Program-made: the position numbers and the translations under genes
Shown here: in pieces, positions 1-63,173 of the stretch
Position numbering within the stretch: the first letter of the stretch is position 1
How the letters are laid out: every line of letters begins with the position of its first letter
NCBI GenBank assembly: GCA_017470585.1
Contig: JAFUYI010000006.1
Coordinates: 1 to 63,173 of the forward strand
Direction of reading: 5' to 3'
Source: Alphaproteobacteria bacterium
Lineage (GTDB): Bacteria; Pseudomonadota; Alphaproteobacteria; RF32; CAG-239
Length of the DNA stretch: 63,173 nt
The notes under the pieces: generated by a model
The model's database searches: none
What the model was told of the DNA's origin: nothing
The model's input: the letters and a program-made list of their open reading frames with translations, nothing else

Positions 1-32
1 CTAGGAGAAAGAGGGGCGTTCCTACTCTCCTT

Positions 33-72
33 GTCACCCCTCCGAGCGAGGAACGAGCGAGGTCATGGGGTC
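33..72. repeat. Dispersed repeat element (GTCACCCCTCCGAGCGAGGAACGAGCGAGGTCATGGGGTC)
   Basis: A near-identical copy lies in inverted orientation at 29412-29451. Both copies sit upstream of a paralog-cassette promoter (L1 and L6). Confidence 0.7.
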
Positions 73-173
73 TCCCGATTATAAGGGGCGGTGCCTAAAT
101 TTCAGGAGATGCCTTGACCACCTGTGGAGGCATGACGGCGGGAGGAAGGCAAAAAAGGGAAGAAGCAAAAAGT

Positions 174-185
174 GCAAAATTTTGC
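174..185. promoter_or_regulatory. Perfect 12-bp palindrome GCAAAATTTTGC abutting the -35 box of the L1 promoter (possible operator)
   Basis: The same palindrome occupies the same position relative to the -35 box of the L6 promoter (29248-29259). Confidence 0.35.
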
Positions 186-450
186 TTTACATTACTGATT
201 TTATATGCTAGGATAAAATTGAAGTGAGCGAAAAGCCGCTTTGAGGTGTCAGAACCTCTTTCGTGGTGTCTAAAAGACATAAAATGCTTCTGGCTTGATT
301 ATGGTCGGAAGGCAGGGGAATATAAAGAATACCTTGCACTATTCCACGAAATAGTTCTGAACTTCCGACCACCTCGCGGCTCTAAAAAGCCAACAGGTGG
401 TTTCTTTTTTAAGTTAACAAAAAAAAGAAATTATAAAGGGAGTATAGAAA
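186..450 (+). promoter_or_regulatory. Promoter and structured 5' leader, copy L1 (controls paralog P1)
   Basis: -35 TTTACA 186-191, 17-nt spacer, -10 TAGGAT 209-214. The leader starts at about 221 (GAAGTGAGCG). P1 arms are GAGGTG-TCAGAAC-CCTC-TTTCGTGG (243-266) and CCACGAAA-TA-GTTCTGA (344-360). Other helices: P2 TGTCT/AGACA, P3 CTTCTGGC/GTCGGAAG, P4 GCAGG/CTTGC. These are followed by ACTTCCGACC-ACCTC, the terminator at 368-410 and the SD AAGGGAG. Confidence 0.75.
368..410 (+). terminator. Intrinsic terminator (attenuator) inside leader L1
   Basis: Stem ACCACCT/AGGTGGT with an inner GGCT/AGCC pairing, followed by TTTCTTTTTT. It lies 40 nt upstream of the ATG. Confidence 0.7.
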
Positions 451-921
451 ATGAATAAATATATTTTAATGCTTGGCGTTGCCGGAGTTGCTCTTGGCAG
501 TTACGCAGCCTACGCGGGCAACTCGGCAACAATGACCGTAACAGCCACAATAGCTCATGATGTGAGCATAAATATTGAACAGGAAATGAGTTGCGGAACA
601 ATTACCATTGACCCATCGCAAAGTTTCGGTGCATGGGATTGCAATGATGATGATACTTCAAAAAACGGAGGTGTGATGTCCAAGAGCGGGACAAGAATTG
701 GCAAGATAAGTGCCAATGTTCCGGCAAGCGGATGGCATTGGACCATTACCAAAACCGATTTTCCTTCTCCGTTGGCATGGGCTGGAGGAACACCTGTAAT
801 ATCTGAGAATATTCAATCTGACGGTTTTTATCATGTATATGCATACATTGAATATAACACTGTTCCAGCAGAAGACGATTACAGTGCCACAATAACCGTA
901 AGTTATACTCCAGAAAGTTAG
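451..921 (+). CDS. Secreted DUF4402-like (pilin-like) protein, paralog P1
   Basis: 156 aa. Signal peptide MNKYILMLGVAGVALGSYAAYA, then GNSATMTVTATIAHDVS. C-terminus ..ATITVSYTPES. Belongs to the subtype without the CGGL motif. Confidence 0.9.
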   Translation: MNKYILMLGVAGVALGSYAAYAGNSATMTVTATIAHDVSINIEQEMSCGTITIDPSQSFGAWDCNDDDTSKNGGVMSKSGTRIGKISANVPASGWHWTITKTDFPSPLAWAGGTPVISENIQSDGFYHVYAYIEYNTVPAEDDYSATITVSYTPES

Positions 922-945
922 TATGAATCTGTGGTTCATCAAAAA

Positions 946-978
946 CTCGGGCGGAGGGGTAAATACTCTCCGCCCGAG
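946..978. terminator. Bidirectional hairpin terminator between P1 and bamE
   Basis: CTCGGGCGGAG (946-956) pairs with CTCCGCCCGAG (968-978). Flanked by A-rich and T-rich runs between two convergent genes. Confidence 0.75.
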
Positions 979-997
979 GGCTGTTTTGATTTTTATC

Positions 998-1462
998 TTA
1001 ATTATCCCTTATAGGATTTTTGTTTGAGTTGCCGAAAGGCAGATATTGTCCGACACCGCCGAAATATTTTTGGAAAAATCCTTCTTTTTGTTCCGGATTC
1101 GGGGTTTGTTCTTGAGCAATTTCAATCTCTCCGCCTTGTGTCTTATCAAGTCTTTCTATGGCACTGATTTTGCCTTCGGGATTAAATTTTACCACCAAAA
1201 CGTTGCGGTCAATCTCTTCGGGTGCCAAAAATGCCACCTGTTTTATTTCCGAGGACATATAAATCCATGTGTCTTTATCCAATGTAACCACGCTTGAGGG
1301 GGAGCCTAAAAGCTCTAAAACATCCTGTTTGCTCTGTCCCTTAAAGAGCATATTTATTTTTTCTTCCGAAGGCATATTGCCGGTGTGGCTTACAAAAATG
1401 TCGCTGCTGCAAGCCGCAAAAAACATTATGGAACTCAATAAAAACATTTTGCTTATTGACAT
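998..1462 (-). CDS. bamE: Outer membrane protein assembly factor BamE (SmpA/OmlA lipoprotein)
   Basis: Lipobox ..IMFFAAC, then the SmpA/OmlA-like core GQSKQDVLELLGSPS..DTWIY. The ATG at 1462 is preferred over the TTG at 1468. Confidence 0.85.
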   Translation of the reverse strand: MSISKMFLLSSIMFFAACSSDIFVSHTGNMPSEEKINMLFKGQSKQDVLELLGSPSSVVTLDKDTWIYMSSEIKQVAFLAPEEIDRNVLVVKFNPEGKISAIERLDKTQGGEIEIAQEQTPNPEQKEGFFQKYFGGVGQYLPFGNSNKNPIRDN

Positions 1463-1517
1463 TGACAAATATCCTTATATGTTAATCTCTCAAGATTATA
1501 GCACAAGGAAAAAATTT

Positions 1518-2036
1518 ATGCAAAAAGAATTTTCATACCCTTTAATTGTTGCGGAAATTCCGCAAAAAGAACAGCATTATCATATCATCGCCGATGAAAA
1601 ACAAAAAAAATCTTTGGCGCATATCTTAAAAATTCCCGAAGTCAGGGAATTAAAAGCCGATTTTAACCTTAAATCCGATTATAAAACATCGCTCCTTTAT
1701 ATTAACGGGCATATTTCATCCGCATTGGTTTTGCAAAGCGTAATCACGTTAGAAAATTTCTCTAAAAATTATGATTTTGATTTTGAACTTGTTTTTGATA
1801 CCAGAGCCACACTCGATACTCAAAAAGAGGAGGGCAAAGAATGGGATGATAACACTCCGGAAATAGTTATCGGAGGAATGATTGATTTGGGCGATATTGC
1901 CGTTGAGCAGATTGCACTTCGTTTGGATGATTACCCGCGGCAAGACGGTGAAGAGTTTAATTTTAAATCCGAGTTTGATGATAACGACATTAAAAAAGAA
2001 AATCCTTTTGCAGTTTTGGCAAGTTTGAAAAAATAG
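1518..2036 (+). CDS. YceD/DUF177 family protein
   Basis: Acidic C-terminal region ..IDLGDIAVEQIALRLDDYPR.. typical of DUF177. ATG at 1518 with AAGGA upstream. The longer ORF starting at 1269 overlaps bamE. Confidence 0.75.
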   Translation: MQKEFSYPLIVAEIPQKEQHYHIIADEKQKKSLAHILKIPEVRELKADFNLKSDYKTSLLYINGHISSALVLQSVITLENFSKNYDFDFELVFDTRATLDTQKEEGKEWDDNTPEIVIGGMIDLGDIAVEQIALRLDDYPRQDGEEFNFKSEFDDNDIKKENPFAVLASLKK

Positions 2037-2117
2037 GCAAAGGGAAAATTTTATTTTATTGACGTTTGATAAAAACAATACTAATATCACGGCAGTTTTG
2101 ATAAGGGATTTTTGATT

Positions 2118-3293
2118 ATGAAAATAATGTTTATCCGCAACCGTAACGTGTTGAATACCAAATGGCTGGTGCAATACATCAACGCTTTGCAGCAGGCTCG
2201 CCCCGATTATGAAATAGAGGTTGTCTGCGATACTTATAAAAAAGTCGGCAGTGAATTGACGTTTGATGAGAAAGTCAGGCTTATCAATCTAGACGGCAAA
2301 ACCGATAATCCGTTGATTAACATATTTCACCGTATCCGCTGCAAAATAACTCCCGGTTGGTTCCGCCATAAAAAACTCATCGAAAAAGAAAATCCCGATG
2401 TGATTGTGTGCTATTTTCCGACCGATTTGTTTAATGTTACAATGTTTCAGCACCACAACATCCCGATTATAATGATGTTGCATAATGTCCCTGATGTAAT
2501 ACTGGGAAAATATAAAAATAATCCTATTGATGCAACCTTTGACGATTTACACAAAGAGATTCAACCTTTGCGCTGGTTTCATCATCAAACATTCAAACAA
2601 GTGAGTGTATGGCAGGTTTTGCTTTCATCATTTAAACCGCTATTGGACAAAGAATTTGCTCCTAAAAAAATTGTTGCCATTCCTAATATGGTGCAGCAAT
2701 TATCCCCGCAAGATTATGCCGATTTATCGGTAGAAAAGAAAAAAATCATTTATGTTGCCCGCATTGAACGCGATGTTAAACGTCAGCACCGCTTGGTTGA
2801 AGCTTTCGGCAAAGTTGCCAAAGATTTCCCAGATTGGAGTGTAGAATTTTGGGGATTGCATAAATACCCGAAATATGGTGAAGAAATTATGGCAATCGCT
2901 CATTACTACAACATCCAAGATCGCGTTTTCATTAAAGGCTATACTACTGATATTCTTTCAGTATATAAAAATGCGGACATCCACGCATTCCCCAGCAAAT
3001 ATGAGGGGTTTGGCTTGGGCATTGCCGATGGACAGGCATCAGGACTTCCCACACTTGGTTTTGCCGAAGCACCGGCTGTCAATGAACTTATCATCGACGG
3101 ACACAACGGATTTTTAGCTTCCGATATGGAAGACTTTGCCGACAAATTAGCAATTCTTATGAAAGATAAGGAGTTGCGCATAAAATTCGGGCGTAATGCA
3201 ATTGAAGATGTCAAAGCCTTTGCCCCCGATAATGTGATTCGGATGTGGACGAAACTTCTTGATGAAACCGTTGCGGAGAAGCAAAATGCCTAA
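2118..3293 (+). CDS. Glycosyltransferase family 4 (GT-B, E-x7-E)
   Basis: Motif PSKYEGFGLGIADGQASGLPTLGF..NELIIDGHNGFL. ATG at 2118, 9 nt after AAGGGA. Confidence 0.85.
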   Translation: MKIMFIRNRNVLNTKWLVQYINALQQARPDYEIEVVCDTYKKVGSELTFDEKVRLINLDGKTDNPLINIFHRIRCKITPGWFRHKKLIEKENPDVIVCYFPTDLFNVTMFQHHNIPIIMMLHNVPDVILGKYKNNPIDATFDDLHKEIQPLRWFHHQTFKQVSVWQVLLSSFKPLLDKEFAPKKIVAIPNMVQQLSPQDYADLSVEKKKIIYVARIERDVKRQHRLVEAFGKVAKDFPDWSVEFWGLHKYPKYGEEIMAIAHYYNIQDRVFIKGYTTDILSVYKNADIHAFPSKYEGFGLGIADGQASGLPTLGFAEAPAVNELIIDGHNGFLASDMEDFADKLAILMKDKELRIKFGRNAIEDVKAFAPDNVIRMWTKLLDETVAEKQNA

Positions 3294-4260
3294 AGTATCC
3301 GTTTTAATGCCGGTTTATAAAACCAATCCGCAGCATTTGCGCGAGGCAATTGATAGCATTTTGTCGCAAACTTTCAAAGATTTTGAATTTTTGATTTTAG
3401 ATGACTGCCCGACAGACCACTCCGTGGAAGAAATCATTAAAACCTATTCCGACCCGCGCATAAAATATTTGCGCAATGATAAAAACATGGGCATATCGGG
3501 GGCCAGAAACAAGCTTATTGATTTGTCAAGCGGTGAATATTTGGCGGTGATGGACCATGATGATATATCGCTTGAAAATCGCTTTATCCGTGAGGTTGAA
3601 TATCTTGATAAGCACCGCGATGTCGGTGTGGTTTCCGTGCGGTTTACCCAATTCCCCGGCAACTACAAGGTAAATCCCATCCCCTATTCCGATCATCAGA
3701 TAAAATTAGCCTTAATGCGAACCTGTGCCATGATTCACCCCGGCGCGATGATTAGAAAATCGGTACTGATTGACAATAATATTCGTTATGAAGCGGAGTT
3801 CAGTCCCTCGGAAGATTACGCTATGTTCTGCCGTCTTATCCGCTATACCAATTTTTACAACTTTCCGGAGATTTTGTTCAAATATCGCAGACACCATACC
3901 AACACATCAAAATTGCAGGCCAAAGAAATGGTTGATTCCTCGCACCGCATCCATGCTTTTGTTAAGCGTGAGAATCCGGAGCTTTTTCAGGAATTTTTGA
4001 ATAAAGCGACACATACCAACCGTTTTTGCCTGTTTGACGGCATACCGCTGTTGACTTATGTTATGCACAAAGAGGACACAAAAGCGTTGCTGTTTGACTT
4101 TATTCCTCTTTTTTCCACCAAAACCAATGACCGGATAACCAAAGTTTCGATTTTGGGGTTGCCGTTGTTTGCCGTACACGCCAACGAATACAAAACCCGA
4201 GTTTTGCTGTTTAACTTAATTCCCGTCTTGTGTTACAAAAAACAAATTAAGTTGCGCTAA
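3286..4260 (+). CDS. Glycosyltransferase family 2
   Basis: N-terminus MPKVSVLMPVYKTNPQHLREAIDSILSQTFKDFEFLILDDCPTD..MDHDD. The start overlaps the upstream stop codon by 8 nt. Confidence 0.88.
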   Translation: MPKVSVLMPVYKTNPQHLREAIDSILSQTFKDFEFLILDDCPTDHSVEEIIKTYSDPRIKYLRNDKNMGISGARNKLIDLSSGEYLAVMDHDDISLENRFIREVEYLDKHRDVGVVSVRFTQFPGNYKVNPIPYSDHQIKLALMRTCAMIHPGAMIRKSVLIDNNIRYEAEFSPSEDYAMFCRLIRYTNFYNFPEILFKYRRHHTNTSKLQAKEMVDSSHRIHAFVKRENPELFQEFLNKATHTNRFCLFDGIPLLTYVMHKEDTKALLFDFIPLFSTKTNDRITKVSILGLPLFAVHANEYKTRVLLFNLIPVLCYKKQIKLR

Positions 4261-5150
4261 TTAAAGGAATATCCGCGCAGCAAATCTTGTGTTGCCATGG
4301 CTTTTTTGCCTTGGCGTTGGATTTCTTTTATTTCTATCGCGCCGTTTTTGCAGCCGACAAACAAACGAGATGCCCGTTGAATAATTTCGCCGGCAGGGAT
4401 TTTTTCATTGCCGGTAATTGCCCGCAGAATCTTAAAACGTTCTCCTTTATGTTCAAAGTAAACCGCCGGGTAGGGGTTAAACGCCATAATTTTATGCACC
4501 AGCTCTTCGGCACTCATTGAACAATCAAGCAGACTTTCTTCTTTTTCAATTTTGGCGGCATAACAACTCAATTCGTTGTCTTGCGCCTGCGGAGTGATTT
4601 TATCCCAATCACGCAGGGTTTTTAAGACCAAATCTGCTCCCATTAGAGCCAACTTGTCGTGTAAATCTCCTCCGGTTGTTTCCGCGGTTATTTTTATTTC
4701 GCCTTTAAGGAGCATATCTCCGGTATCAAGTCCGGCATCCATTTTCATAATCGTAATCCCGCTTTTGTCATCGCCCGCCTCAATCGCACGCTGTATGGGG
4801 GCAGCTCCCCGCCATCTCGGGAGTAAAGAAGCGTGAATGTTTATACAGCCCAAGGGATAGGCTTCCAGTACCTTTTGCGGCAAAATCAAACCATACGCCG
4901 CCACAACGGCAATGTCGGCTTTCAATTCGGCAAACTTGTGCTGTTCTTCTTCGCTGCGCAGGGTTTTGGGAGTTCTTACTTCAATCCCCCTTTCTTCAGC
5001 CCAGAGGTGAACCGGAGTTTTAAGTATTTTGTTGCCGCGTCCTGAGATTTTCGGTTCTTTGGTATATACCGCTAAAATCTCATGCTCGGAAGAAATTGCT
5101 TTCAAAGCCTCCAAAGCAAATTCCGGTGTTCCCATAAAAACGATTTTCAT
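4257..5150 (-). CDS. fmt: Methionyl-tRNA formyltransferase
   Basis: MKIVFMGTPEFA..INIHASLLPRWRGAAPIQRAI. ATGA overlap with def. Confidence 0.96.
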   Translation of the reverse strand: MKIVFMGTPEFALEALKAISSEHEILAVYTKEPKISGRGNKILKTPVHLWAEERGIEVRTPKTLRSEEEQHKFAELKADIAVVAAYGLILPQKVLEAYPLGCINIHASLLPRWRGAAPIQRAIEAGDDKSGITIMKMDAGLDTGDMLLKGEIKITAETTGGDLHDKLALMGADLVLKTLRDWDKITPQAQDNELSCYAAKIEKEESLLDCSMSAEELVHKIMAFNPYPAVYFEHKGERFKILRAITGNEKIPAGEIIQRASRLFVGCKNGAIEIKEIQRQGKKAMATQDLLRGYSFN

Positions 5151-5671
5151 TGATTTTCCTCCTCGCGGCGCAGTTTTTGCAGTTTTTTTATCAATATCTG
5201 TCTTTTTAGGCGGCTGATACGATCAATATACAAAATCCCGTCCAAATGGTCTATTTCGTGCTGTAAGGCAATGGATAAAAGACCATCTGCCGTCATCTCT
5301 CTTTCTTCCCCGTTATAGTCCTGATAATGCACTCTTACTTCCAAATAACGTGTTACCTCGGCTCTTTGCTCGGGAACCGACAAACAACCCTCAAATTGAG
5401 AACTTTCTTCTTGTGAATGCCATACAATCTCGGGGTTTACCAAATAAAGAGGACGGGGGGATTCTCCCTCGTCGGGATGAGCTGTGTCAATCACTATGAT
5501 GCGCTTTGATATTCCCACTTGCGGAGCAGCCAATCCGACGCCCTGCGCGGCATACATTGTTTCAAGCATATCATCCAAGAGTTTTTGCAAGCTGCCGTCA
5601 ACCTTTTCTACGCGGGAGGCGATTTGTTTTAAAATCGGGTGCGGATATTCAAAAATCGGTAATTTTGCCAT
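5147..5671 (-). CDS. def: Peptide deformylase
   Basis: Motifs GVGLAAPQVG, EGCLSVP and HEIDHLDG. Confidence 0.97.
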   Translation of the reverse strand: MAKLPIFEYPHPILKQIASRVEKVDGSLQKLLDDMLETMYAAQGVGLAAPQVGISKRIIVIDTAHPDEGESPRPLYLVNPEIVWHSQEESSQFEGCLSVPEQRAEVTRYLEVRVHYQDYNGEEREMTADGLLSIALQHEIDHLDGILYIDRISRLKRQILIKKLQKLRREEENQ

Positions 5672-5672
5672 T

Positions 5673-6158
5673 TTACGCCCTTATCTGCTTGGCAATCTGA
5701 TCCAAAAGGGCGTTGACCATTTTGGGTTCGTTTTTATTATAAAACGCGTATGCCATATCAACATATTCTTGAATTATAACTTTGACATCAACATCGTAAT
5801 TATTGGCGATTTCATACATGGCACACAGTAAAAGAGCCTGCAAAGTTCCATCGCAGTGGTCAAGCGATCTGCCGGAGGATAAAAACGAATTGAGCGATTT
5901 TTCCAAATCTTCTTTGGTCTTGTGAACACCTCTTACCAAATTTTCAAAGTAAGCTTTATCCATCGGCTCGACCATAACCATTTCTTCTTTGCCCAATTCC
6001 GTTTCATCAACGACATAGCGTCCGATTTCACCGTTTGCAAACTCGCGGATAACTTCTTCCACCGCCTCTCCCGAAAATGAAATTGTATAGGTTGCCTGCA
6101 CGGCGGCAAGCCTCGCGGAGCTTTTCATTTTTATTTTTTCGGAAACAAATTTTGCCAT
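5673..6158 (-). CDS. nusB: Transcription antitermination factor NusB
   Basis: ARLAAVQATY...ALLLCAMYE pattern. ATG at 6158 with AAGGA 9 nt upstream. Confidence 0.9.
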   Translation of the reverse strand: MAKFVSEKIKMKSSARLAAVQATYTISFSGEAVEEVIREFANGEIGRYVVDETELGKEEMVMVEPMDKAYFENLVRGVHKTKEDLEKSLNSFLSSGRSLDHCDGTLQALLLCAMYEIANNYDVDVKVIIQEYVDMAYAFYNKNEPKMVNALLDQIAKQIRA

Positions 6159-6169
6159 TTTCAAATCCT

Positions 6170-6640
6170 TCAGTGATTGCTGTTTTTTGCCAATTCATCA
6201 ATTTTATTTACAAATTCCTCAAAATCGCCGGCGGTGCGGAAATCTTTATAAACCGAGGCAAAGCGAATATACGCCACTTTATCGAGATTTGCAAGAGCAT
6301 CCATGGCATATTTACCGATAAGTGTTGAGGAAATTTCCGCCTCTCCCGAGCTTTCAAGCTGACGTTGAATGGAATTTACGATTTTTTCAACCCTTTCGGG
6401 GGTAATCGGACGCTTGCGCACTGCCAACTGAATCGAACGCGCCAGTTTGTCGCGGTCAAAACGCACTTTCTCGCCGTTTTTTTTAACCACGGTAAGCTCG
6501 CGCAGCATAACCCTTTCAAAAGTCGTAAACCTTGAACCACACTCCGGACATTCCCGACGGCGGCGGATAGAGGTATTATCCTCACTCAAACGCGAATCTT
6601 TAACTTGGCTTTCAATACATCCGCAAAACGGACACTTCAT
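6170..6640 (-). CDS. nrdR: Transcriptional repressor NrdR
   Basis: [24 protein letters not shown] zinc ribbon plus an ATP-cone domain. Confidence 0.96.
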
Positions 6641-6643
6641 TTT

Positions 6644-7960
6644 TTATCCTTTCAGCAAAACCTCGGTTACTTTGTAAAGTTGTGATGAATATCTTGCTCC
6701 CTTTATAAGGACAATATCGTTATTTTGCAACAATTTATTTTGCAAAAATTGCGCTAATCCCTCTTTATCGGCAAAATAATATTGAGTAATGCGGGGAGGA
6801 AGCATTTTTAACATATCTTTCATTTCTTCCTTAACCCCGATGACAATATCAATTTTGCTTTTCGCTAACAACTCTCCTATGGCAATATGTTCTGCCTTCG
6901 AGGTGTTGCCCAATTCCGCCATTTTGCCTAAAACGGCAATTTTGCGCCCCTGACAGGGCAAGGCATCCAAAGCCTTAACGGCAATTTTCATTGCTTCGGG
7001 TTGTCCCGAATAACTGTCATCAATAAGTGTGTAAGTTCCGCCGCCGTTTAAGGGCAGAAGGTGTTTTTTGCCTCTTCCGTCCAAGGCTCCGAAAGATTTC
7101 AGAGCCGAAGAAGCCTTTGTTTGGTCAAGTCCCAAAGCTTTAACGACTTCCAAAGCCGCCCATGCGTTATAACGCTGAATCTCTCCGTCTTGTTTGAGTT
7201 CCAAAACTCCGTTATAATGATGTTCGGAGCCGAATTTGACGACTTTGGCATTATGTTCCAAAGCTCTTTTCTCTAAAACTTCAGCAAAATTAGTATCCTC
7301 GTTGATTATGGCGGTACCGTTTGGGGGAAGCCCCTCAAAAATTTCTGCTTTGGCTTCGGCAATGCCTTCAAAATTTTCAAAAAATTCGATGTGCATTGGA
7401 TAAACATTGGTAATTAAAGCAATATCCGGTTTTACATGGCGCGTAAGAGCGGCTATTTCGCCTTTGGAACTCATTCCCATTTCAATAACGGCAAATTGTG
7501 CATCCATGGGCATTTCAAGCAAACTTTGCGGTACGCCGATGTGGTTGTTGTGATTGCCTTGCGTGGCGTATGTTTTGGCAAAAACGGACAAGGCGCATTT
7601 TATTTCCTCTTTGGTTGTGGTTTTGCCGGCACTTCCGGTCAAACCGATAACTTTTCCCTTGAAACGTGAACGGTTATAAGCCCCCAGTTTGCCGTAAGCC
7701 TCAACAGTGTTGTTTACCTTAATTTGGCAATTTTGGTTAACCCCGTCAACAAAACGTTCCACCACGGCCAACTCGCAACCGTTGTCAATGGCGGTTTTGA
7801 CAAAGTTATGACCGTCAAAATTTTCTCCCTTGATGGCGACAAACAAAGTCCCCGCGGCGGCTTTGCGGCTGTCGGTTACGATCTCGTTGATAACACAATT
7901 TTTTACTTTTGCGGCGGGATTTAGAATTTCCGTCAATTTTTGCGAAGTTATTTCTTCCAT
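6644..7960 (-). CDS. murF: UDP-N-acetylmuramoyl-tripeptide--D-alanyl-D-alanine ligase
   Basis: VIGLTGSAGKTTTKE P-loop and a Mur ligase C-terminal domain. It lies far from the mraY-ftsZ cluster. Confidence 0.93.
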   Translation of the reverse strand: MEEITSQKLTEILNPAAKVKNCVINEIVTDSRKAAAGTLFVAIKGENFDGHNFVKTAIDNGCELAVVERFVDGVNQNCQIKVNNTVEAYGKLGAYNRSRFKGKVIGLTGSAGKTTTKEEIKCALSVFAKTYATQGNHNNHIGVPQSLLEMPMDAQFAVIEMGMSSKGEIAALTRHVKPDIALITNVYPMHIEFFENFEGIAEAKAEIFEGLPPNGTAIINEDTNFAEVLEKRALEHNAKVVKFGSEHHYNGVLELKQDGEIQRYNAWAALEVVKALGLDQTKASSALKSFGALDGRGKKHLLPLNGGGTYTLIDDSYSGQPEAMKIAVKALDALPCQGRKIAVLGKMAELGNTSKAEHIAIGELLAKSKIDIVIGVKEEMKDMLKMLPPRITQYYFADKEGLAQFLQNKLLQNNDIVLIKGARYSSQLYKVTEVLLKG

Positions 7961-8082
7961 TTTCCGATTCCCGATAAAAACAATAATTATCTTATTAGTT
8001 CTTAAAAATGAAAATTTTATTACTTCGAAAAATAAATGTTATCAAGCTAGGAGTATGCGGTGTTTTTTATTTATTGAACGGA

Positions 8083-8622
8083 TCAATCAGGTTGGTGAAT
8101 TTTGTTTTTATATCGTAAAATTAAGTTACGTTGTTCTTGCTGAACTTCGCTTTCACCGACAAGAGCTACAATAAAGAGTATAAGCCAAATAAGCGGAATC
8201 CACCCCATAAACAGGTTGGCTGTGAATATTTTATCGGCATTTTTGTTATAGCGAGCTAGCCTTGCCGGAAACATATATATGTGCAAGGCAATCCACGCAA
8301 GTGTAATTCCGATAATCAAAAGAGAAATAAAAGACAGAATAATTGAGATAATCTCCTCTGTGGCGTAACTTGTATCTTGTGCAACTAAATATCTTTTAAT
8401 AACAAAACCGTCTTCGTTATAGCTTCTTACTTTTACCCATTCACCTTTATCTTCCAGCAATTCAACAAATTCGCCGGATTTTAATTTTTTCAGTATTTGA
8501 CAGTCCGTTCCCGCACAAGAGCGTAAGTTCAATACCTCCGTATTAACATAATAAGTTTTGGCATTGGCTGTATTACAAAAAAATAATGCCAAACAAAGTA
8601 AAATTAACTTCATATAGTGCAT
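8083..8622 (-). CDS. Membrane protein: SH3b-like domain fused to a superinfection-immunity-like (Imm) TM domain
   Basis: Signal peptide MKLILLCLALFFCNTANA. SH3b-like region YYVNTEVLNLRS..GEWVKV. C-terminal FPARLARYNKNADKIFTANLFMGWIPLIWL. The start is either 8622 or 8613. Confidence 0.6.
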   Translation of the reverse strand: MHYMKLILLCLALFFCNTANAKTYYVNTEVLNLRSCAGTDCQILKKLKSGEFVELLEDKGEWVKVRSYNEDGFVIKRYLVAQDTSYATEEIISIILSFISLLIIGITLAWIALHIYMFPARLARYNKNADKIFTANLFMGWIPLIWLILFIVALVGESEVQQEQRNLILRYKNKIHQPD

Positions 8623-8653
8623 TGATAAAATTCTCCGACCGCAATCTAAAAAA

Positions 8654-9076
8654 TCAAAACATTTCAAGCATTGCCTTTGCCTCATCGCTTAAACGCTCCG
8701 GCGACCAAGACGGTTCCCATACCAAATTAACAGTGGCAACACCCACGCCGTCCAAAGCCGCAATCGCGGCGGCTGCCTGCCCCGGAAGAACTCCCGCAAC
8801 CGGACAGGTCGGAGCGGTTAAAGTCATATCAACTTCAACATCGCCGTTGTCAAGCTGGCGAATATCATAAACCAAACCCAAATCGTAAATGTTAATCATA
8901 ATTTCGGGATCGCATATTGTGCGTAAGGCTTCAATAATTTGCTCCTTGGCGGCTTTTTCTGCATTGCTTGGAAGAGGAGTTCCCTCTTTTACGCTAAATT
9001 CCTCAACCGGAGTTTGTTCGGCAAATGCCTGCAATAATGCGGCTTCATTATCATCAATATTTTGTTCTTCACTCAT
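8654..9076 (-). CDS. sufT: DUF59/SufT-like Fe-S assembly protein
   Basis: ..DPEIMINIYDLGLVYD..MTLTAPTCPVAG.. (MIP18/DUF59 signature). It is the last gene of the suf operon. Confidence 0.85.
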   Translation of the reverse strand: MSEEQNIDDNEAALLQAFAEQTPVEEFSVKEGTPLPSNAEKAAKEQIIEALRTICDPEIMINIYDLGLVYDIRQLDNGDVEVDMTLTAPTCPVAGVLPGQAAAAIAALDGVGVATVNLVWEPSWSPERLSDEAKAMLEMF

Positions 9077-9089
9077 CTTCTTAAACCTG

Positions 9090-10304
9090 CTAAAAAAATG
9101 TTTTAACCTTTTTAAGGGCGGCAATAAATCTGTCAATGTCTTCATAATCGGTATAAAGCCCCAAAGAGGCACGCGCCAACGAGGTGTATCCCATCCGGTT
9201 GACTATCGGCTGCGCGCAGTGATGTCCGGTGCGGATAGCAACACCTTCTTTATCCAAAATAAAGGCGACATCTTGGGGGTGAATATTCCCCAAAGCAAAA
9301 GAGAACACACCTCCTTTATCAGGAGCAGTGCCGATGATTTTTAAATCACTTATTTCGGCAAGCCCCTTATTCATATAGGCTATCAGTTCTTTTTCGTGTG
9401 TTTCAATGTTCTTCATACCGATGGCCTGTAAATACTGCAAGGCAACTCCAAGTCCTACCGCTTGCACAATCGCCGGAGTGCCTGCTTCAAAACGCGCCGG
9501 AGGAGCGGCGAATGTGGTTTTTTCATAAGTTACGTTTTCAACCATATCTCCGCCGAATTGATAAGGCGGCATTTGGTTTAACAGCTCATAACGCCCGTAT
9601 AAACAACCGATACCGCTGGGGGCGTATAGTTTATGCCCCGAGAAAGCCATAAAATCACAAGCGATGTCTTGAACATCGGTCGGAGTATGAACAATACTCT
9701 GGCAGGCATCAACCAAACATAAGGCTCCGGCAAGATGAGCGGCACGGGCAATTTCTTTAACCGGAAAAATTGTTCCCAAAACATTGGACATACCGGTAAC
9801 TGCAACCATTTTAACTTTAGGATTCAAAAGATTGTAAAAATTCTCAATGTCAACACTGCCATCGTCATTGACCTTAAAAAAGCGCAAAACCGCACCGGTT
9901 TTTTGGCAAACATTCTGCCACGGAACAAGGTTGCCGTGATGTTCGGCTTGAGATAGTAAAACCTCATCTCCTTCTTTGAGGTTGCTCATTCCCCACGAGG
10001 CGGCAACAAGGTTTATGGCCTCGGTGGCAGAACGTGTAAAAACAATCTCATTTTCACTTTCGGCATTGATAAAGTTTTGTATTATGCGGCGGGCGTTTTC
10101 ATAAGCCTCGGTTGCCGCCTCGGATAAATAATAACTGCCGCGGTGGACATTGGCATAGCTTTCAGAATACATCTTGAGTGTTGCATCAATTACGGCTTGA
10201 GGTTTTTGCGCCGATGCCGCCGTATCTAAAAATGTGTTGGGATGACCGTTAATCTCTAATGATAAAATCGGAAAATCCGCCCGAATTTTTTTTATATCAT
10301 ACAT
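9090..10304 (-). CDS. sufS: Cysteine desulfurase SufS
   Basis: MYDIKKIRADFPIL.., FSGHKLYAPSGIG (PLP lysine) and RTGHHCAQP. The start overlaps the sufD stop by 8 nt. Confidence 0.95.
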   Translation of the reverse strand: MYDIKKIRADFPILSLEINGHPNTFLDTAASAQKPQAVIDATLKMYSESYANVHRGSYYLSEAATEAYENARRIIQNFINAESENEIVFTRSATEAINLVAASWGMSNLKEGDEVLLSQAEHHGNLVPWQNVCQKTGAVLRFFKVNDDGSVDIENFYNLLNPKVKMVAVTGMSNVLGTIFPVKEIARAAHLAGALCLVDACQSIVHTPTDVQDIACDFMAFSGHKLYAPSGIGCLYGRYELLNQMPPYQFGGDMVENVTYEKTTFAAPPARFEAGTPAIVQAVGLGVALQYLQAIGMKNIETHEKELIAYMNKGLAEISDLKIIGTAPDKGGVFSFALGNIHPQDVAFILDKEGVAIRTGHHCAQPIVNRMGYTSLARASLGLYTDYEDIDRFIAALKKVKTFF

Positions 10305-11640
10305 TGGCTGCAATCCATTCTTTGATTTGCTCGTTATCAATACGGTTGATTGCCTCCAGCAAATAGGCATCAATTAAAATCTGTTTGGCTTCTTCTTCTC
10401 CGATACCGCGGGAACGCATATAAAAAAGCTGATTTTGGTCAAGTTCTCCGCAAGCCGCACCATGCGAACACTTAACATTGTCGGCATAAATTTCCAACTC
10501 GGGTTTGACATCAATTTCCGCGGTGTCCGAGAGTAAAAGCGCACGGTGCAATTGATGTCCTTCGGTTTCCTGCGCATCTTTAGATATGCTTATTTTACCT
10601 TGGAAAACGCCTTTGCCCTGACCGCTCGCAACGCCTTTTACCAACTGATCGGAAGATGTTTTTGGGGATAAATGTGCAATATCGGTGGTCGTGTCCAAAG
10701 TTGTTTGAACGTTAGCGATATAGGCGGCATCAACCTGTGCTTTAGCCTTTTCCTGCAAAAGGTCAACTTTGGTCTCATTGCGCCCCAAATTTGCCCCTCT
10801 TTGCAGGCAAAAACTTTTATAAAAAGCATTTTCACGCACATTGGCATAATTAAGCGCGATATGAACCGCGTTGTTTCCCTCGTTTTGGAAGGTGTAATGC
10901 TTGATATTTGATTGAAAAGCCAAATAAAATTCATTAACCGTGTTGTTAAAATAACACCCGCCGTCGTTTCCGTAATAATACTCAACTATTTCAAGAGAAG
11001 ATTTTTTGCCGATAACAAAAACATTGCGGATATTGCTGACAAGAGATTCTTCGGTTTGCGTGTGATAAATAAACATCAACGGTTTTTGTAAGCTTACATC
11101 GGCATCAATCTTGACAAATAACCCCTCTTCAAGCATGGCGGTATTGAGTGCGGCAAACGGATATTGAGCTAAATCAATGTATTTACCGACATAATTTTTG
11201 GCTTCTCCCTCAATAACAGCCTGCATTAAAGTCATAACCTCAATGCCTGCGGGAAGAGCCGGATACAGCGGCATAAATTTACCGTTGTAAAAATGGATTT
11301 GGTAGGCATCAAAAGGCAAGTCAAGGTAAAGTTCAGGCTTATGAGAACATTGGCAATGACCATTACAGCCGCAACCGTCGTGTTCATGATGATGTTCACA
11401 CCCGCACCCGCAATCGCAGTCGCAGTCGCAATCATCATCCGGACAGCCCTCCAATTCTTCCAAAAATTTGGACGGCGAATATACAAAGTCATCGCGTTTT
11501 AGGGAAGAAAGCTTGGTATATTTCCAAGGCTCAAATTTAACGTTCGGCAGGAAAAAAGCCTCCTTTGCACGGGAACGCAAGCCCTCAAGCCACGGAATAT
11601 CGGCTCCGAATAAGGCAGTGTCTGATAATAGTTCCGACAT
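10297..11640 (-). CDS. sufD: Fe-S cluster assembly protein SufD (with an N-terminal Cys/His-rich insert)
   Basis: C-terminal SufD signature ..[34 protein letters not shown]. An insert is present at aa 66-100. Confidence 0.93.
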   Translation of the reverse strand: MSELLSDTALFGADIPWLEGLRSRAKEAFFLPNVKFEPWKYTKLSSLKRDDFVYSPSKFLEELEGCPDDDCDCDCDCGCGCEHHHEHDGCGCNGHCQCSHKPELYLDLPFDAYQIHFYNGKFMPLYPALPAGIEVMTLMQAVIEGEAKNYVGKYIDLAQYPFAALNTAMLEEGLFVKIDADVSLQKPLMFIYHTQTEESLVSNIRNVFVIGKKSSLEIVEYYYGNDGGCYFNNTVNEFYLAFQSNIKHYTFQNEGNNAVHIALNYANVRENAFYKSFCLQRGANLGRNETKVDLLQEKAKAQVDAAYIANVQTTLDTTTDIAHLSPKTSSDQLVKGVASGQGKGVFQGKISISKDAQETEGHQLHRALLLSDTAEIDVKPELEIYADNVKCSHGAACGELDQNQLFYMRSRGIGEEEAKQILIDAYLLEAINRIDNEQIKEWIAANV

Positions 11641-12398
11641 TATTGCTCCTTTGTGTAAGCGGCATAGCCGTTTTGTTCAATTTCTTCGGACAAGCTGCTG
11701 TTGCCTGATTTAACAATATGCCCGTCGGCAAAAACGTGTACAAAATCGGGCTTGATGTAGGTTAAAAGTTTTTGATAATGGGTAATGATTAACAAAGCGC
11801 GGTGTTCGTTCATCAAATCATTTACCCCTTTTGATACAACTTTTATTGCATCAATATCAAGTCCGGAATCTGCCTCGTCCAAAATGGCAAGCGATGGTTT
11901 AAGGATTGTCATCTGCAAGGCTTCCAGACGTTTTTTTTCTCCTCCCGAAAAACCGACATTTACGGGGCGTTTGAGCATTTCAAAATCAATGCCCGATTCC
12001 TTGGCAACTTCTTTTAACAGTTTGATAAATTCCATAGTGTCCAGTTCCGGCTCACCGTTATACTGTCTTTTAGCATTAAGTGCGTGTTTTAAAAAGCTTG
12101 TAACCGGAACGCCGGGGATTTCCACCGGATATTGCATAATCAAAAACAGTCCCTCACGCGCCCTTTCTTCAACCGGCATTTTAAGTAAATCCCTGCCCTT
12201 AAACAGTATATTCCCGGAAGTCACTTCATATCCCGGTTTTCCGGTTAAGACATAAGATAAAGTTGATTTTCCGGCACCGTTTGGTCCCATAATCGCATGA
12301 ACTTCGCCCTCGTTAATCGTGAGGTTGAAGTTTTTGATAATTTCCTTACCGGCAACTTTAGCGCAAAGGTTTTCAATTTTCAGCAGTACATTGCTCAT
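11640..12398 (-). CDS. sufC: Fe-S cluster assembly ATPase SufC
   Basis: Walker A GPNGAGKST, ABC signature FSGGEKKR, and ILDEADSGLD. ATG at 12398. Confidence 0.96.
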   Translation of the reverse strand: MSNVLLKIENLCAKVAGKEIIKNFNLTINEGEVHAIMGPNGAGKSTLSYVLTGKPGYEVTSGNILFKGRDLLKMPVEERAREGLFLIMQYPVEIPGVPVTSFLKHALNAKRQYNGEPELDTMEFIKLLKEVAKESGIDFEMLKRPVNVGFSGGEKKRLEALQMTILKPSLAILDEADSGLDIDAIKVVSKGVNDLMNEHRALLIITHYQKLLTYIKPDFVHVFADGHIVKSGNSSLSEEIEQNGYAAYTKEQ

Positions 12399-12425
12399 TA
12401 TTTTTTGTTCTCCCATTCATCAAGA
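12398..12425. repeat. 28-bp direct repeat, copy 1 (TTATTTTTTGTTCTCCCATTCATCAAGA)
   Basis: Identical to 13177-13204. A degenerate third copy starts near 12565. This copy contains the sufC start codon and RBS. Confidence 0.9.
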
Positions 12426-12456
12426 TTCCGCTTGTCATCACGTCCCCTAATCTGTC

Positions 12457-12787
12457 ATGCCGAACTTGTTTCGGCATCTCTTTTAGATCCTGAAACAAGT
12501 TCAGGATGACATCCGATGTCTCTTTTATAAGATCCTGAAACAAGTTCAGTATGACACTTGTGTTATTTCTTGTTCTCCAACTTCTACTCATCAAGACTCC
12601 GCTTGTCATCAACTTCCCGATTGTCATCACGTCCCCTAATCTGTCATGCCGAACTTGTTTCGGCATCTCTTTTAGATCCTGAAACAAGTTCAGGATGACA
12701 TTCGATGTCTCTTTTATAAGATCCTGAAACAAGTTCAGGATGACATTCGGTGCCTTTTTTGTAAGATCCTTTAATGGAGTTCAGGAT
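12457..12787. repeat. Array of REP-like 21-bp palindromic units in two ~170-200 bp tandem blocks
   Basis: ATGCCGAACTTGTTTCGGCAT at 12457-12477 and 12646-12666. ATCCTGAAACAAGTTCAGGAT at 12487-12507, 12532-12552, 12676-12696 and 12721-12741. A degenerate unit at 12766-12787. Confidence 0.85.
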
Positions 12788-12830
12788 GACACTTGTGTTG
12801 ATACCTGCAACATTTATATCATTAATAACA

Positions 12831-13124
12831 TCAAAATTCAACAAGTTCATCATACAAATCCTTAAATTCAGGATTACTTCCTTTTATCAAATTGAGCTTC
12901 CAGTCACGGTGCCAATTTTTAATTTGTTTCTCCCTTTTTATCGCTTCATCAACATCGTTATAAATCTCATAATATACCAACATATCTACGTTATATTTCT
13001 TTGTAAAGCCGTCGAATATCTTGTTTTTATGTTCAAAAATACGTTTAATAAGATTCCCTGTTACTCCCGTATAAATAACACTTTTATTTTGATTCATTAG
13101 CATATAGGTATAATATTGTTTCAT
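12831..13124 (-). CDS. GIY-YIG nuclease family protein
   Basis: 97 aa. YYTYMLMNQNKSVIYTGVTGNLIKRIFEHK..EAIKREKQIKNW. Confidence 0.85.
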   Translation of the reverse strand: MKQYYTYMLMNQNKSVIYTGVTGNLIKRIFEHKNKIFDGFTKKYNVDMLVYYEIYNDVDEAIKREKQIKNWHRDWKLNLIKGSNPEFKDLYDELVEF

Positions 13125-13176
13125 TATATTAATCCTTTACAGGATGATATTTGTATTGACACTTGCGACATTTGTG

Positions 13177-13204
13177 TTATTTTTTGTTCTCCCATTCATC
13201 AAGA
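13177..13204. repeat. 28-bp direct repeat, copy 2
   Basis: Identical to 12398-12425. It forms the 3' end (..LDEWENKK*) of the small ORF. Confidence 0.9.
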
Positions 13205-13452
13205 CGGCGGTCAATCTTTTTTAGTTTTTCTTTTTTGTATTCGGCAACGCGATCTGCAATATTATAACAAATTTTCAGCTGTTCAAGCATAATTTCCACA
13301 TCGGCGGTTTCTTCAATGATTTCGTCAATATTATCTTTTTGGCGGTTAATATTTTTCAAAATTTCTTTGGTCAATTCGCTCATTTCTTCAATTACTTGCA
13401 GCATCTGCGGTGCTTTGCCCCACACTTTGACTGCACGTTCAAAAGTATTCAT
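13177..13452 (-). CDS. Small all-helical protein, MazG-like NTP pyrophosphohydrolase fold suspected
   Basis: 91 aa. ..EEMSELTKEI..EETADVEIMLEQL.. resembles the EExxE/D helices of MazG-like proteins. The start overlaps the sufB stop (TAATG). Confidence 0.5.
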   Translation of the reverse strand: MNTFERAVKVWGKAPQMLQVIEEMSELTKEILKNINRQKDNIDEIIEETADVEIMLEQLKICYNIADRVAEYKKEKLKKIDRRLDEWENKK

Positions 13453-14906
13453 TATCCTACACTCCCCTCTAAACTGATATTGATTAGTTTTGCCGCTTCA
13501 ATGGCAAATTCCATCGGCAGCTGCTGCATAACTTCCTTACAAAAACCGCTGACAATAAGGCTTATGGCGTTTTCTTCACTGATACCGCGGGAACGCATAT
13601 AAAAAAGCTGTTCATCGCTGATTTTTGAGGTTGTCGCCTCGTGTTCAAGCCGTGCGGTTTTGCTTTTGTTTTCAACATAAGGAACCGTGTGCGAACCGCA
13701 GGTTGAACCTATTAACAAACTGTCGCATTGCGAATAGTTGCGGGCATTGGCGGCAGTCGAGGCAATACGCACCAAACCGCGGTAAGTCTGGTTGGAAAAT
13801 CCGGCTGAAATACCTTTGGAAATTATGCGCGATGAAGTGTTTTTTCCTATATGAATCATCTTGGTGCCGGTGTCGGCTTGCTGATAGTTGTTGGTAAGAG
13901 CAACCGAATAAAACTCGCCGACCGAATTATCTCCCTGCAAGATGCAACTCGGGTATTTCCAAGTTACGGCGGAGCCGGTTTCAACCTGTGTCCACGAAAC
14001 TTTAGAGTTAACGCCGCGGCAGGAAGCGCGTTTTGTTACAAAGTTATAAACACCGCCCTTGCCGTTTTTGTCGCCGGGGTACCAGTTTTGCACTGTGGAA
14101 TATTTCACCTCGGCATTGTTTAATACAACAATTTCAACTATTGCCGCATGGAGTTGATTTTCATCGCGTTGAGGAGCGGTGCAACCCTCCAGATAAGAAA
14201 CATAACTGTCATCATCGGCAATAATCAAAGTGCGCTCAAACTGACCGGTATTTTTGGCATTGATGCGAAAATAGGTCGAAAGTTCCATCGGGCAGCGCAC
14301 GCCCTTGGGGATATAAACAAACGACCCGTCGGTAAATACCGCGGAATTGAGGCAGGCAAAGAAGTTGTCCGTGTATGGCACGACCGAACCTAAGTACTGT
14401 TTAACCAAGTCGGGATGATTGCGCACCGCCTCTGATATAGAGCAGAAAATAACGCCTTTTTCGGCTAATTTGGCGCGGTATGTGGTAGCCACAGAAACGC
14501 TGTCAAAAACGGCATCAACCGCAACCACACCGGCGAGTGCCTCCTGTTCCTTTAAGGGGATTCCCAGTTTGTCATAGGTTTTCAAAAGCTCCGGGTTTAC
14601 CTCATCAAGGCTTTTGGGGGCAGCCTTCTGTTTGGGTGCAGAATAGTAATATAAATCCTGATAATCAATTTTATCGTAAGTCAATTTTGCCCAAGCAGGC
14701 TCGGTCATGGTCTGCCAAAACTCAAACGCTTTCAAACGTCGTTCCAAAAGCCAATCAGGCTCCCCCTTTTTAGCGGAAATCAGGCGAATAATATCGGCTG
14801 ATAAACCTTTAGGAGCGGTGTCGGAATCAATATCGGTAACAAAGCCGTATTTGTACTTGTCGCCGCTTTCATCAATTATCTGTTTTATTTCTGCCTTATC
14901 GTTCAT
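13452..14906 (-). CDS. sufB: Fe-S cluster assembly protein SufB
   Basis: 484 aa. ..[26 protein letters not shown].. and the full-length SufB pattern. Confidence 0.97.
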
Positions 14907-14988
14907 CTGTTATTTGTCCTTATTTGAGCGAATTTACTTTTATTGCTTTAAAATTGCAAGGAATATTTTAATTTTTTGCATTTTTTTA

Positions 14989-15242
14989 TTTACATTGCCG
15001 TTTTTTTATGTTAACTTGAAAAGCGAAGTGAGTGAAAAACCGCTTTGAGGTGTGGAAACCTCTTCTGGGACGTTTAGAAAAACGCAAAACTTCTGGCTGA
15101 TTATGGCCGGAAGGTCGGGGAATATAAAGAATACCCGGCACTGTCTCCCAGAGCAGTTTCCAACTTCCGACCACCTCGCGGGTTTTAATGCCCAGAAGGT
15201 GGTTTTTCTTTATAACGTTAATAAAAGAAGGAAGTTTATAAA
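14989..15242 (+). promoter_or_regulatory. Promoter and structured 5' leader, copy L2 (controls P2)
   Basis: -35 TTTACA 14989-14994, 17 nt, -10 TAACTT 15012-15017. P1 arms TGGAAAC (15053-59) and TCTGGGA (15064-70) pair with TCCCAGA (15146-52) and GTTTCCA (15156-62). P4 is GTCGG/CCGGC. Confidence 0.75.
15170..15210 (+). terminator. Intrinsic terminator (attenuator) inside leader L2
   Basis: ACCACCT/AGGTGGT stem followed by TTTTTCTTT. Confidence 0.7.
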
Positions 15243-15782
15243 ATGAAAAATTATATTTTAATGCTGGGGGTTGCAAGCGTTGCTTTAGGCTCTTACTGTG
15301 CCTATGCAGGAAATTCCGCCACAATGACCGTTACCGCAACAATAGCCCACGATGTAAGCTTGACCAAAACAAGAGATTTAAGCCTTGGCACCATTACCAT
15401 AAATCCGGCAACAGAGGAGGAAACCTATTGGTTCTACAGCGATTCGGGTGTTTATCGTTTAGATTATGGAGATGGTATTGTGTCCGCTTCTAATGCTACT
15501 GTCGGTACTTTTACTGCTAATATCCCAAATCCTTCAGCTTGCAACACGGGAACCGAATCTTGCGGAGGATTAAGTATTACCGGAAACTATGAGGGGTATA
15601 TTGATAACCTCTTTGGCGGAAGTGATGGTGGTAATTCCTGTGATTTTCATATTAAGTACAGCGGAACGGAAAACAGCTTTAATGTGTTTCCTGATCATTG
15701 TTGGATAGATGAAAACAAAATGTCTTCCGTCACCACCGGTTCGCATACCGGAACTTTGACTATTTCCTATACTCCGAGCTGA
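15243..15782 (+). CDS. Secreted DUF4402-like protein, paralog P2
   Basis: 179 aa. ..SYCAYA|GNSATMTVTATIAHDVSL, GTITINP, GTFTANIPNPSAC..CGGL, ..GTLTISYTPS. Confidence 0.92.
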   Translation: MKNYILMLGVASVALGSYCAYAGNSATMTVTATIAHDVSLTKTRDLSLGTITINPATEEETYWFYSDSGVYRLDYGDGIVSASNATVGTFTANIPNPSACNTGTESCGGLSITGNYEGYIDNLFGGSDGGNSCDFHIKYSGTENSFNVFPDHCWIDENKMSSVTTGSHTGTLTISYTPS

Positions 15783-15807
15783 AACAAAATCATAAGGAAC
15801 ACCAAAA

Positions 15808-15828
15808 GGGCGGAGATTAACTCCGCCC
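15808..15828. terminator. Bidirectional hairpin between P2 and htpG
   Basis: GGGCGGAG-ATTAA-CTCCGCCC between two convergent genes. Confidence 0.65.
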
Positions 15829-15840
15829 CGTAAATAAATG

Positions 15841-17679
15841 CTAAAAAGTTTTCAGCAAATACTCGCTTACCGCGCTGACGTAAAATGCCGGATCGCTTAT
15901 CGGTTCGCCCTCGGCAATTTTGGCTTGGTCAAGCAATATCTTGGCGATTTTGGCAATTTCTTCCTTGTTCTTTTCGTCCTCCATTGCCTCGCTCATCTTG
16001 ATAATTAACGGATGATAGGGGTTTACTTCCAAAATGCGGTTGGAATTAAAGGCGGTTTGTTGCTGATGATTGCGCATCAAACGTTCAAGATGAATGCTCA
16101 TCTGCCCGCTTTCAACATTTAAGGCAACAGGAGCGGAAGTCAGTTTTTCGGTTGGTTGAACCTTGCCGAGTTCATCTTTGAATAATTCGCCCATAAAATT
16201 AAGGAGTTTATCAAAACTGCCCTCATCGGCCTTTGCCCCATCGCGGGTTATTTGCCAATTTTCATCGGCTTGGGAAATATGTTTAATCGGTTTTCCCTTA
16301 TAATTAGCTAAAGTCTGTGTCCAAAACTCATCAATCGGATCGATCAACAGCAAGACTTCGCGACCGTTTTTCTTAAAAATTTCCAACTGCGGATTATTGC
16401 TTAAAACTTTGACATCATCTCCGGTGATATAGTAAACGGCGTTTTGGTCTTTCGGCATACGTTTGATATAATCATCCAAAGAGGTTAGCTTGTTTTCATC
16501 GTTTGTGGAATAAAACAAAGAAAGTCCGGCGATTTCTGCGCGGTTGGAATAGTCTTCATAAATTCCCTCTTTGAACGCTGTGCCGAAATTCTGCCAGAAC
16601 TTTAGGTAATCTTCATAGTTTTCCATACGTTTTTTCAAATCTTTCAGGAGCCTTCCGACAATACCGTTGCGGATTTTAGCAATAAGGGCATTTTGCTGCA
16701 GCATTTCCCGCGAGATATTAAGCGGCAAATCAGAAGAATCAACGATTCCCTTAACAAAACGTAAGTAATTGGGCATTAAATCTTCAACCTTATCGGAAAT
16801 AAACACCCTGTTTACATAGAGTTTTAAGCTTTGCTTGCGGTCGGGCTGGAAAAGATCATAAGGCTGTGTGGAGGGAATAAACAATAAAGAAGTATATTCC
16901 ATACTTCCCTCGGCCTTAAAGTGCAGGGTCAGCCACGGATCGTCAAAATTATGCGAAATGTGTTGATAAAAATCTTTATACTGCTCGGGGGTTATTTCGC
17001 TTTTGTTTTTGACCCACAATGCCGAAGCGGTATTAACAACCTCTCTTCCCGCCTCGCCTAAATCAAGCTCAATGGGATAGTTGATATGATCGGAATAAGT
17101 GCGAATAAGGTGACGCAGATAAATCGTATCGGTAAAGTTTTTATCTTCAGGTTTGAGATAAAGTTTAATCTCAAACCCGATGGATTCTTTTTGGTCAGGC
17201 TCAATTTCAAAACCGTCAACACCGTTTGAAATCCACTTATAAGCTTCTTCTTCGCCGGCTTTTTTGGTGATAATTTCCACCTTGTCGGCAACCATAAACG
17301 CCGAGTAAAACCCAACTCCGAACTGCCCGATTAAATCGGCAGCCGCGCCGTTTTCTTTCATATTGGCAATAAAATCCGAAGTGCCGGACTTGGCAATTAC
17401 GCCCAAGTGATTGATAAGATCATCTTTGTTCATCCCGATTCCGTTGTCGCTGACGGTTAAGGTATTGTTTTTTTCATCGGGTGTTACGGTTATTTTAAGC
17501 TCACCGTTATTTACGGCAATATCCGGTTTGGTAAGCATTAAATATTTTAACTTATCGCAGGCATCCGAAGCGTTGGAAATCAATTCCCGCAGAAAAATAT
17601 ATTTTTCCGAGTAAAGCGAGTTAACCACAATGTTTAACATCTTATTGACTTCGGCCTGAAAGCTCATTTTTTCGCTCAT
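15841..17679 (-). CDS. htpG: Molecular chaperone HtpG (Hsp90)
   Basis: FQAEVNKMLNIVVNSLYSEKYIFLRELISNASDACDK. RBS AAGGAGAG. Confidence 0.97.
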   Translation of the reverse strand: MSEKMSFQAEVNKMLNIVVNSLYSEKYIFLRELISNASDACDKLKYLMLTKPDIAVNNGELKITVTPDEKNNTLTVSDNGIGMNKDDLINHLGVIAKSGTSDFIANMKENGAAADLIGQFGVGFYSAFMVADKVEIITKKAGEEEAYKWISNGVDGFEIEPDQKESIGFEIKLYLKPEDKNFTDTIYLRHLIRTYSDHINYPIELDLGEAGREVVNTASALWVKNKSEITPEQYKDFYQHISHNFDDPWLTLHFKAEGSMEYTSLLFIPSTQPYDLFQPDRKQSLKLYVNRVFISDKVEDLMPNYLRFVKGIVDSSDLPLNISREMLQQNALIAKIRNGIVGRLLKDLKKRMENYEDYLKFWQNFGTAFKEGIYEDYSNRAEIAGLSLFYSTNDENKLTSLDDYIKRMPKDQNAVYYITGDDVKVLSNNPQLEIFKKNGREVLLLIDPIDEFWTQTLANYKGKPIKHISQADENWQITRDGAKADEGSFDKLLNFMGELFKDELGKVQPTEKLTSAPVALNVESGQMSIHLERLMRNHQQQTAFNSNRILEVNPYHPLIIKMSEAMEDEKNKEEIAKIAKILLDQAKIAEGEPISDPAFYVSAVSEYLLKTF

Positions 17680-17821
17680 TTATCTCTCCTTATGCAGATT
17701 TTTTTAATATATGGGATTTTTAAAACGCAATCGCAAGTGCGTTTTGTAATTTTTTACTTGATTTTATCTTAAATATGGTTAGATTGAGGGCTGAATAATA
17801 ATCTTATAGAGGAGATAAACC

Positions 17822-18061
17822 ATGGTTTCTGTCGTTAATGACAACTGCATTAAATGCAAATCTTGCGCTGACGTATGTCCGGTTGACGCTTTCCACGAAG
17901 GCGAAACCCAATTGGTAGTTGATCCGGATACCTGCATCAGCTGCGGCGTTTGCATTTCCGAATGCCCGCAAGAAGCAATCAGCCCCGAAGAAGAGGCCGA
18001 TCCGCATTGGGTTGCGTTTAATGCCGAGAATGCCAAAAAATGGCCGAACGCTAACGAATAA
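17822..18061 (+). CDS. 2x[4Fe-4S] ferredoxin
   Basis: 79 aa. [12 protein letters not shown] and [12 protein letters not shown] motifs. Confidence 0.93.
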
Positions 18062-18065
18062 AAAC

Positions 18066-18091
18066 AAGGGAGGATATTTCCTCCCTTTTTT
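18066..18091 (+). terminator. Intrinsic terminator of the ferredoxin gene
   Basis: AAGGGAGG-ATATTT-CCTCCCTT followed by TTTTG. Confidence 0.8.
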
Positions 18092-18130
18092 GTTATACTA
18101 AAAAAATAAATATTTTTTATAACTTTTTGC

Positions 18131-18402
18131 TTGATTGACAATAAAACCTATGATATAGTTACTTTGAAACAGGGAAATCCTGTTTTGGGGTGTGATGACC
18201 TCGCAATTGACGTTTATAAAGAAAAACGTAAAAATTCTTCCTGCTATAAAATGGCCGGAAGGTCGGGAAATAGGGGATAACCTAATACTCGGCACTGGTT
18301 CAATTGTCAGTCATCAACTTCCGACCACCTCTAGGGTTTATGCCTCAAAAGGTGGTTTTCTTTTAATGTTAACAAAAAAGAATTATAAAGGAAGTAAGAA
18401 AG
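18131..18402 (+). promoter_or_regulatory. Promoter and structured 5' leader, copy L3 (controls P3)
   Basis: -35 TTGATT 18131-36, 17 nt, -10 TATAGT 18154-59. P0 is AAACAGG/CCTGTTT. P1 arms TGATGAC..CAATTGA pair with TCAATTG..GTCATCA. P2 is ACGTTT/AAACGT. Confidence 0.75.
18324..18364 (+). terminator. Intrinsic terminator (attenuator) inside leader L3
   Basis: ACCACCT/AGGTGGT stem followed by TTTTCTTTT. The loop sequence is identical to that of L7. Confidence 0.7.
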
Positions 18403-18924
18403 ATGAACAAATATATTTTAATGATAGGTCTTGCAAGCGTTGCCCTTGGCTCGTATTGTGCGTATGCGGGAAATTCGGCAACAATGACCGTTACCGCCAC
18501 GATTGCCCACGACGTGAGCTTGAGTGTTACGCAAGATTTAGACCTTGGCACCATTACCATCAATCCGGCATTTGACGGAGCAGCTACAGTGTGGCATTAC
18601 AGAGCTTCGGGAGTAATTAGTTTCGATCCTCAAGGAGCTATCGTATCGGCAGGAAACGCAACAGTTGGCACTTTTACTGCTAATATTCCTAATCCGGCCG
18701 ATTGTGATGGAACTGCTGACTGCGGAGGATTGAGTGTTGATGATACTATTGGCAATTTCTTCGGCGGAAGTGATTATACTAATAATTGTGACTTTCAAAT
18801 TCAATACAGCGGATCAGCTAATACATTTAAGGTTTATCCTGATGTTTGCTATATAGGCGATATATCCAAAGTCACTACCGGCACGCATTCGCATACTTTA
18901 ACCATCTCTTACAATCCGGAATAA
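18403..18924 (+). CDS. Secreted DUF4402-like protein, paralog P3
   Basis: 173 aa. Same N-terminal strand, GTITINP, CDGTADCGGL, ..HTLTISYNPE. Confidence 0.92.
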   Translation: MNKYILMIGLASVALGSYCAYAGNSATMTVTATIAHDVSLSVTQDLDLGTITINPAFDGAATVWHYRASGVISFDPQGAIVSAGNATVGTFTANIPNPADCDGTADCGGLSVDDTIGNFFGGSDYTNNCDFQIQYSGSANTFKVYPDVCYIGDISKVTTGTHSHTLTISYNPE

Positions 18925-18987
18925 AAATAAAGATAAAAAATAAACTTCCTGTAACGATGAACAGCCGGCGGGATTCGCCGGCTGTTC
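18893..18987. repeat. Left arm of the ~95-bp inverted repeat (P3 3' end plus terminator hairpin 18957-18989)
   Basis: Near-identical to the reverse complement of 20813-20907. The two arms differ mainly in the hairpin loop. Confidence 0.85.
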
Positions 18988-19008
18988 ATTTTTGGTAAAG
19001 CAAACTTT

Positions 19009-20118
<1,110 letters not shown>

Positions 20119-20252
20119 TTATGAAACGCATTATGCCAAAAAGAAGTTACAAAAACATTAACGCCGCCAACGAAAATTAAGCTCAAAATGTATTGACAAA
20201 GCACATAATTTGACTTATATTGTAATTACAATCTGATTGCGAAGAGGTGAAA

Positions 20253-20525
20253 ATGGTTAATTTAACAGTGAGAATAGACGAGAATTTGAAAGCCGATGCC
20301 GAAGCTGTATTGGCGCGTTTGGGTTTGACGGTATCAGATGCGGTGCGACTGTTTTTGGCACAAATCAGAAATACACGGAGCATACCTTTTGAACTGAAAG
20401 TTTATGACGAGCCAAACGAGAATTTGGAAAAAATTATAACTGAGGCGGAAAAAGAAAATAAAGCCGGCAAATTGCCATCTTTCAAATCGGTTGAAGATTT
20501 GGTCGGCTATTTAAATGAGAATTAA
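20253..20525 (+). CDS. Type II antitoxin, RelB/DinJ family
   Basis: MVNLTVRIDENLKADAEAVLARLGLTVSDAVRLFLAQI (ribbon-helix-helix). RBS GAAGAGG. Confidence 0.88.
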   Translation: MVNLTVRIDENLKADAEAVLARLGLTVSDAVRLFLAQIRNTRSIPFELKVYDEPNENLEKIITEAEKENKAGKLPSFKSVEDLVGYLNEN

Positions 20526-20802
20526 AATGTATGTACTAAAACCATCAACTCAATTTAAAAAGGATTATAAATTGTGCCAAAAGCGCGGCTGTAATATGGC
20601 TAAAATGCACGCCGTTTTTGAGATTTTATCATCAGGTAAGATGATTCCGGCGGAGTATCATGACCACCCTTTGGGCGGCAAATATAAAGGATACAGGGAT
20701 TTACATATTGAGCCTGATTGGGTGTTGATTTATAAAGTGGAAGGAAATAGTATTGTGTTGCTGACTGCAACGGGAACGCATGCCGATTTATTCAAGAAAT
20801 AG
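20515..20802 (+). CDS. yafQ: Type II toxin, YafQ/RelE family mRNA interferase
   Basis: ..FKKDYKLCQKRG..YHDHPLGGKYKGYRDLHIEPDWVLIYK..GTHADLF. An alternative start is at 20527. Confidence 0.88.
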   Translation: MRIKMYVLKPSTQFKKDYKLCQKRGCNMAKMHAVFEILSSGKMIPAEYHDHPLGGKYKGYRDLHIEPDWVLIYKVEGNSIVLLTATGTHADLFKK

Positions 20803-20812
20803 TGCTAAAAAC

Positions 20813-20907
20813 GAACAGCCGGCGGAAAACGCCGGCTGTTCATCGTTACAGGAAGTTTATTTTTTATCTTTATTTTTATTCCGGACTGTAAGAGATGGTA
20901 AAAGTAT
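20813..20907. repeat. Right arm of the ~95-bp inverted repeat (terminator hairpin 20813-20841 plus P4 3' end)
   Basis: Reverse complement of 18893-18987. Confidence 0.85.
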
Positions 20908-21400
20908 ACGAACGCGAGCCGGGAGTGACTGTAGATGCATCTTCTATTATGCAACCATCAGGCATCACCTCAAAGCTATTTCCACTTCCGTATTTGTTGT
21001 AAATAGCAAACCAGCAATAATTGCTATTATCACTGCCAAAAATTTTAACCACGCCACCCTCCTCTAGCTGTAGTCCTCCGCACGACCAATTTGCCATATT
21101 GCAATCTTCCGGATTGGGGATATTGGCGGTAAAAGTACCGATGGTGGCATTATCTGCAGAAACAACTGCATATCCAGTGTCATAACTAGGCACACCCGCA
21201 TTATAATACCACTCTGTATCCGTTCCGGCATAAGCTGGGTTAATGGTAATTGTACCCATATTTATATCGCCGGTTTTGGTAAGGCTAACATCGTGGGCAA
21301 TTGTGGCGGTTACGGTCATTGTTGCCGAATTTCCGGCGTAGGCACAATAAGAACCAAGGGCAACCCCTGCAACACCGAGCATTAAAATATATTTGTTCAT
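20876..21400 (-). CDS. Secreted DUF4402-like protein, paralog P4
   Basis: 174 aa. Same N-terminal strand, GTITINP, CNMANWSCGGL, ..YTFTISYSPE. Confidence 0.92.
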   Translation of the reverse strand: MNKYILMLGVAGVALGSYCAYAGNSATMTVTATIAHDVSLTKTGDINMGTITINPAYAGTDTEWYYNAGVPSYDTGYAVVSADNATIGTFTANIPNPEDCNMANWSCGGLQLEEGGVVKIFGSDNSNYCWFAIYNKYGSGNSFEVMPDGCIIEDASTVTPGSRSYTFTISYSPE

Positions 21401-21670
21401 ATTCTTTACTTCCTTTATAATTTTCTTTTTCTGTTAACACTAAAAAGAAAACCACCTTTGGGCGTAAAACCCTGAAGGCGGTTGGAAGCTCAAAACTACT
21501 AACTGATGTAGTGCAAGGTATTCTTTATATTCCCCTGCCTTCCAACCATAAAGATCGGATATATACCGATTTACGTTTCGGTACAAACGTCAGTTACGAG
21601 GTTTTGAGACCTCAAAGCGGTTTTTCACTCGCTTCAAAGTCAATATAACATAAGTTTTATTGATTGGCAA
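21401..21670 (-). promoter_or_regulatory. Promoter and structured 5' leader, copy L5 (controls P4)
   Basis: On the minus strand: -35 TTGCCA (21665-70), 17 nt, -10 TATATT (21642-47). The leader starts at about 21635 (GAAGCGAGTG). P1 arms CTCAAAAC..TAACTGA pair with TCAGTTA..GTTTTGAG. There is an extra hairpin ATCGG/CCGAT. Confidence 0.75.
21442..21482 (-). terminator. Intrinsic terminator (attenuator) inside leader L5
   Basis: RNA ACCGCCT/AGGTGGT (one G-U pair) followed by TTTTCTTTTT. Confidence 0.65.
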
Positions 21671-21778
21671 GCAAAAAGTTATAAAAAAATTATAAAAATT
21701 AGCTCGTTGCCAAAAATATATATTGACAAATTTTGTCCAAAATGGTACCTTAAAACAGGTTTAACCTTGAGGTGCATT

Positions 21779-22732
21779 ATGAAAAAAACTTTATTGGGAT
21801 TGGCATTGCTTGCCGGATTAAGCACAGATACAAAAGCCGAAGAAATATTAAATGCGGGTTTGACATCCGATTCGCCTAAAACCGAGCAACGATCCGACAG
21901 TACGGTTTCGGTGTGCGGCAGTTATCAGGGAGTTAATTTTGAGGTTGACCGCAAAACACATAAAGTTTCTTTTCCATCACTTGATGATAAAAAGAAATTC
22001 AGCACATTGGTTGAGGATTTTGCCGCTCGCCGTCAAATGCCCGTAAAGGTGGCAAAAGATATTGCCGAACGCTTGGCGGCCGTGCAGATTATCAAAAAAT
22101 ACGCCGACCCGAAACAGACGCAGTTTGCGGCTTCCGATGAGGAATTTGCCAAACAGCTCACCAAAGATGCGCAATATATTAAAACCCATGGCGCACAAGC
22201 TTTTTATGACAATATTATGAGTAAAAAAAGCACAACCGTAGATTTTGAACAGGCAAGGCAGAACCTTGTGCATAACAAGACCTACCGCGCCTCGCCGTCG
22301 GTTTCCTATCAGGTTTCTGGGAAGGGTGAAGTAGTTATTCTTGATGCCCGTCCCGACGGGAGGGTCATTCAGTCCTTAATGCCCCATTATGAAAGAGAAA
22401 ATTCGGATAAGGTGTCCAAATATGGTATTTATATCGCCTATAAGGACGATAAAGGAATGTATCATTGCGGCGGCAGCATTGCCAGAACTGCAAATGCGGC
22501 GCATTTGGCTGAAACAGCGGCATTAAATAACCTTTATGTAACCGATGTTATCGCCTCTCATATTGCTTCCCGTCAAGCTCAAGGTGAAGTTTTAACCTCG
22601 GGCGAGGAGGCGGTTTTAAGACTCAATGCCCAACTTTTAAAAAAGCACGGCATTATGCACGATAAAAACGGTTCTCTTATTCGTACTCCGCAAAACACTT
22701 CCAAATCACGGCATAAAACACAAAGTTATTAA
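21779..22732 (+). CDS. Secreted hypothetical protein
   Basis: Signal peptide MKKTLLGLALLAGLSTDTKA. RBS GAGGTG. I recognise no family. Confidence 0.7.
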   Translation: MKKTLLGLALLAGLSTDTKAEEILNAGLTSDSPKTEQRSDSTVSVCGSYQGVNFEVDRKTHKVSFPSLDDKKKFSTLVEDFAARRQMPVKVAKDIAERLAAVQIIKKYADPKQTQFAASDEEFAKQLTKDAQYIKTHGAQAFYDNIMSKKSTTVDFEQARQNLVHNKTYRASPSVSYQVSGKGEVVILDARPDGRVIQSLMPHYERENSDKVSKYGIYIAYKDDKGMYHCGGSIARTANAAHLAETAALNNLYVTDVIASHIASRQAQGEVLTSGEEAVLRLNAQLLKKHGIMHDKNGSLIRTPQNTSKSRHKTQSY

Positions 22733-23083
22733 AAAACACGCACATTTTTAAAAATAGATGTTGTAATTTATTTTTAATTGTTATATCTTGCAGGGCGTTA
22801 TAAGCCGTTTGGTCGGCCTTGCCGGGTGGGTAAAGTGTTGAAAATATAGGCCTGCAAGCGTTGACCGCCGCCGTTTTTCATTGCGAAAAGCGTGCTTTGA
22901 GGCTTGTAACAATTGGTTTTTAAACCGGAGAGAATTTTGATTTTATATGAGAGAACCAAACAAATAAGTAAGCAATATCCGTTCTCTTTATAAAAAAGGA
23001 TTAAAATACCGCGGTATGACCGCAAGAAAAAATTCTGTCCGTATTTTAATACCGCGGATAATGCGGTTTACGGAGTTAGTAGT

Positions 23084-25495
23084 ATGACAAAAAGAATGTT
23101 GATTGACGATACCCAGCCGGAAGAAACAAGGGTTGTGGTGATGGACGGTGCCAAGATTGAAGATGTTGAGTTTGAATCGAGTTTTCGCCGTCAGATTAAG
23201 GGAAATATTTATCTTGCCAAAGTGATGAGGATTGAACCCTCACTGCAGGCCGCTTTTGTGGATTATGGCGGAAATCGTCACGGTTTTTTGGCTTTCGGGG
23301 AAATACATCCCGATTATTATAATGTTTCGGATGAGGTTTTGCACGCCTGCGAGCAGGAAGCAGACGAGATTATCGAAAATAAAAAGCAGATAGCAAAGGA
23401 ACGCGAGATTGAACGCACCCGCCGTGCGGAAGCAAGAGCCGCCCGCCGTGCCAAATATTTGGCGGAAATGGAGGCTCTCAAGCAAGAAGAGGACAAAAAG
23501 CAAGAAGCCGCGGCAGATGAGAACAAAGAAGAGCAAGCTCCGCTTAATGATGATACCTCATCTTCACAGGATGAGCTTGCCATTGAGGTTGTTTTGCCCG
23601 ATGCAACAAATGCTCCCGCACATCCTCGCCGCGGCAGAAGAGCCAAAAAAGCCCTTACGGAAGACAATGCAGAGGCAAAAGAAAATAAAGAAGCTCCCGT
23701 TTCGGAAGAAGAAAACGATGAAGCCAAAACACAAGAGCAGGCACCGCGCCGCGGGCGCAGGCGCAAAGCCCCCAAAACTTTAAGCGACAGCGAGGGAATA
23801 GAGGCAGGGGATACCATCAGCGATAATGATAAGATAAGCGATGAAATCCCCGAGAAAGAGGAAGTAAGCCGCGGCAATGCCAATGATGACGATATTGCGC
23901 TTGATGATGAAGATGAGGCGGATGAAGATTGGGAAGCCCAGAAAAAGCTTCTTACCATGCGCAAGCTTTTCCATTGCAGCCATATTCAGGAAGTAATCCG
24001 CGAAGGGCAGTTGATGTTGGTGCAGGTGGTTAAAGAAGAACGCGGCAATAAAGGGGCGGCATTGACCACTTATTTATCGCTTGCGGGCAGATATTGCGTT
24101 TTGATGCCCAACCGCATTAAAAGCGGCGGTGTATCGCGTAAAATCACCAATGCCCAAGACCGCAAACGTTTGAAAAACATTATCGGCGAACTGCCGATGG
24201 CTCAAGAAATGTCCATCATCGTCCGCACTGCCGGCGAAGAAAAGACCAAAGCCGATATTATCCGTGATTACAATTACTTAATCCGCACATGGAATCAAAT
24301 CCGCATAGACTCGCTTAAACTCAAAGCTCCGGCATTGATTTACGAAGAGGGTAACCTCATCAAACGCGCTCTGCGAGATATGTTTACCAAAGAGATTTCA
24401 GAAATTATAGTTGACGGTGAAAGTGCTTTCAAATCGGCGCGCAGTTTTATGAAAATTTTGTCGCCGCATAATATGAAAAAGCTGAAATCCTGTAAGCCGG
24501 GAGAAGCTCCGTTGTTTCAACGTTTCCAAGTTGAAAGCCAGCTTGATAAGCTCCATAATCCCAATGTTTCGCTTGCCTCCGGCGGTTATTTGGTCATTAA
24601 CCCGACCGAGGCTCTTGTGTCCATTGATGTAAACTCCGGACGCGCCACCAAGGAAAGCGACTTGGAGGAAACCGCGCTTAAAACCAATTTGGAAGCGGCG
24701 GATGAGATTGCCAGACAATTAAAAATGCGCAACCTCGCCGGACTTATCGTGATTGATTTTATTGATATGGAAGATCCGCACAATAATTTAGCGATTGAAA
24801 AGCGGATGAAAGAGGCAATGAAAAACGACCGCGCCCGTGTACAGATAAGCAAAATGAGCTGTTTCGGGTTGCTGGAAATTTCAAGACAACGTTTGCATTC
24901 TTCGTTTTTGGAGAGCAATTATTTGGTTTGCCCGCACTGCCACGGACGCGGAATTATCCGTACTTTAAGCTCGGGTGCCATGTCTATCCTGCGTGTTTTG
25001 GAAGAAGAGGGAATGCGCGGACGTTCTTCTGTTGTCAATATTTACATTCCGCAGGATTATGTTGCTTATTTATTGAATCAGAAGCGGCAAGCTTTAAGCG
25101 AAATTGAAAAACGCTATAATATGAGTATTATCATCAGTGCCGATCCGGCAATCAAAAATATTTCCGATTATCGGCTTGAACGCACCAAAAACACCAATTC
25201 CGGCGATGAGGATAAAACAACGGTTATCCGCAGTTATGAAGAGGAGGAAAGAGAGAATACCAAGCAGACAGAGCAGGATTTTGCCAAATCAGAGGAGGAA
25301 AACACATCTCCTGCCGAGCAAGAAGAGCATCACTATCGCCGCAAGGGACGGCGCAATCGTTTTGAACGTCGCCGCGGTCGCCGTGATTTTGAAGAAAAAA
25401 AACCGCAGGAAATAAAAGAAGAACCGCAAAACGAGCCTTTAGAAGAGCAACCGAAAAAGAAGGTGTCTTGGTGGAAAAGGCTTATCAACGGATAA
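23084..25495 (+). CDS. rne: Ribonuclease E
   Basis: MLIDDTQPEETRVVV..GNIYLAKVMRIEPSLQAAFVDYGGNRHGFL (S1 domain). A charged insert, then the catalytic core and Zn-link CPHCHGRG. Arg-rich C-terminus. Confidence 0.95.
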   Translation: MTKRMLIDDTQPEETRVVVMDGAKIEDVEFESSFRRQIKGNIYLAKVMRIEPSLQAAFVDYGGNRHGFLAFGEIHPDYYNVSDEVLHACEQEADEIIENKKQIAKEREIERTRRAEARAARRAKYLAEMEALKQEEDKKQEAAADENKEEQAPLNDDTSSSQDELAIEVVLPDATNAPAHPRRGRRAKKALTEDNAEAKENKEAPVSEEENDEAKTQEQAPRRGRRRKAPKTLSDSEGIEAGDTISDNDKISDEIPEKEEVSRGNANDDDIALDDEDEADEDWEAQKKLLTMRKLFHCSHIQEVIREGQLMLVQVVKEERGNKGAALTTYLSLAGRYCVLMPNRIKSGGVSRKITNAQDRKRLKNIIGELPMAQEMSIIVRTAGEEKTKADIIRDYNYLIRTWNQIRIDSLKLKAPALIYEEGNLIKRALRDMFTKEISEIIVDGESAFKSARSFMKILSPHNMKKLKSCKPGEAPLFQRFQVESQLDKLHNPNVSLASGGYLVINPTEALVSIDVNSGRATKESDLEETALKTNLEAADEIARQLKMRNLAGLIVIDFIDMEDPHNNLAIEKRMKEAMKNDRARVQISKMSCFGLLEISRQRLHSSFLESNYLVCPHCHGRGIIRTLSSGAMSILRVLEEEGMRGRSSVVNIYIPQDYVAYLLNQKRQALSEIEKRYNMSIIISADPAIKNISDYRLERTKNTNSGDEDKTTVIRSYEEEERENTKQTEQDFAKSEEENTSPAEQEEHHYRRKGRRNRFERRRGRRDFEEKKPQEIKEEPQNEPLEEQPKKKVSWWKRLING

Positions 25496-25506
25496 AATTT
25501 TTATTT

Positions 25507-26826
25507 ATGATTGCTTTGCTATGGGCGTTCATGCTGCCCATAGCATCGTCTTTTGCCTTATCATTGATTTCCGATGAGGAAACGGAAGTGTTTTTAGCTG
25601 AAACCGTGCGCCCTCTTTTTTTGGCGGCAGGGCTTTCTTTTGATACAAGACGGATTTTTATTGTCAATGACAAAGCCTTAAACGCGTTTGTCAGTGATGG
25701 CAATAATATGTTTGTAACCTCAGGAACCATAATGAACGCAGACAGCCAAAACGAGCTTATGGGAGTTTTGGCGCACGAAACCGGTCATATTGAGGGCGGA
25801 CATATCTTACGTCATAAAATCAAGACCAGAGAAGTCGAAACAATAAGCCTTGCTTCCATGCTTTTGGGCGGTGCGGCAGGATTGGCGGCAGGGCGCGCCG
25901 ATGTGAGTTTGGCGGCGATTTTGGGGGCGCAGGGGCAAGCGTATGCCAGCCTTTTATCCTATCAGGTAAGCGAAGAGCGCAGTGCCGACGAAGCGGCGGT
26001 GAAACTCTTAAAACAAGTCAATCAATCTCCGCGCGGACTTTTTAATTTTATGAAAAAAATCCAAAAACAAAATACTTTGCAGGGGATTGAGGAAAGCAGT
26101 TATTTTCGCACCCATCCGGTAACAAGCGAACGTCTGTCTTTTTTGGAAAAGGCAACCCGTGATTATAAAGGTAATCCCGCAGGCAGAGAAGAAAATGATT
26201 TTTTGCGCGTTAAGGCAAAATTGTATGCGTATATAAGTGAGCCTAAAAAAACTTTTATTAAATACAAAGAAAATGACACTTCGATTCCCGCCCGATATGC
26301 TCGGACAATCGCTCATTTTAAGCAACTGAAAATGAAAGAGGCTCTTGCTGACATTCAAGGGTTGATTGAAGAAGAACCGAACAATCCCTATTTCTGGGAA
26401 TTAAAAGGGCAGATGTTGCTTGAAACCTCGCGCATTGCTCCGGCAGTTGAGGCTTATCGGCAGGCTTTGAAATTGCATCCCGATTCGGCAATTTTCAAGC
26501 TTAATTTGGCGCAGGCATTGTTGGAAAACTCGCCTGATGAGGCAACTCAAGGACAGATTGTCAATCTTCTTAATCAAGTTTTGATATACAATCCGAACAG
26601 TTATGCGTGGATATTGCTTTCTCGGGCATACGGTCTGCAAAAAGATGCGGCGGGTTATAATTATGCGGCGGCGCAGGCAAGCTTTTTAAGCGGAGATTTA
26701 CGCTTGGCAAAAAAACAGCTTCAACAGGCACTGCAATCCTCACCCTCGCAGGCAATTCGTCTTAAAGCCGATGATCTTATGCAGCGTATATCGGATGAAG
26801 AGAAAAAATCTGCGCAATCCCGCTGA
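25507..26826 (+). CDS. M48 family metalloprotease with TPR repeats (BepA-like)
   Basis: HETGHIEGGH zinc motif and a C-terminal TPR-like region. The start is uncertain (TTG at 25468 or ATG at 25507). Confidence 0.85.
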   Translation: MIALLWAFMLPIASSFALSLISDEETEVFLAETVRPLFLAAGLSFDTRRIFIVNDKALNAFVSDGNNMFVTSGTIMNADSQNELMGVLAHETGHIEGGHILRHKIKTREVETISLASMLLGGAAGLAAGRADVSLAAILGAQGQAYASLLSYQVSEERSADEAAVKLLKQVNQSPRGLFNFMKKIQKQNTLQGIEESSYFRTHPVTSERLSFLEKATRDYKGNPAGREENDFLRVKAKLYAYISEPKKTFIKYKENDTSIPARYARTIAHFKQLKMKEALADIQGLIEEEPNNPYFWELKGQMLLETSRIAPAVEAYRQALKLHPDSAIFKLNLAQALLENSPDEATQGQIVNLLNQVLIYNPNSYAWILLSRAYGLQKDAAGYNYAAAQASFLSGDLRLAKKQLQQALQSSPSQAIRLKADDLMQRISDEEKKSAQSR

Positions 26827-26834
26827 TTTTTTAC

Positions 26835-27100
26835 TTGATTTAAGCAAAAAACTGTTTTAGTATGAATCTTGAAGTGAAGAATTTTCACTTTGAGGTGTGA
26901 CAGCCCCTATCAAAGCGTTTTTAAGAAAAACGTAAAAATTCTTCCTGCTATAATGGTTGGAAGGCAAAGGAATAAGAGATACCTCAAATACTTTGCACTG
27001 TTCTTTGATACAGCTGTCAACTTCCAGCCACCTCGCGGAGTACATCTCCAACGGGTGGTTTCTTTTTATAACCGCAAAGAAACCATAAAAGGAAGTTTAG
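26835..27100 (+). promoter_or_regulatory. Promoter and structured 5' leader, copy L4 (controls divergent paralog P5)
   Basis: -35 TTGATT 26835-40, 17 nt, -10 TAGTAT 26858-63. P0 is AAGTGAA/TTCACTT. P1 arms TGACAGC..TATCAAAG pair with CTTTGATA..GCTGTCA. P4 is GCAAA/TTTGC with a distal GAG/CTC hairpin. Confidence 0.75.
27028..27067 (+). terminator. Intrinsic terminator (attenuator) inside leader L4
   Basis: CCACC/GGTGG stem with an inner GGAG/CTCC pairing, followed by TTTCTTTTT. Confidence 0.65.
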
Positions 27101-27655
27101 ATGACAAACAAAACTTTTTTAATTCTTTTATTATTAGGCGTATCATATACCGCCTATAATGTAAGCGCAGTGTCCGAAAATTTTGCAATCTCCACTACTA
27201 TCGACCACGAAATTGTTTTAAGCAATTTCAAAACCGCAAGTGCGGATGCAAATTTAGATGTAACCGGAAATATAAGCCTCGGCACAATTTACATTAACCC
27301 CAACGGAACCGAAGAGTCTTGGTGGTCTTATGATGATGCGGGGCAGGTTGCTGGTTTGAACGGAGATATTGTTGTTAAAGCTGATAACATCAATTTCGGT
27401 ACCTTTAGCGCAAATGTTTCCAATCCGCAAGCTTGCAACGGAAAAAGTACATCTTGTGCGGGTTTATCCACTCGGAGACATGTCGTGATGTTCGGGGCAA
27501 CGTATTGGTATGATAGTTATTGTAATTTTTACATAAAATACAGCGGGAGCGGCAATGTATTTAAGGTATTCCCGCATTGCATAATATACCATGTTTCATC
27601 TGTCAGCAGAGGCTATCACAGCCAGACTTTTGACATCTCCTATACGGCGGAATAA
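27101..27655 (+). CDS. Divergent member of the DUF4402-like family, paralog P5
   Basis: 184 aa. Keeps GTIYINP, GTFSANVSNPQAC..C.GL and ..TFDISYTAE. The signal peptide and N-terminal strand differ (VSENFAISTTIDHEIVL). Confidence 0.88.
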   Translation: MTNKTFLILLLLGVSYTAYNVSAVSENFAISTTIDHEIVLSNFKTASADANLDVTGNISLGTIYINPNGTEESWWSYDDAGQVAGLNGDIVVKADNINFGTFSANVSNPQACNGKSTSCAGLSTRRHVVMFGATYWYDSYCNFYIKYSGSGNVFKVFPHCIIYHVSSVSRGYHSQTFDISYTAE

Positions 27656-27722
27656 ATTTTCATAAAAAGGGTTTATTTTTTGGATAGCTTTGATTATATC
27701 TGCAGGCAAAAAGGAGAAAATT

Positions 27723-28403
27723 ATGCCCGTAAAACCGAAAATAAGCCGCCGTCCCTACCACAACAAAGGTCTTTTATACCGTTTTTGGAAGTTCTTATTA
27801 AGTGATACCATGGCCTTTATGATGGGTATTTTAGCCATTATCATCGGTTATTATCAATTTTATATATCGCGCCCGATTTTGGAATATTCCACCGTAACCG
27901 GCAAGCTTATTTCATCTTCAGCCCCCGATTCGGGGCTTCACCTGCATATTAACGGGACTAACTACCAAAATATCTATAAATCAACCGTATCACTTACCAA
28001 TAACGGCGAAGAAGCACTTTCGGGAGAAGATGTTTCTCCTTTGGGGCATGATCCGATTCGTATTCCCATCCCGCAGAATGTTAAAATATTGTATTACGGC
28101 ATTGATTATGACAACACCTCGCCCGAGGTTGATGCCAAGCTTTTGCGTGAAGATAAAGATATTGTTATCAAATTCGGCTATCTAAATCCCGGAAATTCCA
28201 TTGCCGTTAATCTTTTCAGCGAACAGGATTTTGAAAATTATAAGGTTGTCGGCTCGGCGGTCGGAGTTAATCAAATCACCAAAAGCTTAAATAATCATCA
28301 AAGCCGTAAAATTCTGGTTTTGGGCATAATGCTGATTTTATCGTGCTATATTCTTTTTACATTGCTTTATTTTCATAAGCACCGCCGCTTGCCTCGGATA
28401 TAA
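27723..28403 (+). CDS. Membrane protein, unknown function (N- and C-terminal TM helices)
   Basis: RBS AAGGAG 8 nt upstream. TM segments MAFMMGILAIIIGYY and ILVLGIMLILSCYILFTLLYF. Probably co-transcribed with P5. Confidence 0.7.
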   Translation: MPVKPKISRRPYHNKGLLYRFWKFLLSDTMAFMMGILAIIIGYYQFYISRPILEYSTVTGKLISSSAPDSGLHLHINGTNYQNIYKSTVSLTNNGEEALSGEDVSPLGHDPIRIPIPQNVKILYYGIDYDNTSPEVDAKLLREDKDIVIKFGYLNPGNSIAVNLFSEQDFENYKVVGSAVGVNQITKSLNNHQSRKILVLGIMLILSCYILFTLLYFHKHRRLPRI

Positions 28404-28416
28404 AATTTTTTAGGCC

Positions 28417-28449
28417 GAAAAAAACTCCGCCAAATTGACGGAGTTTTTT
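28417..28449. terminator. Bidirectional intrinsic terminator
   Basis: AAAAAAACTCCG-CCAAATTGA-CGGAGTTTTTT between convergent genes. Confidence 0.85.
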
Positions 28450-28459
28450 CTAAATAGGC

Positions 28460-28996
28460 TTAACTCGGGTTATACTCAATGGTCAACGTTCCCGAATGCG
28501 AGCCGGCGGTAACGGAAGAGATATTGGATATCCAGCAATTTTGAGGAAATATCTTGAAGACATTTCTGCTTCCGCTATATTGAATATAAAAGGAACAGGC
28601 ATTACTCTCATCATTTCCGCCAAAGAAATTAGAAATATCATAGGAGTCATTTCCTGTTACACTCAATCCTCCACAGGAATTATTGAAAACATTGCAATCT
28701 TCCGGATTGGGAATATTAGCAGTAAAAGTACCGACTGTGACATTAGGAGCAGACACAAGCGCACCTTGAGAGGCAACAGATATTCCGGCACTGTCATAAC
28801 CCCAATCTGTATCATTACCATCATAAGCTGGGTTAATGGTAATTGTACCCATATCTATATCTTGAATAACGCTCAAACTAACATCGTGGGCGATTGTTGC
28901 GGTAACGGTCATTGTGGCGGAATTGCCGGCGTAGGCACAGTATGAACCTATGGAAACTGCGGCAACGCCGAGTAATAAAATATATTTTTTCATCAT
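28460..28996 (-). CDS. Secreted DUF4402-like protein, paralog P6
   Basis: 178 aa. Same N-terminal strand, GTITINP, CNVFNNSCGGL, ..GTLTIEYNPS. Confidence 0.92.
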   Translation of the reverse strand: MMKKYILLLGVAAVSIGSYCAYAGNSATMTVTATIAHDVSLSVIQDIDMGTITINPAYDGNDTDWGYDSAGISVASQGALVSAPNVTVGTFTANIPNPEDCNVFNNSCGGLSVTGNDSYDISNFFGGNDESNACSFYIQYSGSRNVFKIFPQNCWISNISSVTAGSHSGTLTIEYNPS

Positions 28997-29247
28997 CTAA
29001 ACTTCCTTATCTATTGTTAACAAAGAAAATCACCCCGACAAATAGACGAGGTGATTGGAAGTTTCAGACTGTCATGTATAACAGTGTATGGTATTTGGTT
29101 GAAACCTTATTTCCATACCTTCCAACCATAATACGGTCAGAAGTAGTTTTATGTCTTTGCGGACAATACATGAGAGGTCTGAAAACCTCAAAGTGACCTT
29201 TCATTCACTTCATTTTCTACCCTAGCATAAAAAATCTTTTATGTAAA
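28997..29247 (-). promoter_or_regulatory. Promoter and structured 5' leader, copy L6 (controls P6)
   Basis: On the minus strand: -35 TTTACA (29242-47), 17 nt, -10 TAGGGT (29219-24). The leader starts at about 29211. P1 arms TTTCAGAC..TCATGTAT pair with ATACATGA..GTCTGAAA. P4 is GTATGG/CCATAC with a distal GGTT/AACC hairpin. The palindrome GCAAAATTTTGC lies at 29248-29259. Confidence 0.75.
29022..29055 (-). terminator. Intrinsic terminator (attenuator) inside leader L6
   Basis: RNA ATCACC/GGTGAT stem followed by TTTTCTTTG. Confidence 0.6.
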
Positions 29248-29333
29248 GCAAAATTTTGCACTTTTTGCTTTTCCTTTTTTTACTTCTCCTCCCGAGGTCA
29301 AGCCACCAATTGTCATCAATCCCGCCCCTTGTC

Positions 29334-29384
29334 GTCCTGAACTTGTTTCAGGACCTCTAACCTAGATGCTGAAACAAGTTCAGC
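29334..29384. repeat. Two REP-like palindromic units (same family as in the suf insertion)
   Basis: GTCCTGAACTTGTTTCAGGAC at 29334-29354 and GCTGAAACAAGTTCAGC at 29368-29384. Confidence 0.8.
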
Positions 29385-29411
29385 AAGACAAGCGGGGACT
29401 TGATGTCAAAA

Positions 29412-29451
29412 GACCCAATGACCTCGTTCGTTCCTCGCTCGGAGGGGTGAC
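29412..29451. repeat. Inverted copy of the dispersed element at 33-72
   Basis: GACCCAATGACCTCGTTCGTTCCTCGCTCGGAGGGGTGAC is the reverse complement of 33-72 with 2 mismatches. Confidence 0.75.
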
Positions 29452-29545
29452 GAGGAGGGAAAAATCTCAAAAACAGATGCTGAAACTTTGACATTGGGGT
29501 GATTATCGGGTTAAATTCGATGATGATATAGGCTGCTTTGGCAAG

Positions 29546-29579
29546 CAAAAAACTCCGGCTTTGCAGTCGGAGTTTTTTT
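29546..29579. terminator. Intrinsic terminator downstream of gyrA (bidirectional shape)
   Basis: AAAAAACTCCG-GCTTTGCAGT-CGGAGTTTTTTT. Confidence 0.85.
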
Positions 29580-29597
29580 GTTGAAAAGAAGATAAAA

Positions 29598-32432
29598 CTA
29601 ATCGTCTTTTTCTTGAGTTTCCGGCTCATTAACCTCGTCGATGTTGAGGTCGCTGTCATCGGCAACGCTCATCCCCAAAACTTCAGAACCGGTTTCATTT
29701 TCCAGTTCTTCTTCGTCTTCGGAGTCAGCATCAAGCCAAGTTACCGAAACAACCTTTTCGCTTTCAGCGGTGCGGAACAAGATAACACCTTGTGTCTTAC
29801 GTCCGGCAATACGGATATCTTCAACCGGCATACGGATAAGTTTGCCGCCGTCGGTTACCATCATAATTTGGTTGTCGTTCTCAATCGGGAATGAGCTGAC
29901 GACTTCTTTATTACGAGGAGACATCTCCATGTTGGCAATGCCTGTTCCGCCGCGACCGGTTACGCGATATTCATAAGAAGACGAGCGTTTGCCATAACCG
30001 GTGCAGGTAACAGTCAAGATAAACTGTTCATTGGCCTGCATTTCGGCAAATTTTTCTGCAGTCAACAAGTTAAGCAGACCTGTATCTTCGGCCTTAATGC
30101 CGGCTTCGCCGCCGTGTTCGGCTTCCATACGTTTAATAGCAGAAACAATTTTGGTGTACTCATCGCGCTCTTCAGATGTAGCATCGCTGTGGTTTAATAC
30201 CGACATTGAAATAACTTCGTCTTTGTCCGCAAGTTTGATACCACGAACACCAACCGAATTACGTCCGACAAAAACACGAACTTCGGTAACCGGGAAACGT
30301 ATGCATTTACCGCTACGGGTTGCCAACATTACGTCATCTTTTTCGGTACAGATACGAACGTTAATCAGCTTGTCGTTGTCATCGAGCTTCATCGCAATTT
30401 TACCGTTGGACTGAATGTTTACAAAGTCCATCAGGCTATTGCGGCGAACCATACCGCTCTTGGTCGCAAACATGATTGACAAGTTCTTGCAGTCGGCTTC
30501 TTTTTCCGGCAACGGCATAATGGTGGTAATGTTCTCGCCCTCGTCCAGCGGAAGTAAGTTTACAAACGGCTTGCCCTTTGAGGTAGGCGATCCAAGCGGA
30601 AGTTTGTAAACTTTGAGCTTGTAAACCAAACCTTTGGAAGAGAAGAACAAAACCGGCGTATGCGTTGAGGTTACAAACAAGCGAGATACAAAATCTTCCT
30701 CTTTGGTGGTCATACCCGACTTGCCTTTGCCGCCGCGTTTTTGCGCTTTGTAGGCATTGAGCGGAACGCGTTTGATATAGCCGGCCTCGGTTACGGTAAC
30801 GACCATATCTTCACGCTGAATAAGAGATTCAACATCTTGCTCAAACTCAAATTCTTCAATCTTGGTCAAGCGCGGAGTTGCGTATTCGTCTTTAATGGCT
30901 ACCAATTCATCACGCATAATGCCATAGAGTTTTTCACGGCTTCCCAAAATCGAGAGGCATTCTTTGATTTCATCACCCAAGTTATACAACTCTTGGTGAA
31001 TTTTATCACGCTCCAAACCGGTCAAACGCTGCAATCTCAAGTCCAAAATGGCTTTGGCTTGCGCTTCGGACAAGTGATAATGCCCGTTTTCAACCTTGCG
31101 GTCAGGCTCGTCAATCAAAATAACCAAAGGCTCAACATCGCCGGCAGGCCATGCCCTTGCTAATAGAGCATCTTTGGCTTCTTGCGGAGACGGTGCGGTA
31201 CGAATAAGTTCAATTACGGGGTCAATGTTTTCAACCGCGATTGCAAGACCAACCAATGTGTGCGCCCTGTCGCGCGCTTTGTTCAGTTCATAAATGGTGC
31301 GGCGGCGGATAACTTCTTCCCTAAACTCAATGAAAGCCGAGATAATGTCTTTTAAGTTAAGCATCATTGGGCGACCGCCGTTGATAGCAAGCATATTCAT
31401 ACCAAAACTGGTCTGCAAAGGTGTGAGTTTGTAGAGTTGATTCAAAATTACATCGGCCTGAACGTCTTTTTTGACCTCAATAACTACGCGAACACCCTGA
31501 CGGTCAGACTCATCTCGGATATCGGAAATGCCTTCAACTTTCTTTTCTTTAACCAGCTCGGCAATACGCTGAACCATAGCGGCTTTGTTGACTTGATAAG
31601 GAATTTCGTGAACAATGATGGCCTCTTTATCCTTGCGGATTTCTTCGATGGTGCATTTTGCACGCATAACCACAGAACCGCGGCCGGTGTAATATGCCGA
31701 TTTGGCACCGCTTTGCCCCAAAATTAAGCCGCCGGTCGGAAAATCAGGTCCGGGGACATAATGAATAAGCTCATCAATGGTAATATCCGGATTGTCAATA
31801 TATGCACAGCAAGCTGAAATTACCTCGCCCAAGTTGTGCGGCGGAATATTGGTAGCCATACCGACGGCAATACCATTGGTGCCGTTAACGAGCAAGTTAG
31901 GATAACGAGCAGGCAAAACAACAGGCTCTTGCAAGCTCTCATCATAGTTAGGCATAAAGTCAACTGTATCTTTGTCAATGTCTTCAATCAACGCATGGGC
32001 AACTTTGGCAAGTCTGGCCTCTGTATAACGCATAGCCGCTGCACCATCACCATCCATTGAACCAAAGTTTCCTTGTCCGTCAACCATCGGCACACGCATG
32101 GCAAACGGTTGCGCCATACGAACCATTGCATTATAAACCGAACTGTCGCCATGGGGGTGATATTTACCCAAAACATCACCGACGATACGGGCTGATTTAC
32201 GGAACGGGCGATTGTAGTCATAACCATTCTCAAACATTGAATAGATGATACGGCGGTGAACCGGCTTTAAGCCGTCGCGAACATCGGGAAGCGCACGGGA
32301 AACGATAACGCTCATTGCGTAGTCAAGATAAGAACGGCGCATTTCTTCCGATATGTCAACCGGAGTAATGTCTTGCGCGGGCTTATCAACGGCATTGGCA
32401 AGGACGTTTTCTTTGCTGTTTTCTTCTGTCAT
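29598..32432 (-). CDS. gyrA: DNA gyrase subunit A
   Basis: 944 aa. ..[34 protein letters not shown].. Acidic C-terminal tail. Confidence 0.98.
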
Positions 32433-32673
32433 TTTTTTACCTTATTATCGTTTTAACTTTTGCGTGATACTAACAGAAACTTTAAAAAATAACCATTTTT
32501 TTATGCGACTTATCCCCTTAAAAAATGCCGATTTTCTCTCTACGGGGCTAAAATGTGCCTTAAAATTGAAATTTATTAAATTCCATCTTAAAAAGTTAAC
32601 GGCATTTTATCCCAAAAACACACAGACGGGGATTTTTCCTCCCCGCCTGATTTGATTATTGAGTAATTTGTTT

Positions 32674-33195
32674 TTAACTTGCGGTATAAGAAATGGTGAT
32701 GGTTTGTTCATGTGTTCCGGCAACGGTGGACTCTGGAGACTCAAAACCACAACTACTCGGCACAACTTTAAATCTGTTTGAGCTGTCGTGGACTATGTAA
32801 AAACTGCATGCATTACTGTCTTCAGGATTGCCGCTTAAAATACCAAATATTTCACTCGGCACACTCAAACCTCCGCAAGTATAACTTGAGCCGTCACAAG
32901 CCGAAGGATTGGCAATGTTGGCGGTAAAAGTCCCCGGAGTTGCTGATGTTGCCGCAATTATGGAATCATTTTTACTTTTAACCGTTCCGTCCAAGTTATA
33001 AGATACACTACCTATACTCATATCTGCCGGATTGATGGTGATTGTACCGATATTTAAATCGGTAACGCCGCCAAGGCTCACATCATGGGCAATTGTCGCG
33101 GTAACGGTCATTGTTGCCGAATTTCCCGCATACGCACAATACGAGCCAAGGGCAATTCCTGCAACGCCGAGTAATAAAATATAATTTTTTATCAT
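32674..33195 (-). CDS. Secreted DUF4402-like protein, paralog P7
   Basis: 173 aa. Same N-terminal strand, GTITINP, CDGSSYTCGGL, ..QTITISYTAS. Confidence 0.92.
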   Translation of the reverse strand: MIKNYILLLGVAGIALGSYCAYAGNSATMTVTATIAHDVSLGGVTDLNIGTITINPADMSIGSVSYNLDGTVKSKNDSIIAATSATPGTFTANIANPSACDGSSYTCGGLSVPSEIFGILSGNPEDSNACSFYIVHDSSNRFKVVPSSCGFESPESTVAGTHEQTITISYTAS

Positions 33196-33444
33196 CTAAA
33201 CTTCCTTATCTATTGTTAACAAAGAAAACCACCTTTTGAGGCATAAACCCTAGAGGTGGTCGGAAGCTCGAAACTGTGATGTAAAACAGTGCCGGGTATT
33301 CTTTATATTTCCCGACCTTCCAACCATAGCACGGTTAGAAACAATTTTATGTCTTGCCTGACATTACATCAGAGGCTTCGAGACCTCAAAGCGGTTTTTC
33401 ACTCACTTCAAAAAAAATATACCATAAGTTCTATGCAAAATCAA
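33196..33444 (-). promoter_or_regulatory. Promoter and structured 5' leader, copy L7 (controls P7)
   Basis: On the minus strand: -35 TTGATT (33439-44), 17 nt, -10 TATATT (33416-21). The leader starts at about 33409. P1 arms CTCGAAGC..TGATGTAA pair with TTACATCA..GTTTCGAG. The SD and spacer are identical to those of L6. Confidence 0.75.
33221..33260 (-). terminator. Intrinsic terminator (attenuator) inside leader L7
   Basis: RNA ACCACCT/AGGTGGT stem followed by TTTTCTTTG. Confidence 0.7.
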
Positions 33445-33622
33445 GCAAAAAGTTTTAGGCTTTAAAAAAATTTTTGATATTATGCAAAAAAAGCTTGAAA
33501 AATAAATATTTGCGTGTATAAAAAAGCTTAATTTGCGGCAAGGCGCGTTGCCGCAAAGGTTTTAACCCCGCGCAAGTCCGTCCGCAGCACAGCGGAAATG
33601 GCATTTTAACAAAGATTTTTTT

Positions 33623-35299
33623 ATGAATACAGAATTTCAAATTCCCGAGACCGACGAAGTATTTGCCGACCTGCTTAATGAAGAAATGGACGGCAAGAGT
33701 TTGATGGGTTCGGTTGTAAAGGGAACCATTGTCAAAATTACCCCCGACTTCATTATGGTTGATGTCGGACTGAAATCCGAAGGCCGTATTCCGGTTCGTG
33801 AGTTCGGACAAAATCCCGAATTGAATATCGGCGATACCGTTGAGGTTTATATTGACCGTTACGAAGACAGAGACGGCAATATTGTTTTGTCGCGCGAAAA
33901 GGCTCGCCGTGAAGAAGCATGGCAGGATTTGGAAAAAGCTATGAACGCCGGCGAACGTATCAACGGTGTTATCTTCGGACGTGTTAAGGGCGGCTTTACC
34001 GTTGATTTGAACGGTGCTATTGCTTTCTTGCCCGGTTCACAGATTGATATTCGCCCGATACGCGATATTTCGCCGTTGATGGGTATTTCACAGCCGTTCC
34101 AAATTTTGAAAATGGATAAATTAAGAGGCAATATCGTTGTTTCGCGCCGTGTCGTTTTGGAAGAAACCAGAGCCGAATCCAGAGCCGAACTCATTGATGC
34201 CATTAAAGAAGGCTCTGTTCTTGACGGTGTTGTCAAAAACATTACCGATTACGGTGCGTTCATTGACTTGGGCGGTGTTGACGGATTGTTGCACGTTACC
34301 GATATTTCTTGGAAACGTATTAACCATCCTGCCGAAGTTTTGACTATCGGTCAGAACGTTAAAGTTCAGGTTATCAAATTCAATGAAGACAATCAGCGTA
34401 TCAGCTTGGGAATGAAACAGCTCGAGAGCGATCCGTGGCAGAATGTTGAAGAAAAATTCCATGTCGGCGATGTCTGCAAAGGTAAAGTTACCAACATTAC
34501 CGATTACGGTGCGTTCGTTGAATTGGAAGACGGCATCGAAGGTTTGGTTCACGTTTCCGAAATGAGCTGGACACGCAAAAATGTTCACCCCGGCAAAATC
34601 GTTTCCACTTCGCAAGAAGTTGAGGTTAAGGTTTTGGAAGTTGATTCGGAAAAGAGAAGAATCAGCCTCGGCATTAAACAATGCACCGAGAATCCTTGGG
34701 CTGCCTATTTGGAAGAACATCCTCTCGGCTCGGTTATTGAAGGTAAAATCAAAAATATCACCGAGTTTGGTTTGTTCATTGGATTGAACGATGAAATTGA
34801 CGGTATGATTCACCTCTCCGATATTTCTTGGGATAAATCCGGTGAAGAAGCCGTTAAGGACTACACCAAGGGACAAGAAATTCAAGCCAAAATCATTGAT
34901 GTTGACGTTGAAAAAGAACGTATCAGTTTAGGTATTAAACAGTTGACCGAAGATGCCAACGCCTCGGCTTTCGAGGGCTTGAATAAAGGCGACAACGTTA
35001 AAGCCAGCGTTACGGAAGTAACCGAAGACGGCTTGAATGTCGAAGTTAACGGCGTTGCCGGAACCATTAAGAAGTCAGACCTTGCCCGCGAGAAATCCGG
35101 ACAGGATTTGAACCGCTTTAAGGCCGGCGATGAAGTTGAAGCTAAAATCACCGTTGCCGATAAAAAGAAAGGCAAATTGGTGCTGTCTATCAAAGCTTTA
35201 GAAATCGAAGAAGAGAAGAAAGCCTTGGAGGAATACTCCAATACCACTTCCGGCTCTACTTTGGGCGAAGCTTTGGGCGAAGCTTTGAAGAAAAAATAA
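33623..35299 (+). CDS. rpsA: 30S ribosomal protein S1
   Basis: 558 aa with six S1 repeats (..G.V..ITDYGAFI.L..G..GL.H.S..SW..). Confidence 0.97.
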   Translation: MNTEFQIPETDEVFADLLNEEMDGKSLMGSVVKGTIVKITPDFIMVDVGLKSEGRIPVREFGQNPELNIGDTVEVYIDRYEDRDGNIVLSREKARREEAWQDLEKAMNAGERINGVIFGRVKGGFTVDLNGAIAFLPGSQIDIRPIRDISPLMGISQPFQILKMDKLRGNIVVSRRVVLEETRAESRAELIDAIKEGSVLDGVVKNITDYGAFIDLGGVDGLLHVTDISWKRINHPAEVLTIGQNVKVQVIKFNEDNQRISLGMKQLESDPWQNVEEKFHVGDVCKGKVTNITDYGAFVELEDGIEGLVHVSEMSWTRKNVHPGKIVSTSQEVEVKVLEVDSEKRRISLGIKQCTENPWAAYLEEHPLGSVIEGKIKNITEFGLFIGLNDEIDGMIHLSDISWDKSGEEAVKDYTKGQEIQAKIIDVDVEKERISLGIKQLTEDANASAFEGLNKGDNVKASVTEVTEDGLNVEVNGVAGTIKKSDLAREKSGQDLNRFKAGDEVEAKITVADKKKGKLVLSIKALEIEEEKKALEEYSNTTSGSTLGEALGEALKKK

Positions 35300-35318
35300 T
35301 CGTACCGATTTTTTTTAA

Positions 35319-35339
35319 GGCGGGGATAAACTCCCCGCC
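35319..35339 (+). terminator. Hairpin downstream of rpsA
   Basis: GGCGGGGA-TAAAC-TCCCCGCC followed by TGATTTGTTT. Confidence 0.6.
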
Positions 35340-35721
35340 TGATTTGTTTATAAAATATATTCAATTGTTATATCGTCGCTAAAAGTACCTGATTGCGGTA
35401 CGGTATTATCATTCCATTGAATAAAATCAAATTGAAATTTAAATTTATTACCGGAATCATAAGCAATAAATGCTTCAATTTAATTGATCAGTTTTTTTAA
35501 TATTCTTCGGAGATTTTTTACATGACTACAATAGGTTAGCGGCTTGGATTTAATTTGAGATAACCTTATAAAAAATTGGTTTTATAGCCTTTCTTCAGGG
35601 GGGATTTATTTTTTATTTTGCTTGATTTTTGTGTGCGGGTATAAGTTAAGGATATTTTTTGTTATAAAAAATATTTACAAAAAAATAAAATGTGTTATTA
35701 TCAAATCATAATCAAATTTTT

Positions 35722-36018
35722 ATGTCTATGATTGCTTTAATATTCACATTTTTCATCGGCTGTTTAATGCTGGGACTGTTAAAGGGTATCCTTATGGGGA
35801 TTGACGGTCTTTTTGATTTTTACGGCGGAATTATGGGAACAATTATCGCGCTTATTATCAACACCGGGCAGTGGTGTGTTATTTGCTTTGCTGCCGGGCT
35901 TATTATCCCGTATATTGATTTTAAGCTGGGGTTGATTCTGGGACCGATTTATTGTCTTTATTGCTGGATTTTTAACCACGAAAACAAGTTTCTTACTTGG
36001 TGGTTTAATGCCGATTAA
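35722..36018 (+). CDS. Small integral membrane protein, unknown function
   Basis: About 98 aa with 3 hydrophobic segments. The start is uncertain (GTG at 35692, ATG at 35722 or 35728). Confidence 0.45.
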   Translation: MSMIALIFTFFIGCLMLGLLKGILMGIDGLFDFYGGIMGTIIALIINTGQWCVICFAAGLIIPYIDFKLGLILGPIYCLYCWIFNHENKFLTWWFNAD

Positions 36019-36036
36019 AAAAAAGGTTGCCGCTTT

Positions 36037-37233
36037 TTACAAAGCTGCAACCTTTTCTTCTTTAAGTAAAAGAGCGGATATTTTTTGCGCTGCTTCAATT
36101 CCTGAGGCCAACGCTTCAACCAAGGTTGAACCGCCGGTTTTGCAATCTCCGGCATAAACTATGCGGTCGCTGTCTTCAAAATGCGGTGATGAGGAGCCGA
36201 TAGCCTTGATTACAATATCAAAATCGGGACGCATAATCTGTGTTCCGGCGATTTCGCGAAGTCTTCCGTCGTCAAAATAATTCTTGCAGGTCAAAAGATT
36301 TAGTTTACCGTTATCGCCTTTTGTTACTCCTTTGATTCCGGTCATGGTGGTAATATCAATCATATCATCAAGCAGATTTTGCCGTTCTTCGCCGGTAATC
36401 CGCATATCAGATATTCTGCGGCGGACAAACATTTCCACATTTTTTGCCCCCATTGTCCTCGCCGTCAGCGCACAATCAACCGCAACCGCGCCGCCGCCGA
36501 TAATTGCCGCGTTGCCGCCGGAAATATTGTATTTCTGCGGGGCTTTCAGATAATCAACATAAGAAATTGCCAGATCTTCGCCGGCAACTCCCAAATCAAC
36601 CGTATTCGGTTCGCCGGAGGCAATAATCAAAGCATCATAGCCATCATCAAGTAATTTTTGAGGGGTTTTAATGCGGGAGTTGAGAAACACCTCGGTTAAA
36701 GGCGAATTTTTAATAAACTCCCAATCTTTTTCTATCACTTCGCTCGGCAACCTCATATCCGGAATAAGATTCAAGGCACCGCCGACTTTGTCGTCGGCTT
36801 CAAAAATCACAACCTTAAAACTATGTTCAATAAGTTTGGCGGCGGCGGCAATGCCTGCCGGTCCGGCTCCGATTACGGCGATTTTATATCCGTTACTTTT
36901 TGGGGAGGAGGGCAAAACGGCGGTATTGCGGTATTTTTCCATAATCAAGGCTTGAACCTTGGGAATATTTATCGGAAAATCAAGATTGGCACGAGTGCAG
37001 GCTTTCATACAGAATTTATCCGGACATATCAGACCGCAGGTTTCTCCCATAGGATTAGATCGAGTAATCACCTCAACCGCTCCGGTAAAATCTCCGGCTT
37101 TGGCCTTGGCAATAAAATCATGCGGATTGCAATGCACGGGGCAGGCTTGCATACAGGGTTGATTGCGGCAATTCAAACAGCGGTTTATTTCCGCTTTGAA
37201 TTGCGCTGATGAAAGATAAAGCGATTTATTCAT
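36037..37233 (-). CDS. NAD(P)H-dependent FAD/Fe-S oxidoreductase, GltD/PreT-like
   Basis: Cys clusters CLNCRNQPCMQACP and CGLICPDKFCMKAC. Dinucleotide fold KIAVIGAGPAGIAAA. The start overlaps the upstream gene by 8 nt. Confidence 0.85.
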   Translation of the reverse strand: MNKSLYLSSAQFKAEINRCLNCRNQPCMQACPVHCNPHDFIAKAKAGDFTGAVEVITRSNPMGETCGLICPDKFCMKACTRANLDFPINIPKVQALIMEKYRNTAVLPSSPKSNGYKIAVIGAGPAGIAAAAKLIEHSFKVVIFEADDKVGGALNLIPDMRLPSEVIEKDWEFIKNSPLTEVFLNSRIKTPQKLLDDGYDALIIASGEPNTVDLGVAGEDLAISYVDYLKAPQKYNISGGNAAIIGGGAVAVDCALTARTMGAKNVEMFVRRRISDMRITGEERQNLLDDMIDITTMTGIKGVTKGDNGKLNLLTCKNYFDDGRLREIAGTQIMRPDFDIVIKAIGSSSPHFEDSDRIVYAGDCKTGGSTLVEALASGIEAAQKISALLLKEEKVAAL

Positions 37234-37486
37234 GAGACTTTTCCAAAACGGCAGCAATGCCTTGCGCTAATTGGTCGGCACATGATGTTTTCTTGCCGCC
37301 GCAGTCATTGCCTTTGAGTATTGCAACGGTTTTTTGAGCGTTGCTTCCTTCCAACAGTTTGGCAATAGCGGCGGTATTGCCGGGGCATCCGCCGTAAAAT
37401 TTGATGTTATGGAGCTTGCCGTCTTCCAAAGAAAAAGAAATACGTTTCGGGCAAACGCCGTTGGTTTCAATGGTATAGTCTTTCAT
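37226..37486 (-). CDS. TSCPD-domain small protein (TIGR03905-like)
   Basis: 86 aa. ..NGVCPKRISFSLEDGKLHNIKFYGGCPGN..GNDCGGKKTSCADQLA. Confidence 0.75.
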   Translation of the reverse strand: MKDYTIETNGVCPKRISFSLEDGKLHNIKFYGGCPGNTAAIAKLLEGSNAQKTVAILKGNDCGGKKTSCADQLAQGIAAVLEKSHE

Positions 37487-37599
37487 TTTTCACGATTCTT
37501 TTGTTAAATTTTTGTTTTCCGTATGCTATCACTTTGGAATTTAATATCAAGAGCAACCCTCAAACCTTTAACAACTTTGTGAGAAGAAATCTTTAAAAA

Positions 37600-37626
37600 G
37601 CGGAGAGGTTAAAATTTCCTCTCCGC
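37600..37626 (-). terminator. Intrinsic terminator of P8
   Basis: Minus-strand RNA GCGGAGAGG-AAATTTTAA-CCTCTCCGC followed by TTTTT. Confidence 0.8.
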
Positions 37627-37637
37627 CTGATTTATGA

Positions 37638-38111
37638 TTACGGATGATAGGTAATCATAATGCTGCCGAAGTCATGCGTTCCCGCGCTCGGCGCACCGCC
37701 GGAATAGTTTATTTGATAATCAACATCAAATTCGTTATCTGTTCCTGTAGTTACTACACTAAAACCATTAATCCTTAACGTATCATGAGTAAGCTCACTC
37801 GGCGATATGGTAAAACTGTTTTCTGCGGCATATTCATCATCGGGAACCGTTGCCGTAAATGCTCCCCGAACGGCTGTGCACATTCCTAAATAATTTTCGG
37901 GATTGCTATCCCCTGCAGTACACCAACCTTCCCCAATACTTGTTACCGCCGGATCGACCACTGCGTAAATGTCAATATCATTAACCTTGGTTAAGCTTAC
38001 ATCGTGAGCAATGGTTGCGGTAACGCTCATTGTCGCCGAGTTGCCGGCATAGGCACAATATGAGCCTAGAGCAACCGCGGCAACGCCAAGTAATAAAATA
38101 TATTTGTTCAT
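37638..38111 (-). CDS. Secreted DUF4402-like protein, paralog P8
   Basis: 157 aa. GNSATMSVTATIAHDVSL. Divergent body, ..GSIMITYHP. Belongs to the subtype without CGGL. Confidence 0.9.
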   Translation of the reverse strand: MNKYILLLGVAAVALGSYCAYAGNSATMSVTATIAHDVSLTKVNDIDIYAVVDPAVTSIGEGWCTAGDSNPENYLGMCTAVRGAFTATVPDDEYAAENSFTISPSELTHDTLRINGFSVVTTGTDNEFDVDYQINYSGGAPSAGTHDFGSIMITYHP

Positions 38112-38381
38112 ATTAAAACTTCCTTTCTTTAGTTTATTATAACTTTAATAAAAGAAACCACCTCTTGGAGTATTTCTCCGCGAGGTGGTCGGAAGTTCAC
38201 AACTATCAGTTATAATAGTCCTGCGTATTTGTGAAATCACTTATTTCGCAAGCTTCCGACCATAAGCCGGATACAAACCAAATAACGTTTTGGTAAACGA
38301 TAGCTGAGAGGTTGTGACACCTCAAAGCAGAATTTTCCCTGCTTCGATTTTTAAGCTAGCATAAAAAATCTTTTATGTCAA
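38112..38381 (-). promoter_or_regulatory. Promoter and structured 5' leader, copy L8 (controls P8)
   Basis: On the minus strand: -35 TTGACA (38376-81), 17 nt, -10 TAGCTT (38353-58). P0 is AAGCAG/CTGCTT. P1 arms TCACAAC..TCAGCTA pair with TAACTGA..GTTGTGA (one mismatch). P4 is CTTGCG/CGCAGG with a distal GTGA/TCAC hairpin. Confidence 0.72.
38151..38189 (-). terminator. Intrinsic terminator (attenuator) inside leader L8
   Basis: RNA ACCACCT/AGGTGGT stem with an inner GGAG/CTCC pairing, followed by TTTCTTTT. Confidence 0.7.
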
Positions 38382-38421
38382 AGAAAATTTATATTTTTTT
38401 TATTCGCGATCGATTCGCCGA

Positions 38422-38516
38422 TAAAAAATGCGCCTTGCATTTTGGGCTGCAAGGCGCAGTCTTCTGCCGGTAAGTTGATTGGGGGTCAAGACTGTGAATG
38501 GCAGAAAACTGACTTC
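38422..38516 (-). ncRNA. Candidate ~95-nt small RNA (orphan promoter plus terminator)
   Basis: On the minus strand: -35 TTGCGT (38541-46), 17 nt, -10 TAAAAT (38518-23). Hairpin TCTGCC..GGCAGA. Strong terminator TGCGCCTTGCA-GCCCAAAA-TGCAAGGCGCA followed by TTTTTT. There is no ORF. Confidence 0.3.
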
Positions 38517-38623
38517 ATTTTATATTAAATTTTCAAATAACGCAAGGGCATATTTTTTTTAGTGGAAAAATATTTTTTCTTGTACTAAAATCAAAGACGA
38601 ACACAATGATTAACGGGGGATAA

Positions 38624-39403
38624 ATGAAAATCGGTGTTTTTGATTCCGGCTTGGGAGGATTGGTAATTACCAAAGCTTTTATATCCGAATTAAAGGAATA
38701 TGATTATTTATATTACGGCGATTCGGCACATCTTCCGTACGGTGATAAAACTTCCGGTCAAATTTTAAAATACACTCTGCAATCCCTGCGGTATATGATA
38801 GCACAAGACTGCAAGCTGATTATAATGGCGTGCAATACGGCAACGGCGGTAACTTTGCGCTATGTTCAACAGCGATTTATTCCCGCATTTGCTCCTCAAG
38901 TTAAGGTATTAGGGGTGGTTATCCCAACCGTTGAAGTTGCCGCTCAAGACGGAGCAAAAAAAATCGGCGTGGTGGCAACCTCGGCAACTATTCGTTCGCA
39001 CATCTATCAAACCGAACTCTTAAAAATCAATCCTGCTTTGCAAATCAAGGAAATTGCCGCCCCGGAATTGGTGCCGCTGATTGAAAAAAATAAATTTTCC
39101 TATGCCGCCGAGTTTGTAAAAGAATATTGCCGCACATTTGCCGATTGCGACAGCCTGATTTTGGGCTGTACGCATTATCCGCTGCTGAAAACTTATTTCC
39201 GGAGTTTTTTGCCGGATGTAAAAATTGTCTCACAAGATGAATTGATGTCCCAAAAACTCCGTGATTATCTTTTCCGCCATCCGGAGATTGAAAAATTTTT
39301 GGGCAAAAATTATCAGCGCATATTTAAGGTTAGTTCGCTTAATCTGCACTCTCGCAAGGTGGCTTCCCGACTTTTCCCCGAAATTGTTCTGTTAAAAGCT
39401 TAA
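38624..39403 (+). CDS. murI: Glutamate racemase
   Basis: IGVFDSGLGGL..ACNTA..LGCTHYPLL. Confidence 0.95.
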   Translation: MKIGVFDSGLGGLVITKAFISELKEYDYLYYGDSAHLPYGDKTSGQILKYTLQSLRYMIAQDCKLIIMACNTATAVTLRYVQQRFIPAFAPQVKVLGVVIPTVEVAAQDGAKKIGVVATSATIRSHIYQTELLKINPALQIKEIAAPELVPLIEKNKFSYAAEFVKEYCRTFADCDSLILGCTHYPLLKTYFRSFLPDVKIVSQDELMSQKLRDYLFRHPEIEKFLGKNYQRIFKVSSLNLHSRKVASRLFPEIVLLKA

Positions 39404-39473
39404 AACCTTGTCTTGCCAAACGGATTTTTTTTATCTATTTATAAGTATCAATATTTTTTATAAGGATTAAAAT

Positions 39474-39998
39474 ATGACAACCATTTTATGCGTTCGCAAA
39501 GACGGCGAGGTCGTTATGGCCGGTGACGGACAGGCAACCTTGGGGGAGACGGTTATTTTTAAGTCCCATTCCGTTAAAGTCCGCCGTATCGGTAATTCCC
39601 AAATTATTGCCGGATTCGCCGGTACTGCCGCCGATGGTATAACCTTAATCGAGCGTTTGGAAGCAAAGCTTGAAAAACACGCCTACCAGCTCAAACGCGC
39701 CGCCGTGGAACTTGCCAAAGATTGGCGTACCGATAAATATTTGCGCCAATTGCAGGCTTTTATGATTGTTGCCGATAAAGATGTATCGCTTGTTATTTCC
39801 GGCACCGGAGAAGTAATGGAACCCGATGACGGCATTATCGGTATCGGCTCGGGCGGCAACTATGCCTTCGCCGCGGCAAAAGCCTTGATCGACATTCCGC
39901 AGATGAAAGCTGAAGAAATCGCCCGTAAAGCATTAAAAATTGCCGGCGATATAGATGTTTACACCAACCATAATATAACTGTTGAAAAGGTTTCATAA
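39474..39998 (+). CDS. hslV: ATP-dependent protease subunit HslV
   Basis: [24 protein letters not shown] (N-terminal Thr active site). Confidence 0.97.
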
Positions 39999-40001
39999 AA
40001 A

Positions 40002-41318
40002 ATGAGCAAGACTAATTTTACACCCCGCGAGATTGTTTCGGAATTAGACCGCTATATCATCGGGCAGGATGATGCTAAAAAAGCAGTGGCCATCGCTTTG
40101 CGTAACCGCTGGCGGCGTATGCTGGTTGAAGAAAGCTTACGCGAGGAAATCGTTCCGAAGAATATTTTAATGATAGGACCTACCGGAGTTGGAAAAACTG
40201 AAATATCCCGTCGTTTGGCAAAATTAGCACAGGCTCCGTTTATCAAGGTTGAGGCGACCAAATTTACCGAAATCGGCTATGTCGGGCGGGATGTGGAATC
40301 AATTATCCGCGACCTTTTGGACATTGCTATTGCCCAAAACAAGCAAAGACTTCGTAAAGAAGTTGAGAAAAAAGCCGTCGTTTCAACCGAAGAACGTCTG
40401 GTTGAAGCTCTGGTGGGACTGTCTTCCGGAGAGGAAACCAAAGAAAAATTCCGCAGGCTTCTGCGTGAGGAAAAATTGGAGGACAAAAATATTGAAATCG
40501 CACTTATCGACAATCAAAGCAATTCCATGGCTATGACCGATATTCCGGGAATGCCCGGCGCGTCAATGGGAATGATAAATTTGGGCGATATTTTGGGAAA
40601 ATCCATGGGCGAAAGGTACAAAACCCGCAGTATGAGTGTTGCAGATGCCAGAAAAGCGGTTATGCAGGAAGAGTGCGACAAGTTGATTGATGATGAGAAA
40701 GCCATTTCTGATTCGATTAAAGATGTTGAAAATGACGGCATAGTTTTTATTGATGAAATTGATAAAATCTGCGCTCATGATGACCGCCGCAGAGGTGATG
40801 TCGCCACAGAGGGCGTACAGCGCGATCTGTTGCCGCTTATCGAAGGCACGACGGTTGCCACCAAACACGGTATGGTTAAAACCGACCATATTTTATTTAT
40901 ATGTTCGGGGGCTTTCCATCTCTCCAAACCTGCCGATTTACTGCCGGAATTGCAGGGAAGACTGCCGATAAGGGTGGAATTGAATGCCTTAAAACACGAT
41001 GATTTTGTGCGGATTTTAACCGAACCGGAAGCAAACCTTATTGCCCAGTATAAAGCATTGCTCAAAACCGAGAATGTGGAGTTGGAATTTTTGCCGGAGG
41101 CGATTGATAAAATTGCCGATGTGGCGGTGCAGATTAACGAAAATGTTGAAAATATCGGCGCACGCCGCTTACACACCGTGTTGGAAATTTTGCTTGAGGA
41201 TATAAGCTTTTGCGCCTCGGATAAGAGCGGACAGAAAGTGGTTATCACGCCCGAAACGGTTGATGAAAAATTATCCCGCTATACTCAAGCCGGCGATTTA
41301 TCAAAGTTTATCCTTTAA
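40002..41318 (+). CDS. hslU: ATP-dependent protease ATPase subunit HslU
   Basis: [43 protein letters not shown]. Confidence 0.97.
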
Positions 41319-42403
41319 TGCGTCGTTTGGGAATTTATATTCATTGGCCGTATTGCAAAAGCAAATGTCCGTATTGCGGATTTTTCAGCCGTGTGCAAAC
41401 CTTAGCCGATGAGGATGAGATTATTGCCTCCTACCTTGAGGACTTGCGGTTTTACCGTGCATTCAATGATGAGTATAAAGTCGCAAGCATATTTTTCGGG
41501 GGAGGCACCCCATCGCTTATGGCACCGAGAAATATCGCCCGATTGATTGATGAAATTATGAGCCTTTGGAAGACAGATGATAATTTAGAAATATCATTGG
41601 AGGCTAACCCCAATACCAATCATCAAAATTTATTTTCAGACCTTCAAAAAGCCGGTGTCAACAGACTATCCTTGGGAGTGCAGGCTCTTGACGATGAGGG
41701 ATTGAAAATTTTGGGACGCACCCATAATTATCGGCAGGCTTTGGATTCGATTGCCGAAATAAAGGAAATTTTTTTAAACCACTCTATGGACCTTATTTAT
41801 GCAAGACCTCATCAAAGCTTATCTTCTTGGCAAAAAGAGCTGGAGAAAGCTTGCGGATTTGGTCTAAAGCATTTATCGCTTTATCAATTAACGATTGAGG
41901 AAAATACCGAATTTTTCCGCCGCGGGATTAAAAGCATTGATGATGAATTATCTCTTGAATTTTATCGTATTGCTCGGGAAATTACGGCACAGTACGGTTA
42001 TAATTGCTATGAGGTTTCAAATTATGCTCTTCAAGGCTTTGAGTGCAGGCACAATCTCGGTTATTGGCAGGGCTGTGACTATGTGGGAGTGGGAGAGGGA
42101 GCCGTCGGACGGATAAGAAACAAGGAACAATTTTTTCATCTTGAACACCGCAGGCACTTGGTGCCGTTAAGCACAAAGGAGAGGGCGGAAGAACTGCTGA
42201 TTATGGGACTGCGCTTAAAAACCGGATTGAATAAAAAACTTTTCTTTCAGCAATGCGGGATAAACTTGTCGGAAATCATTGACCATAATAAAACAGCAAT
42301 TCTGGAAGAGGAGGGGTTTCTTTACAATTTTCAAGACAAACTTTGCTTGAGCGATAAAGGCTATAATCTCATTGATTATATCGTTGCACAAATTATAAAA
42401 TAA
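41318..42403 (+). CDS. hemW: Radical SAM heme chaperone HemW (HemN-like)
   Basis: YIHWPYCKSKCPYCGF (CxxxCxxC). TAATG overlap with hslU. Confidence 0.9.
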   Translation: MRRLGIYIHWPYCKSKCPYCGFFSRVQTLADEDEIIASYLEDLRFYRAFNDEYKVASIFFGGGTPSLMAPRNIARLIDEIMSLWKTDDNLEISLEANPNTNHQNLFSDLQKAGVNRLSLGVQALDDEGLKILGRTHNYRQALDSIAEIKEIFLNHSMDLIYARPHQSLSSWQKELEKACGFGLKHLSLYQLTIEENTEFFRRGIKSIDDELSLEFYRIAREITAQYGYNCYEVSNYALQGFECRHNLGYWQGCDYVGVGEGAVGRIRNKEQFFHLEHRRHLVPLSTKERAEELLIMGLRLKTGLNKKLFFQQCGINLSEIIDHNKTAILEEEGFLYNFQDKLCLSDKGYNLIDYIVAQIIK

Positions 42404-42427
42404 TCCCCTCCGCTTCTTATTTTCCCA

Positions 42428-42901
42428 TTAACTCGGAGTATAAGTAAAACGAACGGTTGAAGTATAGGTCGCTTCAGCAGGTACGGATTCGTATTTAATA
42501 CGCCCCTCAACAGGACAAGTGGTCGCTGTGCATTCAGCAGTGTGTACTCTAGGATCATTTTCATTGTGCCACGATACCGGTGCGGCAAAAGGGGTAACAA
42601 TTTCTTTTGTGAAACTGAAACCCGAAGCCGGAAAAGTCCCGACAATAGTTCCATACTGATCATCGGTTATTGATAATACTCCACCATCAAAGGTAGCCTG
42701 GACTATGCCAACGGCAATATTTCCTTCCGCGATACTCGGGTTGATGGTAACAGTGCCGAAGCTTAAAGGCTGTCCGACCGATAAACTCACATCGTGAGCA
42801 ATCGTTGCCGTTACGGTCATTGTTGCCGAATTGGTGGCATATGCGCAATATGAACCAAGCGCGACTGTTGCAACGCCTAACATTAAAAAATATTTATTCA
42901 T
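42428..42901 (-). CDS. Secreted DUF4402-like protein, paralog P9
   Basis: 157 aa. TNSATMTVTATIAHDVSL, GTVTINP, ..TVRFTYTPS. Belongs to the subtype without CGGL. Confidence 0.9.
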   Translation of the reverse strand: MNKYFLMLGVATVALGSYCAYATNSATMTVTATIAHDVSLSVGQPLSFGTVTINPSIAEGNIAVGIVQATFDGGVLSITDDQYGTIVGTFPASGFSFTKEIVTPFAAPVSWHNENDPRVHTAECTATTCPVEGRIKYESVPAEATYTSTVRFTYTPS

Positions 42902-43160
42902 TACAAAAACTTCCTTTTTTTATTAAAGTTATAATAAAGAAACCACCTTTTGGCTCTTGAAAGCCGCGAGGTGGCTGGAAGCTGACAACTGTTGTAAGGA
43001 ACAGTGTCGGGTATTCTTTATATTCCCCGACCTTCCAACCATAGAACGGTTAGAAGCAATTTTCTGTCTTGTTCGGACACCTTACAAGAGGCTGTCAGAC
43101 CTCAAAACGAAATTTTCTCCGTTTCGGAATTAAACTAGCACATTTTTAAACTTAAATCAA
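42902..43160 (-). promoter_or_regulatory. Promoter and structured 5' leader, copy L9 (controls P9)
   Basis: On the minus strand: -35 TTGATT (43155-60), 17 nt, -10 TAGTTT (43132-37). P0 is AAACG/CGTTT. P1 arms CTGACAGC..TTGTAAGG pair with CCTTACAA..GTTGTCAG (one G-U). P4 is GTCGG/CCGAC. Confidence 0.75.
42934..42975 (-). terminator. Intrinsic terminator (attenuator) inside leader L9
   Basis: RNA CCACCT/AGGTGG stem with an inner GGCT/AGCC pairing, followed by TTTCTTTATT. Confidence 0.65.
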
Positions 43161-43192
43161 GCAAAAAAATTAAATATCTTTATATAATGTCA

Positions 43193-43224
43193 AAAACCCG
43201 CGGGAGAATGTTCCCGCGGGTTTT
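43193..43224 (-). terminator. Intrinsic terminator downstream of ftsZ
   Basis: AAAACCCGCGGGA-loop-TCCCGCGGGTTTT. It is symmetric, so it could act in both directions. Confidence 0.85.
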
Positions 43225-43239
43225 AGTGAAAGAGTTTTT

Positions 43240-44916
43240 TTATTTCCGACGCAAGAACGAGGGAATATCAAGATTGTTTTTTTCTTCATCGCTGTTAAAC
43301 GACGGCGTAACAGGTTCTTGATAATGCTGTTCCTGTTCCAGTTTCTTTTTGCGGTTTCGTTTGGCAATGGAGAATCCGGTTACACGTTCAATCAATGTCG
43401 GTGTATATTCTTCCTCCTCATTGACAATCAGCTTTTCGCTTTCTTCAATCCGCGGTGCGGGAGCGAAAATCTGCGGATTATCGGCAAACAATTCCGGCTC
43501 TTCCTCATCCATAAAATGCGGTGTATTCTTGGAAGAGAAATTGTTGCTCTGTGATAACAGCGCGTTTTCAAACTGCTCATCTATATCATTATGTTCGCCT
43601 TTATTGATTACGGCGTTAAACAAAGATGAAGCTTGAGGAATATCGTTGATAACAGCGGAAGTATCATCGGAAGAGGTTTCATTGTTGAGTAAATCATCAA
43701 TCACCGCGGTCGGCTCTTTGTTTTCTTCATCGCTTTCCAAAGAGATGTCTTCAATCGGGGTTTCTTCTTCCTTGCTTTCTTCCGGGCTGACGGTATTGTT
43801 TTCTTCAATCGCGTTTTTAGCGGCGAATTTGGCCAAATGCGAGTCCATTTCCTCGCTGGGGGTTGTTATCAGCGAGCTTTCTTGGGCATAGCTTTCTTCC
43901 AAATAATTAACGGGTTTGGCTGAAGGCAAGGCGCGTGTTCCCATAGTGTCATCAATTCCGGTGGCAACGATGGAAACGCGGATTTTGCCGCTTAAATTAT
44001 CATCATAGCTGGAGCCGAAAATAATATTGGCGTCTTCTCCTACTTCTTCCTTAATGCGGTTGGCGGCTTCATCAACCTCAAACAAAGTCAAATCAGGTCC
44101 GCCGGTGATGTTAATCAAAACGCCCTTGGAACCGTTCATATTGCTGTTGTCAAGCAACGGATTGGACAAAGCCTGTTCGGCGGCGCGGATGGCTCTCTCA
44201 TCACCATCGGCCTCTCCTGTTCCCATAATAGCCTTGCCTTTATCCTGCATAATGCTCTTAATGTCGGCAAAATCAAGGTTGATAAGACCGGGCATCATCA
44301 TCAAATCGGTAATGGAACGAACGCCCGAATACAAAACGTTATCCGCTAATTTAAAAGCATCAACGAAAGTGGTGTTTTTGTCGGCAACGCGGAATAAGTT
44401 TTGGTTGGGGATAATGATTATACTGTCAACACAGGTAATAAACTCATCAACGGCCTTTTCGGCAGTCTGATAACGTTTTTTGCCCTCAAACTGGAACGGT
44501 TTGGTGATAACGCCTACGGTTAAGATACCTTTCTGCTTGGCGATACGGGCAATCACCGGAGCTGCACCTGAGCCGGTTCCGCCCCCCATTCCGGCGGTGA
44601 TGAATACCATGTTGGCACCTTCAAGTTCTTTTTCGATTTCGGCTTGAGCTTCTTCTGCGGCAGCGCGTCCGACCTCGGGGCAGGCTCCGGCTCCGAGACC
44701 GTGGGTTGTTTCGATTCCCAGCTGAATCTTGCGGCTGCACTTGGAGTTTTCCAAGGCTTGAGCATCGGTGTTGGCAACAATGAAATCAACGCCTTCAAGC
44801 TTTTTTTCAATCATATTGTTGACGGCATTTCCGCCTCCGCCGCCGACTCCTATTACGGAAATGCGCGGTTTGAGGGTTATCATATTGGTTTCTGGTACAG
44901 CTAGTGTAACGGGCAT
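43240..44916 (-). CDS. ftsZ: Cell division protein FtsZ
   Basis: ..[34 protein letters not shown].. Long acidic linker and C-terminal DIPSFLRRK peptide. Confidence 0.97.
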
Positions 44917-44994
44917 AGGTTCACTCCCAAATTTAATGGTGATAATCTTTTTGGCTCATAATATGCCAAAGTGTTTAAGGTTTAGTTACCAAAA

Positions 44995-46260
44995 TTAAAA
45001 ATTTTGCTTAATCCAGTTCATAATACGGTTAAATCTTGAACCGTCGTTGTTTAACGGCTTGGAAATAATTTTGTTGGGTTTTTTCTCGGTATAGTTCAAA
45101 ACAAACAATAAAAGTCCGATAACCGTTGAAAATGAGGGATCCTGAAAACGCGGATAACTTGAAATATCAAGAATATTTCCGATACTTCTGGGGCGCCCCA
45201 AGCGCACCTGCCGGTCAAAGGCCATTGAAGCAACATCGCGGATTCCCGTAAGCTGGCTGGTGCCTCCGGTCAAAACTATGCGATTGGTGCAAATGGCGTT
45301 GCCGCCCTCAATGAATTTATCTTTAACCATTTCAAAAATTTCTTCAATCCGCGAAGATATGATATGAATCAATTCGGACTTGGGAACTTGTTTAATGGAG
45401 CTGTCATCTTCTTCCCCGACCGGATAAACGTTAATCATTTCGTTTTTATCCTGCGTGGTTAAAAAAGCGCAGCCGTGCAAGGTTTTTAAGTGTTCGGCAT
45501 GGGCAAATGAGGTAAGCAGCCCCCACGCAATATCGTTGGTAACATTGTTGCCTCCGACCCCGAGAGATCCGAAATAGGTGGGGTGTCCGTGCTTAAAACT
45601 GGCAATGCTGGTTGTTCCGCCGCCAATATCTATAACGGTTGCGCCCAATTCTTTTTCGTCATCAACAAGACAGGCTAATCCCGAGGCATACGGCGAAATG
45701 ACTTTTTCGGCAATCTCGAGATGCGAATTGTCAAGCACGGTTTTGGTGTTGCGATAGGTTATATCAGGTACTAATCCCAGCAAGACATCAACCGATAAGT
45801 TTTCTCCGAAGAGATTGCGTGGGTCAATGGTTTCTTCGCCGTGATCAATCTTATAGCCCATCGGCAGGCAGTGGATAAGCTCATTGTTTTCCACATTTAT
45901 ACGGTAAATGCCTTTTTCAATGACTTTTTTAATTTCCAAATCGCTGATGGGTTTAGTCTTATTCAGGCTGATTTCCGCGGTGCGGTTGCGGCTCTTTATG
46001 TCTTTGCCGGAGATGTTGACGATAATTCTTTCCACTCTCTCGCTTGCCATCTGTTCGGCACTTTCAATCGCATCGCAGACCGAATAGGTTGCTTGCCGTA
46101 TATCGGTTACGATTCCGTTTTTTATGCCTTTTGAGGCATTATAGCCGAATCCCGCAATCGTTATTTTGCGGTCACGGCTTACTCTGGCAATAACGCAGCA
46201 CACCTTGGACGAACCGATGTCCAAAGCGGCAATTAAAGTCTGTCGATTAAAAGAATTCAT
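44995..46260 (-). CDS. ftsA: Cell division protein FtsA
   Basis: ..IAALDIGSSKVCCVIA..VIDIGGGTTSIA.. ATG at 46260 with GAGAGGGA upstream. The ORF is open up to 46296. Confidence 0.93.
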   Translation of the reverse strand: MNSFNRQTLIAALDIGSSKVCCVIARVSRDRKITIAGFGYNASKGIKNGIVTDIRQATYSVCDAIESAEQMASERVERIIVNISGKDIKSRNRTAEISLNKTKPISDLEIKKVIEKGIYRINVENNELIHCLPMGYKIDHGEETIDPRNLFGENLSVDVLLGLVPDITYRNTKTVLDNSHLEIAEKVISPYASGLACLVDDEKELGATVIDIGGGTTSIASFKHGHPTYFGSLGVGGNNVTNDIAWGLLTSFAHAEHLKTLHGCAFLTTQDKNEMINVYPVGEEDDSSIKQVPKSELIHIISSRIEEIFEMVKDKFIEGGNAICTNRIVLTGGTSQLTGIRDVASMAFDRQVRLGRPRSIGNILDISSYPRFQDPSFSTVIGLLLFVLNYTEKKPNKIISKPLNNDGSRFNRIMNWIKQNF

Positions 46261-46276
46261 TTCGCCGATTCCCTCT

Positions 46277-47161
46277 CTAAATCCCATGTTCCTCACTTTT
46301 GCGCAGTCCCGAGAACTCTTCCGCCGAGAGTTTGCGCGGTGTAACCAAAACCTTGTGGGAAAATCTTAAATCAATGATGGTTAATTTACGTTTAAGAAGT
46401 CCGCGGCTTTTGCTTAATTTGAGTAATTTTTTCCACGCCTTATCCGCTTTATTGGCGGGGAGTTTTACGGTTATGCCTTCTTCCAAGTCATCAAGGATTA
46501 TATTCCAGCGTCGTGCGGAAATAAAATTAACCGCCTTTACTCTTGCAAAAATCTCCTCGTTGGTTTTGATGATTTTTAACAGCTCGTTTAAGTTTTCGGG
46601 TGCGTTTCTTCCCACCACCAACAACAGAGGGATATTGGGGATTTTTTCGGTGTTGATTACATTTCCCTCGGTGTCAATGGGATAAAAACGGTTTTGGTGC
46701 TGCCAGATAGCCTGAATTTGCCGCTCAACCAAATTTATTTTGATGACATTGGGGAGATATGACCTCTCAACGACGGCTTTCTTGACCCAAGGCAGCTGTT
46801 CCAAATCAAGGCGTATCTGTTGGAGGTCGGGTGCAAAAATATTATCTCCGCGTCGAAGACCGACTACATTGTTTATTTCTTCAATCGGTGTTTTTGAGCG
46901 TCCGAAAACCAAAACATCATCAACCGTAAGCCCCAAACGTGTGGTTACTTCCAAAAAATAATCGGAAACGGAAGTTAATTTTTGGCTTACAAAGTTGGTT
47001 TTGACGATATATATTCCCAGAGATACCGCCCCGATAATTCCCAACAACAAAATATTGCCCAGTAAACGATACGGCCATAAGCGAGGCAGATAAACTTTCA
47101 GACTCTCATCTACCTTTTGCGCCGGAATAGTTTCCGTTATTTTTTTCTTAAAAAAACGCAT
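46277..47161 (-). CDS. ftsQ: Cell division protein FtsQ
   Basis: N-terminal TM helix, then POTRA and FtsQ-type domains. Located between murB and ftsA. Confidence 0.88.
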   Translation of the reverse strand: MRFFKKKITETIPAQKVDESLKVYLPRLWPYRLLGNILLLGIIGAVSLGIYIVKTNFVSQKLTSVSDYFLEVTTRLGLTVDDVLVFGRSKTPIEEINNVVGLRRGDNIFAPDLQQIRLDLEQLPWVKKAVVERSYLPNVIKINLVERQIQAIWQHQNRFYPIDTEGNVINTEKIPNIPLLLVVGRNAPENLNELLKIIKTNEEIFARVKAVNFISARRWNIILDDLEEGITVKLPANKADKAWKKLLKLSKSRGLLKRKLTIIDLRFSHKVLVTPRKLSAEEFSGLRKSEEHGI

Positions 47162-48082
47162 TTACTTTTCAACACCCACTTTTTTTATTTCCCATTCCAA
47201 AGTAATGTATGTTTTTTGTCTTACACGTTCAACTATCATATCTCCCAGTGTTTCAATATCTTTGGCGGTTGCGTTGCCATCGTTAATTAAAAAATTGCAA
47301 TGTTTTTCGGAAACTTTGGCACCTCCGACCTGAAGGTCCTGACAACCGGATTTTTTTATCAATTCCCATGCCCGCAAGCCTTGCGGATTCTTAAAAGTCG
47401 AACCGGCGGTTTTTTGGTTATAAGGCTGATTGGCTTTGCGGTAACGTTTATGCTCTTCAAGGGTTTGTTCAATCTCTTCTTTTGAAGAAACAAAAGCCTT
47501 GAAAGTAATGGATATAATAATCCAATCATCGGGAAAACAGCTGCTTCGGTATCCCAGTTCCAAATCTTTCACACCGATTTTCTTGATTTCTCCGGCTCCG
47601 TTTATGATGGTTGCCGCAACAATCACATCTTTGACCTCGCGGCCGAAACATCCGGCGTTGGTCTTAACCGAGCCGCCGATAACTCCGGGAATTGAACATA
47701 AAAATTCAAGCCCTCCCAAACGGTTGGCAATTAAATGTTTTTTTAATTCAATATTTCTTAAACCCGCGCCGCAGGTGATTTCATCATTTAGGACTTTGAC
47801 TTCCTTAAAAGCCGGAGCATCAAGCTTGATAACAACTCCCGGTATGCCTCCGTCGCGTACCAAAAGGTTGGAGCCGCCGCCAATTAAAAATACCGGTACA
47901 TTGCGCGGCCGTTCTCTCATAAAATGCGCCAAGTCCTCCGGCGATTTGGGAATATACATAATTTCGGCATCTCCTCCGACCCCGAACCATGTGTGTTTGG
48001 CCATATTTACATTGCACAAATATTTGCCCTTAACCCGCGGCAAAATTTTTAACAGCGGATTGGTTGTAAAAAAATTAAACAT
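47162..48082 (-). CDS. murB: UDP-N-acetylenolpyruvoylglucosamine reductase
   Basis: ..FLIGGGSNLLV..GAGEI..RSS..AGSTFKNP. Confidence 0.95.
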   Translation of the reverse strand: MFNFFTTNPLLKILPRVKGKYLCNVNMAKHTWFGVGGDAEIMYIPKSPEDLAHFMRERPRNVPVFLIGGGSNLLVRDGGIPGVVIKLDAPAFKEVKVLNDEITCGAGLRNIELKKHLIANRLGGLEFLCSIPGVIGGSVKTNAGCFGREVKDVIVAATIINGAGEIKKIGVKDLELGYRSSCFPDDWIIISITFKAFVSSKEEIEQTLEEHKRYRKANQPYNQKTAGSTFKNPQGLRAWELIKKSGCQDLQVGGAKVSEKHCNFLINDGNATAKDIETLGDMIVERVRQKTYITLEWEIKKVGVEK

Positions 48083-49196
48083 TGAGTGCTTCCCCTTTTA
48101 TGACTTTTTGCGTAACATCGGCAAGCCGCTTATCGGCATCAATAATAGCAAATTTTTTGGTGTTGGCGGAAAAATCGGCAAGTATTTTGGGAGCATTTAT
48201 GAGTTTTTGCAAGACATCGGCAAGCCTTTGTGCGCTGAAATCTTTTTGTTCTATAACCAGCCCTGCCTGATTGAAAATAAAATCGCGGGCGTTTGCCGAT
48301 TGGTGATTATCGGCGGCTGTCGGCAAAGGTACCAGAACGCAAGGTATTGCCGCCGCAGCTATTTCACTGATGCTGGAAGCCCCCGCCCGTGAAATTATCA
48401 GATGTCCGCAAGCATACAGTTCGGCCATATTATCAAAAAACGAATCAATGGTAACATTGGCGCATTTAAGTTCGGTGTATTTTTTTTGCAGTTCTTCAAC
48501 TTCCTCTTTGCGGCATTGCTGTACCACATCCAAACGCGCCTGCAGATTTTCCGGCAGTATTCTTATGACCTCGGGTATGACATCACCGAAAATTTTGGCT
48601 CCCTGTGAACCGCCGAAAATAAGAAGTTTGAAAAGCTTGTCCTCACCGGGCGGCGTATAGGTAAGGTTTGCCAAGTCGCTTATGGAGGCACGCACCGGCA
48701 TTCCGGTCAAAATTGATTTGTCTTCTCTTGCGTAAAGGGTGTTTTTGCTGCTCAAAGCCACGGCTGAAGCATATTTTTGCATAATCCGGTTAGTACGGCT
48801 CATAACGGCATTTTGCTCGTGGATGATAAGTTTTTTACGGCATATTGCCGCCGCCAAAGTGCAGGGAAAGGCGGCATATCCGCCAAACCCCACCACACAC
48901 AGCGGTTTATAGCGGATAATAATATATATTGATTGCAGAACTCCCAACGCCAGCTTAAACAGGCTTTTAATCTTAAACCATTTACTTTTGCCCATCACGG
49001 CACCGCTTAAAACCGCACGGTTTTCAATTTCGCCTAATTTGCCGCGGTAGTTGTTTAAGCCCCGCTTGTCGGTTACAAGCATTAAGCGAAAGCCGCGGCG
49101 GCTCAATTCCTGTGCCAAGGCTTCCGCCGGATAAACGTGTCCTCCGGTTCCGCCGGCAGTCAATATTATAAGAGGCTGTTTTTTATCAGACATCAT
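48075..49196 (-). CDS. murG: Undecaprenyldiphospho-muramoylpentapeptide beta-N-acetylglucosaminyltransferase
   Basis: ILTAGGTGGHVYPAEALA..ISRAGASSISE. The start is at 49196 or 49193. Confidence 0.95.
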   Translation of the reverse strand: MMSDKKQPLIILTAGGTGGHVYPAEALAQELSRRGFRLMLVTDKRGLNNYRGKLGEIENRAVLSGAVMGKSKWFKIKSLFKLALGVLQSIYIIIRYKPLCVVGFGGYAAFPCTLAAAICRKKLIIHEQNAVMSRTNRIMQKYASAVALSSKNTLYAREDKSILTGMPVRASISDLANLTYTPPGEDKLFKLLIFGGSQGAKIFGDVIPEVIRILPENLQARLDVVQQCRKEEVEELQKKYTELKCANVTIDSFFDNMAELYACGHLIISRAGASSISEIAAAAIPCVLVPLPTAADNHQSANARDFIFNQAGLVIEQKDFSAQRLADVLQKLINAPKILADFSANTKKFAIIDADKRLADVTQKVIKGEALNV

Positions 49197-50313
49197 CTTT
49201 ATCCTCCGCATGAACATTTTTTCTGGTGATGGCAATAAGCATACCCATTCCCAAAGCCGTGGCGATAATCGAGGAACCGCCGTAGGATATAAAAGGCAGG
49301 GTCATGCCCTTGGTGGGAATAAGGTGCAGGGTCGAGGCCATATTGATTATGGATTGCAATCCGAATGAGGCTGCCAATCCCGAGGCCGATAAAATAATAA
49401 AAAGGTTGTTATCCTTGCAGGACAATACCAGCGAGCGCACAACAATTACCGCATAGAGTATTATAATAAATAAGCATAAAAATACTCCGTATTCTTCGGC
49501 GGCAACCGCGTAGATAAAATCGGTGTGTGCATCGGGAATATGCGATCTTACAATTCCTTCTCCGGGACCGCGTCCGAAAAGATTTCCGCTTTGAAAGGCC
49601 TCAAGGGACTTTTTGACCTGAAAAGACAATTCGCCGTTAGAGGCAAAAAATTGGTGAAACCTTACCTGAAAATGCGGAAACAGAAAATATGCGGCAATCA
49701 GTCCGCCCATGCCCATCACGGCAAGCACCGCCACCAAAATTATAGGAAGCCCGCTCAAATAAAATTGAAATCCCCAAACCAAGGTGATAACGAAAGTCAT
49801 TCCCACATCGGGTTGAATTACAATCAATCCTGCGGTTAAACAGAATAAAAGAGTTGAAATCCAGTGTCCGGGAAATTCGCTGTGCTGCCGATGTCCGGCA
49901 AAAAGCCATGCCGCCGTAACAATGAAAAAAGGTTTCACAAACTCGGAGGGTTGGAGAGAAAATCCGCATAAACTTATCCAACGCGCCGCTCCCTTATTTG
50001 CCTCTCCGGTAATAAAAGTCAGCATTACCAGAAAAATGGCTACCAAATATCCCACCAAGGACATCCGGCGGATAATTTTCAGTCTTTGCATGGAGATAAA
50101 AATCATAACTCCGAAAGCAATCGGGGCAAAAAATAAATGCCGCTTAATGAAGTGATAGTTGCCGTAACCGATTCGTGTTGCCACGGCGGGAGAAGCTGAA
50201 AAAGTCAGAAAAATGCCTATGAGCATAAGTGCGCATATACATATCAATATAGTCTTATCTACCGTCCACCACCAGTTGGTCAAACGACTCCGATTGCTGT
50301 GCGAGCTTAACAT
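49186..50313 (-). CDS. ftsW: Peptidoglycan glycosyltransferase FtsW (SEDS family)
   Basis: Polytopic membrane protein. ..PDAHTDFIYAV..PTKGMTLPFISYGGSS. TGATG overlap with mraY. Confidence 0.93.
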   Translation of the reverse strand: MLSSHSNRSRLTNWWWTVDKTILICICALMLIGIFLTFSASPAVATRIGYGNYHFIKRHLFFAPIAFGVMIFISMQRLKIIRRMSLVGYLVAIFLVMLTFITGEANKGAARWISLCGFSLQPSEFVKPFFIVTAAWLFAGHRQHSEFPGHWISTLLFCLTAGLIVIQPDVGMTFVITLVWGFQFYLSGLPIILVAVLAVMGMGGLIAAYFLFPHFQVRFHQFFASNGELSFQVKKSLEAFQSGNLFGRGPGEGIVRSHIPDAHTDFIYAVAAEEYGVFLCLFIIILYAVIVVRSLVLSCKDNNLFIILSASGLAASFGLQSIINMASTLHLIPTKGMTLPFISYGGSSIIATALGMGMLIAITRKNVHAEDKDDV

Positions 50314-51338
50314 CAATTACCTCCCGTAACAAGTGCAAGCAAACTTAAAACCGCGGCCGCCCAAGCTATAATCCAAAATCTCATCACAACCAGAGTTTCA
50401 CTCCATCCCTTCTGTTCGAAATGGTGATGAATCGGAGCCATTAAGAAAACTCTTGTTTTGGTTCTTTTATACCAAAAAACCTGAATCATAACCGAAAGAG
50501 TTTCAATAACAAAAATTATTCCGGCAACGGCAAGCAATACTTCCTGTTTTAAAAGTACCGCGATGGTGCCGAGCAATGCTCCCAAGGCAAGCGAGCCGGT
50601 ATCTCCCATAAATATTTTGGCAGGTTTTGCGTTAAACCACAAAAATCCCATACAGGCACCGCAAACAGAAGAGCAAATAACGCTTATGCTCGGGAAAGGC
50701 AGAAAAGCATAATATCCGTATCCGACCACAAAAGCAATCACTCCGAAAACCGAAAATACGGGGATTAAAAGTCCTGCCGCCAGTCCGTCCAAACCATCGC
50801 TCAAATTTACGGCGTTGGATGTTCCGGCAATCACCAGCATAACAAAAGGAATATAAAAATACCACAAATTGAGTGTAAGGTTTAAAAAGGGGATTAAAAT
50901 GCTGAATTTCAAACTGGGGGAATAGTAATATACACTAAAGCAAGCTACCAACGCGGCAACCGTAAATTGAACGGCAAGTTTGGCTTTTGCGGTCATGGCA
51001 TCGGGGGTATGTTTTTTTACTTTGATGTAGTCATCAAAAAAACCCGTTGCCCCGAAAACACTCAATACCCCCAAACATACCCAGGTTGCGGTTTGGTGCC
51101 AGTCGGCAAAGAGCAGGGTTGAGATGATGACAGCGGCAATAATAAGCAATCCGCCCATAGTCGGCGTTCCTTTTTTTGCTATATGGCTTTGAGGGCCGCA
51201 ATCTCTTATCGGTTGCCCATCATGCTGCCAAGAGTGCATAAAGTTAATAAATTTAGTGCCGCAGGCAAGCATAATCAAAAGTGAGGCAAAAAACGCCGAA
51301 ACGTCGGCAGTGTAAGGATTTAAAAAGCTGTATAACAT
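50313..51338 (-). CDS. mraY: Phospho-N-acetylmuramoyl-pentapeptide-transferase
   Basis: MLYSFL.., ..KKGTPTMGGLLII.., NAVNLSDGLDGLA and MGDTGSLALG. ATG at 51338 is preferred over TTG at 51383. Confidence 0.95.
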   Translation of the reverse strand: MLYSFLNPYTADVSAFFASLLIMLACGTKFINFMHSWQHDGQPIRDCGPQSHIAKKGTPTMGGLLIIAAVIISTLLFADWHQTATWVCLGVLSVFGATGFFDDYIKVKKHTPDAMTAKAKLAVQFTVAALVACFSVYYYSPSLKFSILIPFLNLTLNLWYFYIPFVMLVIAGTSNAVNLSDGLDGLAAGLLIPVFSVFGVIAFVVGYGYYAFLPFPSISVICSSVCGACMGFLWFNAKPAKIFMGDTGSLALGALLGTIAVLLKQEVLLAVAGIIFVIETLSVMIQVFWYKRTKTRVFLMAPIHHHFEQKGWSETLVVMRFWIIAWAAAVLSLLALVTGGN

Positions 51339-51474
51339 CAGATTTTCCCGAATTTTATTATTTTCTGCCACAATAGCCGCCAATGTCTAAAAATTTGATT
51401 AAGATTGCGGCTTGAATTGCCGATAAGTCAAATTATTTAAAACTTTAAGCTTTAACCCCAAAGAAAGAAAAGAA

Positions 51475-52572
51475 ATGAAGAACAAAAAAATCGGATGGCT
51501 GGCGGGAGTTTTTGTAATTAGCGGCATTCTTTGGTATGCCGCATCATCTTTTAAGAAAGAAAATCCGCCGGAGTTAAAAGAAAAAGAGATTGAGGCCGTT
51601 GCCGTCAAAGCAGAAAATACACTCATTAAGAAGTCATATATCGGTTATGTTACCCCTGTAAACGCTGTTGATGTGCGCCCGCAAATAAGCGGTTTTATCA
51701 AAGAAGTTCTAATCTCCGGAGGACAAAAAGTTAAAGCCGGCGATAAGCTTTTGGTTATTGATCAAAGAAGTTATGAGGCAACACTTGAAGCCGTGTCGGC
51801 AGCGGCAGATAAAGCGTCTGCGGAATATCTTTTTGCCAAAGACTATTATGAGCGGGTGGAAAAAGCCGGAGATAAGGCTTTTTCTCTAAACGAAATCAAG
51901 GATGCCAAAACCAAATATCTGGCGGCACAGATGACATTAAAACAGGCTTTATCCGAGGTTAAAAAAGCCGAAGTTGATTTGAGCTATACCGTAATTTATG
52001 CCACTATTGACGGGATAAGCGGCAATATCGGGTTAAGCGTGGGCGATTATATTTCACCGCAGGCAAAGCTTTTTGAAATTATTCAAACCGATCCGATTCG
52101 CGTTGTGTTTTCCATCACCGATAAAGATTATTTAAGCGAAAGCAGACTTCCGAGAATGTTTGAAAACGAGAAAATAACCGTCACTCTTGCCGATGGCAGC
52201 ATATATCCTTATAAAGGGGTTTTCGGTTATGCCGACAATAAAATAGACCGTGCAACCAATGCCGTGGCAGTTTATGCCGATTTTGCCAACCCGAGAGGCG
52301 AGCTTATAAGCAATGCGTATGTTACGGTTGACATTGAAAAACAATACCGCGGCGTTGTAATTGCCAAAGATTTGGTTAACCTCAATCCGGAGGGCAATTT
52401 TGTTTATGTTGCGAAAAACGGCAAAATCAGCAGGCATACGGCGGAGATTGTGAGCGATTACGGCAATAATTATGTTTTAAACAATAATTTTACTGCAGAT
52501 ATGAGTTTGATTAAAAGCAAAATTACACCGCAAGACTTAATGCGCCCTTATAAAATAGTAAATCGCTCTTAA
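51475..52572 (+). CDS. Efflux RND transporter periplasmic adaptor subunit
   Basis: ..[34 protein letters not shown].. (biotinyl/lipoyl-like plus coiled coil). Confidence 0.9.
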
Positions 52573-52591
52573 AATCGGAGGTTGGATAAAG

Positions 52592-55500
52592 ATGTTTTCG
52601 CAGTATTTTATCAATCGCCCGCGTTTTGCCGCCGTCATCGCTATTGTGATGATAATGTTGGGATTGTTAGCCATTGCCGTCTTGCCGGTGTCGCAATATC
52701 CGCAGATAACTCCGCCGCAGGTCGTGGTTTCCGCTGCCTATCCCGGGGCAAGTGCGCAAGTCGTGGTTGATACAGTGGCAATTCCGATTGAAAACCAAAT
52801 CAACGGTGTTGAAAATATGCTGTATATGAGTTCAAGCGCAAATGATGAAGGGAGTTATAAATTAACCGTAACTTTTAAAATCGGAACCGATCCCGATATT
52901 GCACAGGTTAAAGTTCAGAACCGCCTCAATCAGGTAATGTCGCAACTTCCCGAAATTGTGCAGCAGCAAGGATTGGAAGTAACAACCCAAATATCAAATA
53001 TGTTGGCAATGCTGGTCTTGCGATCGCCAAATGAGAGCTTTGACAACCTTTATTTGAGTAACTTTGCCCACGCCAATCTTAAAAATCCCTTGGGACGTAT
53101 TGAGGGCGTGAGCAATGTGCAGATTTTCGGACCGCAATACAGTATGCGTGTTTGGCTCAATTCACCGAAAATTGCCTCATTAGGGTTAAACAGCACGGAC
53201 ATTATAAACAAGATAAAAATGCAAAATACACAGGCTTCATTGGGGAGTATCGGTTCCGCTCCTGCCGAGAGGGGCGAAAATATGGTTTTAAGCATAACCG
53301 CCAAGGGACTTTTAAACAGCGTTGAAGACTTTCGCAATATAACGGTTGCCACTTCTTCCGACGGCGGACTGGTTAAATTATCCGATGTTGCCAAAATTGA
53401 GCTGGGTGCCGACAGTTATACCATGAACGCTGCGTTTGATAATTCTCCGGCGGTGATAATGTCGTTAAGTCAGGCTCCGTCCTCCAATTCGCTGGAAATT
53501 ATGAAAGATGTTGCCGCAGAGATTGAGGAACTCTCTCAAACTTTCCCTGCGGATATGGAATTAAAAATTGCTTATGATTCAACTTCTTATGTTCGGGCTT
53601 CCATAGACGGTATTATTGAAACATTGGTTATTACTTTCCTGCTGGTGGTACTGGTAACTTATATTTTCTTGCAAAAAACCGCTACAACATTTATTCCTTT
53701 GATCACCATTCCGGTTTCATTGACGGCAACGTTTGCGGTTTTGTATGTTTTGGGGTTTGATATTAACATTTTAACCCTGTTTGCAATGATTTTGGCTATC
53801 GGCTTGGTGGTTGACGATGCCATAATTGTTGTGGAACGTGTGCAGTATCTGATGATTAGTGAAAAAATGGATTCACATGCCGCCTCCTTAAAGGCCATGA
53901 AACAAATCGGCAGCGCGGTGGTGGCAACGACTTTTGTGTTGCTCTCGATTTTTGTTCCGGTGGGACTGATGATAGGCATCACCGGCAAGATTTACCAGCA
54001 ATTTGCTGTTGCTATTTCGGCGGCAGTGGTCTTTTCGGCGTTCAATGCATTGACTTTGTCACCGGCACTGTGTGCCATTCTGCTCAAAAAAGACCATCCC
54101 GTTACCGGTATGCCGGCAAGATTTTTCTCTCTTTTTGACAAGACCATTGATTATTTTAAAAAACATTACTTGACTTTGGTTGAGTTTTTTGTTTCGCATA
54201 TTAAAATAACCGTTATCGTCACCATCATAGCCATAGCTTTGATGATTACCGGTTTGAGAATAATTCCGACATCATTTCTGCCGGAAGAGGACCAAGGCAT
54301 TATTTTCGGGGATATAAAACTTCCCGAAACCGCAAGTATGAATCAAACACAGGAATATCTCCAAAAAATCGGCGAAAAAGTGCAGAAAATTCCCGGAGTG
54401 GAATATTTTATAAGTGTTGCCGGATACAGTATGTTGGGAGGCTCCGGCGAAAATACCGCGCTTTTGGTGGCAGGCTTGAAGCCTTGGGATGAGCGCGACA
54501 GCGACGATATGTCGCTTGAAGCGATAAATCATAAATTAAGCTCCGAAATAGTTTCCGAAAACGGTACGGAAGTAAACTTTTTTGCTCCTCCGTCCATTCC
54601 CGGAATAGGTAACAGCGATGGTTTGAGCTTGGAATTTTTGGCTCTTGATGCTCAAGTTTCCTCAACGGAATTTTTTAACAATTTGGAGAAATTTTTGACC
54701 GCTCTCAATCAGAATCCCGCTCTTGATTATGCTTTCAGTGTATATGCCGATGATGCTCCGCATATTTACCTTGATATTGACCGCTTAAAACTTGAATCAT
54801 ACGGAATTGAGGTTGGAGATTTGTTCCAAGCTTTACAGAACAACCTCGGCTCGCGTTATGTTAACAATATAACTCTTTTCGGACAGGTTAATAAAGTTAT
54901 AGTGCAGGCTGATTTTGACTATCGCCGCGGGATTGAAGATGTTAAAAACCTTTACATTCGCTCATCTTCGGGGAATATGATTAAGCTGGAGAGTTTTGCC
55001 GATGTCAAAATTGCTTTATCACCCAAAATCATCAAACGCTATAATCAATATCAAGATGCTTCCGTTGTGGCACAAAGTGCAGCTTCCAAAAGCAGCGGCG
55101 AGGCAATCACCGCAGTCAAAGAAAGTGCCTCTCAAACCCTTAACCCCGAACAGTTCGGTATATCGTGGACGGGATTAAGCCTGCAGGAAGTTCAATCGCA
55201 AGGCTTGGTTTCATTTCTGATTATGCTTGCGCTTGCTTTCTGCTATTTGTTTTTGGTTGCGTTGTATGAAAGCTGGATGTTGGCGTTTGCGGTTATGTTC
55301 TCAACGATTTTTGCCATCTTGGGAGCCTTGTTCGGATTGTTTGTAACCAATCACCCGTTATCAATTTATGCCCAATTGGGATTGGTAATGTTAATAGGAT
55401 TAGCCGCCAAAAATGCGATTCTGATTGTTGAATTCAATAAAGACTACCGCGATAAGGGCGATTCAATACTGCAAGCCTCATTGAAAGGTGCCGGAGAACG

Positions 55501-55735
55501 TTTCCGCGCGGTTCTGATGACGGCTTTAACCTTTATTTTGGGCGTATTTCCCATGATTATCGCCCACGGTGCCGGTGCGGCAAGCCAGATAGCCATCGGT
55601 ACGGCTGTTTTCTATGGGATGATAGGGGCAACATTCGTGGGTATAATTTTTATTCCGGCATATTTTGCCTTGTTTGAACATATCAAAGAGTATTTTAACT
55701 CCGCAAAGGAGAGGGACAATGCTGAAAATCTGTAA
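52592..55735 (+). CDS. Efflux RND transporter permease (AcrB/HAE1 family)
   Basis: 1047 aa. [38 protein letters not shown]. Confidence 0.96.
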
Positions 55736-57095
55736 AATACTACCGCTTTTTTGGTTGATTTCCTGCACTCTCGGTCCGGAATATCAGGCTCAAGATTTTT
55801 TCGGCACTTCCGAGCCTCAAAATACAATCACGATTAGCCGGCAATGGTATAAAGTGTTTGCCGATGAAAAGCTTAATTCCTTGATTGAGGAGGCATTAAG
55901 ACGTTCACCCGATGTTAAAATCGCTATATCAAGATTACAACAGGCGAGGTATCTGCTGGAAATTAAAAAAGTTGATTATTTTCCTAAAGTTGACGGTGCT
56001 GCCGCCTATAATTATGCGTTTGCGCCCGAGTACGGCGAAACAGGCAGCTCCGGCAGTTATTTTAAACTCGGACTTGATGCGGTTTGGGAGCTTGATATAT
56101 GGGGTAAGGGGCGCAGGCAAACCCAAAGATATGCCGCCCTCTATCAGGCTTCAATAAATAATTTGGAAAACACATCTTTGACTTTGGCGGCTGAAGTTGC
56201 CAACAATTATGTTTTATTGCGCACCACGCAGGAACAACTGCGGATTGCCGAAGAAAACCTTAAAACCGAGCGGGAAATTTTACAGGCGGTACAAAAAAAA
56301 TACCAAAACGGTATGAGTGATGAAACGGCCTTACAACAGGCAGAATTTGCACTTCAGACTACTCAATCAACGATTCCTGTGCTTCAATACCGGAAATCGG
56401 CTTATGAAAATGCGATTTTGTTGCTTTGCGGCAGGATTCCCGATGATAAAAATGATTTGGAAAATATAAAGGGCGGACTTGATGTCAGAAACTTTCGGAT
56501 TGATTACCTTAAATTAAAGCAAACACCGCTGAATGTAATTCGTAACCGTCCCGATGTTAAAGCCGCCGAACAGCAGCTTATTGCCAAAAATGCCGCCATA
56601 GGTGAGGCAATAGCGGCAATGTTTCCCTCCGTCGGATTAAGCGCGCTCTTGGGACGGCAGGCGCATACGGTTAAATCTTTGGATAATTCCCGACAGGCTT
56701 CTTACGGATATGCCGCCGATATTACGACTCCGCTTTGGCATTGGGGAGAGATGCTGAAGCAGGTAAAATTAAGCCGTGCCGAGAAGGAAGAATATTTTTA
56801 TCTTTACCAAAACAGTGTGTTGACGGCGGCAAACGAACTGCAGAACAGTTTGAATGCCCTCGAACAGGAAATAAAGCGGCGGGAGCTGTTGCAAAAAGCC
56901 GCCTTGAGCATGGAAAAGATATTAAAAAGCCAACGTCTTAAATATGATGAAGGTTTAATTGAGTTCAGTGATCTGCTTTATTCCGAACAAAACCTTTTGA
57001 AATCCCGAGACGATTTGGCGCAAAGTTTCGGAGCGGTATGCCAAAATCTTATCGGATTCTATAAATCCGCCGGCGGAGGTATGGGTAATCCTTGA
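55719..57095 (+). CDS. Efflux transporter outer membrane factor lipoprotein (NodT family)
   Basis: Lipobox LFWLISC. Two OEP repeats. RBS AAGGAGAGGG. The start overlaps the pump gene by 17 nt. Confidence 0.9.
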
Positions 57096-57283
57096 AAAAA
57101 ACTTCGGGCAAAAACTTTCAAAAGCCCGCAACCGCCTAAAAATCAAGGCAATTTGTTTATAAGTGGGATTTTTTTATAAAAAAAGTATAATTTTTGTTGA
57201 CATCTTTTCAGATATAAGCCAAAATAAGCTCTGGGAAAATATAATTTAGACCGAATTTTATTTTTGAGAGAGCGAAGATAGAG

Positions 57284-58219
57284 ATGAAGATTAAGAACTT
57301 ATTGCCTTTGCTTGGAATATTAGGCGTTTTCGCATATCCTTGCCGCGCCGCCGTAACAACCGATTCGGTGACGGTGGATTTTGGTAAAATATATCAGCTT
57401 TTAAGTACGGCCTCAATTACTTTGGGGTATTCCGGAGAGCCTGCGCTTGCCGGAGCCGCTAAATCCTCAAGCTATACATACGCAGCCGGAACGGCGATTT
57501 TTAAGACGGACAACACAGACCCTGGCGTTGTTGAAACAATTGTTCCGAATGCGGAAACAGCAAGCGGCGTTATCAGCGGAACCAACTGCACCATAGAGGT
57601 TTCCAATGTTACTTTCAATCCGGCGGGTGTAGAGCTTACTGCGGCGGCGCAAACCCAAAACGTCACCGTCGGTGCCAAATTGAGCTTTTCCGGATTCTGC
57701 CGTGAAGGGACTTATAACGGAACTTTGAGCTTGCCTTATTCCATAACCCGAGGCGATTCTACTGCGGATGCTTCAACGCCGGTTAATATTCCCTTGACCA
57801 TCCAGATTGAGGAGCCGTTGAGCATTACCAAAGACAGCGAAATAAAATTCGGTAATGTTACCATTAACCCGATAAAGGCCGGAACGGTTGTTCTGTCTCC
57901 CGAAGGAACCGTTACCGCCAGTGACGGTATCAGTGTCGCCGGGGGAACGTATGCGGCGGGATCTGCTGTTATTAAGGGAGTCGGAGGCAGAACGGTTAAT
58001 ATCTCTCTTTCTGGTGATTCTGCGACTTTGAACGGAGTAAACGGCGGAACCATTATCGTGAACAATTTTAAAACCAGTCCTTCCGGTAGCTCGTTTACAT
58101 TGAGCGGGAGCGGGGCTGATGCCGAGCAAGAATTTAAAATCGGCGGTACCATGAATGTAGGAGTCGCTCAAAAGAAAGGCACCTACACCGGTAGTATAAC
58201 AGTTACTGTGGCTTATTAG
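57284..58219 (+). CDS. Secreted protein with two tandem DUF4402-like domains (candidate tip or major subunit)
   Basis: Signal peptide ..FAYPCRA|AVTT. Domain 2 is EIKFGNVTINP...GGTMNVGVAQKKGTYTGSITVTVAY. It shares the G(N/T)(V/I)TINP motif with the ten paralogs. Confidence 0.85.
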   Translation: MKIKNLLPLLGILGVFAYPCRAAVTTDSVTVDFGKIYQLLSTASITLGYSGEPALAGAAKSSSYTYAAGTAIFKTDNTDPGVVETIVPNAETASGVISGTNCTIEVSNVTFNPAGVELTAAAQTQNVTVGAKLSFSGFCREGTYNGTLSLPYSITRGDSTADASTPVNIPLTIQIEEPLSITKDSEIKFGNVTINPIKAGTVVLSPEGTVTASDGISVAGGTYAAGSAVIKGVGGRTVNISLSGDSATLNGVNGGTIIVNNFKTSPSGSSFTLSGSGADAEQEFKIGGTMNVGVAQKKGTYTGSITVTVAY

Positions 58220-58241
58220 TTTATAAGGAGAAAAAATTAAA

Positions 58242-59072
58242 ATGATAAAAAGACTTTTAATTACGTTGTTGTTGGTTAGTGCTTTTGCGACTCGTACGAG
58301 TGCCAATATCGGCGTTTTCCCGCAATCGGTAGATTTTGATGACAGTTCCAAAAAACGTTCTCAAACATTAAATGTTGTAAATCACTCGGATCACCCGCAG
58401 ACATACCGTGTCAGCGTTATCCAATATACTCAAGATGAAGACGGCAAATATACGGAAGTTGAAACAGCTCCGAATGCTGCCGCCAAATATCTGGTTTTTT
58501 CTCCGAAGCAATTCACGATTCGCCCCGGTAAAATTCAGGCTGTTCGCATTGCTCGTAAATCTCTCGGACAATTAAAAGACGGCGAATATGTATCGCACAT
58601 TAAAATCAGTGAAGTTGAAATGCCCAAAGTAAAGACTGCGGAAGATGAAAAGAAAGCCGCCGAGGCTAAAAAAGCCGCTGAAGAGGGCAATAATGAGGAA
58701 GCTGAAGATGAGGAAGAAACCGAAAGACAGCTTTCATTCTCTTTGAAGACGCTGTTTGCCATGAGTATTCCGGTTACTATCTATAAAGGTAATAATTTGG
58801 AACAAAAGACCTCTATTGAGAGTGTCAAGGTGAACGGCGATAAGGTTGATGTTGTATTAAAACGTCAAGGACAGATTTCATCGCGTGTAAACGTTGTTGT
58901 TTTGGACACTAAAGGCAATGAAATCGGCCGCAACGGTCCGTTGCGTATTTATACACCGAACGGAAAACGTAATGTATCCGTTCAACTGGACAAAGAAGCA
59001 AAAACTAAACCGGCTATTATAAGACTTGAAAATGCAGTTACAAAGAAAGAAATCCTGCAGAAACAAATCTAA
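58242..59072 (+). CDS. PapD-like periplasmic pilus chaperone
   Basis: Signal peptide, then IGVFPQSVDFDDSSKKRSQTLNVVNHSDHPQTYRVSV..FSPKQFTIRPGKIQAVRI.. A charged insert lies before the candidate G1 strand LSFSLKTLFAMSIPVTIY. Confidence 0.7.
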   Translation: MIKRLLITLLLVSAFATRTSANIGVFPQSVDFDDSSKKRSQTLNVVNHSDHPQTYRVSVIQYTQDEDGKYTEVETAPNAAAKYLVFSPKQFTIRPGKIQAVRIARKSLGQLKDGEYVSHIKISEVEMPKVKTAEDEKKAAEAKKAAEEGNNEEAEDEEETERQLSFSLKTLFAMSIPVTIYKGNNLEQKTSIESVKVNGDKVDVVLKRQGQISSRVNVVVLDTKGNEIGRNGPLRIYTPNGKRNVSVQLDKEAKTKPAIIRLENAVTKKEILQKQI

Positions 59073-62000
59073 ACTTCTGTTTAGACTGTTATTGCTGCTC
59101 TCTGCTCTGCCGTTGGTTGCACACGCGGAAGATGATACTGCCGTGCAGCCGCAGCAGGCGGAACCCGAGGCTGCGCCTCAAGAGATTGACAACTATGTTC
59201 CCGAAGATGAGGAGTTGATTTTTGAAACTTCGACTCAAGGTTACATGGAGGAAGATTATCTCTATGCGTACAACCAAAAAGGAAAGGTCTTTTTGCCTTT
59301 TTCACAGGTGTCGGCTTTTCTGGGTATTATGTATGATCAACAAAATAAGGTGCTTACCGCTTGGTACAGCAATGAACCTGCGCATAAGTACATCATTGAT
59401 CTCAATACCTACACCGCCAGTGATGACGGTAAGCCGGTCGCTTTTTCGGCATCGGACTATAAGTTCATTGAAGGAACAATGTTCTTCGATGTTAATTTTA
59501 TTTCGACATTGTTCGGATTTGAGACCAAGTACGACTTCTATGATATGAAGATTTCCTTTGACCGTGAACGCGAATTTCCGACCATGGTTAAACGTAATGC
59601 CGATGCTCGCCGTCAGAAGAGCCGAGGCGTTCAGTTCGCCGACCGCAGTTATAAGGACTACGAAAAAGATGAACGTTGGATCGGTTCTCCGGTGATTGAC
59701 TTGCAAGTCGGTAAAAACTGGTCGCATAACAAAGGCGGAAAAACCACCAATAGTGATAACTATGCGGTTAACATTTCAACCATTGCCGCCGGTGTCGATG
59801 TCAACAGCTATATTTCCGGATCTTCATCCGACGGACATAAACCTCGTTTCCGTTTTAACGGCGGACGTACGTTGCTTGATGACGGTGACACACCGCTGAA
59901 TTTGCGTCAATATAAGTTCGGTGATATTACCGGTATCGGCAGTTCTTACTTTACGGATGCCAGCTACGGACGCGGTGCCAGCTTCTCGAGCTTTAAAAAC
60001 TTGGTTTTGAGTGCGGATAAGACAATTGACATTGTCGGTCCCTTGGCGGAAGGATGGGAAGTTGAGCTGTATTGGAACGGGCAGTTGTTAGGTTATCGTC
60101 AAAACAGCATTAACGGCGAATATAACTTTGCTAAAATCCCTGTTTCCTACGGGTTGAACACATTTAAACTTGTTTTCTACGGTCCGTACGGTGAAGTCCG
60201 CACCGAAGAAAAACGTTACTACTCCGGTACTTCTCCGGTTCACAAGGGCGAGTTCGGCTATAATGTTGCCGCTTATCAGCCTTGGCGTTATTTGGTTGAA
60301 GAAAATGAGCCCAATACCTATGACGGCAAAGATATTCCTGTTTTAGACAGTACATTCTATTACGGTGCCACCGATGACTTGACGGTTATGGGCGGATATA
60401 CGCAAACTCCGGATGCCGAAACCAAAGAAGATACCCAGCATTTCGGTATGGCAGGTTTCCAATACGCCATCAAAGGTAGTTCGGTTCAATATAACTTGGA
60501 AACTAACCTTGATACCGAAAAGAGCGGACACCATGTTGAGTGGCAGGGTGATGTTTACATCGGAACGGTTTACGCTTCGTATGATAAATACAATTCTGTT
60601 CATTCGCCTGTATCATATTCCGGTAACGAGTACTTAAAAGACAAGACCGAGTTCCGTTTCAGCGGAAGCACTCCGTGGGCTTTGCCTTATTATGTAAGTT
60701 ACCGCACCGGAAAGAAAGAAAGCGGTGATGAAACTTACAAAGACATCGTTGCTCGTGTTTCCAAGAGCTTGGAGGGATGGTATCTCTCCTTGGAGGACAC
60801 TTATGATGCTCTGAATTACCGCAATGTTATCAGTCCGCGTGTTTATAATCACTGGGGCAACTTCTCTTGGGAAAACTCTCTTGAATATCGTTCCAACCCG
60901 GATCCGGATTTCACGGATTTTACTTCCAAGCTGACATGGCGTGAAGACCGCTATACTTATTATACAGCGCAATATCGCCGTGATTTGGAAGAAGATATGG
61001 ATTATTATTCGCTTTCCGGAGCGAGAATCTTCCCGTTCGGCGGTCTGTCTTTGACATTGCAGATGGATAAAAAGAAAAACTTCTCCAGTTATTTAACTTA
61101 TAATATCAGCTTTGCCAAAGAGCCTGGTCATGCCAATGTTATCACTTCGGCTAACTCCAAGTTGAGCGGCACGGGTTCAATCTATGTAACCTTGCACGAT
61201 GATGAGGGCAATCCTTTAGAGGGTGTCGGTTTGACAGCCAGCAACTTGGTTAAGGAAGTTTACACCGATGAAAACGGTGCGGCGTTCTTGACCGACTTGA
61301 GTGCTAATGAAAAGACCATTTTGACGGTTGATATGGAAACTTTGGAGGATGTATCCTTAAAGCCTGATGCCGAAGTTAAGAAATTGGTTTTGCGCCCCGG
61401 CACACTGCGTGAGATTGATATTTCATTCAGTCACTATGCGTCGGTTGAAGGACAAATTGCTAACCCGCACGGCAAACGCCTGTATGGTTACAAAGTTGCC
61501 GCTGTTGATGCGGAAGGCAACGAAGTTACTTCTAACTTCTCGGATTTGGAAGGTTACTTCATTGTCAGTGATGTTCCTTACGGTACTTATGACTTTATTG
61601 TTTCGAAGGACGGTAAGACCTTGGCGGAAATCAAGGATGTTAAGGTTGATGACATTGAAATTGCGCTTGATGATGTTTACACCAAAGAGGCAATGCGTCC
61701 CGGCAGCGGTATAGAAGCAGGAGCTTTGTTCGAGTCGGATGAAAGCGAGAACTACCTCACTACGACCAACCCGGATGAGGAAGAGGAAAATTCTGCGGCA
61801 GATGAAGATAATGCCAAAGAAGATAAGAGTACCTCTAACGACAGCTTCTATGATTATTGGCTCGGACACAATCAATGGAATATGGCGGAAAATAGAGACA
61901 CCGCTCCCGTAATCGGACAGACCCCGTATGTTGGACAATGCCTGCGCGAACCGAAAATGGTATCACAGCAAATCGGCATTACTCCGATCAACTTTGCCGA

Positions 62001-62376
62001 GGTTTACCAAAACAACGGCAAATGGCTCAAGTCTGCATCACGCAGTGCACCGGCAAAATGGATCGACGCACAGCGTTTGACACCGGCACGTTGGATAAAT
62101 GCTTATCGCTATACTCCGGCTCTGTGGATACACGCCGATCGCGAAACATCGGCTCGTTGGATAAATGCTTACCGTTATACTCCGGCGAGATGGATCAACG
62201 CTTTCCGTTACGCTCCGGCAGCATGGATTCATGCTTATCGCTATGCACCGGCAACATGGATTCAGGCGTACCGCTACGCACCTGCGGCATGGATACACGC
62301 CTACCGCTTTGCGCCGGCTCGTTGGATAAATGCGGATGCCGAGACCAAATCGGTTAAACGTCCGACCAAGGCATAA
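59032..62376 (+). CDS. Large outer-membrane usher-like protein with CarboxypepD_reg-like domains and a C-terminal 11-aa repeat array
   Basis: 1114 aa from the ATG at 59032. Signal peptide LLFRLLLLLSALPLVAHA. The Tyr/Gly-rich central part looks like a beta-barrel. Two segments resemble carboxypeptidase-regulatory-like domains (GSIYVTLHDDEGNPLEGV.., GQIANPHGKRLYGYKV..). The position after the chaperone gene supports an usher role. Confidence 0.6.
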   Translation: MQLQRKKSCRNKSKLLFRLLLLLSALPLVAHAEDDTAVQPQQAEPEAAPQEIDNYVPEDEELIFETSTQGYMEEDYLYAYNQKGKVFLPFSQVSAFLGIMYDQQNKVLTAWYSNEPAHKYIIDLNTYTASDDGKPVAFSASDYKFIEGTMFFDVNFISTLFGFETKYDFYDMKISFDREREFPTMVKRNADARRQKSRGVQFADRSYKDYEKDERWIGSPVIDLQVGKNWSHNKGGKTTNSDNYAVNISTIAAGVDVNSYISGSSSDGHKPRFRFNGGRTLLDDGDTPLNLRQYKFGDITGIGSSYFTDASYGRGASFSSFKNLVLSADKTIDIVGPLAEGWEVELYWNGQLLGYRQNSINGEYNFAKIPVSYGLNTFKLVFYGPYGEVRTEEKRYYSGTSPVHKGEFGYNVAAYQPWRYLVEENEPNTYDGKDIPVLDSTFYYGATDDLTVMGGYTQTPDAETKEDTQHFGMAGFQYAIKGSSVQYNLETNLDTEKSGHHVEWQGDVYIGTVYASYDKYNSVHSPVSYSGNEYLKDKTEFRFSGSTPWALPYYVSYRTGKKESGDETYKDIVARVSKSLEGWYLSLEDTYDALNYRNVISPRVYNHWGNFSWENSLEYRSNPDPDFTDFTSKLTWREDRYTYYTAQYRRDLEEDMDYYSLSGARIFPFGGLSLTLQMDKKKNFSSYLTYNISFAKEPGHANVITSANSKLSGTGSIYVTLHDDEGNPLEGVGLTASNLVKEVYTDENGAAFLTDLSANEKTILTVDMETLEDVSLKPDAEVKKLVLRPGTLREIDISFSHYASVEGQIANPHGKRLYGYKVAAVDAEGNEVTSNFSDLEGYFIVSDVPYGTYDFIVSKDGKTLAEIKDVKVDDIEIALDDVYTKEAMRPGSGIEAGALFESDESENYLTTTNPDEEEENSAADEDNAKEDKSTSNDSFYDYWLGHNQWNMAENRDTAPVIGQTPYVGQCLREPKMVSQQIGITPINFAEVYQNNGKWLKSASRSAPAKWIDAQRLTPARWINAYRYTPALWIHADRETSARWINAYRYTPARWINAFRYAPAAWIHAYRYAPATWIQAYRYAPAAWIHAYRFAPARWINADAETKSVKRPTKA
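62053..62349 (+). repeat. Nine in-frame 33-bp tandem repeats (consensus A-x-W-I-x-A-Y-R-Y-x-P)
   Basis: AKWIDAQRLTP ARWINAYRYTP ALWIHADRETS ARWINAYRYTP ARWINAFRYAP AAWIHAYRYAP ATWIQAYRYAP AAWIHAYRFAP ARWINADAETK. Confidence 0.95.
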
Positions 62377-62395
62377 GTTCTTGTGTTAATATCAG

Positions 62396-62423
62396 ACCCC
62401 TCGGAAAAATCCGAGGGGTTTTG
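62396..62423. terminator. Intrinsic terminator between the usher-like gene and P10
   Basis: ACCCCTCGG-AAAAAT-CCGAGGGGT followed by TTTG. Confidence 0.85.
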
Positions 62424-62454
62424 ATTATATAGAATTTATCACAGCTGATGTTTT

Positions 62455-63000
62455 TTAGCTTTCCGGAGTGTAAGAGATGGTCAAAGTTCCCGAATGCGAA
62501 CCGGGGGTAACTTTGGAAATTTTTCCCTCTAATATAGTGCAATCATAGCAACGTACCTCAAAGCCGTTTTCTGATCCACTGTATTTTAAAGCAAAGTTAC
62601 ATATACTAGTATTATCACTTCCTCCGAAAATATTAAGAATACCATTAGAACCATCATTTCCTTCAACCTTTAATCCTCCGCAATAATCAATTGGCGCATC
62701 GCAAGCTGACGGATTGGGGATATTAGCAGTAAAAGTGCCGATAGTTGCATTATCTGCTGTGACAAGGGCATCTCCATAGTCAACACTGGGTACACCAGAA
62801 TCGTTGTAACTCCATTCTGTTTCTTCGGTTGCTGACGGGTTAATGGTAATAGTTCCAAGGCTTATATCGCCGGTTTTGGTCAAACTCACATCATGAGCAA
62901 TCGTTGCCGTCACGGTCATTGTGGCGGAATTGCCTGCGTATGCGCAATAACTGCCTATGGAAACCGCGGCAATGCCGAGCATTAAAATATAATTTTTCAT
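62455..63000 (-). CDS. Secreted DUF4402-like protein, paralog P10
   Basis: 181 aa. Same N-terminal strand, GTITINP, CDAPIDYCGGL, ..GTLTISYTPES. Confidence 0.92.
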   Translation of the reverse strand: MKNYILMLGIAAVSIGSYCAYAGNSATMTVTATIAHDVSLTKTGDISLGTITINPSATEETEWSYNDSGVPSVDYGDALVTADNATIGTFTANIPNPSACDAPIDYCGGLKVEGNDGSNGILNIFGGSDNTSICNFALKYSGSENGFEVRCYDCTILEGKISKVTPGSHSGTLTISYTPES

Positions 63001-63173
63001 ATTAAAAACTTCCTTCTTTTATTAACGTCATAAAGAAAAACCACCTTTTGGGACGTATCCCGCGAGGTGGTCGGAAGCTCTAAACTGACACTTGAATCAG
63101 TGCAAAGTATTTGAGGTATCTCTTATTCCTTTGCCTTCCGGCCATTATAGCAGGAAGAATTTTTACGTTTTTC
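63001..63173 (-). promoter_or_regulatory. Structured 5' leader, copy L10 (its 5' part is cut off by the window edge)
   Basis: Contains P2 (..AAACGT), P3, P4 (GCAAA/TTTGC, identical to L4), 3' P1 arms ..TTCAAGTG..GTTTAGAG, then CTTCCGACCACCTC and the terminator. Confidence 0.7.
63032..63071 (-). terminator. Intrinsic terminator (attenuator) inside leader L10
   Basis: RNA ACCACCT/AGGTGGT stem followed by TTTTTCTTT. Confidence 0.7.

Follow-up and report, generated by a model that had tools for sequence, protein, structure and literature searches.

The question raised by this locus is why a leader that is repeated many times, and whose segments are for the most part nearly invariant, carries in each copy short blocks of its own sequence that are matched by complementary blocks further downstream, and whether the variety of these blocks is itself selected. 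In the window, by which we mean the whole stretch of 63,173 nucleotides analysed, ten copies of this 5' leader were found with nhmmer and a covariance model, nine of them complete and the tenth truncated where the window stops (Table 1). The leader is about 190 nt long and is composed of a promoter, a structured domain, an intrinsic terminator and a ribosome-binding site. In copy 1, whose core occupies 243-375, a promoter-like site (186-214) is followed by the leader (221-410) and, downstream of the terminator, by the ribosome-binding site and the start codon ATG at 451; this order was the same in 10 of 10 window copies, and both hexamer regions of the promoter-like site were conserved across the copies in alignment A1.

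For comparison we used 45 unique complete copies, taken from the window and from the loci L001-L019 of rumen and gut Alphaproteobacteria assemblies, and three alignments: A1 (window copies), A3 (36 sequences) and A5 (49 rows, model-based). For a strain-level comparison the locus L020 was uninformative, since it was 99.99% identical to the window. When orthologous leaders were sought through the neighbouring htpG gene at 36 metagenome loci (HtpG 75-86% identical in most and 39-53% in seven, with the adjacent ORF conserved), neither a leader nor a gene of the family was present, one distant leader in L042 excepted. Our literature searches found no description of the leader, and Rfam 15 at gathering thresholds gave 0 matches in the whole window, so that no ligand-defined class such as c-di-GMP-I/II or ykkC was matched; in E-value mode the known riboswitch classes gave no more than sub-threshold noise.

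Table 1. Positions of the leader elements of copy 1, of its downstream gene and of the other leader cores in the window
Feature	Position	Strand	Remarks
Sigma-70-like promoter, copy 1	186..214	+	TTTACA, 17-nt spacer, TAGGAT with TG extension; promoter scan
Hairpin P0 GAAGTGAGCGAAAAGCCGCTTT	221..242	+	Both-sided changes in 6/7 pairs; in MFE fold
GAGGU(G) switch segment	243..248	+	Partners: ACCUC 254-258 (hairpin A), ACUUC 361-365 (P1 base), CACCUC 370-375
var1, 5' arm TCAGAAC	249..255	+	Pairs with 354-360
Conserved CUC spacer between var1 and var2	256..258	+	Internal loop, 5' side; identity 0.96
var2, 5' arm TTTCGTGG	259..266	+	Pairs with 344-351
Hairpin B TGTCTAAAAGACA	267..279	+	Two covarying pairs CG/UA
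g'' CUUCUGGCU, upstream partner of g	287..295	+	MFE fold; covaries with g, including L001, L003, L042
g GGUCGGAAG	303..311	+	Pairs with g'' (287-295) or g' (362-370); both covary
Hairpin h	312..337	+	Covarying stem; conserved RAAUA / AAUAC internal-loop bases
Hairpin i (ACUAUU..AAUAGU)	338..355	+	Loop is var2'; two covarying stem pairs
var2', 3' arm CCACGAAA	344..351	+	Pairs with 259-266
var1', 3' arm GTTCTGA	354..360	+	Pairs with 249-255
ACUUCCGACC	361..370	+	First 5 nt pair with GAGGU (P1 base); 362-370 is g'
Intrinsic terminator, GACCACCUC..GAGGUGGUU stem	367..410	+	Inner GGCU/AGCC stem, U run; MFE fold
Downstream gene, copy 1	451..921	+	156-aa signal-peptide protein of expanded paralogous family
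Leader core, copy 2 (GAGG..CACCTC)	15046..15178	+	126 bits
Leader core, copy 3	18186..18332	+	132 bits
Leader core, copy 4	26891..27035	+	133 bits
Leader core, copy 5	21474..21614	-	114 bits
Leader core, copy 6	29047..29190	-	146 bits
Leader core, copy 7	33252..33388	-	137 bits
Leader core, copy 8	38181..38324	-	Single C-A mismatch in var2
Leader core, copy 9	42967..43104	-	142 bits
Leader core, copy 10	63063..63173	-	81 bits; 5' part missing at window end

The first-pass annotation had described the variable blocks at 243-375 as complementary arms and had read them as a bipartite long-range helix selected for pairing. The sequence is as it described, the coordinates were confirmed, including the flanks of copy 1 (GAGGTG, 243-248; ACTTCC, 361-366; CACCTC, 370-375), and the nine arm pairs that it listed were all correct. 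The helix, which we call P1, is composed of var1 (7-8 bp), a 3x2 internal loop and var2 (7-8 bp). Several details needed adjustment: the copy at 38181 has a single C-A mismatch in var2; the CCTC between the blocks is conserved generally but reads CCCC in the copy at 26891; and the spacing of the arms, given as about 90 nt, was 77-90 nt when measured between the two var2 blocks. In the tabulation of cognate against non-cognate arms that had been proposed as a check, the own arm was the best partner in 42 of the 45 copies, and the exceptions to pairing, which had been named in advance as evidence against the helix, occur at L002 and L010. The cognate arm duplex had a mean energy of -16.9 kcal/mol, versus -5.0 over the 1980 non-cognate arm pairs and -4.8 when the 3' arms were shuffled, and because the cognate mean lies far below both of these, a chance origin of the complementarity is excluded.

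Covariation points in the same direction. Double-sided changes were found at 11 base pairs, in 8-29 sequences each, and on A3 the variable pairs showed both-sided changes in 8-23 of the 36 sequences, one-sided changes being nearly absent. None of 500 shuffles of A3 reached the observed covariation, which was likewise supported on the 49-row A5, and when the partner was shifted by 1-3 columns, pairing on A3 fell from 98% to 35-48%. Of the 45 leaders, 42 had both variable helices in their MFE structure (fold z-score -5.5), and P1 closes a multi-helix domain both in RNAalifold and in the single-sequence MFE predictions, in agreement with a helix selected for pairing. Even the distant relatives L001, L003, L042 and L017:3894 keep complementary arms, with further different sequences. 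No other single line of evidence argues as strongly as the compensated arms that the leader is a folded, functional RNA.

The variable pairs include 15 G-U against 1 A-C, and this imbalance indicates that the pairing is strand-specific and occurs at the RNA level. The arms are also an inverted repeat in the DNA, and some of them end with AAC or begin with GTT, which is superficially similar to an attC core, so that a recombination site or a cruciform might be considered instead of an RNA helix. We regard this as extremely improbable, because G-U is tolerated and A-C is not, because the element always lies between promoter and terminator in gene orientation, and because the arm sequences depart from the GTTRRRY consensus; a comparison with integron attC-like features (DNA-level pairing and a GTTRRRY/RYYYAAC core) gave no agreement. 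An RNA duplex of this kind could alternatively be a processing site. An RNase III substrate requires about two turns of dsRNA, and the coaxial GAGGU/var1/var2 duplex, stacked as 5+7+8 bp (about 20 bp) with a 1-nt bulge and the 3x2 loop, might be a cleavage site through which the leader is processed or made less stable; its sequence would then be irrelevant and would vary for that reason, and sequence-independent recognition would fit the free covariation of the arms. However, the helix is interrupted, and the terminator and alternative pairings explained below already account for every conserved segment. Cleavage is compatible with our main explanation; as the reason for the variable arms it appears very unlikely.

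Compensatory change supports the multi-helix domain as well, both-sided changes being found at 30 of 54 pairs on A3 and at 32 of 39 pairs on A5. The conserved segments GAGGU, ACCUC, CUUCYRRCC, GGUYGGAAG and ACUUCCRACC, and the terminator, have two alternative partners, both of which covary, and this points to a terminator/antiterminator switch. For g, covariation was found in both g'':g and g:g' (for example, 105-176 with UA24/CG8/UG4), and the variants GGCAGG (L001), GGUAGG (L003) and GGGCGGA (L042) are each compensated in both partners. The g' segment (362-370) overlaps the 5' strand of the terminator by 4 nt, and enforcing g:g' costs 9-15 kcal/mol and takes the terminator out of the fold; the g:g' helix would be the antiterminator. 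The terminator stem and U run themselves are part of 41 of the 45 MFE folds, with a covarying pair at 178-209. Hairpin h is 100% paired on A3, with 5 of 8 extended-stem pairs covarying and its loop bases near invariant, and column 160/239 pairs better in hairpin i than with var2. As to whether P1 alternates with g:g' and with hairpin i, or coexists with them as a pseudoknot, covariation alone would fit both arrangements and cannot tell them apart.

The GAGGU segment was examined together with its several partners. RNAalifold pairs it with ACUUC, and in truncated transcripts 35 of the 45 copies form GAGGUG:CACCUC. The divergent copy L017:3894-4080 has GGAGC/GCUCU/ACUCC as its segments, so that hairpin A and the P1 base are both compensated. 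GAGGUG:CACCUC was also considered as the antiterminator; it is favoured in the truncated folds but is uncompensated in this divergent copy, and we have kept it only as a possibility. Because of this lack of compensation the exact antiterminator is uncertain.

The reading that we prefer, with a probability of roughly 0.6, is that the arms are the P1 strands closing the sensor domain of a riboswitch-like attenuator, and that their variety is mainly a by-product of compensatory drift. The leader would consist of short segments, rich in purines or in pyrimidines, that form a network in which each has two mutually exclusive partners: GAGGU would pair either with ACCUC in hairpin A or with ACUUC at the P1 base, and g (GGUYGGAAG) either with the upstream g'' (CUUCYRRCC) or with the downstream g' (CUUCCRACC). 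In the proposed OFF state, full P1 and g'':g would form and the terminator would follow; in the proposed ON state, g:g' would form, hairpins A and i would be closed and the base of the terminator stem would be lost, leading to read-through. A putative ligand or protein presumably tips the balance between the two. The variable part of P1 would make no sequence-specific contact and be constrained only to pair, and because it has a single partner it would be the only part of the leader that is free to drift. In old paralogues its arms may thus have drifted, by compensatory change, to about the divergence of synonymous sites, with the two-partner segments frozen and parts of the leader additionally homogenised among the copies.

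The levels of divergence bear directly on this drift. As had been claimed in the annotation, the arms are the most diverged part of the leader, with a mean pairwise identity of 0.34-0.38 versus 0.52-0.59 in the loops and 0.88-0.97 in the switch segments. The further suggestion of selection for sequence diversity was not supported by our tests, on the basis of four observations: an arm identity close to that of four-fold synonymous sites, no over-dispersion, no extra repulsion and one shared barcode. Arm identity between copies was 0.36 (random expectation 0.28), and the four-fold sites of the downstream paralogues gave 0.39 in the gene body and 0.47 in the first 42 codons (expectation about 0.3); the arm identity had no correlation with the relatedness of the downstream genes, measured as protein identity. 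The nearest-neighbour distance between barcodes was 6.00 in the window genome versus 5.97 in column-shuffled sets, and 4.12 in a second genome, below the column-shuffled 4.73. Since the non-cognate energy equals that of shuffled arms, the copies show no extra repulsion. Selection for diversity is neither required nor detected, though possible. That the rest of the leader varies less than the arms has a simpler reason, namely that the other conserved segments are locked by two covarying partners and the variable part of P1 has one. We also found two leaders, about 97% alike, in front of genes that are 70% identical in nucleotides, which indicates that the leader is conserved or homogenised and that the arms hold the residual divergence.

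Some observations run against drift. The arms exceed every leader loop in divergence, which, if no constraint acts on the loops, means that the arms outpace the leader's own background. Base-paired positions would normally be expected to accumulate changes more slowly than synonymous ones, and here the two are equally diverged. Furthermore, copy pairs that share var2 and a near-identical interior differ in var1 at 2-3 adjacent pairs, all of them compensated, and this looks abrupt for point mutation.

A different reading of the same divergence is that the arms are selected to differ among the more than 70 co-expressed copies, because identical arms would let transcripts capture each other's arm and disturb termination. 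In an unfolded or ON state var2 would be single-stranded and var1 and var2' would lie in hairpin loops, an arrangement ideal for kissing, and var1 and var2' do coincide with the loops of the covarying hairpins A and i. It fits this reading that none of the 35 copies in the two main genomes has both arms in common with another, that non-cognate duplexes are no stronger than shuffled ones, that the arms vary more than the leader loops, and that copies with near-identical interiors still differ in their arms. However, random drift alone yields orthogonal 15-nt barcodes, the nearest-neighbour distances are equal to or below those of column-shuffled sets, and the divergence equals that of synonymous sites; in addition, var2 is exactly shared by four pairs, and one barcode is common to two copies of a single roe-deer MAG (L004:1637-1776 and L006:2057-2196). 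Such insulation therefore seems unlikely to us; if true, it would be the first case from nature in which paralogous riboswitch-like elements are insulated from each other by sequence addresses. A related version, also doubtful in our judgment, is that selection keeps the loop-displayed arms of about a hundred copies mutually non-complementary, so that each leader decides alone; one-arm gene conversions such as those at L010 and L002 would then be instantly mis-regulated hybrids. If the barcodes do function in this way, they would reveal a way in which cells keep the many copies of a single RNA device from interfering with each other.

Antisense-RNA kissing systems (ColE1 RNA I/RNA II, R1 CopA/CopT) have similar complementary stretches of 6-8 nt in hairpin loops or single strands; such loops can nucleate fast and specific pairing, and the specificity differs between related replicons. 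The arms of the leader coincide with hairpin loops, and kissing might nucleate their pairing too. The leader differs from these systems in that both partners are on one transcript, and a trans partner was not found.

In addition to drift, the preferred reading includes some homogenisation of the leader, and this process could in principle explain the pattern without it. Interior and flanks would be homogenised by gene conversion, tracts that replace one arm would break P1 and be purged, and the arms would survive as stretches of old, diverged sequence within a younger background. The exceptions mentioned above are suggestive in this respect: L010 and its allele L009:9806-9947 are identical across 1265 nt apart from a tract of about 70 nt over the 3' arms and the terminator loop, by which P1 is destroyed, and at L002:5486-5625 the 5' and 3' arms are not complementary to each other. 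Copies sharing var2 share the interior too and diverge further towards the outside, similarity is much higher in the leader than in the gene body, and the four-fold identity is higher in the first 42 codons (0.47) than in the rest of the gene (0.39). On the other hand, the conserved segments are also explicable by purifying selection on the alternative pairing, the L010 tract may be a mosaic of metagenome assembly, and if whole leaders were converted, barcodes should spread with them, and this was seen only once. We consider gene conversion as the principal cause improbable.

The annotation had further suggested that each copy may have its own address for a trans-acting factor. Each barcode would be read by a matching small RNA or guide, and the family members would be switched separately, for example in antigenic variation. 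The downstream families are typical of variable surface structures (pilin-like proteins, an Opa-like outer-membrane protein), and each copy has a distinct 15-nt tag. However, the two arms of a copy match each other and are base-paired in the stable fold. A search for further occurrences of the barcodes, or of their complements, outside the leaders in 294 kb of the same genomes gave counts at chance level, and cognate-specific complementarity of the arms was found neither to the coding region of the copy itself nor to its upstream region. We regard this suggestion as highly improbable.

The downstream genes themselves form a large family, at least 76 paralogous genes with IJ689_ locus tags being present among the best 120 protein matches. 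They are signal-peptide, pilin-like or OMP genes amid housekeeping genes, and the leader precedes monocistronic surface-protein genes, including the Opa-like one. A fold search with the downstream protein gave weak matches to the chaperone-usher pilins Caf1, Saf and Csu (E>=0.07), and the family assignment is therefore tentative. Judged by its sequence features, the leader appears to be an undescribed riboswitch-like attenuator of very high copy number upstream of surface-protein genes, defined by the compensated arms together with the two covarying GGUYGGAAG alternatives, and it becomes an orphan switch candidate in uncultured rumen and gut Alphaproteobacteria, whose putative effector probably coordinates the cell surface of gut bacteria. 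The natural P1 variants provide a ready-made series of compensatory mutations for testing the leader.

Among known systems, the leader most resembles in general plan the riboswitch and attenuator leaders that have a P1 and a terminator/antiterminator, such as the multi-copy T-box and c-di-GMP families: it occupies the same 5' UTR site, a freely covarying P1 closes a multi-helix domain with conserved junction and loop bases, a terminator competes with an alternative helix, and many copies lie upstream of related genes. It differs from them in having no Rfam match at gathering score, in its bipartite P1 whose arms are the loops of two alternative hairpins, in an unusually high copy number (10 in 63 kb), and in the three-way competition of GGAAG-like and CUUCC-like segments.

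A more specific similarity concerns sRNA-Xcc1 (Rfam RF02221), an integron-cassette sRNA upstream of symE in Xanthomonas (PMC2996969; bioRxiv 10.1101/2025.06.18.660453). The 3' half of the leader threads on its model, with a 9-bp helix GGNCGGNNG/CNNCCGNCC that encloses two hairpins and has CACC after it. Over the whole length of the model three window copies scored 32.9, 31.1 and 28.1 bits, far short of the gathering score of 53, with the others lower. No match at E<=5 was found in L001-L006 and L008 with their 9 leader copies. Because of these scores, its absence from the copies of other clades and the lack of a symE context, we rejected membership in this family; moreover, the Xcc1-like fold covers one of the two alternative conformations and omits the 5' arms.

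Matches to the Rfam His and Leu leaders in E-value mode were sub-threshold noise elsewhere in the window. The classical trp and his leaders work by four-segment attenuation, and the present leader is similar to them in that mutually exclusive pairings of short segments would decide whether the terminator forms. It differs in having no leader peptide, and its decision domain is a structured RNA of about 130 nt.

A duplex specific to each leader copy, which the first-pass annotation had read from the variable blocks, has been confirmed as the closing helix P1. For each copy, we folded the 20 nt after GAGGT (the 5' arms, var1 and var2) against the 20 nt before CTTCC (the 3' arms, var2' and var1'). 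The cognate duplex averaged -16.9 kcal/mol, against -5.0 for 1980 non-cognate combinations and -4.8 for shuffled 3' arms, and in 42 of 45 copies no other arm paired better than the cognate one. The architecture is constant across copies (7-8 bp, a 3x2 internal loop and 7-9 bp). In A3, a MAFFT alignment of 36 leaders, 11 freely variable P1 pairs show both-sided changes in 8-23 sequences each and practically no one-sided ones; over all cells 98% pair, falling to 35-48% when the 3' partner is slid by 1-3 columns, and the observed covariation was reached by none of 500 shuffles. The model-based alignment A5, with 49 rows from all clades, gives an agreeing picture. Variable pairs include 15 G-U but only one A-C, so the pairing constraint operates at RNA level, on this strand, and a DNA inverted-repeat reading is contradicted by this asymmetry. 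P1 is a genuine, selected long-range pairing, and the observation is a strong one; even the divergent leaders L017:3894-4080 and L042:6221-6341 (-) each keep their own complementary arms.

These leaders came from the window, where nhmmer and a covariance model found ten units (four in + and six in - orientation, one being cut by the window end), and from further loci. When reference genomes were scanned for the DNA pattern, the element turned up in MAGs of Alphaproteobacteria from rumen and rabbit gut, and contigs L009-L019 were fetched around seven proteins of the downstream family. There were 51 nhmmer matches in all, giving 45 unique complete leaders; the rumen sample of the window also yielded a contig that is 99.99% identical to it. 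The unit of copy 1 is about 190 nt long and encloses the core listed in the table. In some copies only, the promoter is immediately preceded by a conserved, G+C-richer element of about 160 nt (...GTCACCCCTCCGAGCGAGGAACGAGCGAGGTCATGGGGTCTCC...), which had no Rfam match.

Features of the leader units and their surroundings (window coordinates unless a fetched locus, L-number, is named)
Feature	Position	Strand	Remark
Core, copy 1	243-375	+	GAGGTG-TCAGAAC-CTC-TTTCGTGG ... CCACGAAA-TA-GTTCTGA-ACTTCC-GAC-CACCTC
Sigma-70-like promoter, copy 1	186-214		promoter scan
5' hairpin, copy 1	221-242
Intrinsic terminator, copy 1	367-410
RBS, then ATG, copy 1	ATG at 451		3' of terminator; gene for 156-aa signal-peptide protein
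~160-nt upstream element	25-185; 29248-29457 (-); L009:9577-9749; L017:16200-16371; L019:9602-9737
sRNA-Xcc1 matches, full-length, sub-threshold	303-378; 15105-15180; 33250-33325 (-)		over g...g' domain
Hairpin B loop-linker pairing, window	21564-21583; 38277-38294	-
Hairpin B loop-linker pairing, other loci	L017:13863-14002; L011:9797-9941; L018:2767-2910; L018:18119-18259; L016:1165-1309
Fic-domain genes	L016:10719-11831; L017:10706-11749; L018:8621-9706		three second-genome loci
Tandem 33-nt repeats	62047-62333		inside 1116-aa ORF 59026-62376
REP-like repeats	12410-12762; 29364-29401		two ~157-nt tandem units at 12417-12762; single copy near 29364

Copies with non-complementary arms, which would have spoken against P1, were found only as exceptions: L002, whose 5' and 3' arms are unrelated, and L010, whose P1 is broken; the window copy at 38181 carries a single mismatch, and two copies of one MAG have the same arms. 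The arms of L002:5486-5625 read CTGAAAAC / TCTAATATG on the 5' side and TATAACGAAG / TTCTGA on the 3' side; in its 3' half and in the pilin gene that follows, it is similar to the copy L006:2057-2196, and it looks like a recombinant of two leaders. Over 1265 nt, the only difference between L010:291-432 and L009:9806-9947, whose contigs come from different samples, is a tract of about 70 nt covering the 3' arms, terminator loop and U run, which leaves L010 with a mismatched P1; either a paralogue donated the tract in a short gene conversion or the assembly is a mosaic. Both cases look like gene conversion or recombination of one arm, which would be selected against. Four copy pairs have exactly the same var2, with var1 differing by 2-3 compensated pairs; their interiors differ by 4-19%, versus 11-41% in most outer parts, the near-identical pair L009_9781/L009_15334 being the exception. 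In one of these pairs the leaders are about 97% identical and the genes only 70% in nucleotides, and the leader has therefore been conserved or homogenised, with residual divergence in the arms.

RNAalifold on A3 agrees with the MFE fold of copy 1 (-71.5 kcal/mol, z = -5.5). In both folds, GAGGU, var1 and var2 pair with var2', var1' and ACUUC, and P1 closes a junction of three elements: hairpin B, a hairpin in which g'' (upstream CUUCYRRCC) pairs with g (GGUYGGAAG), and hairpin h, which bears the conserved RAAUA/AAUAC bases. The terminator lies directly 3' of this junction; MFE folds contain both variable helices in 42 of 45 leaders and the terminator in 41. A second set of helices, mutually exclusive with the first, also covaries. 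Segment g alternatively pairs with g' (downstream CUUCCRACC, 362-370), 99% paired, the pair 105-176 being UA in 24, CG in 8 and UG in 4, and g' overlaps the 5' strand of the terminator by four bases. When g varies in distant copies (GGCAGG in L001, GGUAGG in L003 and GGGCGGA in L042), both partners compensate. Hairpin A (GAGGU/ACCUC) has var1 as its loop, and hairpin i (ACURN/NYAGU), with two covarying pairs, has var2'. In L017:3894-4080, GGAGC/GCUCU/ACUCC and CCCGGGA/UCCCGG replace the usual switch segments, the former compensating both hairpin A and the GAGGU:ACUUC base of P1; the L042 leader, whose host HtpG is only 53% identical, is without hairpin B and has GGGCGGA/UCCGCCC. These pairings and their covariation are observations.

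The anatomy of the leader is that of a riboswitch-like attenuator, whose structural hallmarks were found wherever we tested for them, and it would work as such leaders do. In the OFF state, full P1 and g'':g would form and the terminator would be free to fold; in the ON state, hairpins A and i would be closed, the arms would be single-stranded, and g:g' would remove the base of the terminator stem. We infer this direction of switching, together with an effector and a possible coexistence of some helices as pseudoknots. Enforcing g:g' costs 9-15 kcal/mol above the MFE, and the terminator disappears from the fold. Transcripts truncated before the 3' strand of the terminator form GAGGUG:CACCUC in 35 of 45 copies, which we hold only as a possibility because it is uncompensated in L017:3894-4080. 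Since var1 and var2' coincide with hairpin loops, and var2 and var1' with single strands, P1 may be nucleated by loop-strand contacts. Some leaders form a subclass whose hairpin B loop is complementary to the linker that follows immediately, in a copy-specific sequence (TACCGA/TCGGTA, ACCAAA/TTTGGT, ATACTAAA/TTTAGTAT and others); this second variable, compensated pairing is probably an H-type pseudoknot.

That the arms are more diverged than the rest of the leader was upheld: mean pairwise identity is 0.34-0.38 for the arms, 0.52-0.59 for loops and apical regions, 0.60-0.74 for the covarying stems (P0, i.e. the 5' hairpin, and hairpins h and B), and 0.88-0.97 for the switch segments and hairpin-h loop bases (GAGGU, CUC, g, g', ACCUC, RAAUA/AAUAC). 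The segments with two partners are exactly the frozen ones, and the variable part of P1 has a single partner. The first-pass annotation had further proposed selection for diversity, to which the comparison of identities lent no support: arm identity (0.36; random expectation 0.28) is close to that of four-fold synonymous sites in the downstream genes (0.39 for the gene body, 0.47 for codons 1-42; codon-usage expectation about 0.3), and is uncorrelated with protein identity (r = 0.00). By this neutral yardstick, arm divergence is unremarkable. Nor are the barcodes, i.e. the arm sequences of each copy, over-dispersed against column-shuffled sets: nearest-neighbour distances are 6.00 vs 5.97 in the window genome and 4.12 vs 4.73 in the second genome, where they are slightly closer than random. 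Insulation, i.e. selection for diversity among copies, is thus unneeded and without detectable signature, although random 15-nt barcodes are orthogonal already, so that the missing signature is compatible with it; we retain it as a minority possibility. Drift and constraint, to which concerted evolution of the flanks may add, explain the arm pattern, and our preferred reading of the hypervariable barcode is unconstrained compensatory drift in the one helix that lacks an alternative partner.

The arms had also been suggested as an address for a trans-acting factor. Barcode copies or complements outside leaders did not exceed chance (about nine non-redundant co-occurrences of var2 and var1 versus about ten expected), and no cognate-specific complementarity to the own gene or upstream region was found; the idea is therefore unsupported. 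No Rfam 15 family reached the gathering score. Membership in sRNA-Xcc1 (RF02221) was rejected: three window copies score 28-33 bits against a threshold of 53, and copies of other clades have no resemblance. We judge the likeness to be structural only; the context of Xcc1, which is found in integron cassettes 5' of symE (bioRxiv 10.1101/2025.06.18.660453), differs from that of the leader. We have found no description of the leader in the literature, and it appears to be an undescribed, very high-copy attenuator RNA.

Each window unit precedes one paralogue of a secreted-protein family (156-184 aa), and the units are scattered among housekeeping genes (htpG, RNase E, gyrA, DNA methylase and the S1 protein gene). 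The family is hugely expanded, with 76 different IJ689_ locus tags among the 120 best protein matches, all annotated hypothetical. It matches no Pfam domain; the AlphaFold model, which is confident (pLDDT 87.6), shows a beta-sandwich and a conserved, disordered N-terminal segment, and resembles chaperone-usher pilins only weakly (Caf1, Saf, Csu; E at least 0.07). Elsewhere, the downstream proteins are type IVb pilin-like in a roe-deer MAG (PilS and Bundlin Pfam above threshold, N_methyl motif sub-threshold), an Opa-like outer-membrane beta-barrel in L001, cysteine-rich and secreted in L003 and, by eye, predicted to have an N-terminus like an XRE-type HTH regulator in L042. Cell-surface proteins make up most of the targets. 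The second genome has three separate loci where a family member is followed by a Fic-domain gene.

Two leader-gene cassettes flank htpG in the window and are absent from the syntenic htpG loci of related gut species (L021-L041 and L044, several from human gut; HtpG 75-86% identical), where the htpG-adjacent gene (window 17779-18141) keeps its place and is 73-88% identical; the cassettes are therefore insertions or expansions specific to this lineage. The window also carries REP-like repeats with the palindrome AGATCCTGAAACAAGTTCAGGATGAC, and at least eight tandem 33-nt repeats encoding 11-aa units (about PAxWIxAxRYx) within a long ORF.

Follow-up and report, generated by a model that had tools for sequence, protein, structure and literature searches.

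The window, i.e. the whole analysed stretch of 63,173 nucleotides, carries the motif AACTTCCGACCACCT ten times compared to 1.0 expected occurrences, and an open reading frame (ORF) of 156-184 amino acids lies downstream of each. Its leader copies, listed below, belong to a leader RNA of ~190 bases, which an nhmmer search found in ~267 copies across the small genome of this gut bacterium (267 copies in one genome of 1.55 Mb, 229 of them full-length); leader sequence makes up ~3% of its DNA. More than 220 paralogous secreted-protein genes have a leader of their own, and 225 of the 229 full-length copies precede an intact ORF with a matching Shine-Dalgarno (SD) sequence by 3-50 nt. The leader model is also present in 174 of 201 genomes and in 22/22 genera of the order. 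Comparison of the ten downstream proteins with Pfam gave no significant family, only one protein showed a weak SCPU match (E=0.0013). Four DNA gut-metagenome runs contain the region; among the runs searched, no RNA run does.

186-453, plus strand: leader copy 1, from the promoter at 186 to the ATG at 451-453, read element by element (includes the flagged segment 354-450)
15027-15254, plus strand: leader copy 2, anatomy as in copy 1
18181-18414, plus strand: leader copy 3
21389-21625, minus strand: leader copy 4, terminator arm CCGCCTT, SD GGAAGTAAAG
26884-27112, plus strand: leader copy 5, SD GGAAGTTTAG
28985-29198, minus strand: leader copy 6, GAGGTT, terminator TCACCTC/GGTGAT
33184-33403, minus strand: leader copy 7
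38100-38332, minus strand: leader copy 8
42890-43118, minus strand: leader copy 9
62989-63173, minus strand: leader copy 10, 5' side truncated by the window end

The in-genome statistics refer to 217 distinct leader copies, and column numbers are those of our alignment. An earlier, sequence-only reading had named GAGGTG, ACCTC, the terminator arms, AACTTCC and the GGAAGTT site as elements of the leader; all of them are present in the window copies and in ~217 distinct copies genome-wide. Some details needed correction. The block GAGGT is near-invariant, as are ACCTC (columns 165-169) and the terminator stem, but the sixth base of the proposed GAGGTG is G in just 140/217 copies (C 53, T 17, A 7). 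The arms (A)CCACCT(C)/AGGTGG(T) are general, but not found in every copy as claimed, the exceptions being copies 4 and 6. The SD assignments of copies 4 and 5 had been swapped. The features of copy 1 are as follows, all on the plus strand.

186-214: sigma-70-like promoter from a consensus scan, with -35 TTTACA (186-191), a 17-nt spacer and a TG-extended -10 TAGGAT (209-214)
221-242: P0, the 5'-terminal hairpin (covariation of columns 12-14 with 25-27; base-pair probability 0.94; minimum free energy (MFE) structure)
243-248: GAGGTG block, 5' half of a local clamp hairpin and antiterminator strand proposed by the sequence-only reading
248-255: a1, 5' arm of helix Pa, variable barcode GTCAGAAC, also loop of the local hairpin
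254-258: ACCTC, local partner of GAGGT (compensated changes in the genome and in relatives)
260-266: b1, 5' arm of helix Pb, variable barcode TTCGTGG (columns 48-54 pair with columns 138-144)
267-279: small hairpin TGTCT-AAAA-GACA (covariation 55:69 and 58:66)
287-295: X (CTTCTGGCT), Z-like decoy pairing with Y, putative anti-antiterminator (X:Y covariation)
303-311: Y (GGTCGGAAG), SD-like strand with X or Z as partner (covariation)
312-337: P2 hairpin with a conserved AAUA...AAUAC internal/terminal loop (covariation with frequent G:U; aligns to P2 of RF02221)
338-355: P3 (ACTAT/ATAGT), whose loop CCACGAA (344-350) is b', the 3' arm of Pb (covariation 135:146 and 136:145)
354-361: a' (GTTCTGAA), 3' arm of Pa
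360-370: pivot strand, AA followed by Z (CTTCCGACC, 362-370), supported by covariation and SD match; 360-366 (AACTTCC) is the anti-SD, 362-370 pairs with Y, and 367-370 is the base of the terminator 5' arm
370-375: CACCTC, partner of GAGGTG in the sequence-only reading, inside the terminator 5' arm
367-410: intrinsic terminator (RNAalifold, pair counts, base-pair probability 0.875, MFE) with outer stem GACCACCT/AGGTGGTT (367-374 with 395-402), inner stem GGCT/AGCC (378-381 with 388-391) and U-tract TTTCTTTTTT (401-410)
438-453: SD region GGGAGT (438-443; GGAAGTT in most copies) and ATG (451-453) of a 156-aa secreted paralog (ORF 451-921)

Transcription would start at about 220, and relatives have equivalent TTGAC(A/T)...TATA(A/G)T boxes upstream. 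In relatives, the P3 stem occurs in variants such as ACAAT/ATTGT and CATTT/AAATG. A simple terminator scan of the region did not call the terminator, which was overlooked because of its inner stem; its stem is 100% paired in 40 sequences, and it is the equilibrium structure in 95-100% of copies.

Competing partners of the strands Y and Z

We see about an even chance that the segment 354-450 is the expression platform of this self-promoted leader RNA and makes it a dual attenuator, acting on transcription and translation with Z as the pivot strand. In the OFF state, the SD-like Y (303-311) would be kept in a hairpin by the Z-like decoy X (287-295). Because Y is held by X, Z (CUUCCGACC, 362-370, preceded by AA) would be free and give its four 3' bases to the terminator (367-402 plus the U-tract), at which the majority of transcripts would stop; in those reading through, AACUUCC would be able to mask the SD (GGAAGUU/GGGAGU). 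In the ON state, Y would pair with all nine bases of Z and form P1 of a three-way junction with P2 and P3, similar to sRNA-Xcc1 and c4. Y:Z would take four base pairs from the foot of the terminator, part the rest of its stem from the U-tract and hold the anti-SD away from the SD. We infer that this state is the ON state, that the RNA is OFF by default, and that the balance is shifted from X:Y to Y:Z by some trigger, be it a ligand, a protein, an RNA or folding kinetics.

The strands and their complementarities are present throughout, covariation occurs in X:Y, Y:Z, Pa, Pb, P2, P3 and the local hairpin, and the overlap of P1 with the terminator is family-wide. Among the 217 copies, Y:Z covaries at 95:162 (TA 134, TG 44, CG 28) and 96:161 (TA 170, CG 35, TG 12) with no pair broken, while X:Y covaries at 83:96 and 84:95, the latter with AT 95, GT 73 and GC 37. 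In 40 sequences, the Xcc1-like fold is 99% and the alternative fold 96.9% paired, values that 0/500 shuffles reach in either case. Among 65 unique copies from other genomes, Y:Z forms 581 pairs compared to 530.6±3.9 with shuffled partners and X:Y 542 compared to 508.4±3.9 (p<3e-4 each); these and the other permutation p-values are optimistic, since in-genome copies are all paralogs and relatives are phylogenetically dependent. An intrinsic terminator, i.e. a G+C-rich hairpin with a U-tract directly behind it between promoter and ORF, was found in 80/80 relatives. Its stem starts at column 161, inside Z, in 65 of them and within columns 160-162 in 78. Y:Z and the terminator share columns 161-164, so that the last four bases of Z are the first four of the terminator stem, and X:Y, Y:Z and the terminator overlap are kept with covariation in 80 copies from other genomes. 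The antiterminator conserved by evolution is better supported to be the Y:Z helix, in which the sequence-only reading saw only a decoy.

The calculated energies put conditions on such a switch. The terminator has -17.2 kcal/mol, of which -8.7 is left when the four shared pairs are taken away. As in classical attenuators, the intrinsic stability of Y:Z (-13.1) is higher than that of the X:Y hairpin (-10.8). Nevertheless, according to nearest-neighbour base-pair probabilities Y:Z (0.03) and P3 (0.11) are minority structures, and the ON fold is less stable than the MFE structure by 5.5 kcal/mol before and by 11.9 after synthesis of the terminator 3' arm, in calculations that ignore pseudoknots. 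Because the four shared pairs swap between P1 and the terminator at equal cost, P1 could block termination only with additional stabilisation. The picture of two global folds is perhaps too simple, since a pseudoknotted stack may accommodate Pa, Pb, P3 and P1 at once. A steric exclusion between P3/Pb and P1/Pa was dropped, as strand topology and long linkers permit such a stack. Strictly incompatible are X:Y with Y:Z, Y:Z with the terminator foot and with Z:SD, and the local hairpin with Pa (columns 42-43); moreover, G148 is wanted by both Pa and P3.

These conflicts bear on the assumption that there is no switch at all. The leader could be a static, pseudoknotted 5' UTR composed of Pa, Pb, P3, P2 and X:Y or Y:Z, which serves as mRNA stabiliser or scaffold, and the terminator could be a partial pause or an insulator between dense cassettes. 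Geometrically, a single coaxial stack of Pa, Pb, P3 and P1 is conceivable on the continuous strand of columns 138-164, the z-score for folding of the whole UTR is -6.35, and a 5'-end hairpin such as P0 is typical of stabilisers. However, covariation is seen for X:Y as well as for Y:Z, which compete for the same nine bases; the local hairpin and Pa are both supported despite their shared columns, and Y:Z and the terminator have four common bases in 78/80 relatives. A static scaffold does not need such mutually exclusive, separately compensated partners, which makes this explanation very improbable in our view.

The GAGG clamp, the barcode helices and the ribosome site

The local fold of GAGGT with ACCTC proposed by the sequence-only reading was borne out. 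Two in-genome variants are compensated (G33A with C44T), relatives show AAGGT/ACCTT and GGAGT/ACTCC, and two permutation tests gave p<0.0002 and p=0.003. It is different with the proposal that GAGGUG pairs with CACCUC across the bulged ACUUCCGAC, thereby extends Pa and acts as functional antiterminator in competition with AGGUGG and the local ACCUC. The two strands could form six Watson-Crick pairs in 139/217 copies and five in almost every copy, and the duplex reaches -7.1 kcal/mol. In transcripts ending before the terminator 3' arm its mean base-pair probability is 0.69; for a polymerase positioned between CACCTC and that arm, nearest-neighbour folding predicts this duplex in 59-90% of copies, and it is in the MFE structure of 90% of copies at column 170 and 81% at column 188. 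Moreover, C169 is invariant though unpaired in ~70% of terminators among the 217 copies, relatives with b1=A all have T at column 169, and a strict Watson-Crick permutation in relatives is marginal (p=0.039).

The comparative evidence points in the other direction. There is no covariation, with 0 double changes in the genome, and the sixth pair is broken in 16/40 sequences and, as 36:164, in 78/217 copies, because column 36 covaries with column 155 (GA 140, CG 53, TA 17) and not with column 164. The two G33A variants are compensated at column 44, not at column 167. In relatives the cis pairing equals shuffled pairing (p=0.31-0.74, with p=0.31 in the 65 unique copies from which the strict Watson-Crick value also comes); about 14 relatives have the helix broken at one or two positions, and with arms such as CGCTTC/CGCCTT two of the pairs are G:U and an 8-9-nt bulge has to be spanned. 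In the equilibrium ensemble this helix is always displaced by the terminator (base-pair probability 0.005 in the full leader; +10.1 kcal/mol). Furthermore, the model is incoherent in that the helix would bulge out the anti-SD, which could then block translation just when transcription is ON, and GAGG/CCUC clamps occur in true sRNA-Xcc1 loci without such a terminator. We therefore regard a functional GAGGUG:CACCUC antiterminator as unlikely; judged from the folding models, it would be at most a transient helix in the present lineage, which delays terminator closure. GAGG/CCTC is an ancestral clamp around the a1 loop, with GAGG conserved mainly for clamping this barcode loop. An extension of Pa found by RNAalifold (GAGGT:ACTTC with G36 bulged) was rejected, as it showed no cis-specific signal (p=0.34-0.41) and column 36 pairs with column 155; it is compatible with the sequence and possible as a minor pairing.

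AACTTCC is complementary both to the GG..GGAAG strand, i.e. Y, for which the earlier term "SD decoy" is fitting, and to the SD: the first five bases of Z together with the two preceding A's complement the ribosome site. The SD region reads AGGAAGTTT in 161/217 copies, and GGAAGTT is found in 74% of the SD windows of the family compared to 0.1% of 1065 windows in front of other ORFs in this genome. In 60 relatives preceding unrelated genes, the SD matches AACTTCC at 7/7 positions in 14 and at 6/7 in 19; the complementarity is cis-specific (p=0.0014), and the best SD match to Z exceeds all 2000 composition-matched shuffles. At equilibrium, Z:SD has a base-pair probability of 0.42, and it is part of the MFE structure of the copy at 186-453. 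A pattern search for the 16S rRNA 3' end with its anti-SD in this metagenome-assembled genome found none. The statistics thus support a conserved strand that is complementary to the SD beyond the SD consensus and represents a candidate for control by SD sequestration. The conserved, mutually exclusive pairings and the anatomy also fit the earlier general idea of a switch on both levels, but with GAGGTG:CACCTC not as its antiterminator.

The variable arms of Pa and Pb obey different rules than the other helices. Pa (columns 36-43 with 148-155; in copy 1 TCAGAAC at 249-255 with GTTCTGA at 354-360) is ~100% Watson-Crick with four pair types. G:U accounts for 0/868 pairs in its core and 9/1509 in Pb, compared to 151/867 in P2. 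The 17-18-nt barcode block is unique in the genome for ~200/217 copies, by which a separate "selector" locus bearing a barcode was discarded as a candidate. Near-zero G:U is the exact prediction if the inverted repeats of Pa and Pb have their function in the DNA, for instance as sites of recombination or template switching by which the cassettes are diversified or shuffled, with only incidental RNA pairings. However, P2, P1, X:Y and P3 contain 7-27% G:U pairs, hence the strand matters. In addition, all copies have the promoter upstream and the terminator and SD downstream on one strand, the logic of a1/b1 with a'/b' is an RNA mechanism in the c4 family, and the covariation is preserved across 22 genera in front of unrelated genes. 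A DNA-level role as the main explanation is thus extremely improbable.

Relation to sRNA-Xcc1, c4 RNAs and attenuators

sRNA-Xcc1 (RF02221) is an integron- or transposon-borne small RNA of Xanthomonas and many other Proteobacteria, and together with the phage c4/c4-a1b1 RNAs it is the closest known relative of the leader. Compared with the 4227 Rfam models, the window gave no match at the gathering threshold. The RF02221 scores of 32.9 bits for the window, 36.2-39.5 for relatives and 36.2 for the best copy in a genome-wide search remain below the gathering score of 53, so that membership is not given by this measure. Nevertheless, the three-way junction of RF02221 is recovered in full-length alignments to the model, and its helices P1, P2 and P3 show covariation in the set of 40 as well as in that of 217 copies. 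The alignment of the Y...Z core spans all 87 positions of the model, with a 9-bp P1, P2 with its AAUA/AAUA loop, P3, a single-stranded J3/1 and an "RCC" tail. The a1/b1 module with its GAGG...CCUC clamp, here Pa and Pb, is the same in five true RF02221 loci (L082, L085, L087, L090 and L093), where a1 is complementary to J3/1 and b1 to the P3 loop, and where a hairpin starts within the P1 tail. Each of the two RNAs immediately precedes a gene on its own strand. In contrast to sRNA-Xcc1, the leader fuses the a1/b1 module, the core, a strong U-tract terminator and the SD within ~190 nt, has the extra decoy strand X and a fixed anti-SD, and occurs in 267 copies in one genome compared to one to few elsewhere. 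The full-length leader model (R1) matched none of 12 true Xcc1 loci.

In the case of c4 from phages P1 and P7, Citron and Schuster, whose 1990 paper is cited in PMC8198154, reportedly described a control at the ribosome-binding site with a transcriptional consequence, as we propose for the leader. Further common features are the cis-encoded position upstream of the controlled gene and two short specificity strands, a' and b', which are complementary to upstream a1/b1 and hypervariable between copies, as between P1 and P7. The 5' end of c4 arises by RNase P cleavage of a tRNA-like precursor, and the leader has in this respect a conserved R-C-C after P1 (columns 165-167). Unlike in c4, the ribosome-binding site of the leader is matched by the constant strand AACUUCC and not by a2/b2, the terminator is intrinsic (hairpin and U-tract) and not Rho-dependent, and the leaders are chromosomal and belong to a large gene family instead of a phage immunity region. 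The "c4-a1b1" motif was described by Weinberg et al. 2010 (PMC2864571). The c4 model RF01695 and the model RF01394 did not match positions 150-470 of the window or the locus L009 (1441-1760) of a relative even at E<=10.

The similarity to these RNAs raises the question of whether the leader is mainly an sRNA gene of this kind, with constitutive termination at the U-tract, an RNA of ~180 nt or a processed core as product that acts via a'/b' or RNase P processing, and a downstream gene expressed by leak-through. The end-to-end core alignment with RF02221 (32.9-39.5 bits), the upstream GAGG-a1-CCUC-b1 module and the hairpin in the P1 tail of true Xcc1 loci agree with this assumption, as does the terminator being the equilibrium structure in nearly all copies. 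Moreover, sRNA-Xcc1 was detected as an 88-nt RNA on Northern blots (PMC2996969) and precedes symE on the same strand (bioRxiv 10.1101/2025.06.18.660453), and c4 is listed among the RNase P substrates (PMC2190699). However, there are no a2/b2 target sites for a' and b' near the downstream SD: between -45 and +30 of the ORF start, a' scored 6.58 compared to 6.52±0.03 for permuted sequences (p=0.03) and b' 5.62 compared to 5.61 (p=0.40). As the barcode block is single-copy in ~200/217 cases, there is no separate target. The three-way covariation of X, Y and Z and the fixed anti-SD:SD match would have no role in a purely trans-acting RNA, and nearly all full-length copies directly precede an intact ORF with a matching SD, as given above. 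We consider a mainly trans-acting sRNA gene quite unlikely.

The preferred dual attenuator shares its anatomy with classical attenuators and ON riboswitches, i.e. a terminator, a Y:Z helix that shares columns 161-164 with it and an X:Y helix that competes for Y, the latter two both covarying. The trp leader follows the logic 1:2/2:3/3:4, and in the pbuE adenine riboswitch the 3' strand of aptamer P1 is shared with the terminator. Similarly, X, Y, Z and the terminator 3' arm form a series in which each strand pairs with the one that follows, and, as in platforms of the pbuE type, the 3' end of the helix closing a three-way junction is part of the terminator 5' arm. The great stability of the terminator relative to the alternative implies that the decision is kinetic. 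In contrast to classical attenuators, the leader has no leader peptide and no known ligand or aptamer family, and no riboswitch family among the 4227 Rfam models matched even at E<=10; a new riboswitch class would be conceivable. Its pivot strand is also an anti-SD, which places two levels on one strand, and the hypervariable long-range helices Pa and Pb, essentially without G:U, are added. A further difference was seen in relatives, where the 5' hairpin loop kisses the terminator loop; this contact is significant there but absent in the studied genome (2.96 compared to 2.93, p=0.24) and was not retained.

A module that may have changed its mode of action

The most far-reaching view of these data would regard the leader as a new, family-wide class of RNA switches that act in cis and descend from the c4/sRNA-Xcc1 antisense module. 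In these, a single 11-nt pivot would couple intrinsic termination with SD masking and be toggled by the SD mimic Y and the decoy X. The ~215 distinct "address" helices, a1/b1 with a'/b', are strictly Watson-Crick; therefore, terminated leaders could target transcripts of their own gene only. By acting back on these nascent transcripts, they would establish a self-reinforcing expression of one among many members of a ~250-member surface-protein family without DNA rearrangement. We regard this complete scenario as a long shot.

If the dual-attenuator model holds true, an antisense module of the c4/Xcc1 type was turned into a compact cis-acting attenuator that uses one strand for termination and translation, and sRNA-Xcc1, hitherto treated as a trans-acting sRNA, may also serve as leader of the gene behind it. 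X, Y, Z, the terminator and the SD represent a wiring diagram that can be tested by mutations for a large uncatalogued RNA family. This raises the question of which signal or barcode-specific RNA-RNA contact picks the expressed cassette among hundreds of near-identical ones. In a whole family of uncultured gut Alphaproteobacteria, surface and envelope genes would then be under the control of such an attenuator.

Leader architecture and amplification

The segment at 354-450 forms the 3' third of a leader of about 190 nt. All elements that the sequence-only reading had listed in it were recovered, in this copy and among 217 distinct copies, where the blocks are nearly invariant with small variants; the 9-nt ACTTCCGAC is present as described as well. 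The ribosome-binding site (SD) is GGGAGT in this copy and GGAAGTT in most copies.

Features of the leader and examples of further copies
186-191 and 209-214, + strand: predicted sigma-70-like promoter upstream of the leader (TTTACA; TG-extended TAGGAT)
243-248, + strand: GAGGTG
254-258, + strand: local ACCTC
354-450, + strand: 3' arm of a long-range helix and everything after it up to the start codon
360-366, + strand: AACTTCC (anti-SD)
367-410, + strand: leader end, hairpin plus TTTCTTTTTT
370-375, + strand: CACCTC
396-401, + strand: AGGTGG
451-921, + strand: ORF of 156 aa downstream of the leader
237-405, 15041-15207, 18181-18360: leader copies in the window

The motif AACTTCCGACCACCT occurs 10 times in the window (1.0 expected), each time followed by an ORF of 156-184 aa with a signal peptide. 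Using nhmmer, 267 leader copies (229 full length) were found in the 1.55-Mb assembly, which amount to 2.8% of the DNA. Of the full-length copies, 225 have an ORF 3-50 nt downstream (95-194 aa, median 174) that starts with MNKYILMLGVAGVALGSY...NSATMTVTATIAHDVSL. Leaders and their ~170-aa ORFs together occupy roughly a tenth of the genome. At 88 of the copies, a contig end is no more than 400 nt away, so the assembly breaks at leaders. Among 24 other genomes from the genus, a covariance model (R1) built on the full-length leader detected it in 22, with 1-8 copies each; an amplification to ~267 copies was not seen among them. Across the order, R1 found the leader in 174/201 genomes and all 22 genera, a per-genome count of 13 meaning at least 13.

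Pairing partners of the conserved strands

All column pairs of 217 aligned copies were ranked by mutual information with APC correction.

Top mutual-information pairs (alignment columns)
Pa (long-range helix): 36-43 with 148-155
Pb (long-range helix): 48-54 with 138-144
Small hairpin: 55-58 with 66-69
P2: 102-107 with 126-131
P3: 133-136 with 145-148
P0: 12-14 with 25-27
Y:Z (P1): 95:162, 96:161
Terminator: 163:194

X:Y covaries too (83:96 and 84:95). Hence, the SD-like strand Y (303-311) can pair with X (287-295) or with Z (362-370), both with compensation, and X and Z are themselves nearly the same sequence. In a 40-sequence alignment, 339 doubly changed cells were counted for the set of Pa, Pb, X:Y, P2 and terminator, which was 96.9% paired; the set of local hairpin, Y:Z, P2 and P3, resembling sRNA-Xcc1, was 99.0% paired; in neither case did any of 500 shuffles score as high.

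The 217 copies contain 215 different combinations of the variable arms of Pa and Pb (248-266 with 344-361), from which G:U is nearly absent (Pa core 0/868 pairs, Pb 9/1509), compared to 17% in P2, 13% in P1 and 27% in X:Y. Such scarcity is not what ordinary compensatory drift would be expected to produce, and it suggests that specificity is selected or that the arms undergo templated correction at the DNA level.

The antiterminator proposed earlier, GAGGTG:CACCTC, is probably wrong, and Y:Z is the best-supported candidate for this role. The proposed helix showed no double changes, and its sixth pair was broken in 16 of 40 sequences. Among the 217 copies, the sixth base (column 36) is G in 140, C in 53, T in 17 and A in 7 while its partner C164 is invariant, which breaks the pair in 78 copies; it covaries instead with column 155 (GA 140, CG 53, TA 17) and thus extends Pa. 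For the remaining five pairs, only two G33A copies are informative, and these are compensated at column 44 within the local hairpin and not at column 167. This local GAGGT:ACCTC fold, also part of the earlier proposal, is real, and it is compensated in relatives as AAGGT/ACCTT and GGAGT/ACTCC.

The relatives comprised 80 leader copies read with flanks, of which 65 unique sequences were used to compare cis with shuffled partners.

Pairs in cis against shuffled partners (65 unique sequences)
Y:Z: 581 vs 530.6±3.9, p<3e-4
X:Y: 542 vs 508.4±3.9, p<3e-4
Column 36:155: p<3e-4
Local GAGGT:ACCTC: 292 vs 284.5±2.4, p=0.003
GAGGTG:CACCTC, G:U allowed: 294 vs 292.6±2.0, p=0.31 (strict Watson-Crick, p=0.039)
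GAGGT:ACTTC proposed by RNAalifold: no cis excess, p=0.41

The terminator 5' arm in relatives reads CGCTTC, CGCCTC, CGCCTT, CACCTC, TACCTC, CACTCT and similar. These variants are mostly transitions, and wobble complementarity to GAGGTG is kept by descent without a signal of selection. The terminator stem starts at column 161, inside Z, in 65/80 copies (columns 160-162 in 78/80); it is thus the 3' end of the Y:Z helix with which the terminator is in conserved competition.

Two further complementarities were observed in relatives. The loop (UGAUGA) of the 5'-terminal hairpin P0 complements the terminator loop (UCAUCA), and both covary (L009, L028, L030, L033, L048; range L003-L081; variants TGATTA/TAATCA, TGATAA/TTATCA, TGGATT/AATCCA, TGGTGT/ACACC), with a mean Watson-Crick run of 3.95 vs 3.35±0.12 in shuffles (0/3000 as high), which looks like a kissing contact. 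In the amplified genome, whose terminators contain an additional inner stem, this complementarity is absent (p=0.24). Moreover, the small hairpin following Pb has a loop (GUGUAA / GCGCGAA / GCAUCA) that complements, and changes together with, a stretch just 5' of X (UUGCAC / UUUGCGCGC / UGAUGC; L003, L004, L007 and others, alignment A4, columns ~95-140). Such pairing would create another pseudoknot or else an alternative hairpin; it is not evident in the amplified genome.

A putative switch on termination and initiation

In transcripts ending before the terminator 3' arm, GAGGTG:CACCTC has a mean base-pair probability of 0.69 and belongs to the minimum free energy (MFE) fold of 90%, 59% and 81% of copies at columns 170, 176 and 188. 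After the 3' arm has emerged, the terminator prevails throughout (0.875 vs 0.005), and the state with GAGGTG:CACCTC is 10.1 kcal/mol less stable than the terminated one. With this helix ON for transcription, the anti-SD would stay bulged and free, which is less coherent. We favour a model in which Z is the pivot strand of a platform acting on both termination and initiation.

Nearest-neighbour energies (kcal/mol)
X:Y hairpin: -10.8
Y:Z duplex: -13.1
Full terminator: -17.2
Terminator without the four pairs shared with Y:Z: -8.7
Z:SD: -7.7

When X holds Y, Z would be free, the terminator would be completed, and in any read-through RNA Z could cover the SD, i.e. OFF at both levels. When Y pairs with Z, the terminator would be deprived of its foot and U-tract contact and the SD left free, i.e. 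ON at both levels. In the nearest-neighbour model, the ground state is the OFF fold; until the terminator 3' arm emerges, it is 5.5 kcal/mol more stable than the ON fold, so that the decision must be kinetic or assisted. Strict conflicts exist between X:Y and Y:Z, between Y:Z and both the terminator foot and Z:SD, between the local hairpin and Pa over columns 42-43, and at G148, wanted by both Pa and P3. Steric exclusion of P3/Pb and P1/Pa was considered and dropped, as the topology with long linkers permits coexistence; the conclusion on the expression platform is independent of this point. Columns 138-164 could form one continuous strand paired in turn to the 5' strands of Pb, P3 and Pa and to Y, the same geometry as in the c4-target complex.

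The anti-SD and the suggested SD decoy are supported as far as sequence analysis reaches. AACTTCC is complementary to a GGAAGTT SD in 161/217 copies. Both are invariant in this genome, which makes covariation unreadable there. As an SD, GGAAGTT is atypical of this organism, occurring in 74% of the family's SD windows vs 0.1% of 1065 other ORF-upstream windows, in which AAGGA/AGGAG dominate. For 60 relatives that precede non-homologous genes, strict Watson-Crick matching of 7-mers to the copy's own Z gave at best 5.65/7 on average, compared to 5.48±0.05 for permuted Z (p=0.0014) and 4.75±0.20 for composition-matched shuffled 7-mers (maximum 5.6 in 2000 trials), and GGGAGTT accompanies AACTCCC in L025, L047 and L061b. 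The Z:SD pairing probability is 0.42 at equilibrium, and the pairing is included in the MFE fold of the copy at 354-450. Overall, the earlier reading seems right in kind regarding a multi-state platform, the local fold and the anti-SD, but not regarding its central pairing.

The genes behind relatives' leaders, named from N-terminal sequences alone, are unrelated: many lipoproteins and type-IV-pilin-like proteins (N-terminal ...GRSMIEMLGVLAIIGVLSVGG...), family-2-like glycosyltransferases, an XRE-like HTH regulator and a methyltransferase-like protein (L016/L018/L034/L038, L043, L048-L052, L053/L056, L062/L066/L067/L076).

Relation to sRNA-Xcc1 and c4

No Rfam family matched the window at its gathering threshold. 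The only sub-threshold match was sRNA-Xcc1 (RF02221; 32.9 bits vs a cut-off of 53, covering 303-378), with which the Y...Z core aligns end to end; the best relative reached 39.5 bits, always below cut-off. sRNA-Xcc1 is an 88-nt RNA (PMC2996969) located upstream of symE in the same orientation (bioRxiv 10.1101/2025.06.18.660453), and in Xylella annotations C4, isrK and Xcc1 matches lie near one another (PMC12189769). RF02221 exceeded its cut-off in 46/401 genomes of the phylum; R1 did not match true Xcc1 loci.

Nevertheless, five true RF02221 loci (L082, L085, L087, L090, L093) carry an upstream module as in the leader: a GAGG-like/CCUC-like clamp around a variable loop (a1), then b1, with a1/b1 complementing the J3/1 strand and P3 loop of the downstream Xcc1, and a hairpin beginning in the 'RCC' tail of P1. 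In these five loci, which come from other Proteobacteria, the clamp-a1-clamp-b1 module lies ~90-130 nt upstream of the true sRNA-Xcc1, and a hairpin with a T-run is present as well. The same arrangement was listed as c4-a1b1 by Weinberg et al. 2010 (PMC2864571), and it accounts for the conservation of GAGG in the absence of pairing to a terminator. R-C-C directly follows the Y:Z helix in the leader family (columns 165-170; 371-375) and in the Rfam Xcc1 consensus ('aCCC'), and it is reminiscent of a tRNA acceptor end, in which the discriminator base is joined to CC. Since c4 is listed as an RNase P substrate (PMC2190699), the leader might conceivably be processed, by analogy, on the 5' side of Y.

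In contrast to c4, whose a2/b2 sites lie at the ribosome-binding site, none were found there in the leader family, which combines a strong intrinsic terminator with a constant anti-SD and the extra decoy strand X. At L082, by eye and at this one locus, near copies of a1 and b1 flank the downstream SD (UCGAGAC...AGAUAGC). This suggests a possible c4-like action of Xcc1 on the gene that follows it.

Follow-up and report, generated by a model that had tools for sequence, protein, structure and literature searches.

The Caf1 system of Yersinia pestis polymerises one subunit type with the help of one chaperone and one usher (Caf1M/Caf1A). Antigen variation of the Neisseria pilE/pilS and Anaplasma msp2/p44 type relies on one expression site and promoterless silent cassettes. 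The Csu and CupE operons contain few subunits, all encoded inside the operon. These archaic pili, Csu of Acinetobacter baumannii and CupE of Pseudomonas aeruginosa, combine a donor-strand subunit of ~150 aa and a two-domain tip with a dedicated chaperone and usher (PMC9452303, PMC10104325).

Here we describe ten scattered genes for predicted alternative pilus subunits within a 63-kb window of a rumen alphaproteobacterium, the window being the whole stretch of 63,173 nucleotides that was analysed. Our main reading, to which we assign a probability of roughly 80%, is that the ten ORFs encode alternative major pilins of one DUF4402-type chaperone-usher fibre, with the assembly genes located at 57284-62376.

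The locus resembles the archaic (sigma) Csu/CupE pili in having a subunit with a putative donor strand, a chaperone with an usher and a candidate two-domain tip; it differs in that the SCPU Pfam model does not recognise the paralogues. The Caf1 system shares no sequence similarity with the modelled subunit and has a single caf1 gene in place of the tens of paralogues seen here; the present locus also encodes a two-domain protein resembling a tip. Many copies, conserved ends, hypervariable middles and short-tract exchange are reminiscent of pilE/pilS and msp2/p44, but every copy here is a complete transcription unit.

A further comparison is provided by alphaproteobacterial DUF4402 operons (loci L023, L024 and L018). 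They share a two-domain DUF4402 protein of ~310 aa, a PapD-like chaperone of ~255 aa and an usher of ~1000 aa with a CarboxypepD_reg domain, as in the window. Their single-domain subunits (147-176 aa) are likewise similar: the N-terminus is extended, and the motif G.Y.G.hThT..Y occurs at the C-terminus. However, in these relatives the operon and its vicinity contain one to three genes for small subunits, as opposed to ten per 63 kb here, and the subunits of the window are too diverged for the Pfam model, dispersed, and each preceded by a structured leader, which was absent from the relatives' loci when searched with the leader model R1.

Ten pilin-like paralogues in the window

Ten ORFs had been reported in the initial annotation, and all of them translate as described there:

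451..921, + strand: P1, pilin-like paralogue, 156 aa, 2-Cys body class (ORF, translation, family alignment)
15243..15782, + strand: P2, pilin-like paralogue, 179 aa, 4-Cys class; mature part modelled
18403..18924, + strand: P3, pilin-like paralogue, 173 aa, 4 Cys
20876..21400, - strand: P4, pilin-like paralogue, 174 aa, 4 Cys
27101..27655, + strand: P5, second-subfamily paralogue, 184 aa, N-terminus VSENFAISTTIDHEIVL and a 12-aa insert
28460..28996, - strand: P6, pilin-like paralogue, 178 aa, 4 Cys
32674..33195, - strand: P7, pilin-like paralogue, 173 aa, 4 Cys
37638..38111, - strand: P8, pilin-like paralogue, 157 aa, different body
42428..42901, - strand: P9, pilin-like paralogue, 157 aa, different body
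62455..63000, - strand: P10, pilin-like paralogue, 181 aa, convergent with the usher gene

As judged from the translations, these are secreted proteins of 156-184 aa in which the N-terminus is near-invariant and the body variable. Nine of the ten have in common the signal peptide and a mature N-terminus reading (G/T)NSATM(T/S)VTATIAHDVS(L/I); the N-terminus of P5 is related to, yet distinct from, that of the other nine. The common N-terminus had been claimed for all but P5, which is correct except that P9 starts with T and not G. Similarly, four Cys residues had been claimed for seven members, one of which (P10) contains five in its mature part. Sec signal peptides were recognised by the hydrophobic N-termini of the translated subunits, chaperone and usher, and cleavage sites of the AYA/G, TSA/N and AHA/E type (cut at the slash) were predicted by eye. 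A canonical lipobox was absent from the subunit translations.

The ten ORFs occupy 8.2% of the window, and together with leaders and terminators an estimated 13% or so, in agreement with the earlier figure. The genes are dispersed among housekeeping genes. The description of the window as otherwise filled by core genes has to be corrected, because it also contains a matching chaperone-usher operon.

Subunit fold and the chaperone-usher operon

The Pfam comparison suggested in the initial annotation placed none of the ten paralogues above the relevant cut-offs. PF14352 (DUF4402; gathering cut-off 25.2 bits) did not match them even at E<=10, and SCPU (PF05229; cut-off 22.4 bits) gave a best match of 19.5 bits (E=1.3e-3) with P9, limited to the C-terminal 43 residues. 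Profiles of mature sequences, from which signal peptides had been removed, were then compared by hhalign. The family matched six DUF4402 subunits, five of them Pfam-positive, at 87.7% (E=3.4e-6, columns 1-70). With a broader set, which included operon-linked relatives and is partly circular in that it contains sequences first found with the family profile, the match was 98.6% (E=7.8e-16) over the full length (columns 1-153). In L023 the position of P10, convergent with the usher, is occupied by a gene for 147 aa that Pfam assigns to DUF4402 (26.2 bits, above the cut-off of 25.2), and in L018 the gene P0179 lies directly upstream of a 310-aa DUF4402 gene. We regard the paralogues as remote homologues of DUF4402, a relationship detectable by profile-profile comparison. 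Of the kinship to DUF4402 or Csu/SCPU originally proposed, the former part is borne out by hhalign; the latter, specifically, is not established.

The AF2 model of mature P2 was a confident beta-sandwich (pLDDT 91.6). Its N-terminal 17 residues had pLDDT values of 52-74, no secondary structure and a position outside the fold, and the rest of the chain was above 90. The monomer model leaves the invariant N-terminal stretch unpacked against its own fold, consistent with the proposal that this stretch may act as a donor strand. Foldseek returned mostly Caf1, Csu, Fim, Pap, Saf and CFA/I pilins as top matches of P2, all of them weak (E>=0.036). The best were the Caf1 subunits 3dsn_E, 1z9s_B and 1p5u_B (probability 0.80-0.85, TM 0.38-0.50); CsuA/B (7zl4) was also among the matches, with a probability of 0.15.

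The assembly genes are as follows:

57284..58219, + strand: two-domain DUF4402 protein, 311 aa (PF14352, E=4.7e-30, 105 bits, two stretches)
58242..59072, + strand: putative PapD-like periplasmic chaperone, 276 aa (PF00345 PapD_N, 24.0 bits, cut-off 23, E=4.2e-5)
59026..62376, + strand: predicted outer-membrane usher, 1116 aa, with a CarboxypepD_reg domain (AF2 and Foldseek)

The gene order around the two-domain DUF4402 gene is kept in L023, L024 and L018. In its product the first FG motif is found 13 residues past the predicted cleavage site, compared to about 27 in the paralogues, so that the protein is almost without an N-terminal extension. Because of this it is likely to be a tip subunit or adhesin.

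Assignment of the second gene to PapD-like chaperones is marginal by Pfam score. NCBIfam models pointed the same way, with the fimbrial chaperone TcfA at E=2.4e-6 and another fimbrial chaperone at E=2.9e-4 (residues 3-227), and in L023 and L024 the orthologue is flanked by subunit and usher genes. No solved chaperone was matched by sequence, either with the protein or with a three-sequence profile.

The Pfam Usher model PF00577 did not match the 1116-aa protein of the window; a PF00577 match is precomputed for three of its homologues. Structurally the protein is, by its model, unmistakably an usher: the AF2 model of 59125-61905 (pLDDT 82.8) retrieved FimD (3rfz_B, E=2e-30) and PapC (7lhh_C, E=7e-25) over about 890 aligned columns. 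An 11-aa tandem repeat is present at the C-terminus (62083-62318). No other matching chaperone and usher genes were seen, and the assignment to a single machine applies to the window and the fetched loci. The presence of the double DUF4402 protein, chaperone and usher in the same window as the paralogues supports the original suggestion that the latter are chaperone-usher subunits.

The same machine could instead build an amorphous coat resembling a capsule, made of thin flexible polymers in the manner of the Caf1/F1 antigen, and not discrete adhesive pili; variation would then change or mask the cell surface. Caf1 subunits being the best structural matches of P2 is consistent with such a coat, as is the failure to identify separate adaptor or terminator subunits, but these matches are all weak and the tip-like protein encoded in the operon suggests a tipped fibre. 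We consider a coat unlikely.

Conservation, transcription units and the leader RNA

Among P1-P4 and P6-P10 the N-terminal strand has an amino acid identity of 96%; the figures for signal peptide and body are 79% and 38%. Over 121 family members the first 18 residues of the mature protein had a column entropy of 0.31 bits, as opposed to 2.2-2.7 bits in variable segments. The most conserved body segments, kept across all paralogues, are GTITINP, GTFTANIPNP and the C-terminal TLTISY.

The seven synonymous differences between P1 and P2 reported for the 14 codons of ATMTVTATIAHDVS were found to be exact. Across all pairs these 42 nucleotides show 3-9 differences per pair, with T to S in P8 as the sole replacement. 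Where residues are identical, divergence at fourfold sites amounts to 0.52 for the signal peptide, 0.50 for the strand and 0.56 for the body. Since synonymous sites are equally diverged in all regions, the strand is kept by selection on the protein. At the same time, some otherwise diverged pairs share exact tracts of 30-58 nt (P3 shares 58 nt with P7 and 56 nt with P4). As judged from these tracts, short-tract gene conversion occurs but leaves the strand conservation unexplained. The earlier claim of protein-level conservation in place of recent conversion is therefore upheld by the synonymous divergence of ~0.5, with the reservation that identical tracts exist.

The unusually high conservation of the signal peptide itself and the lack of Pfam pilin families above cut-off could also be explained if the products were secreted or periplasmic monomers, such as binding proteins or decoys, whose N-terminus is an export, sorting or chaperone-recognition tag. 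Conservation, however, continues for about 17 residues past the cleavage site with alternating T/V/A/I, in a stretch that AF2 places outside the fold, and the homology is to DUF4402 subunits of chaperone-usher operons, one of which is in the window. We find such monomers very improbable.

Every copy has a conserved promoter-like sequence upstream, a Shine-Dalgarno site, an ATG, an intact ORF and a terminator. The self-contained promoter-leader-ORF-terminator units of the initial annotation are thereby upheld, and the leader proved to be a covarying structured RNA. A consensus scan scored three promoters, those of the P3, P4 and P7 leaders:

18131-18159, + strand: P3 promoter-like site TTGATT-17-TATAGT (consensus scan)
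21670-21642, - strand: P4 promoter-like site (consensus scan)
33444-33416, - strand: P7 promoter-like site (consensus scan)
32649-32623, - strand: P7 downstream terminator-like site

Inverted repeats flanking the promoters, which would signal invertible promoters, were not consistent across copies, and cassette-type or invertible recombination signals were not found around the paralogues. A silent-cassette or invertible-promoter system was rejected, as each copy has its own promoter-like sequence, Shine-Dalgarno site and ATG.

It could be argued from the exact tracts shared by diverged copies that most genes are decaying or silent duplicates homogenised by gene conversion, with one or a few being functional. 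We give this hardly any credence: all ten ORFs are intact and none lacks a promoter-like site, leader, Shine-Dalgarno site, start codon or terminator of its own, repeats of invertible promoters were not found, and a synonymous divergence of about 0.5 in every region combined with 96% protein identity in the strand requires purifying selection on each copy.

The leader (~190 nt, ending in an intrinsic terminator) is present upstream of all ten paralogues of the window and was seen upstream of paralogues only; scores with model R1 are given in brackets:

220..409, + strand: P1 leader (199.8 bits)
15024..15211, + strand: P2 leader (189.3 bits)
18165..18364, + strand: P3 leader (176.2 bits)
21443..21636, - strand: P4 leader (169.6 bits)
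26870..27067, + strand: P5 leader (174.6 bits)
29021..29212, - strand: P6 leader (171.0 bits)
33220..33410, - strand: P7 leader (197.2 bits)
38149..38346, - strand: P8 leader (171.7 bits)
42934..43126, - strand: P9 leader (197.7 bits)
63032..63173, - strand: P10 leader, 5' end cut by the window end (102.6 bits, model positions 55-192)

In three fetched loci checked gene by gene, the leader was directly upstream of 10 out of 12 complete family-size genes. Its parts are a hairpin at the 5' end, a four-way junction closed by long-range helices, and the terminator. Covariation within this structured RNA is strong: pairing holds in 97% of cells (38-49% in slid controls), 33 of 60 pairs show compensatory changes, and none of 500 shuffles scored as high. 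The alignment was fitted to the model; the same helices appeared in independent minimum-free-energy folds of single sequences.

The predicted terminator is a G+C-rich hairpin of 8 bp and 4 bp (helices 7 and 8, 97-100% paired) followed by UUUYUUU, at a distance of about 25-45 nt from the Shine-Dalgarno site downstream. An alternative stem and candidate antiterminator, in which columns 96-104 pair with 162-170 (98% paired, two compensatory pairs), overlaps four nucleotides of the terminator arm; its stability falls about 12 kcal/mol short of that of the minimum-free-energy fold. The GAGGUG:CACCUC (putative antiterminator) pairing is conserved, without covariation signal. We infer that the leader is a transcription attenuator which decides, in response to some trigger, whether the pilin is made.

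No Rfam family was assigned to the leader. Three window leaders align end to end with sRNA-Xcc1 (RF02221), sharing an outer stem of nine pairs (GG.CGG..G/C..CCG.CC), after which comes ACC, and two hairpins, the first of them with AAUA..AA loops; sRNA-Xcc1 is likewise located upstream of small ORFs (bioRxiv 10.1101/2025.06.18.660453; PMC7313666). This identification was rejected: the three scores (32.9, 31.1 and 28.1 bits, in 3 out of 10 window leaders) compare with a gathering score of 53, none of 11 leaders of L004, L015 and L019 matched even at E<=10, and the matching stem is in competition with the long-range fold, which is better supported.

Proposed assembly pathway and subunit repertoire

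Each gene forms an independent unit, in which a sigma-70-like promoter and the ~190-nt leader precede a Shine-Dalgarno site and the ORF, and a terminator follows. In the proposed pathway the subunit would pass through Sec and lose its signal peptide, the likeliest cleavage site being after ..AYA. The PapD-like chaperone (58242-59072) would hold the periplasmic subunit by completing its open beta-sandwich and hand it over to the usher (59026-62376). There the near-invariant N-terminal extension of the incoming subunit, NSATMTVTATIAHDVS, would displace the chaperone strand from the previous subunit by donor-strand exchange, and the growing polymer would probably carry the two-domain DUF4402 protein (57284-58219) as its tip. 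GTITINP, GTFTANIPNP and TLTISY are taken to line the acceptor groove, and the remaining body segments, probably surface loops, would be free to vary.

The family is far larger than the window. A search gave 283 matches, and a related MAG of roughly 1600 genes has at least 79 paralogues, counted as distinct clusters with IJ689 locus tags (tags reaching 07975). In a set of 1.84 billion representatives the family accounts for only 74 clusters at 50% identity, which makes it lineage-restricted; the P5-type N-terminus occurs in about 20 representative clusters of the library. The large repertoire of subunits suggested earlier is thus supported by the ten genes of the window and the numbers in the related MAG. 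As the donor strand and groove segments are conserved in all paralogues, any paralogue should fit the machine and its neighbours. If this is true, the organism would have at its disposal a large repertoire of interchangeable fibre surfaces, whatever purpose their variation may serve.

Conservation of the paralogues and exchange between them

Ten pilin-like paralogues (P1 to P10) had been proposed in the initial annotation, and all ten open reading frames were found exactly where it placed them, P1, P2, P3 and P5 on the + strand and the other six on the − strand. A common N-terminus had been assigned to all but P5. Nine of the ten do encode M(N/K)(K/N)Y(I/F)L..G.A.V..GSY(C/A)AYA followed by (G/T)NSATM(T/S)VTATIAHDVS(L/I), although a few positions vary. 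The N-terminus of P5, VSENFAISTTIDHEIVL, is related yet distinct and is accompanied by a 12-residue insert. Four cysteines, two in a GTF(T/S)AN..NP..C......C(G/A)GL block and a later pair, are present in P2-P7 and P10 as described, except that P10 has a fifth; P1, P8 and P9 do have other bodies.

Across P1-P4 and P6-P10 the near-invariant mature N-terminus (the proposed donor strand, hereafter the strand) has 96% amino-acid identity, the signal peptide 79% and the body 38%. The proportion of comparisons in which fourfold-degenerate sites at identical residues differ is 50%, 52% and 56%, respectively; the count of seven synonymous differences in 14 codons between P1 and P2 proved exact. Since fourfold divergence is equal in all regions while strand identity reaches 96%, the strand is maintained by selection on the protein, and gene conversion as the cause of its conservation is ruled out. 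Column entropy is 0.31 bits in the strand and 2.2-2.7 bits in variable segments, which are located between the conserved ones (the strand, GTITINP, GTFTANIPNP and the C-terminal TLTISY).

The same claim of protein-level conservation had set recent gene conversion aside, and in this respect it needs amendment. Some otherwise strongly diverged pairs have identical stretches of 30-58 nt, an identity that must be recent, in segments that differ by pair: P3/P7 (58 nt in signal-peptide and strand codons, 46 nt in the leader terminator), P3/P4 (56 nt at the 3′ end), P5/P10 (two leader tracts, of 42 nt and 32 nt) and the P6/P7 units. Short-tract exchange is thus superimposed on deep divergence, which has reached saturation among the paralogues, and the mosaic pattern of the tracts points to recombination between copies or to gene conversion over short tracts.

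P1 (288-317) and P6 (about 29241-29270) have an identical 30-nt promoter segment with a palindrome, GCAAAATTTTGC, overlapping the −35 region; this could be a candidate regulator binding site for a subset of the paralogues. Another observation concerns the pilin gene P0091 of related genomes, whose upstream flank differs between two assemblies (loci L009 and L010): one assembly shows alanine racemase, TatD and metallo-beta-lactamase-fold genes there, the other a fragment of an IS1 transposase. Genes for restriction-modification and DUF3768 are in the vicinity. Either a breakpoint of rearrangement or a discrepancy in assembly at the paralogue could account for the difference.

A chaperone-usher operon and the relation to DUF4402

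The remainder of the window had been described as core genes. The genes around the paralogues are indeed housekeeping genes (RNase E, GyrA, a CcrM-type N6/N4 DNA methylase, HtpG, SufB, S1, HslUV and FtsZ among them), but a chaperone-usher operon adjoining P10 had been overlooked.

Genes of the chaperone-usher operon
57284-58219, + strand: protein of 311 aa with two DUF4402 (PF14352) domains (E=4.7e-30)
58242-59072, + strand: secreted PapD-like chaperone of 276 aa (PapD_N 24.0 bits, just above the cut-off of 23)
59026-62376, + strand: secreted usher of 1116 aa (AlphaFold model matches FimD and PapC)

Among NCBIfam fimbrial chaperones the 276-aa protein matched TcfA (E=2.4e-6) and one other (E=2.9e-4, residues 3-227). 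Pfam recognised only a CarboxypepD_reg domain in the usher. Its AlphaFold model, built from a 61-sequence alignment (pLDDT 82.8), matched FimD (3rfz_B, E=2e-30) and PapC (7lhh_C, E=7e-25) in Foldseek over about 890 aligned columns, and three usher homologues carry a precomputed PF00577 Usher match. Searching the PDB by sequence with the chaperone and with the usher returned nothing relevant for either. A homologue of the usher is also present in Elusimicrobium.

The 3′ end of the usher gene (62083-62318) contains about seven tandem copies of a 33-nt unit, encoding an 11-aa repeat, PAxWIxAYRYx, at the C-terminus. Some usher homologues have precomputed OmpA (PF00691) or SPOR (PF05036) matches, and on this basis the repeats may be a replacement cell-wall anchor.

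The operon is also found in other Alphaproteobacteria (loci L023, L024 and L018). In L023 a 315-aa DUF4402 gene is followed by a 256-aa PapD_N-like gene, a 1074-aa usher gene and, at the position of P10, a convergent 147-aa gene whose product is recognised by Pfam as DUF4402 (26.2 bits, above the cut-off). L024 has two 167-aa genes between the two-domain gene and the chaperone gene, one of them a Pfam DUF4402, and in L018 a distant family member, P0179, is directly upstream of the two-domain gene. These arrangements indicate that the ancestor had a conventional chaperone-usher operon encoding between one and three small subunits, and that the small-subunit gene was multiplied and scattered in the rumen lineage. 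In the two-domain protein about nine residues separate the predicted signal-peptide cleavage site from the first core strand, compared with about 17-24 in the paralogues and single-domain DUF4402 proteins. So short an extension would be expected of a tip subunit, a strand acceptor and not a donor.

None of the ten paralogues scored above any Pfam or NCBIfam cut-off, the best being a sub-threshold SCPU match of P9, and the family profile found nothing relevant in the PDB by sequence. A reading as type II secretion pseudopilins, prompted by a match of P3 to GspH (E=0.05), was rejected, since the match is below the cut-off and a prepilin-peptidase-type cleavage motif was not seen. Genuine DUF4402 proteins occur in the weakest tail of the family profile search. 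A homologue search with the two-domain protein gave a single match, so the DUF4402 comparison set was assembled from operon neighbours. With signal peptides removed, hhalign aligned the first 70 columns of the family to six DUF4402 subunits (five of them Pfam-positive), with a probability of 87.7% (E=3.4e-6). Against a broader set including operon-linked relatives the alignment was full-length at 98.6% (E=7.8e-16), a figure that is partly circular because some members of the set were first found with the family profile. By homology the family belongs with the uncharacterised DUF4402 branch.

The AlphaFold model of mature P2 (121-sequence alignment) is a beta-sandwich with pLDDT 91.6 and pTM 0.82. 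The invariant stretch coincides exactly with its first 17 residues, which lack secondary structure and have pLDDT values of 52-74. No PDB match with E below 0.036 was obtained in Foldseek; the top matches, all weak, are mostly chaperone-usher pilins (Caf1, CsuA/B, HdaB, FimA, CfaB, PapE, SafA). Together, the operon, the hhalign match and the P2 model support the proposal of DUF4402-related, pilin-type subunits with an N-terminal donor strand, and we put the probability that the paralogues are pilins of a chaperone-usher system at about 0.8.

The pathway of assembly can be proposed from the established chaperone-usher mechanism. Each subunit would be exported by Sec, its fold would be completed by the chaperone through donor-strand complementation, and the usher would polymerise subunits by donor-strand exchange, with the invariant N-terminal extension filling the groove of the preceding subunit. 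GTITINP, GTFTANIPNP and TLTISY may line the groove. The conservation pattern is that expected of mutually compatible subunits with different surfaces. There are two types of strand, the main type and that of P5, which may correspond to two kinds of fibre or to a particular role of the P5 class.

A structured leader upstream of each paralogue

A promoter-like site with an extended −10 lies upstream of every paralogue. A conserved segment of ~190 nt begins about 6 nt after the −10 hexamer, which would place the transcription start at its beginning, and an intrinsic terminator is found 25-45 nt ahead of the Shine-Dalgarno site. When a covariance model (R1) was built from nine leaders, it picked out all ten paralogue leaders of the window and matched nowhere else in it. 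In the fetched loci of related genomes every confident match immediately preceded a gene of family size, and of the 12 complete genes of that size in L004, L015 and L019, 10 have the leader. Across 28 distinct leaders 97% of cells pair, with compensatory changes in 33 of 60 pairs; when partner columns were slid by one to three positions, pairing was 38-49%.

Two genes without an R1 match were noted. P0168 (L015 10001-10468), located 245 nt beyond a 1611-aa gene, is a diverged family member in which the strand motif is retained as TMSVSATIAHD; the other, a 184-aa gene (L019 7621-8175), is a candidate family member.

The leader folds into a 5′ hairpin, two long-range helices that are seldom alike in sequence between copies, a four-way junction bearing three hairpins, one of which has an insert of variable length between conserved AAUA and AAUAC, and the terminator hairpin. 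An alternative stem, GGUYGGAAG with a downstream CUUCCRRCC, is conserved, has two compensatory pairs and overlaps a terminator arm; the minimum-free-energy fold is favoured over it by about 12 kcal/mol. Pairing of columns 16-20 with 176-180, tested as an extended antiterminator, performed no better than shuffles, and no antiterminator was demonstrated. A leader peptide was likewise rejected, as reading frames from the conserved AUG (4-38 codons) agree only in their first few residues and lack a Shine-Dalgarno site, and no signature of an invertible-promoter switch was found.

At gathering thresholds Rfam detected no family in the window, leader included. Three leaders (303-378 (+), 15105-15180 (+) and 33250-33325 (−)) gave end-to-end matches to sRNA-Xcc1 at 28-33 bits, below its gathering threshold of 53, and 11 leaders of L004, L015 and L019 gave none; membership in that family was rejected. 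sRNA-Xcc1 likewise occurs upstream of small ORFs (bioRxiv 10.1101/2025.06.18.660453; PMC7313666). The idea that sRNA-Xcc1 is an IS1111 seekRNA found no support in the literature consulted and was dropped.

The best reading is that the leader acts as a transcription attenuator gating each pilin gene. It may possibly be a 5′-UTR that simply stabilises the mRNA, or a separate small RNA. A more specific proposal is a new class of RNA switch for pilin choice, in which similar promoters and default termination would be combined with a signal or trans-acting factor that reads the conserved four-way junction and frees one copy or a subset. We consider this unlikely; if true, it would mean that one chaperone-usher fibre has about 100 interchangeable subunits to draw on, with the choice made at the RNA level and surface variation obtained without DNA rearrangement. 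As a covarying RNA without an Rfam family above threshold, the leader would be a tractable candidate for a new regulatory RNA. No leader was found upstream of the subunit genes of non-expanded relatives, which indicates that it arose or was recruited with the expansion.

Family expansion and its significance

Database searches gave 283 matches to the family; its relatives derive from assemblies of ruminant gut origin that bear the label 'Alphaproteobacteria bacterium'. One MAG accounts, by its locus tags (IJ689_00080 to IJ689_07975), for at least 79 distinct clusters at 90% identity, and the family makes up roughly 5% of its small genome, estimated at about 1600 genes on the assumption that locus tags step by five. 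An exhaustive profile search of 1.84 billion representatives gave 74 clusters only at E<=1e-3. Scanning genome contigs located three loci only, all in one roe-deer rumen MAG, and a scan of JGI metagenomes located none. On the evidence of the profile search the family is lineage-restricted; inside its lineage it is hugely amplified.

Two ORFs of the window without family matches lie beside paralogues: one of 237 aa between P5 and P6 (27690-28403, +), with hydrophobic segments near both ends and membrane-spanning in appearance, and one of 341 aa (21707-22732, +), with a signal-peptide-like stretch after an internal Met. In related organisms, [FeFe]-hydrogenase-like proteins (Fe_hyd_lg_C) are encoded at L006 3863-8508, and LPS and outer-membrane genes (LpxK, a Glycos_transf_N protein, AsmA) in L004 and L006. 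These genes would be in keeping with a rumen alphaproteobacterium that is anaerobic and diderm and has a small genome.

As far as is known, a chaperone-usher system is an operon in which one major subunit is accompanied by a few minor ones, and bacteria obtain variety by having more than one complete operon. The system described here, which functionally is quite probably a chaperone-usher fibre, differs in three respects. Tens of dispersed, intact and apparently individually transcribed major-subunit genes appear to be served by a single machine, this being the only chaperone and usher seen in the window and the fetched loci; an identical donor strand is kept across all subunit genes; and each subunit gene has a private structured leader. 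Literature searches found no paper mentioning DUF4402 and nothing comparable on orphan or multiplied chaperone-usher major subunits.

If confirmed, this would be the largest pilin repertoire known to us for one chaperone-usher machine, and a natural experiment that separates the parts of a pilin that donor-strand exchange requires to stay constant from those that can vary freely. It would also assign a function to the uncharacterised DUF4402 family, and may point to how an uncultured rumen alphaproteobacterium handles phages, protozoa, host immunity or diverse substrates.
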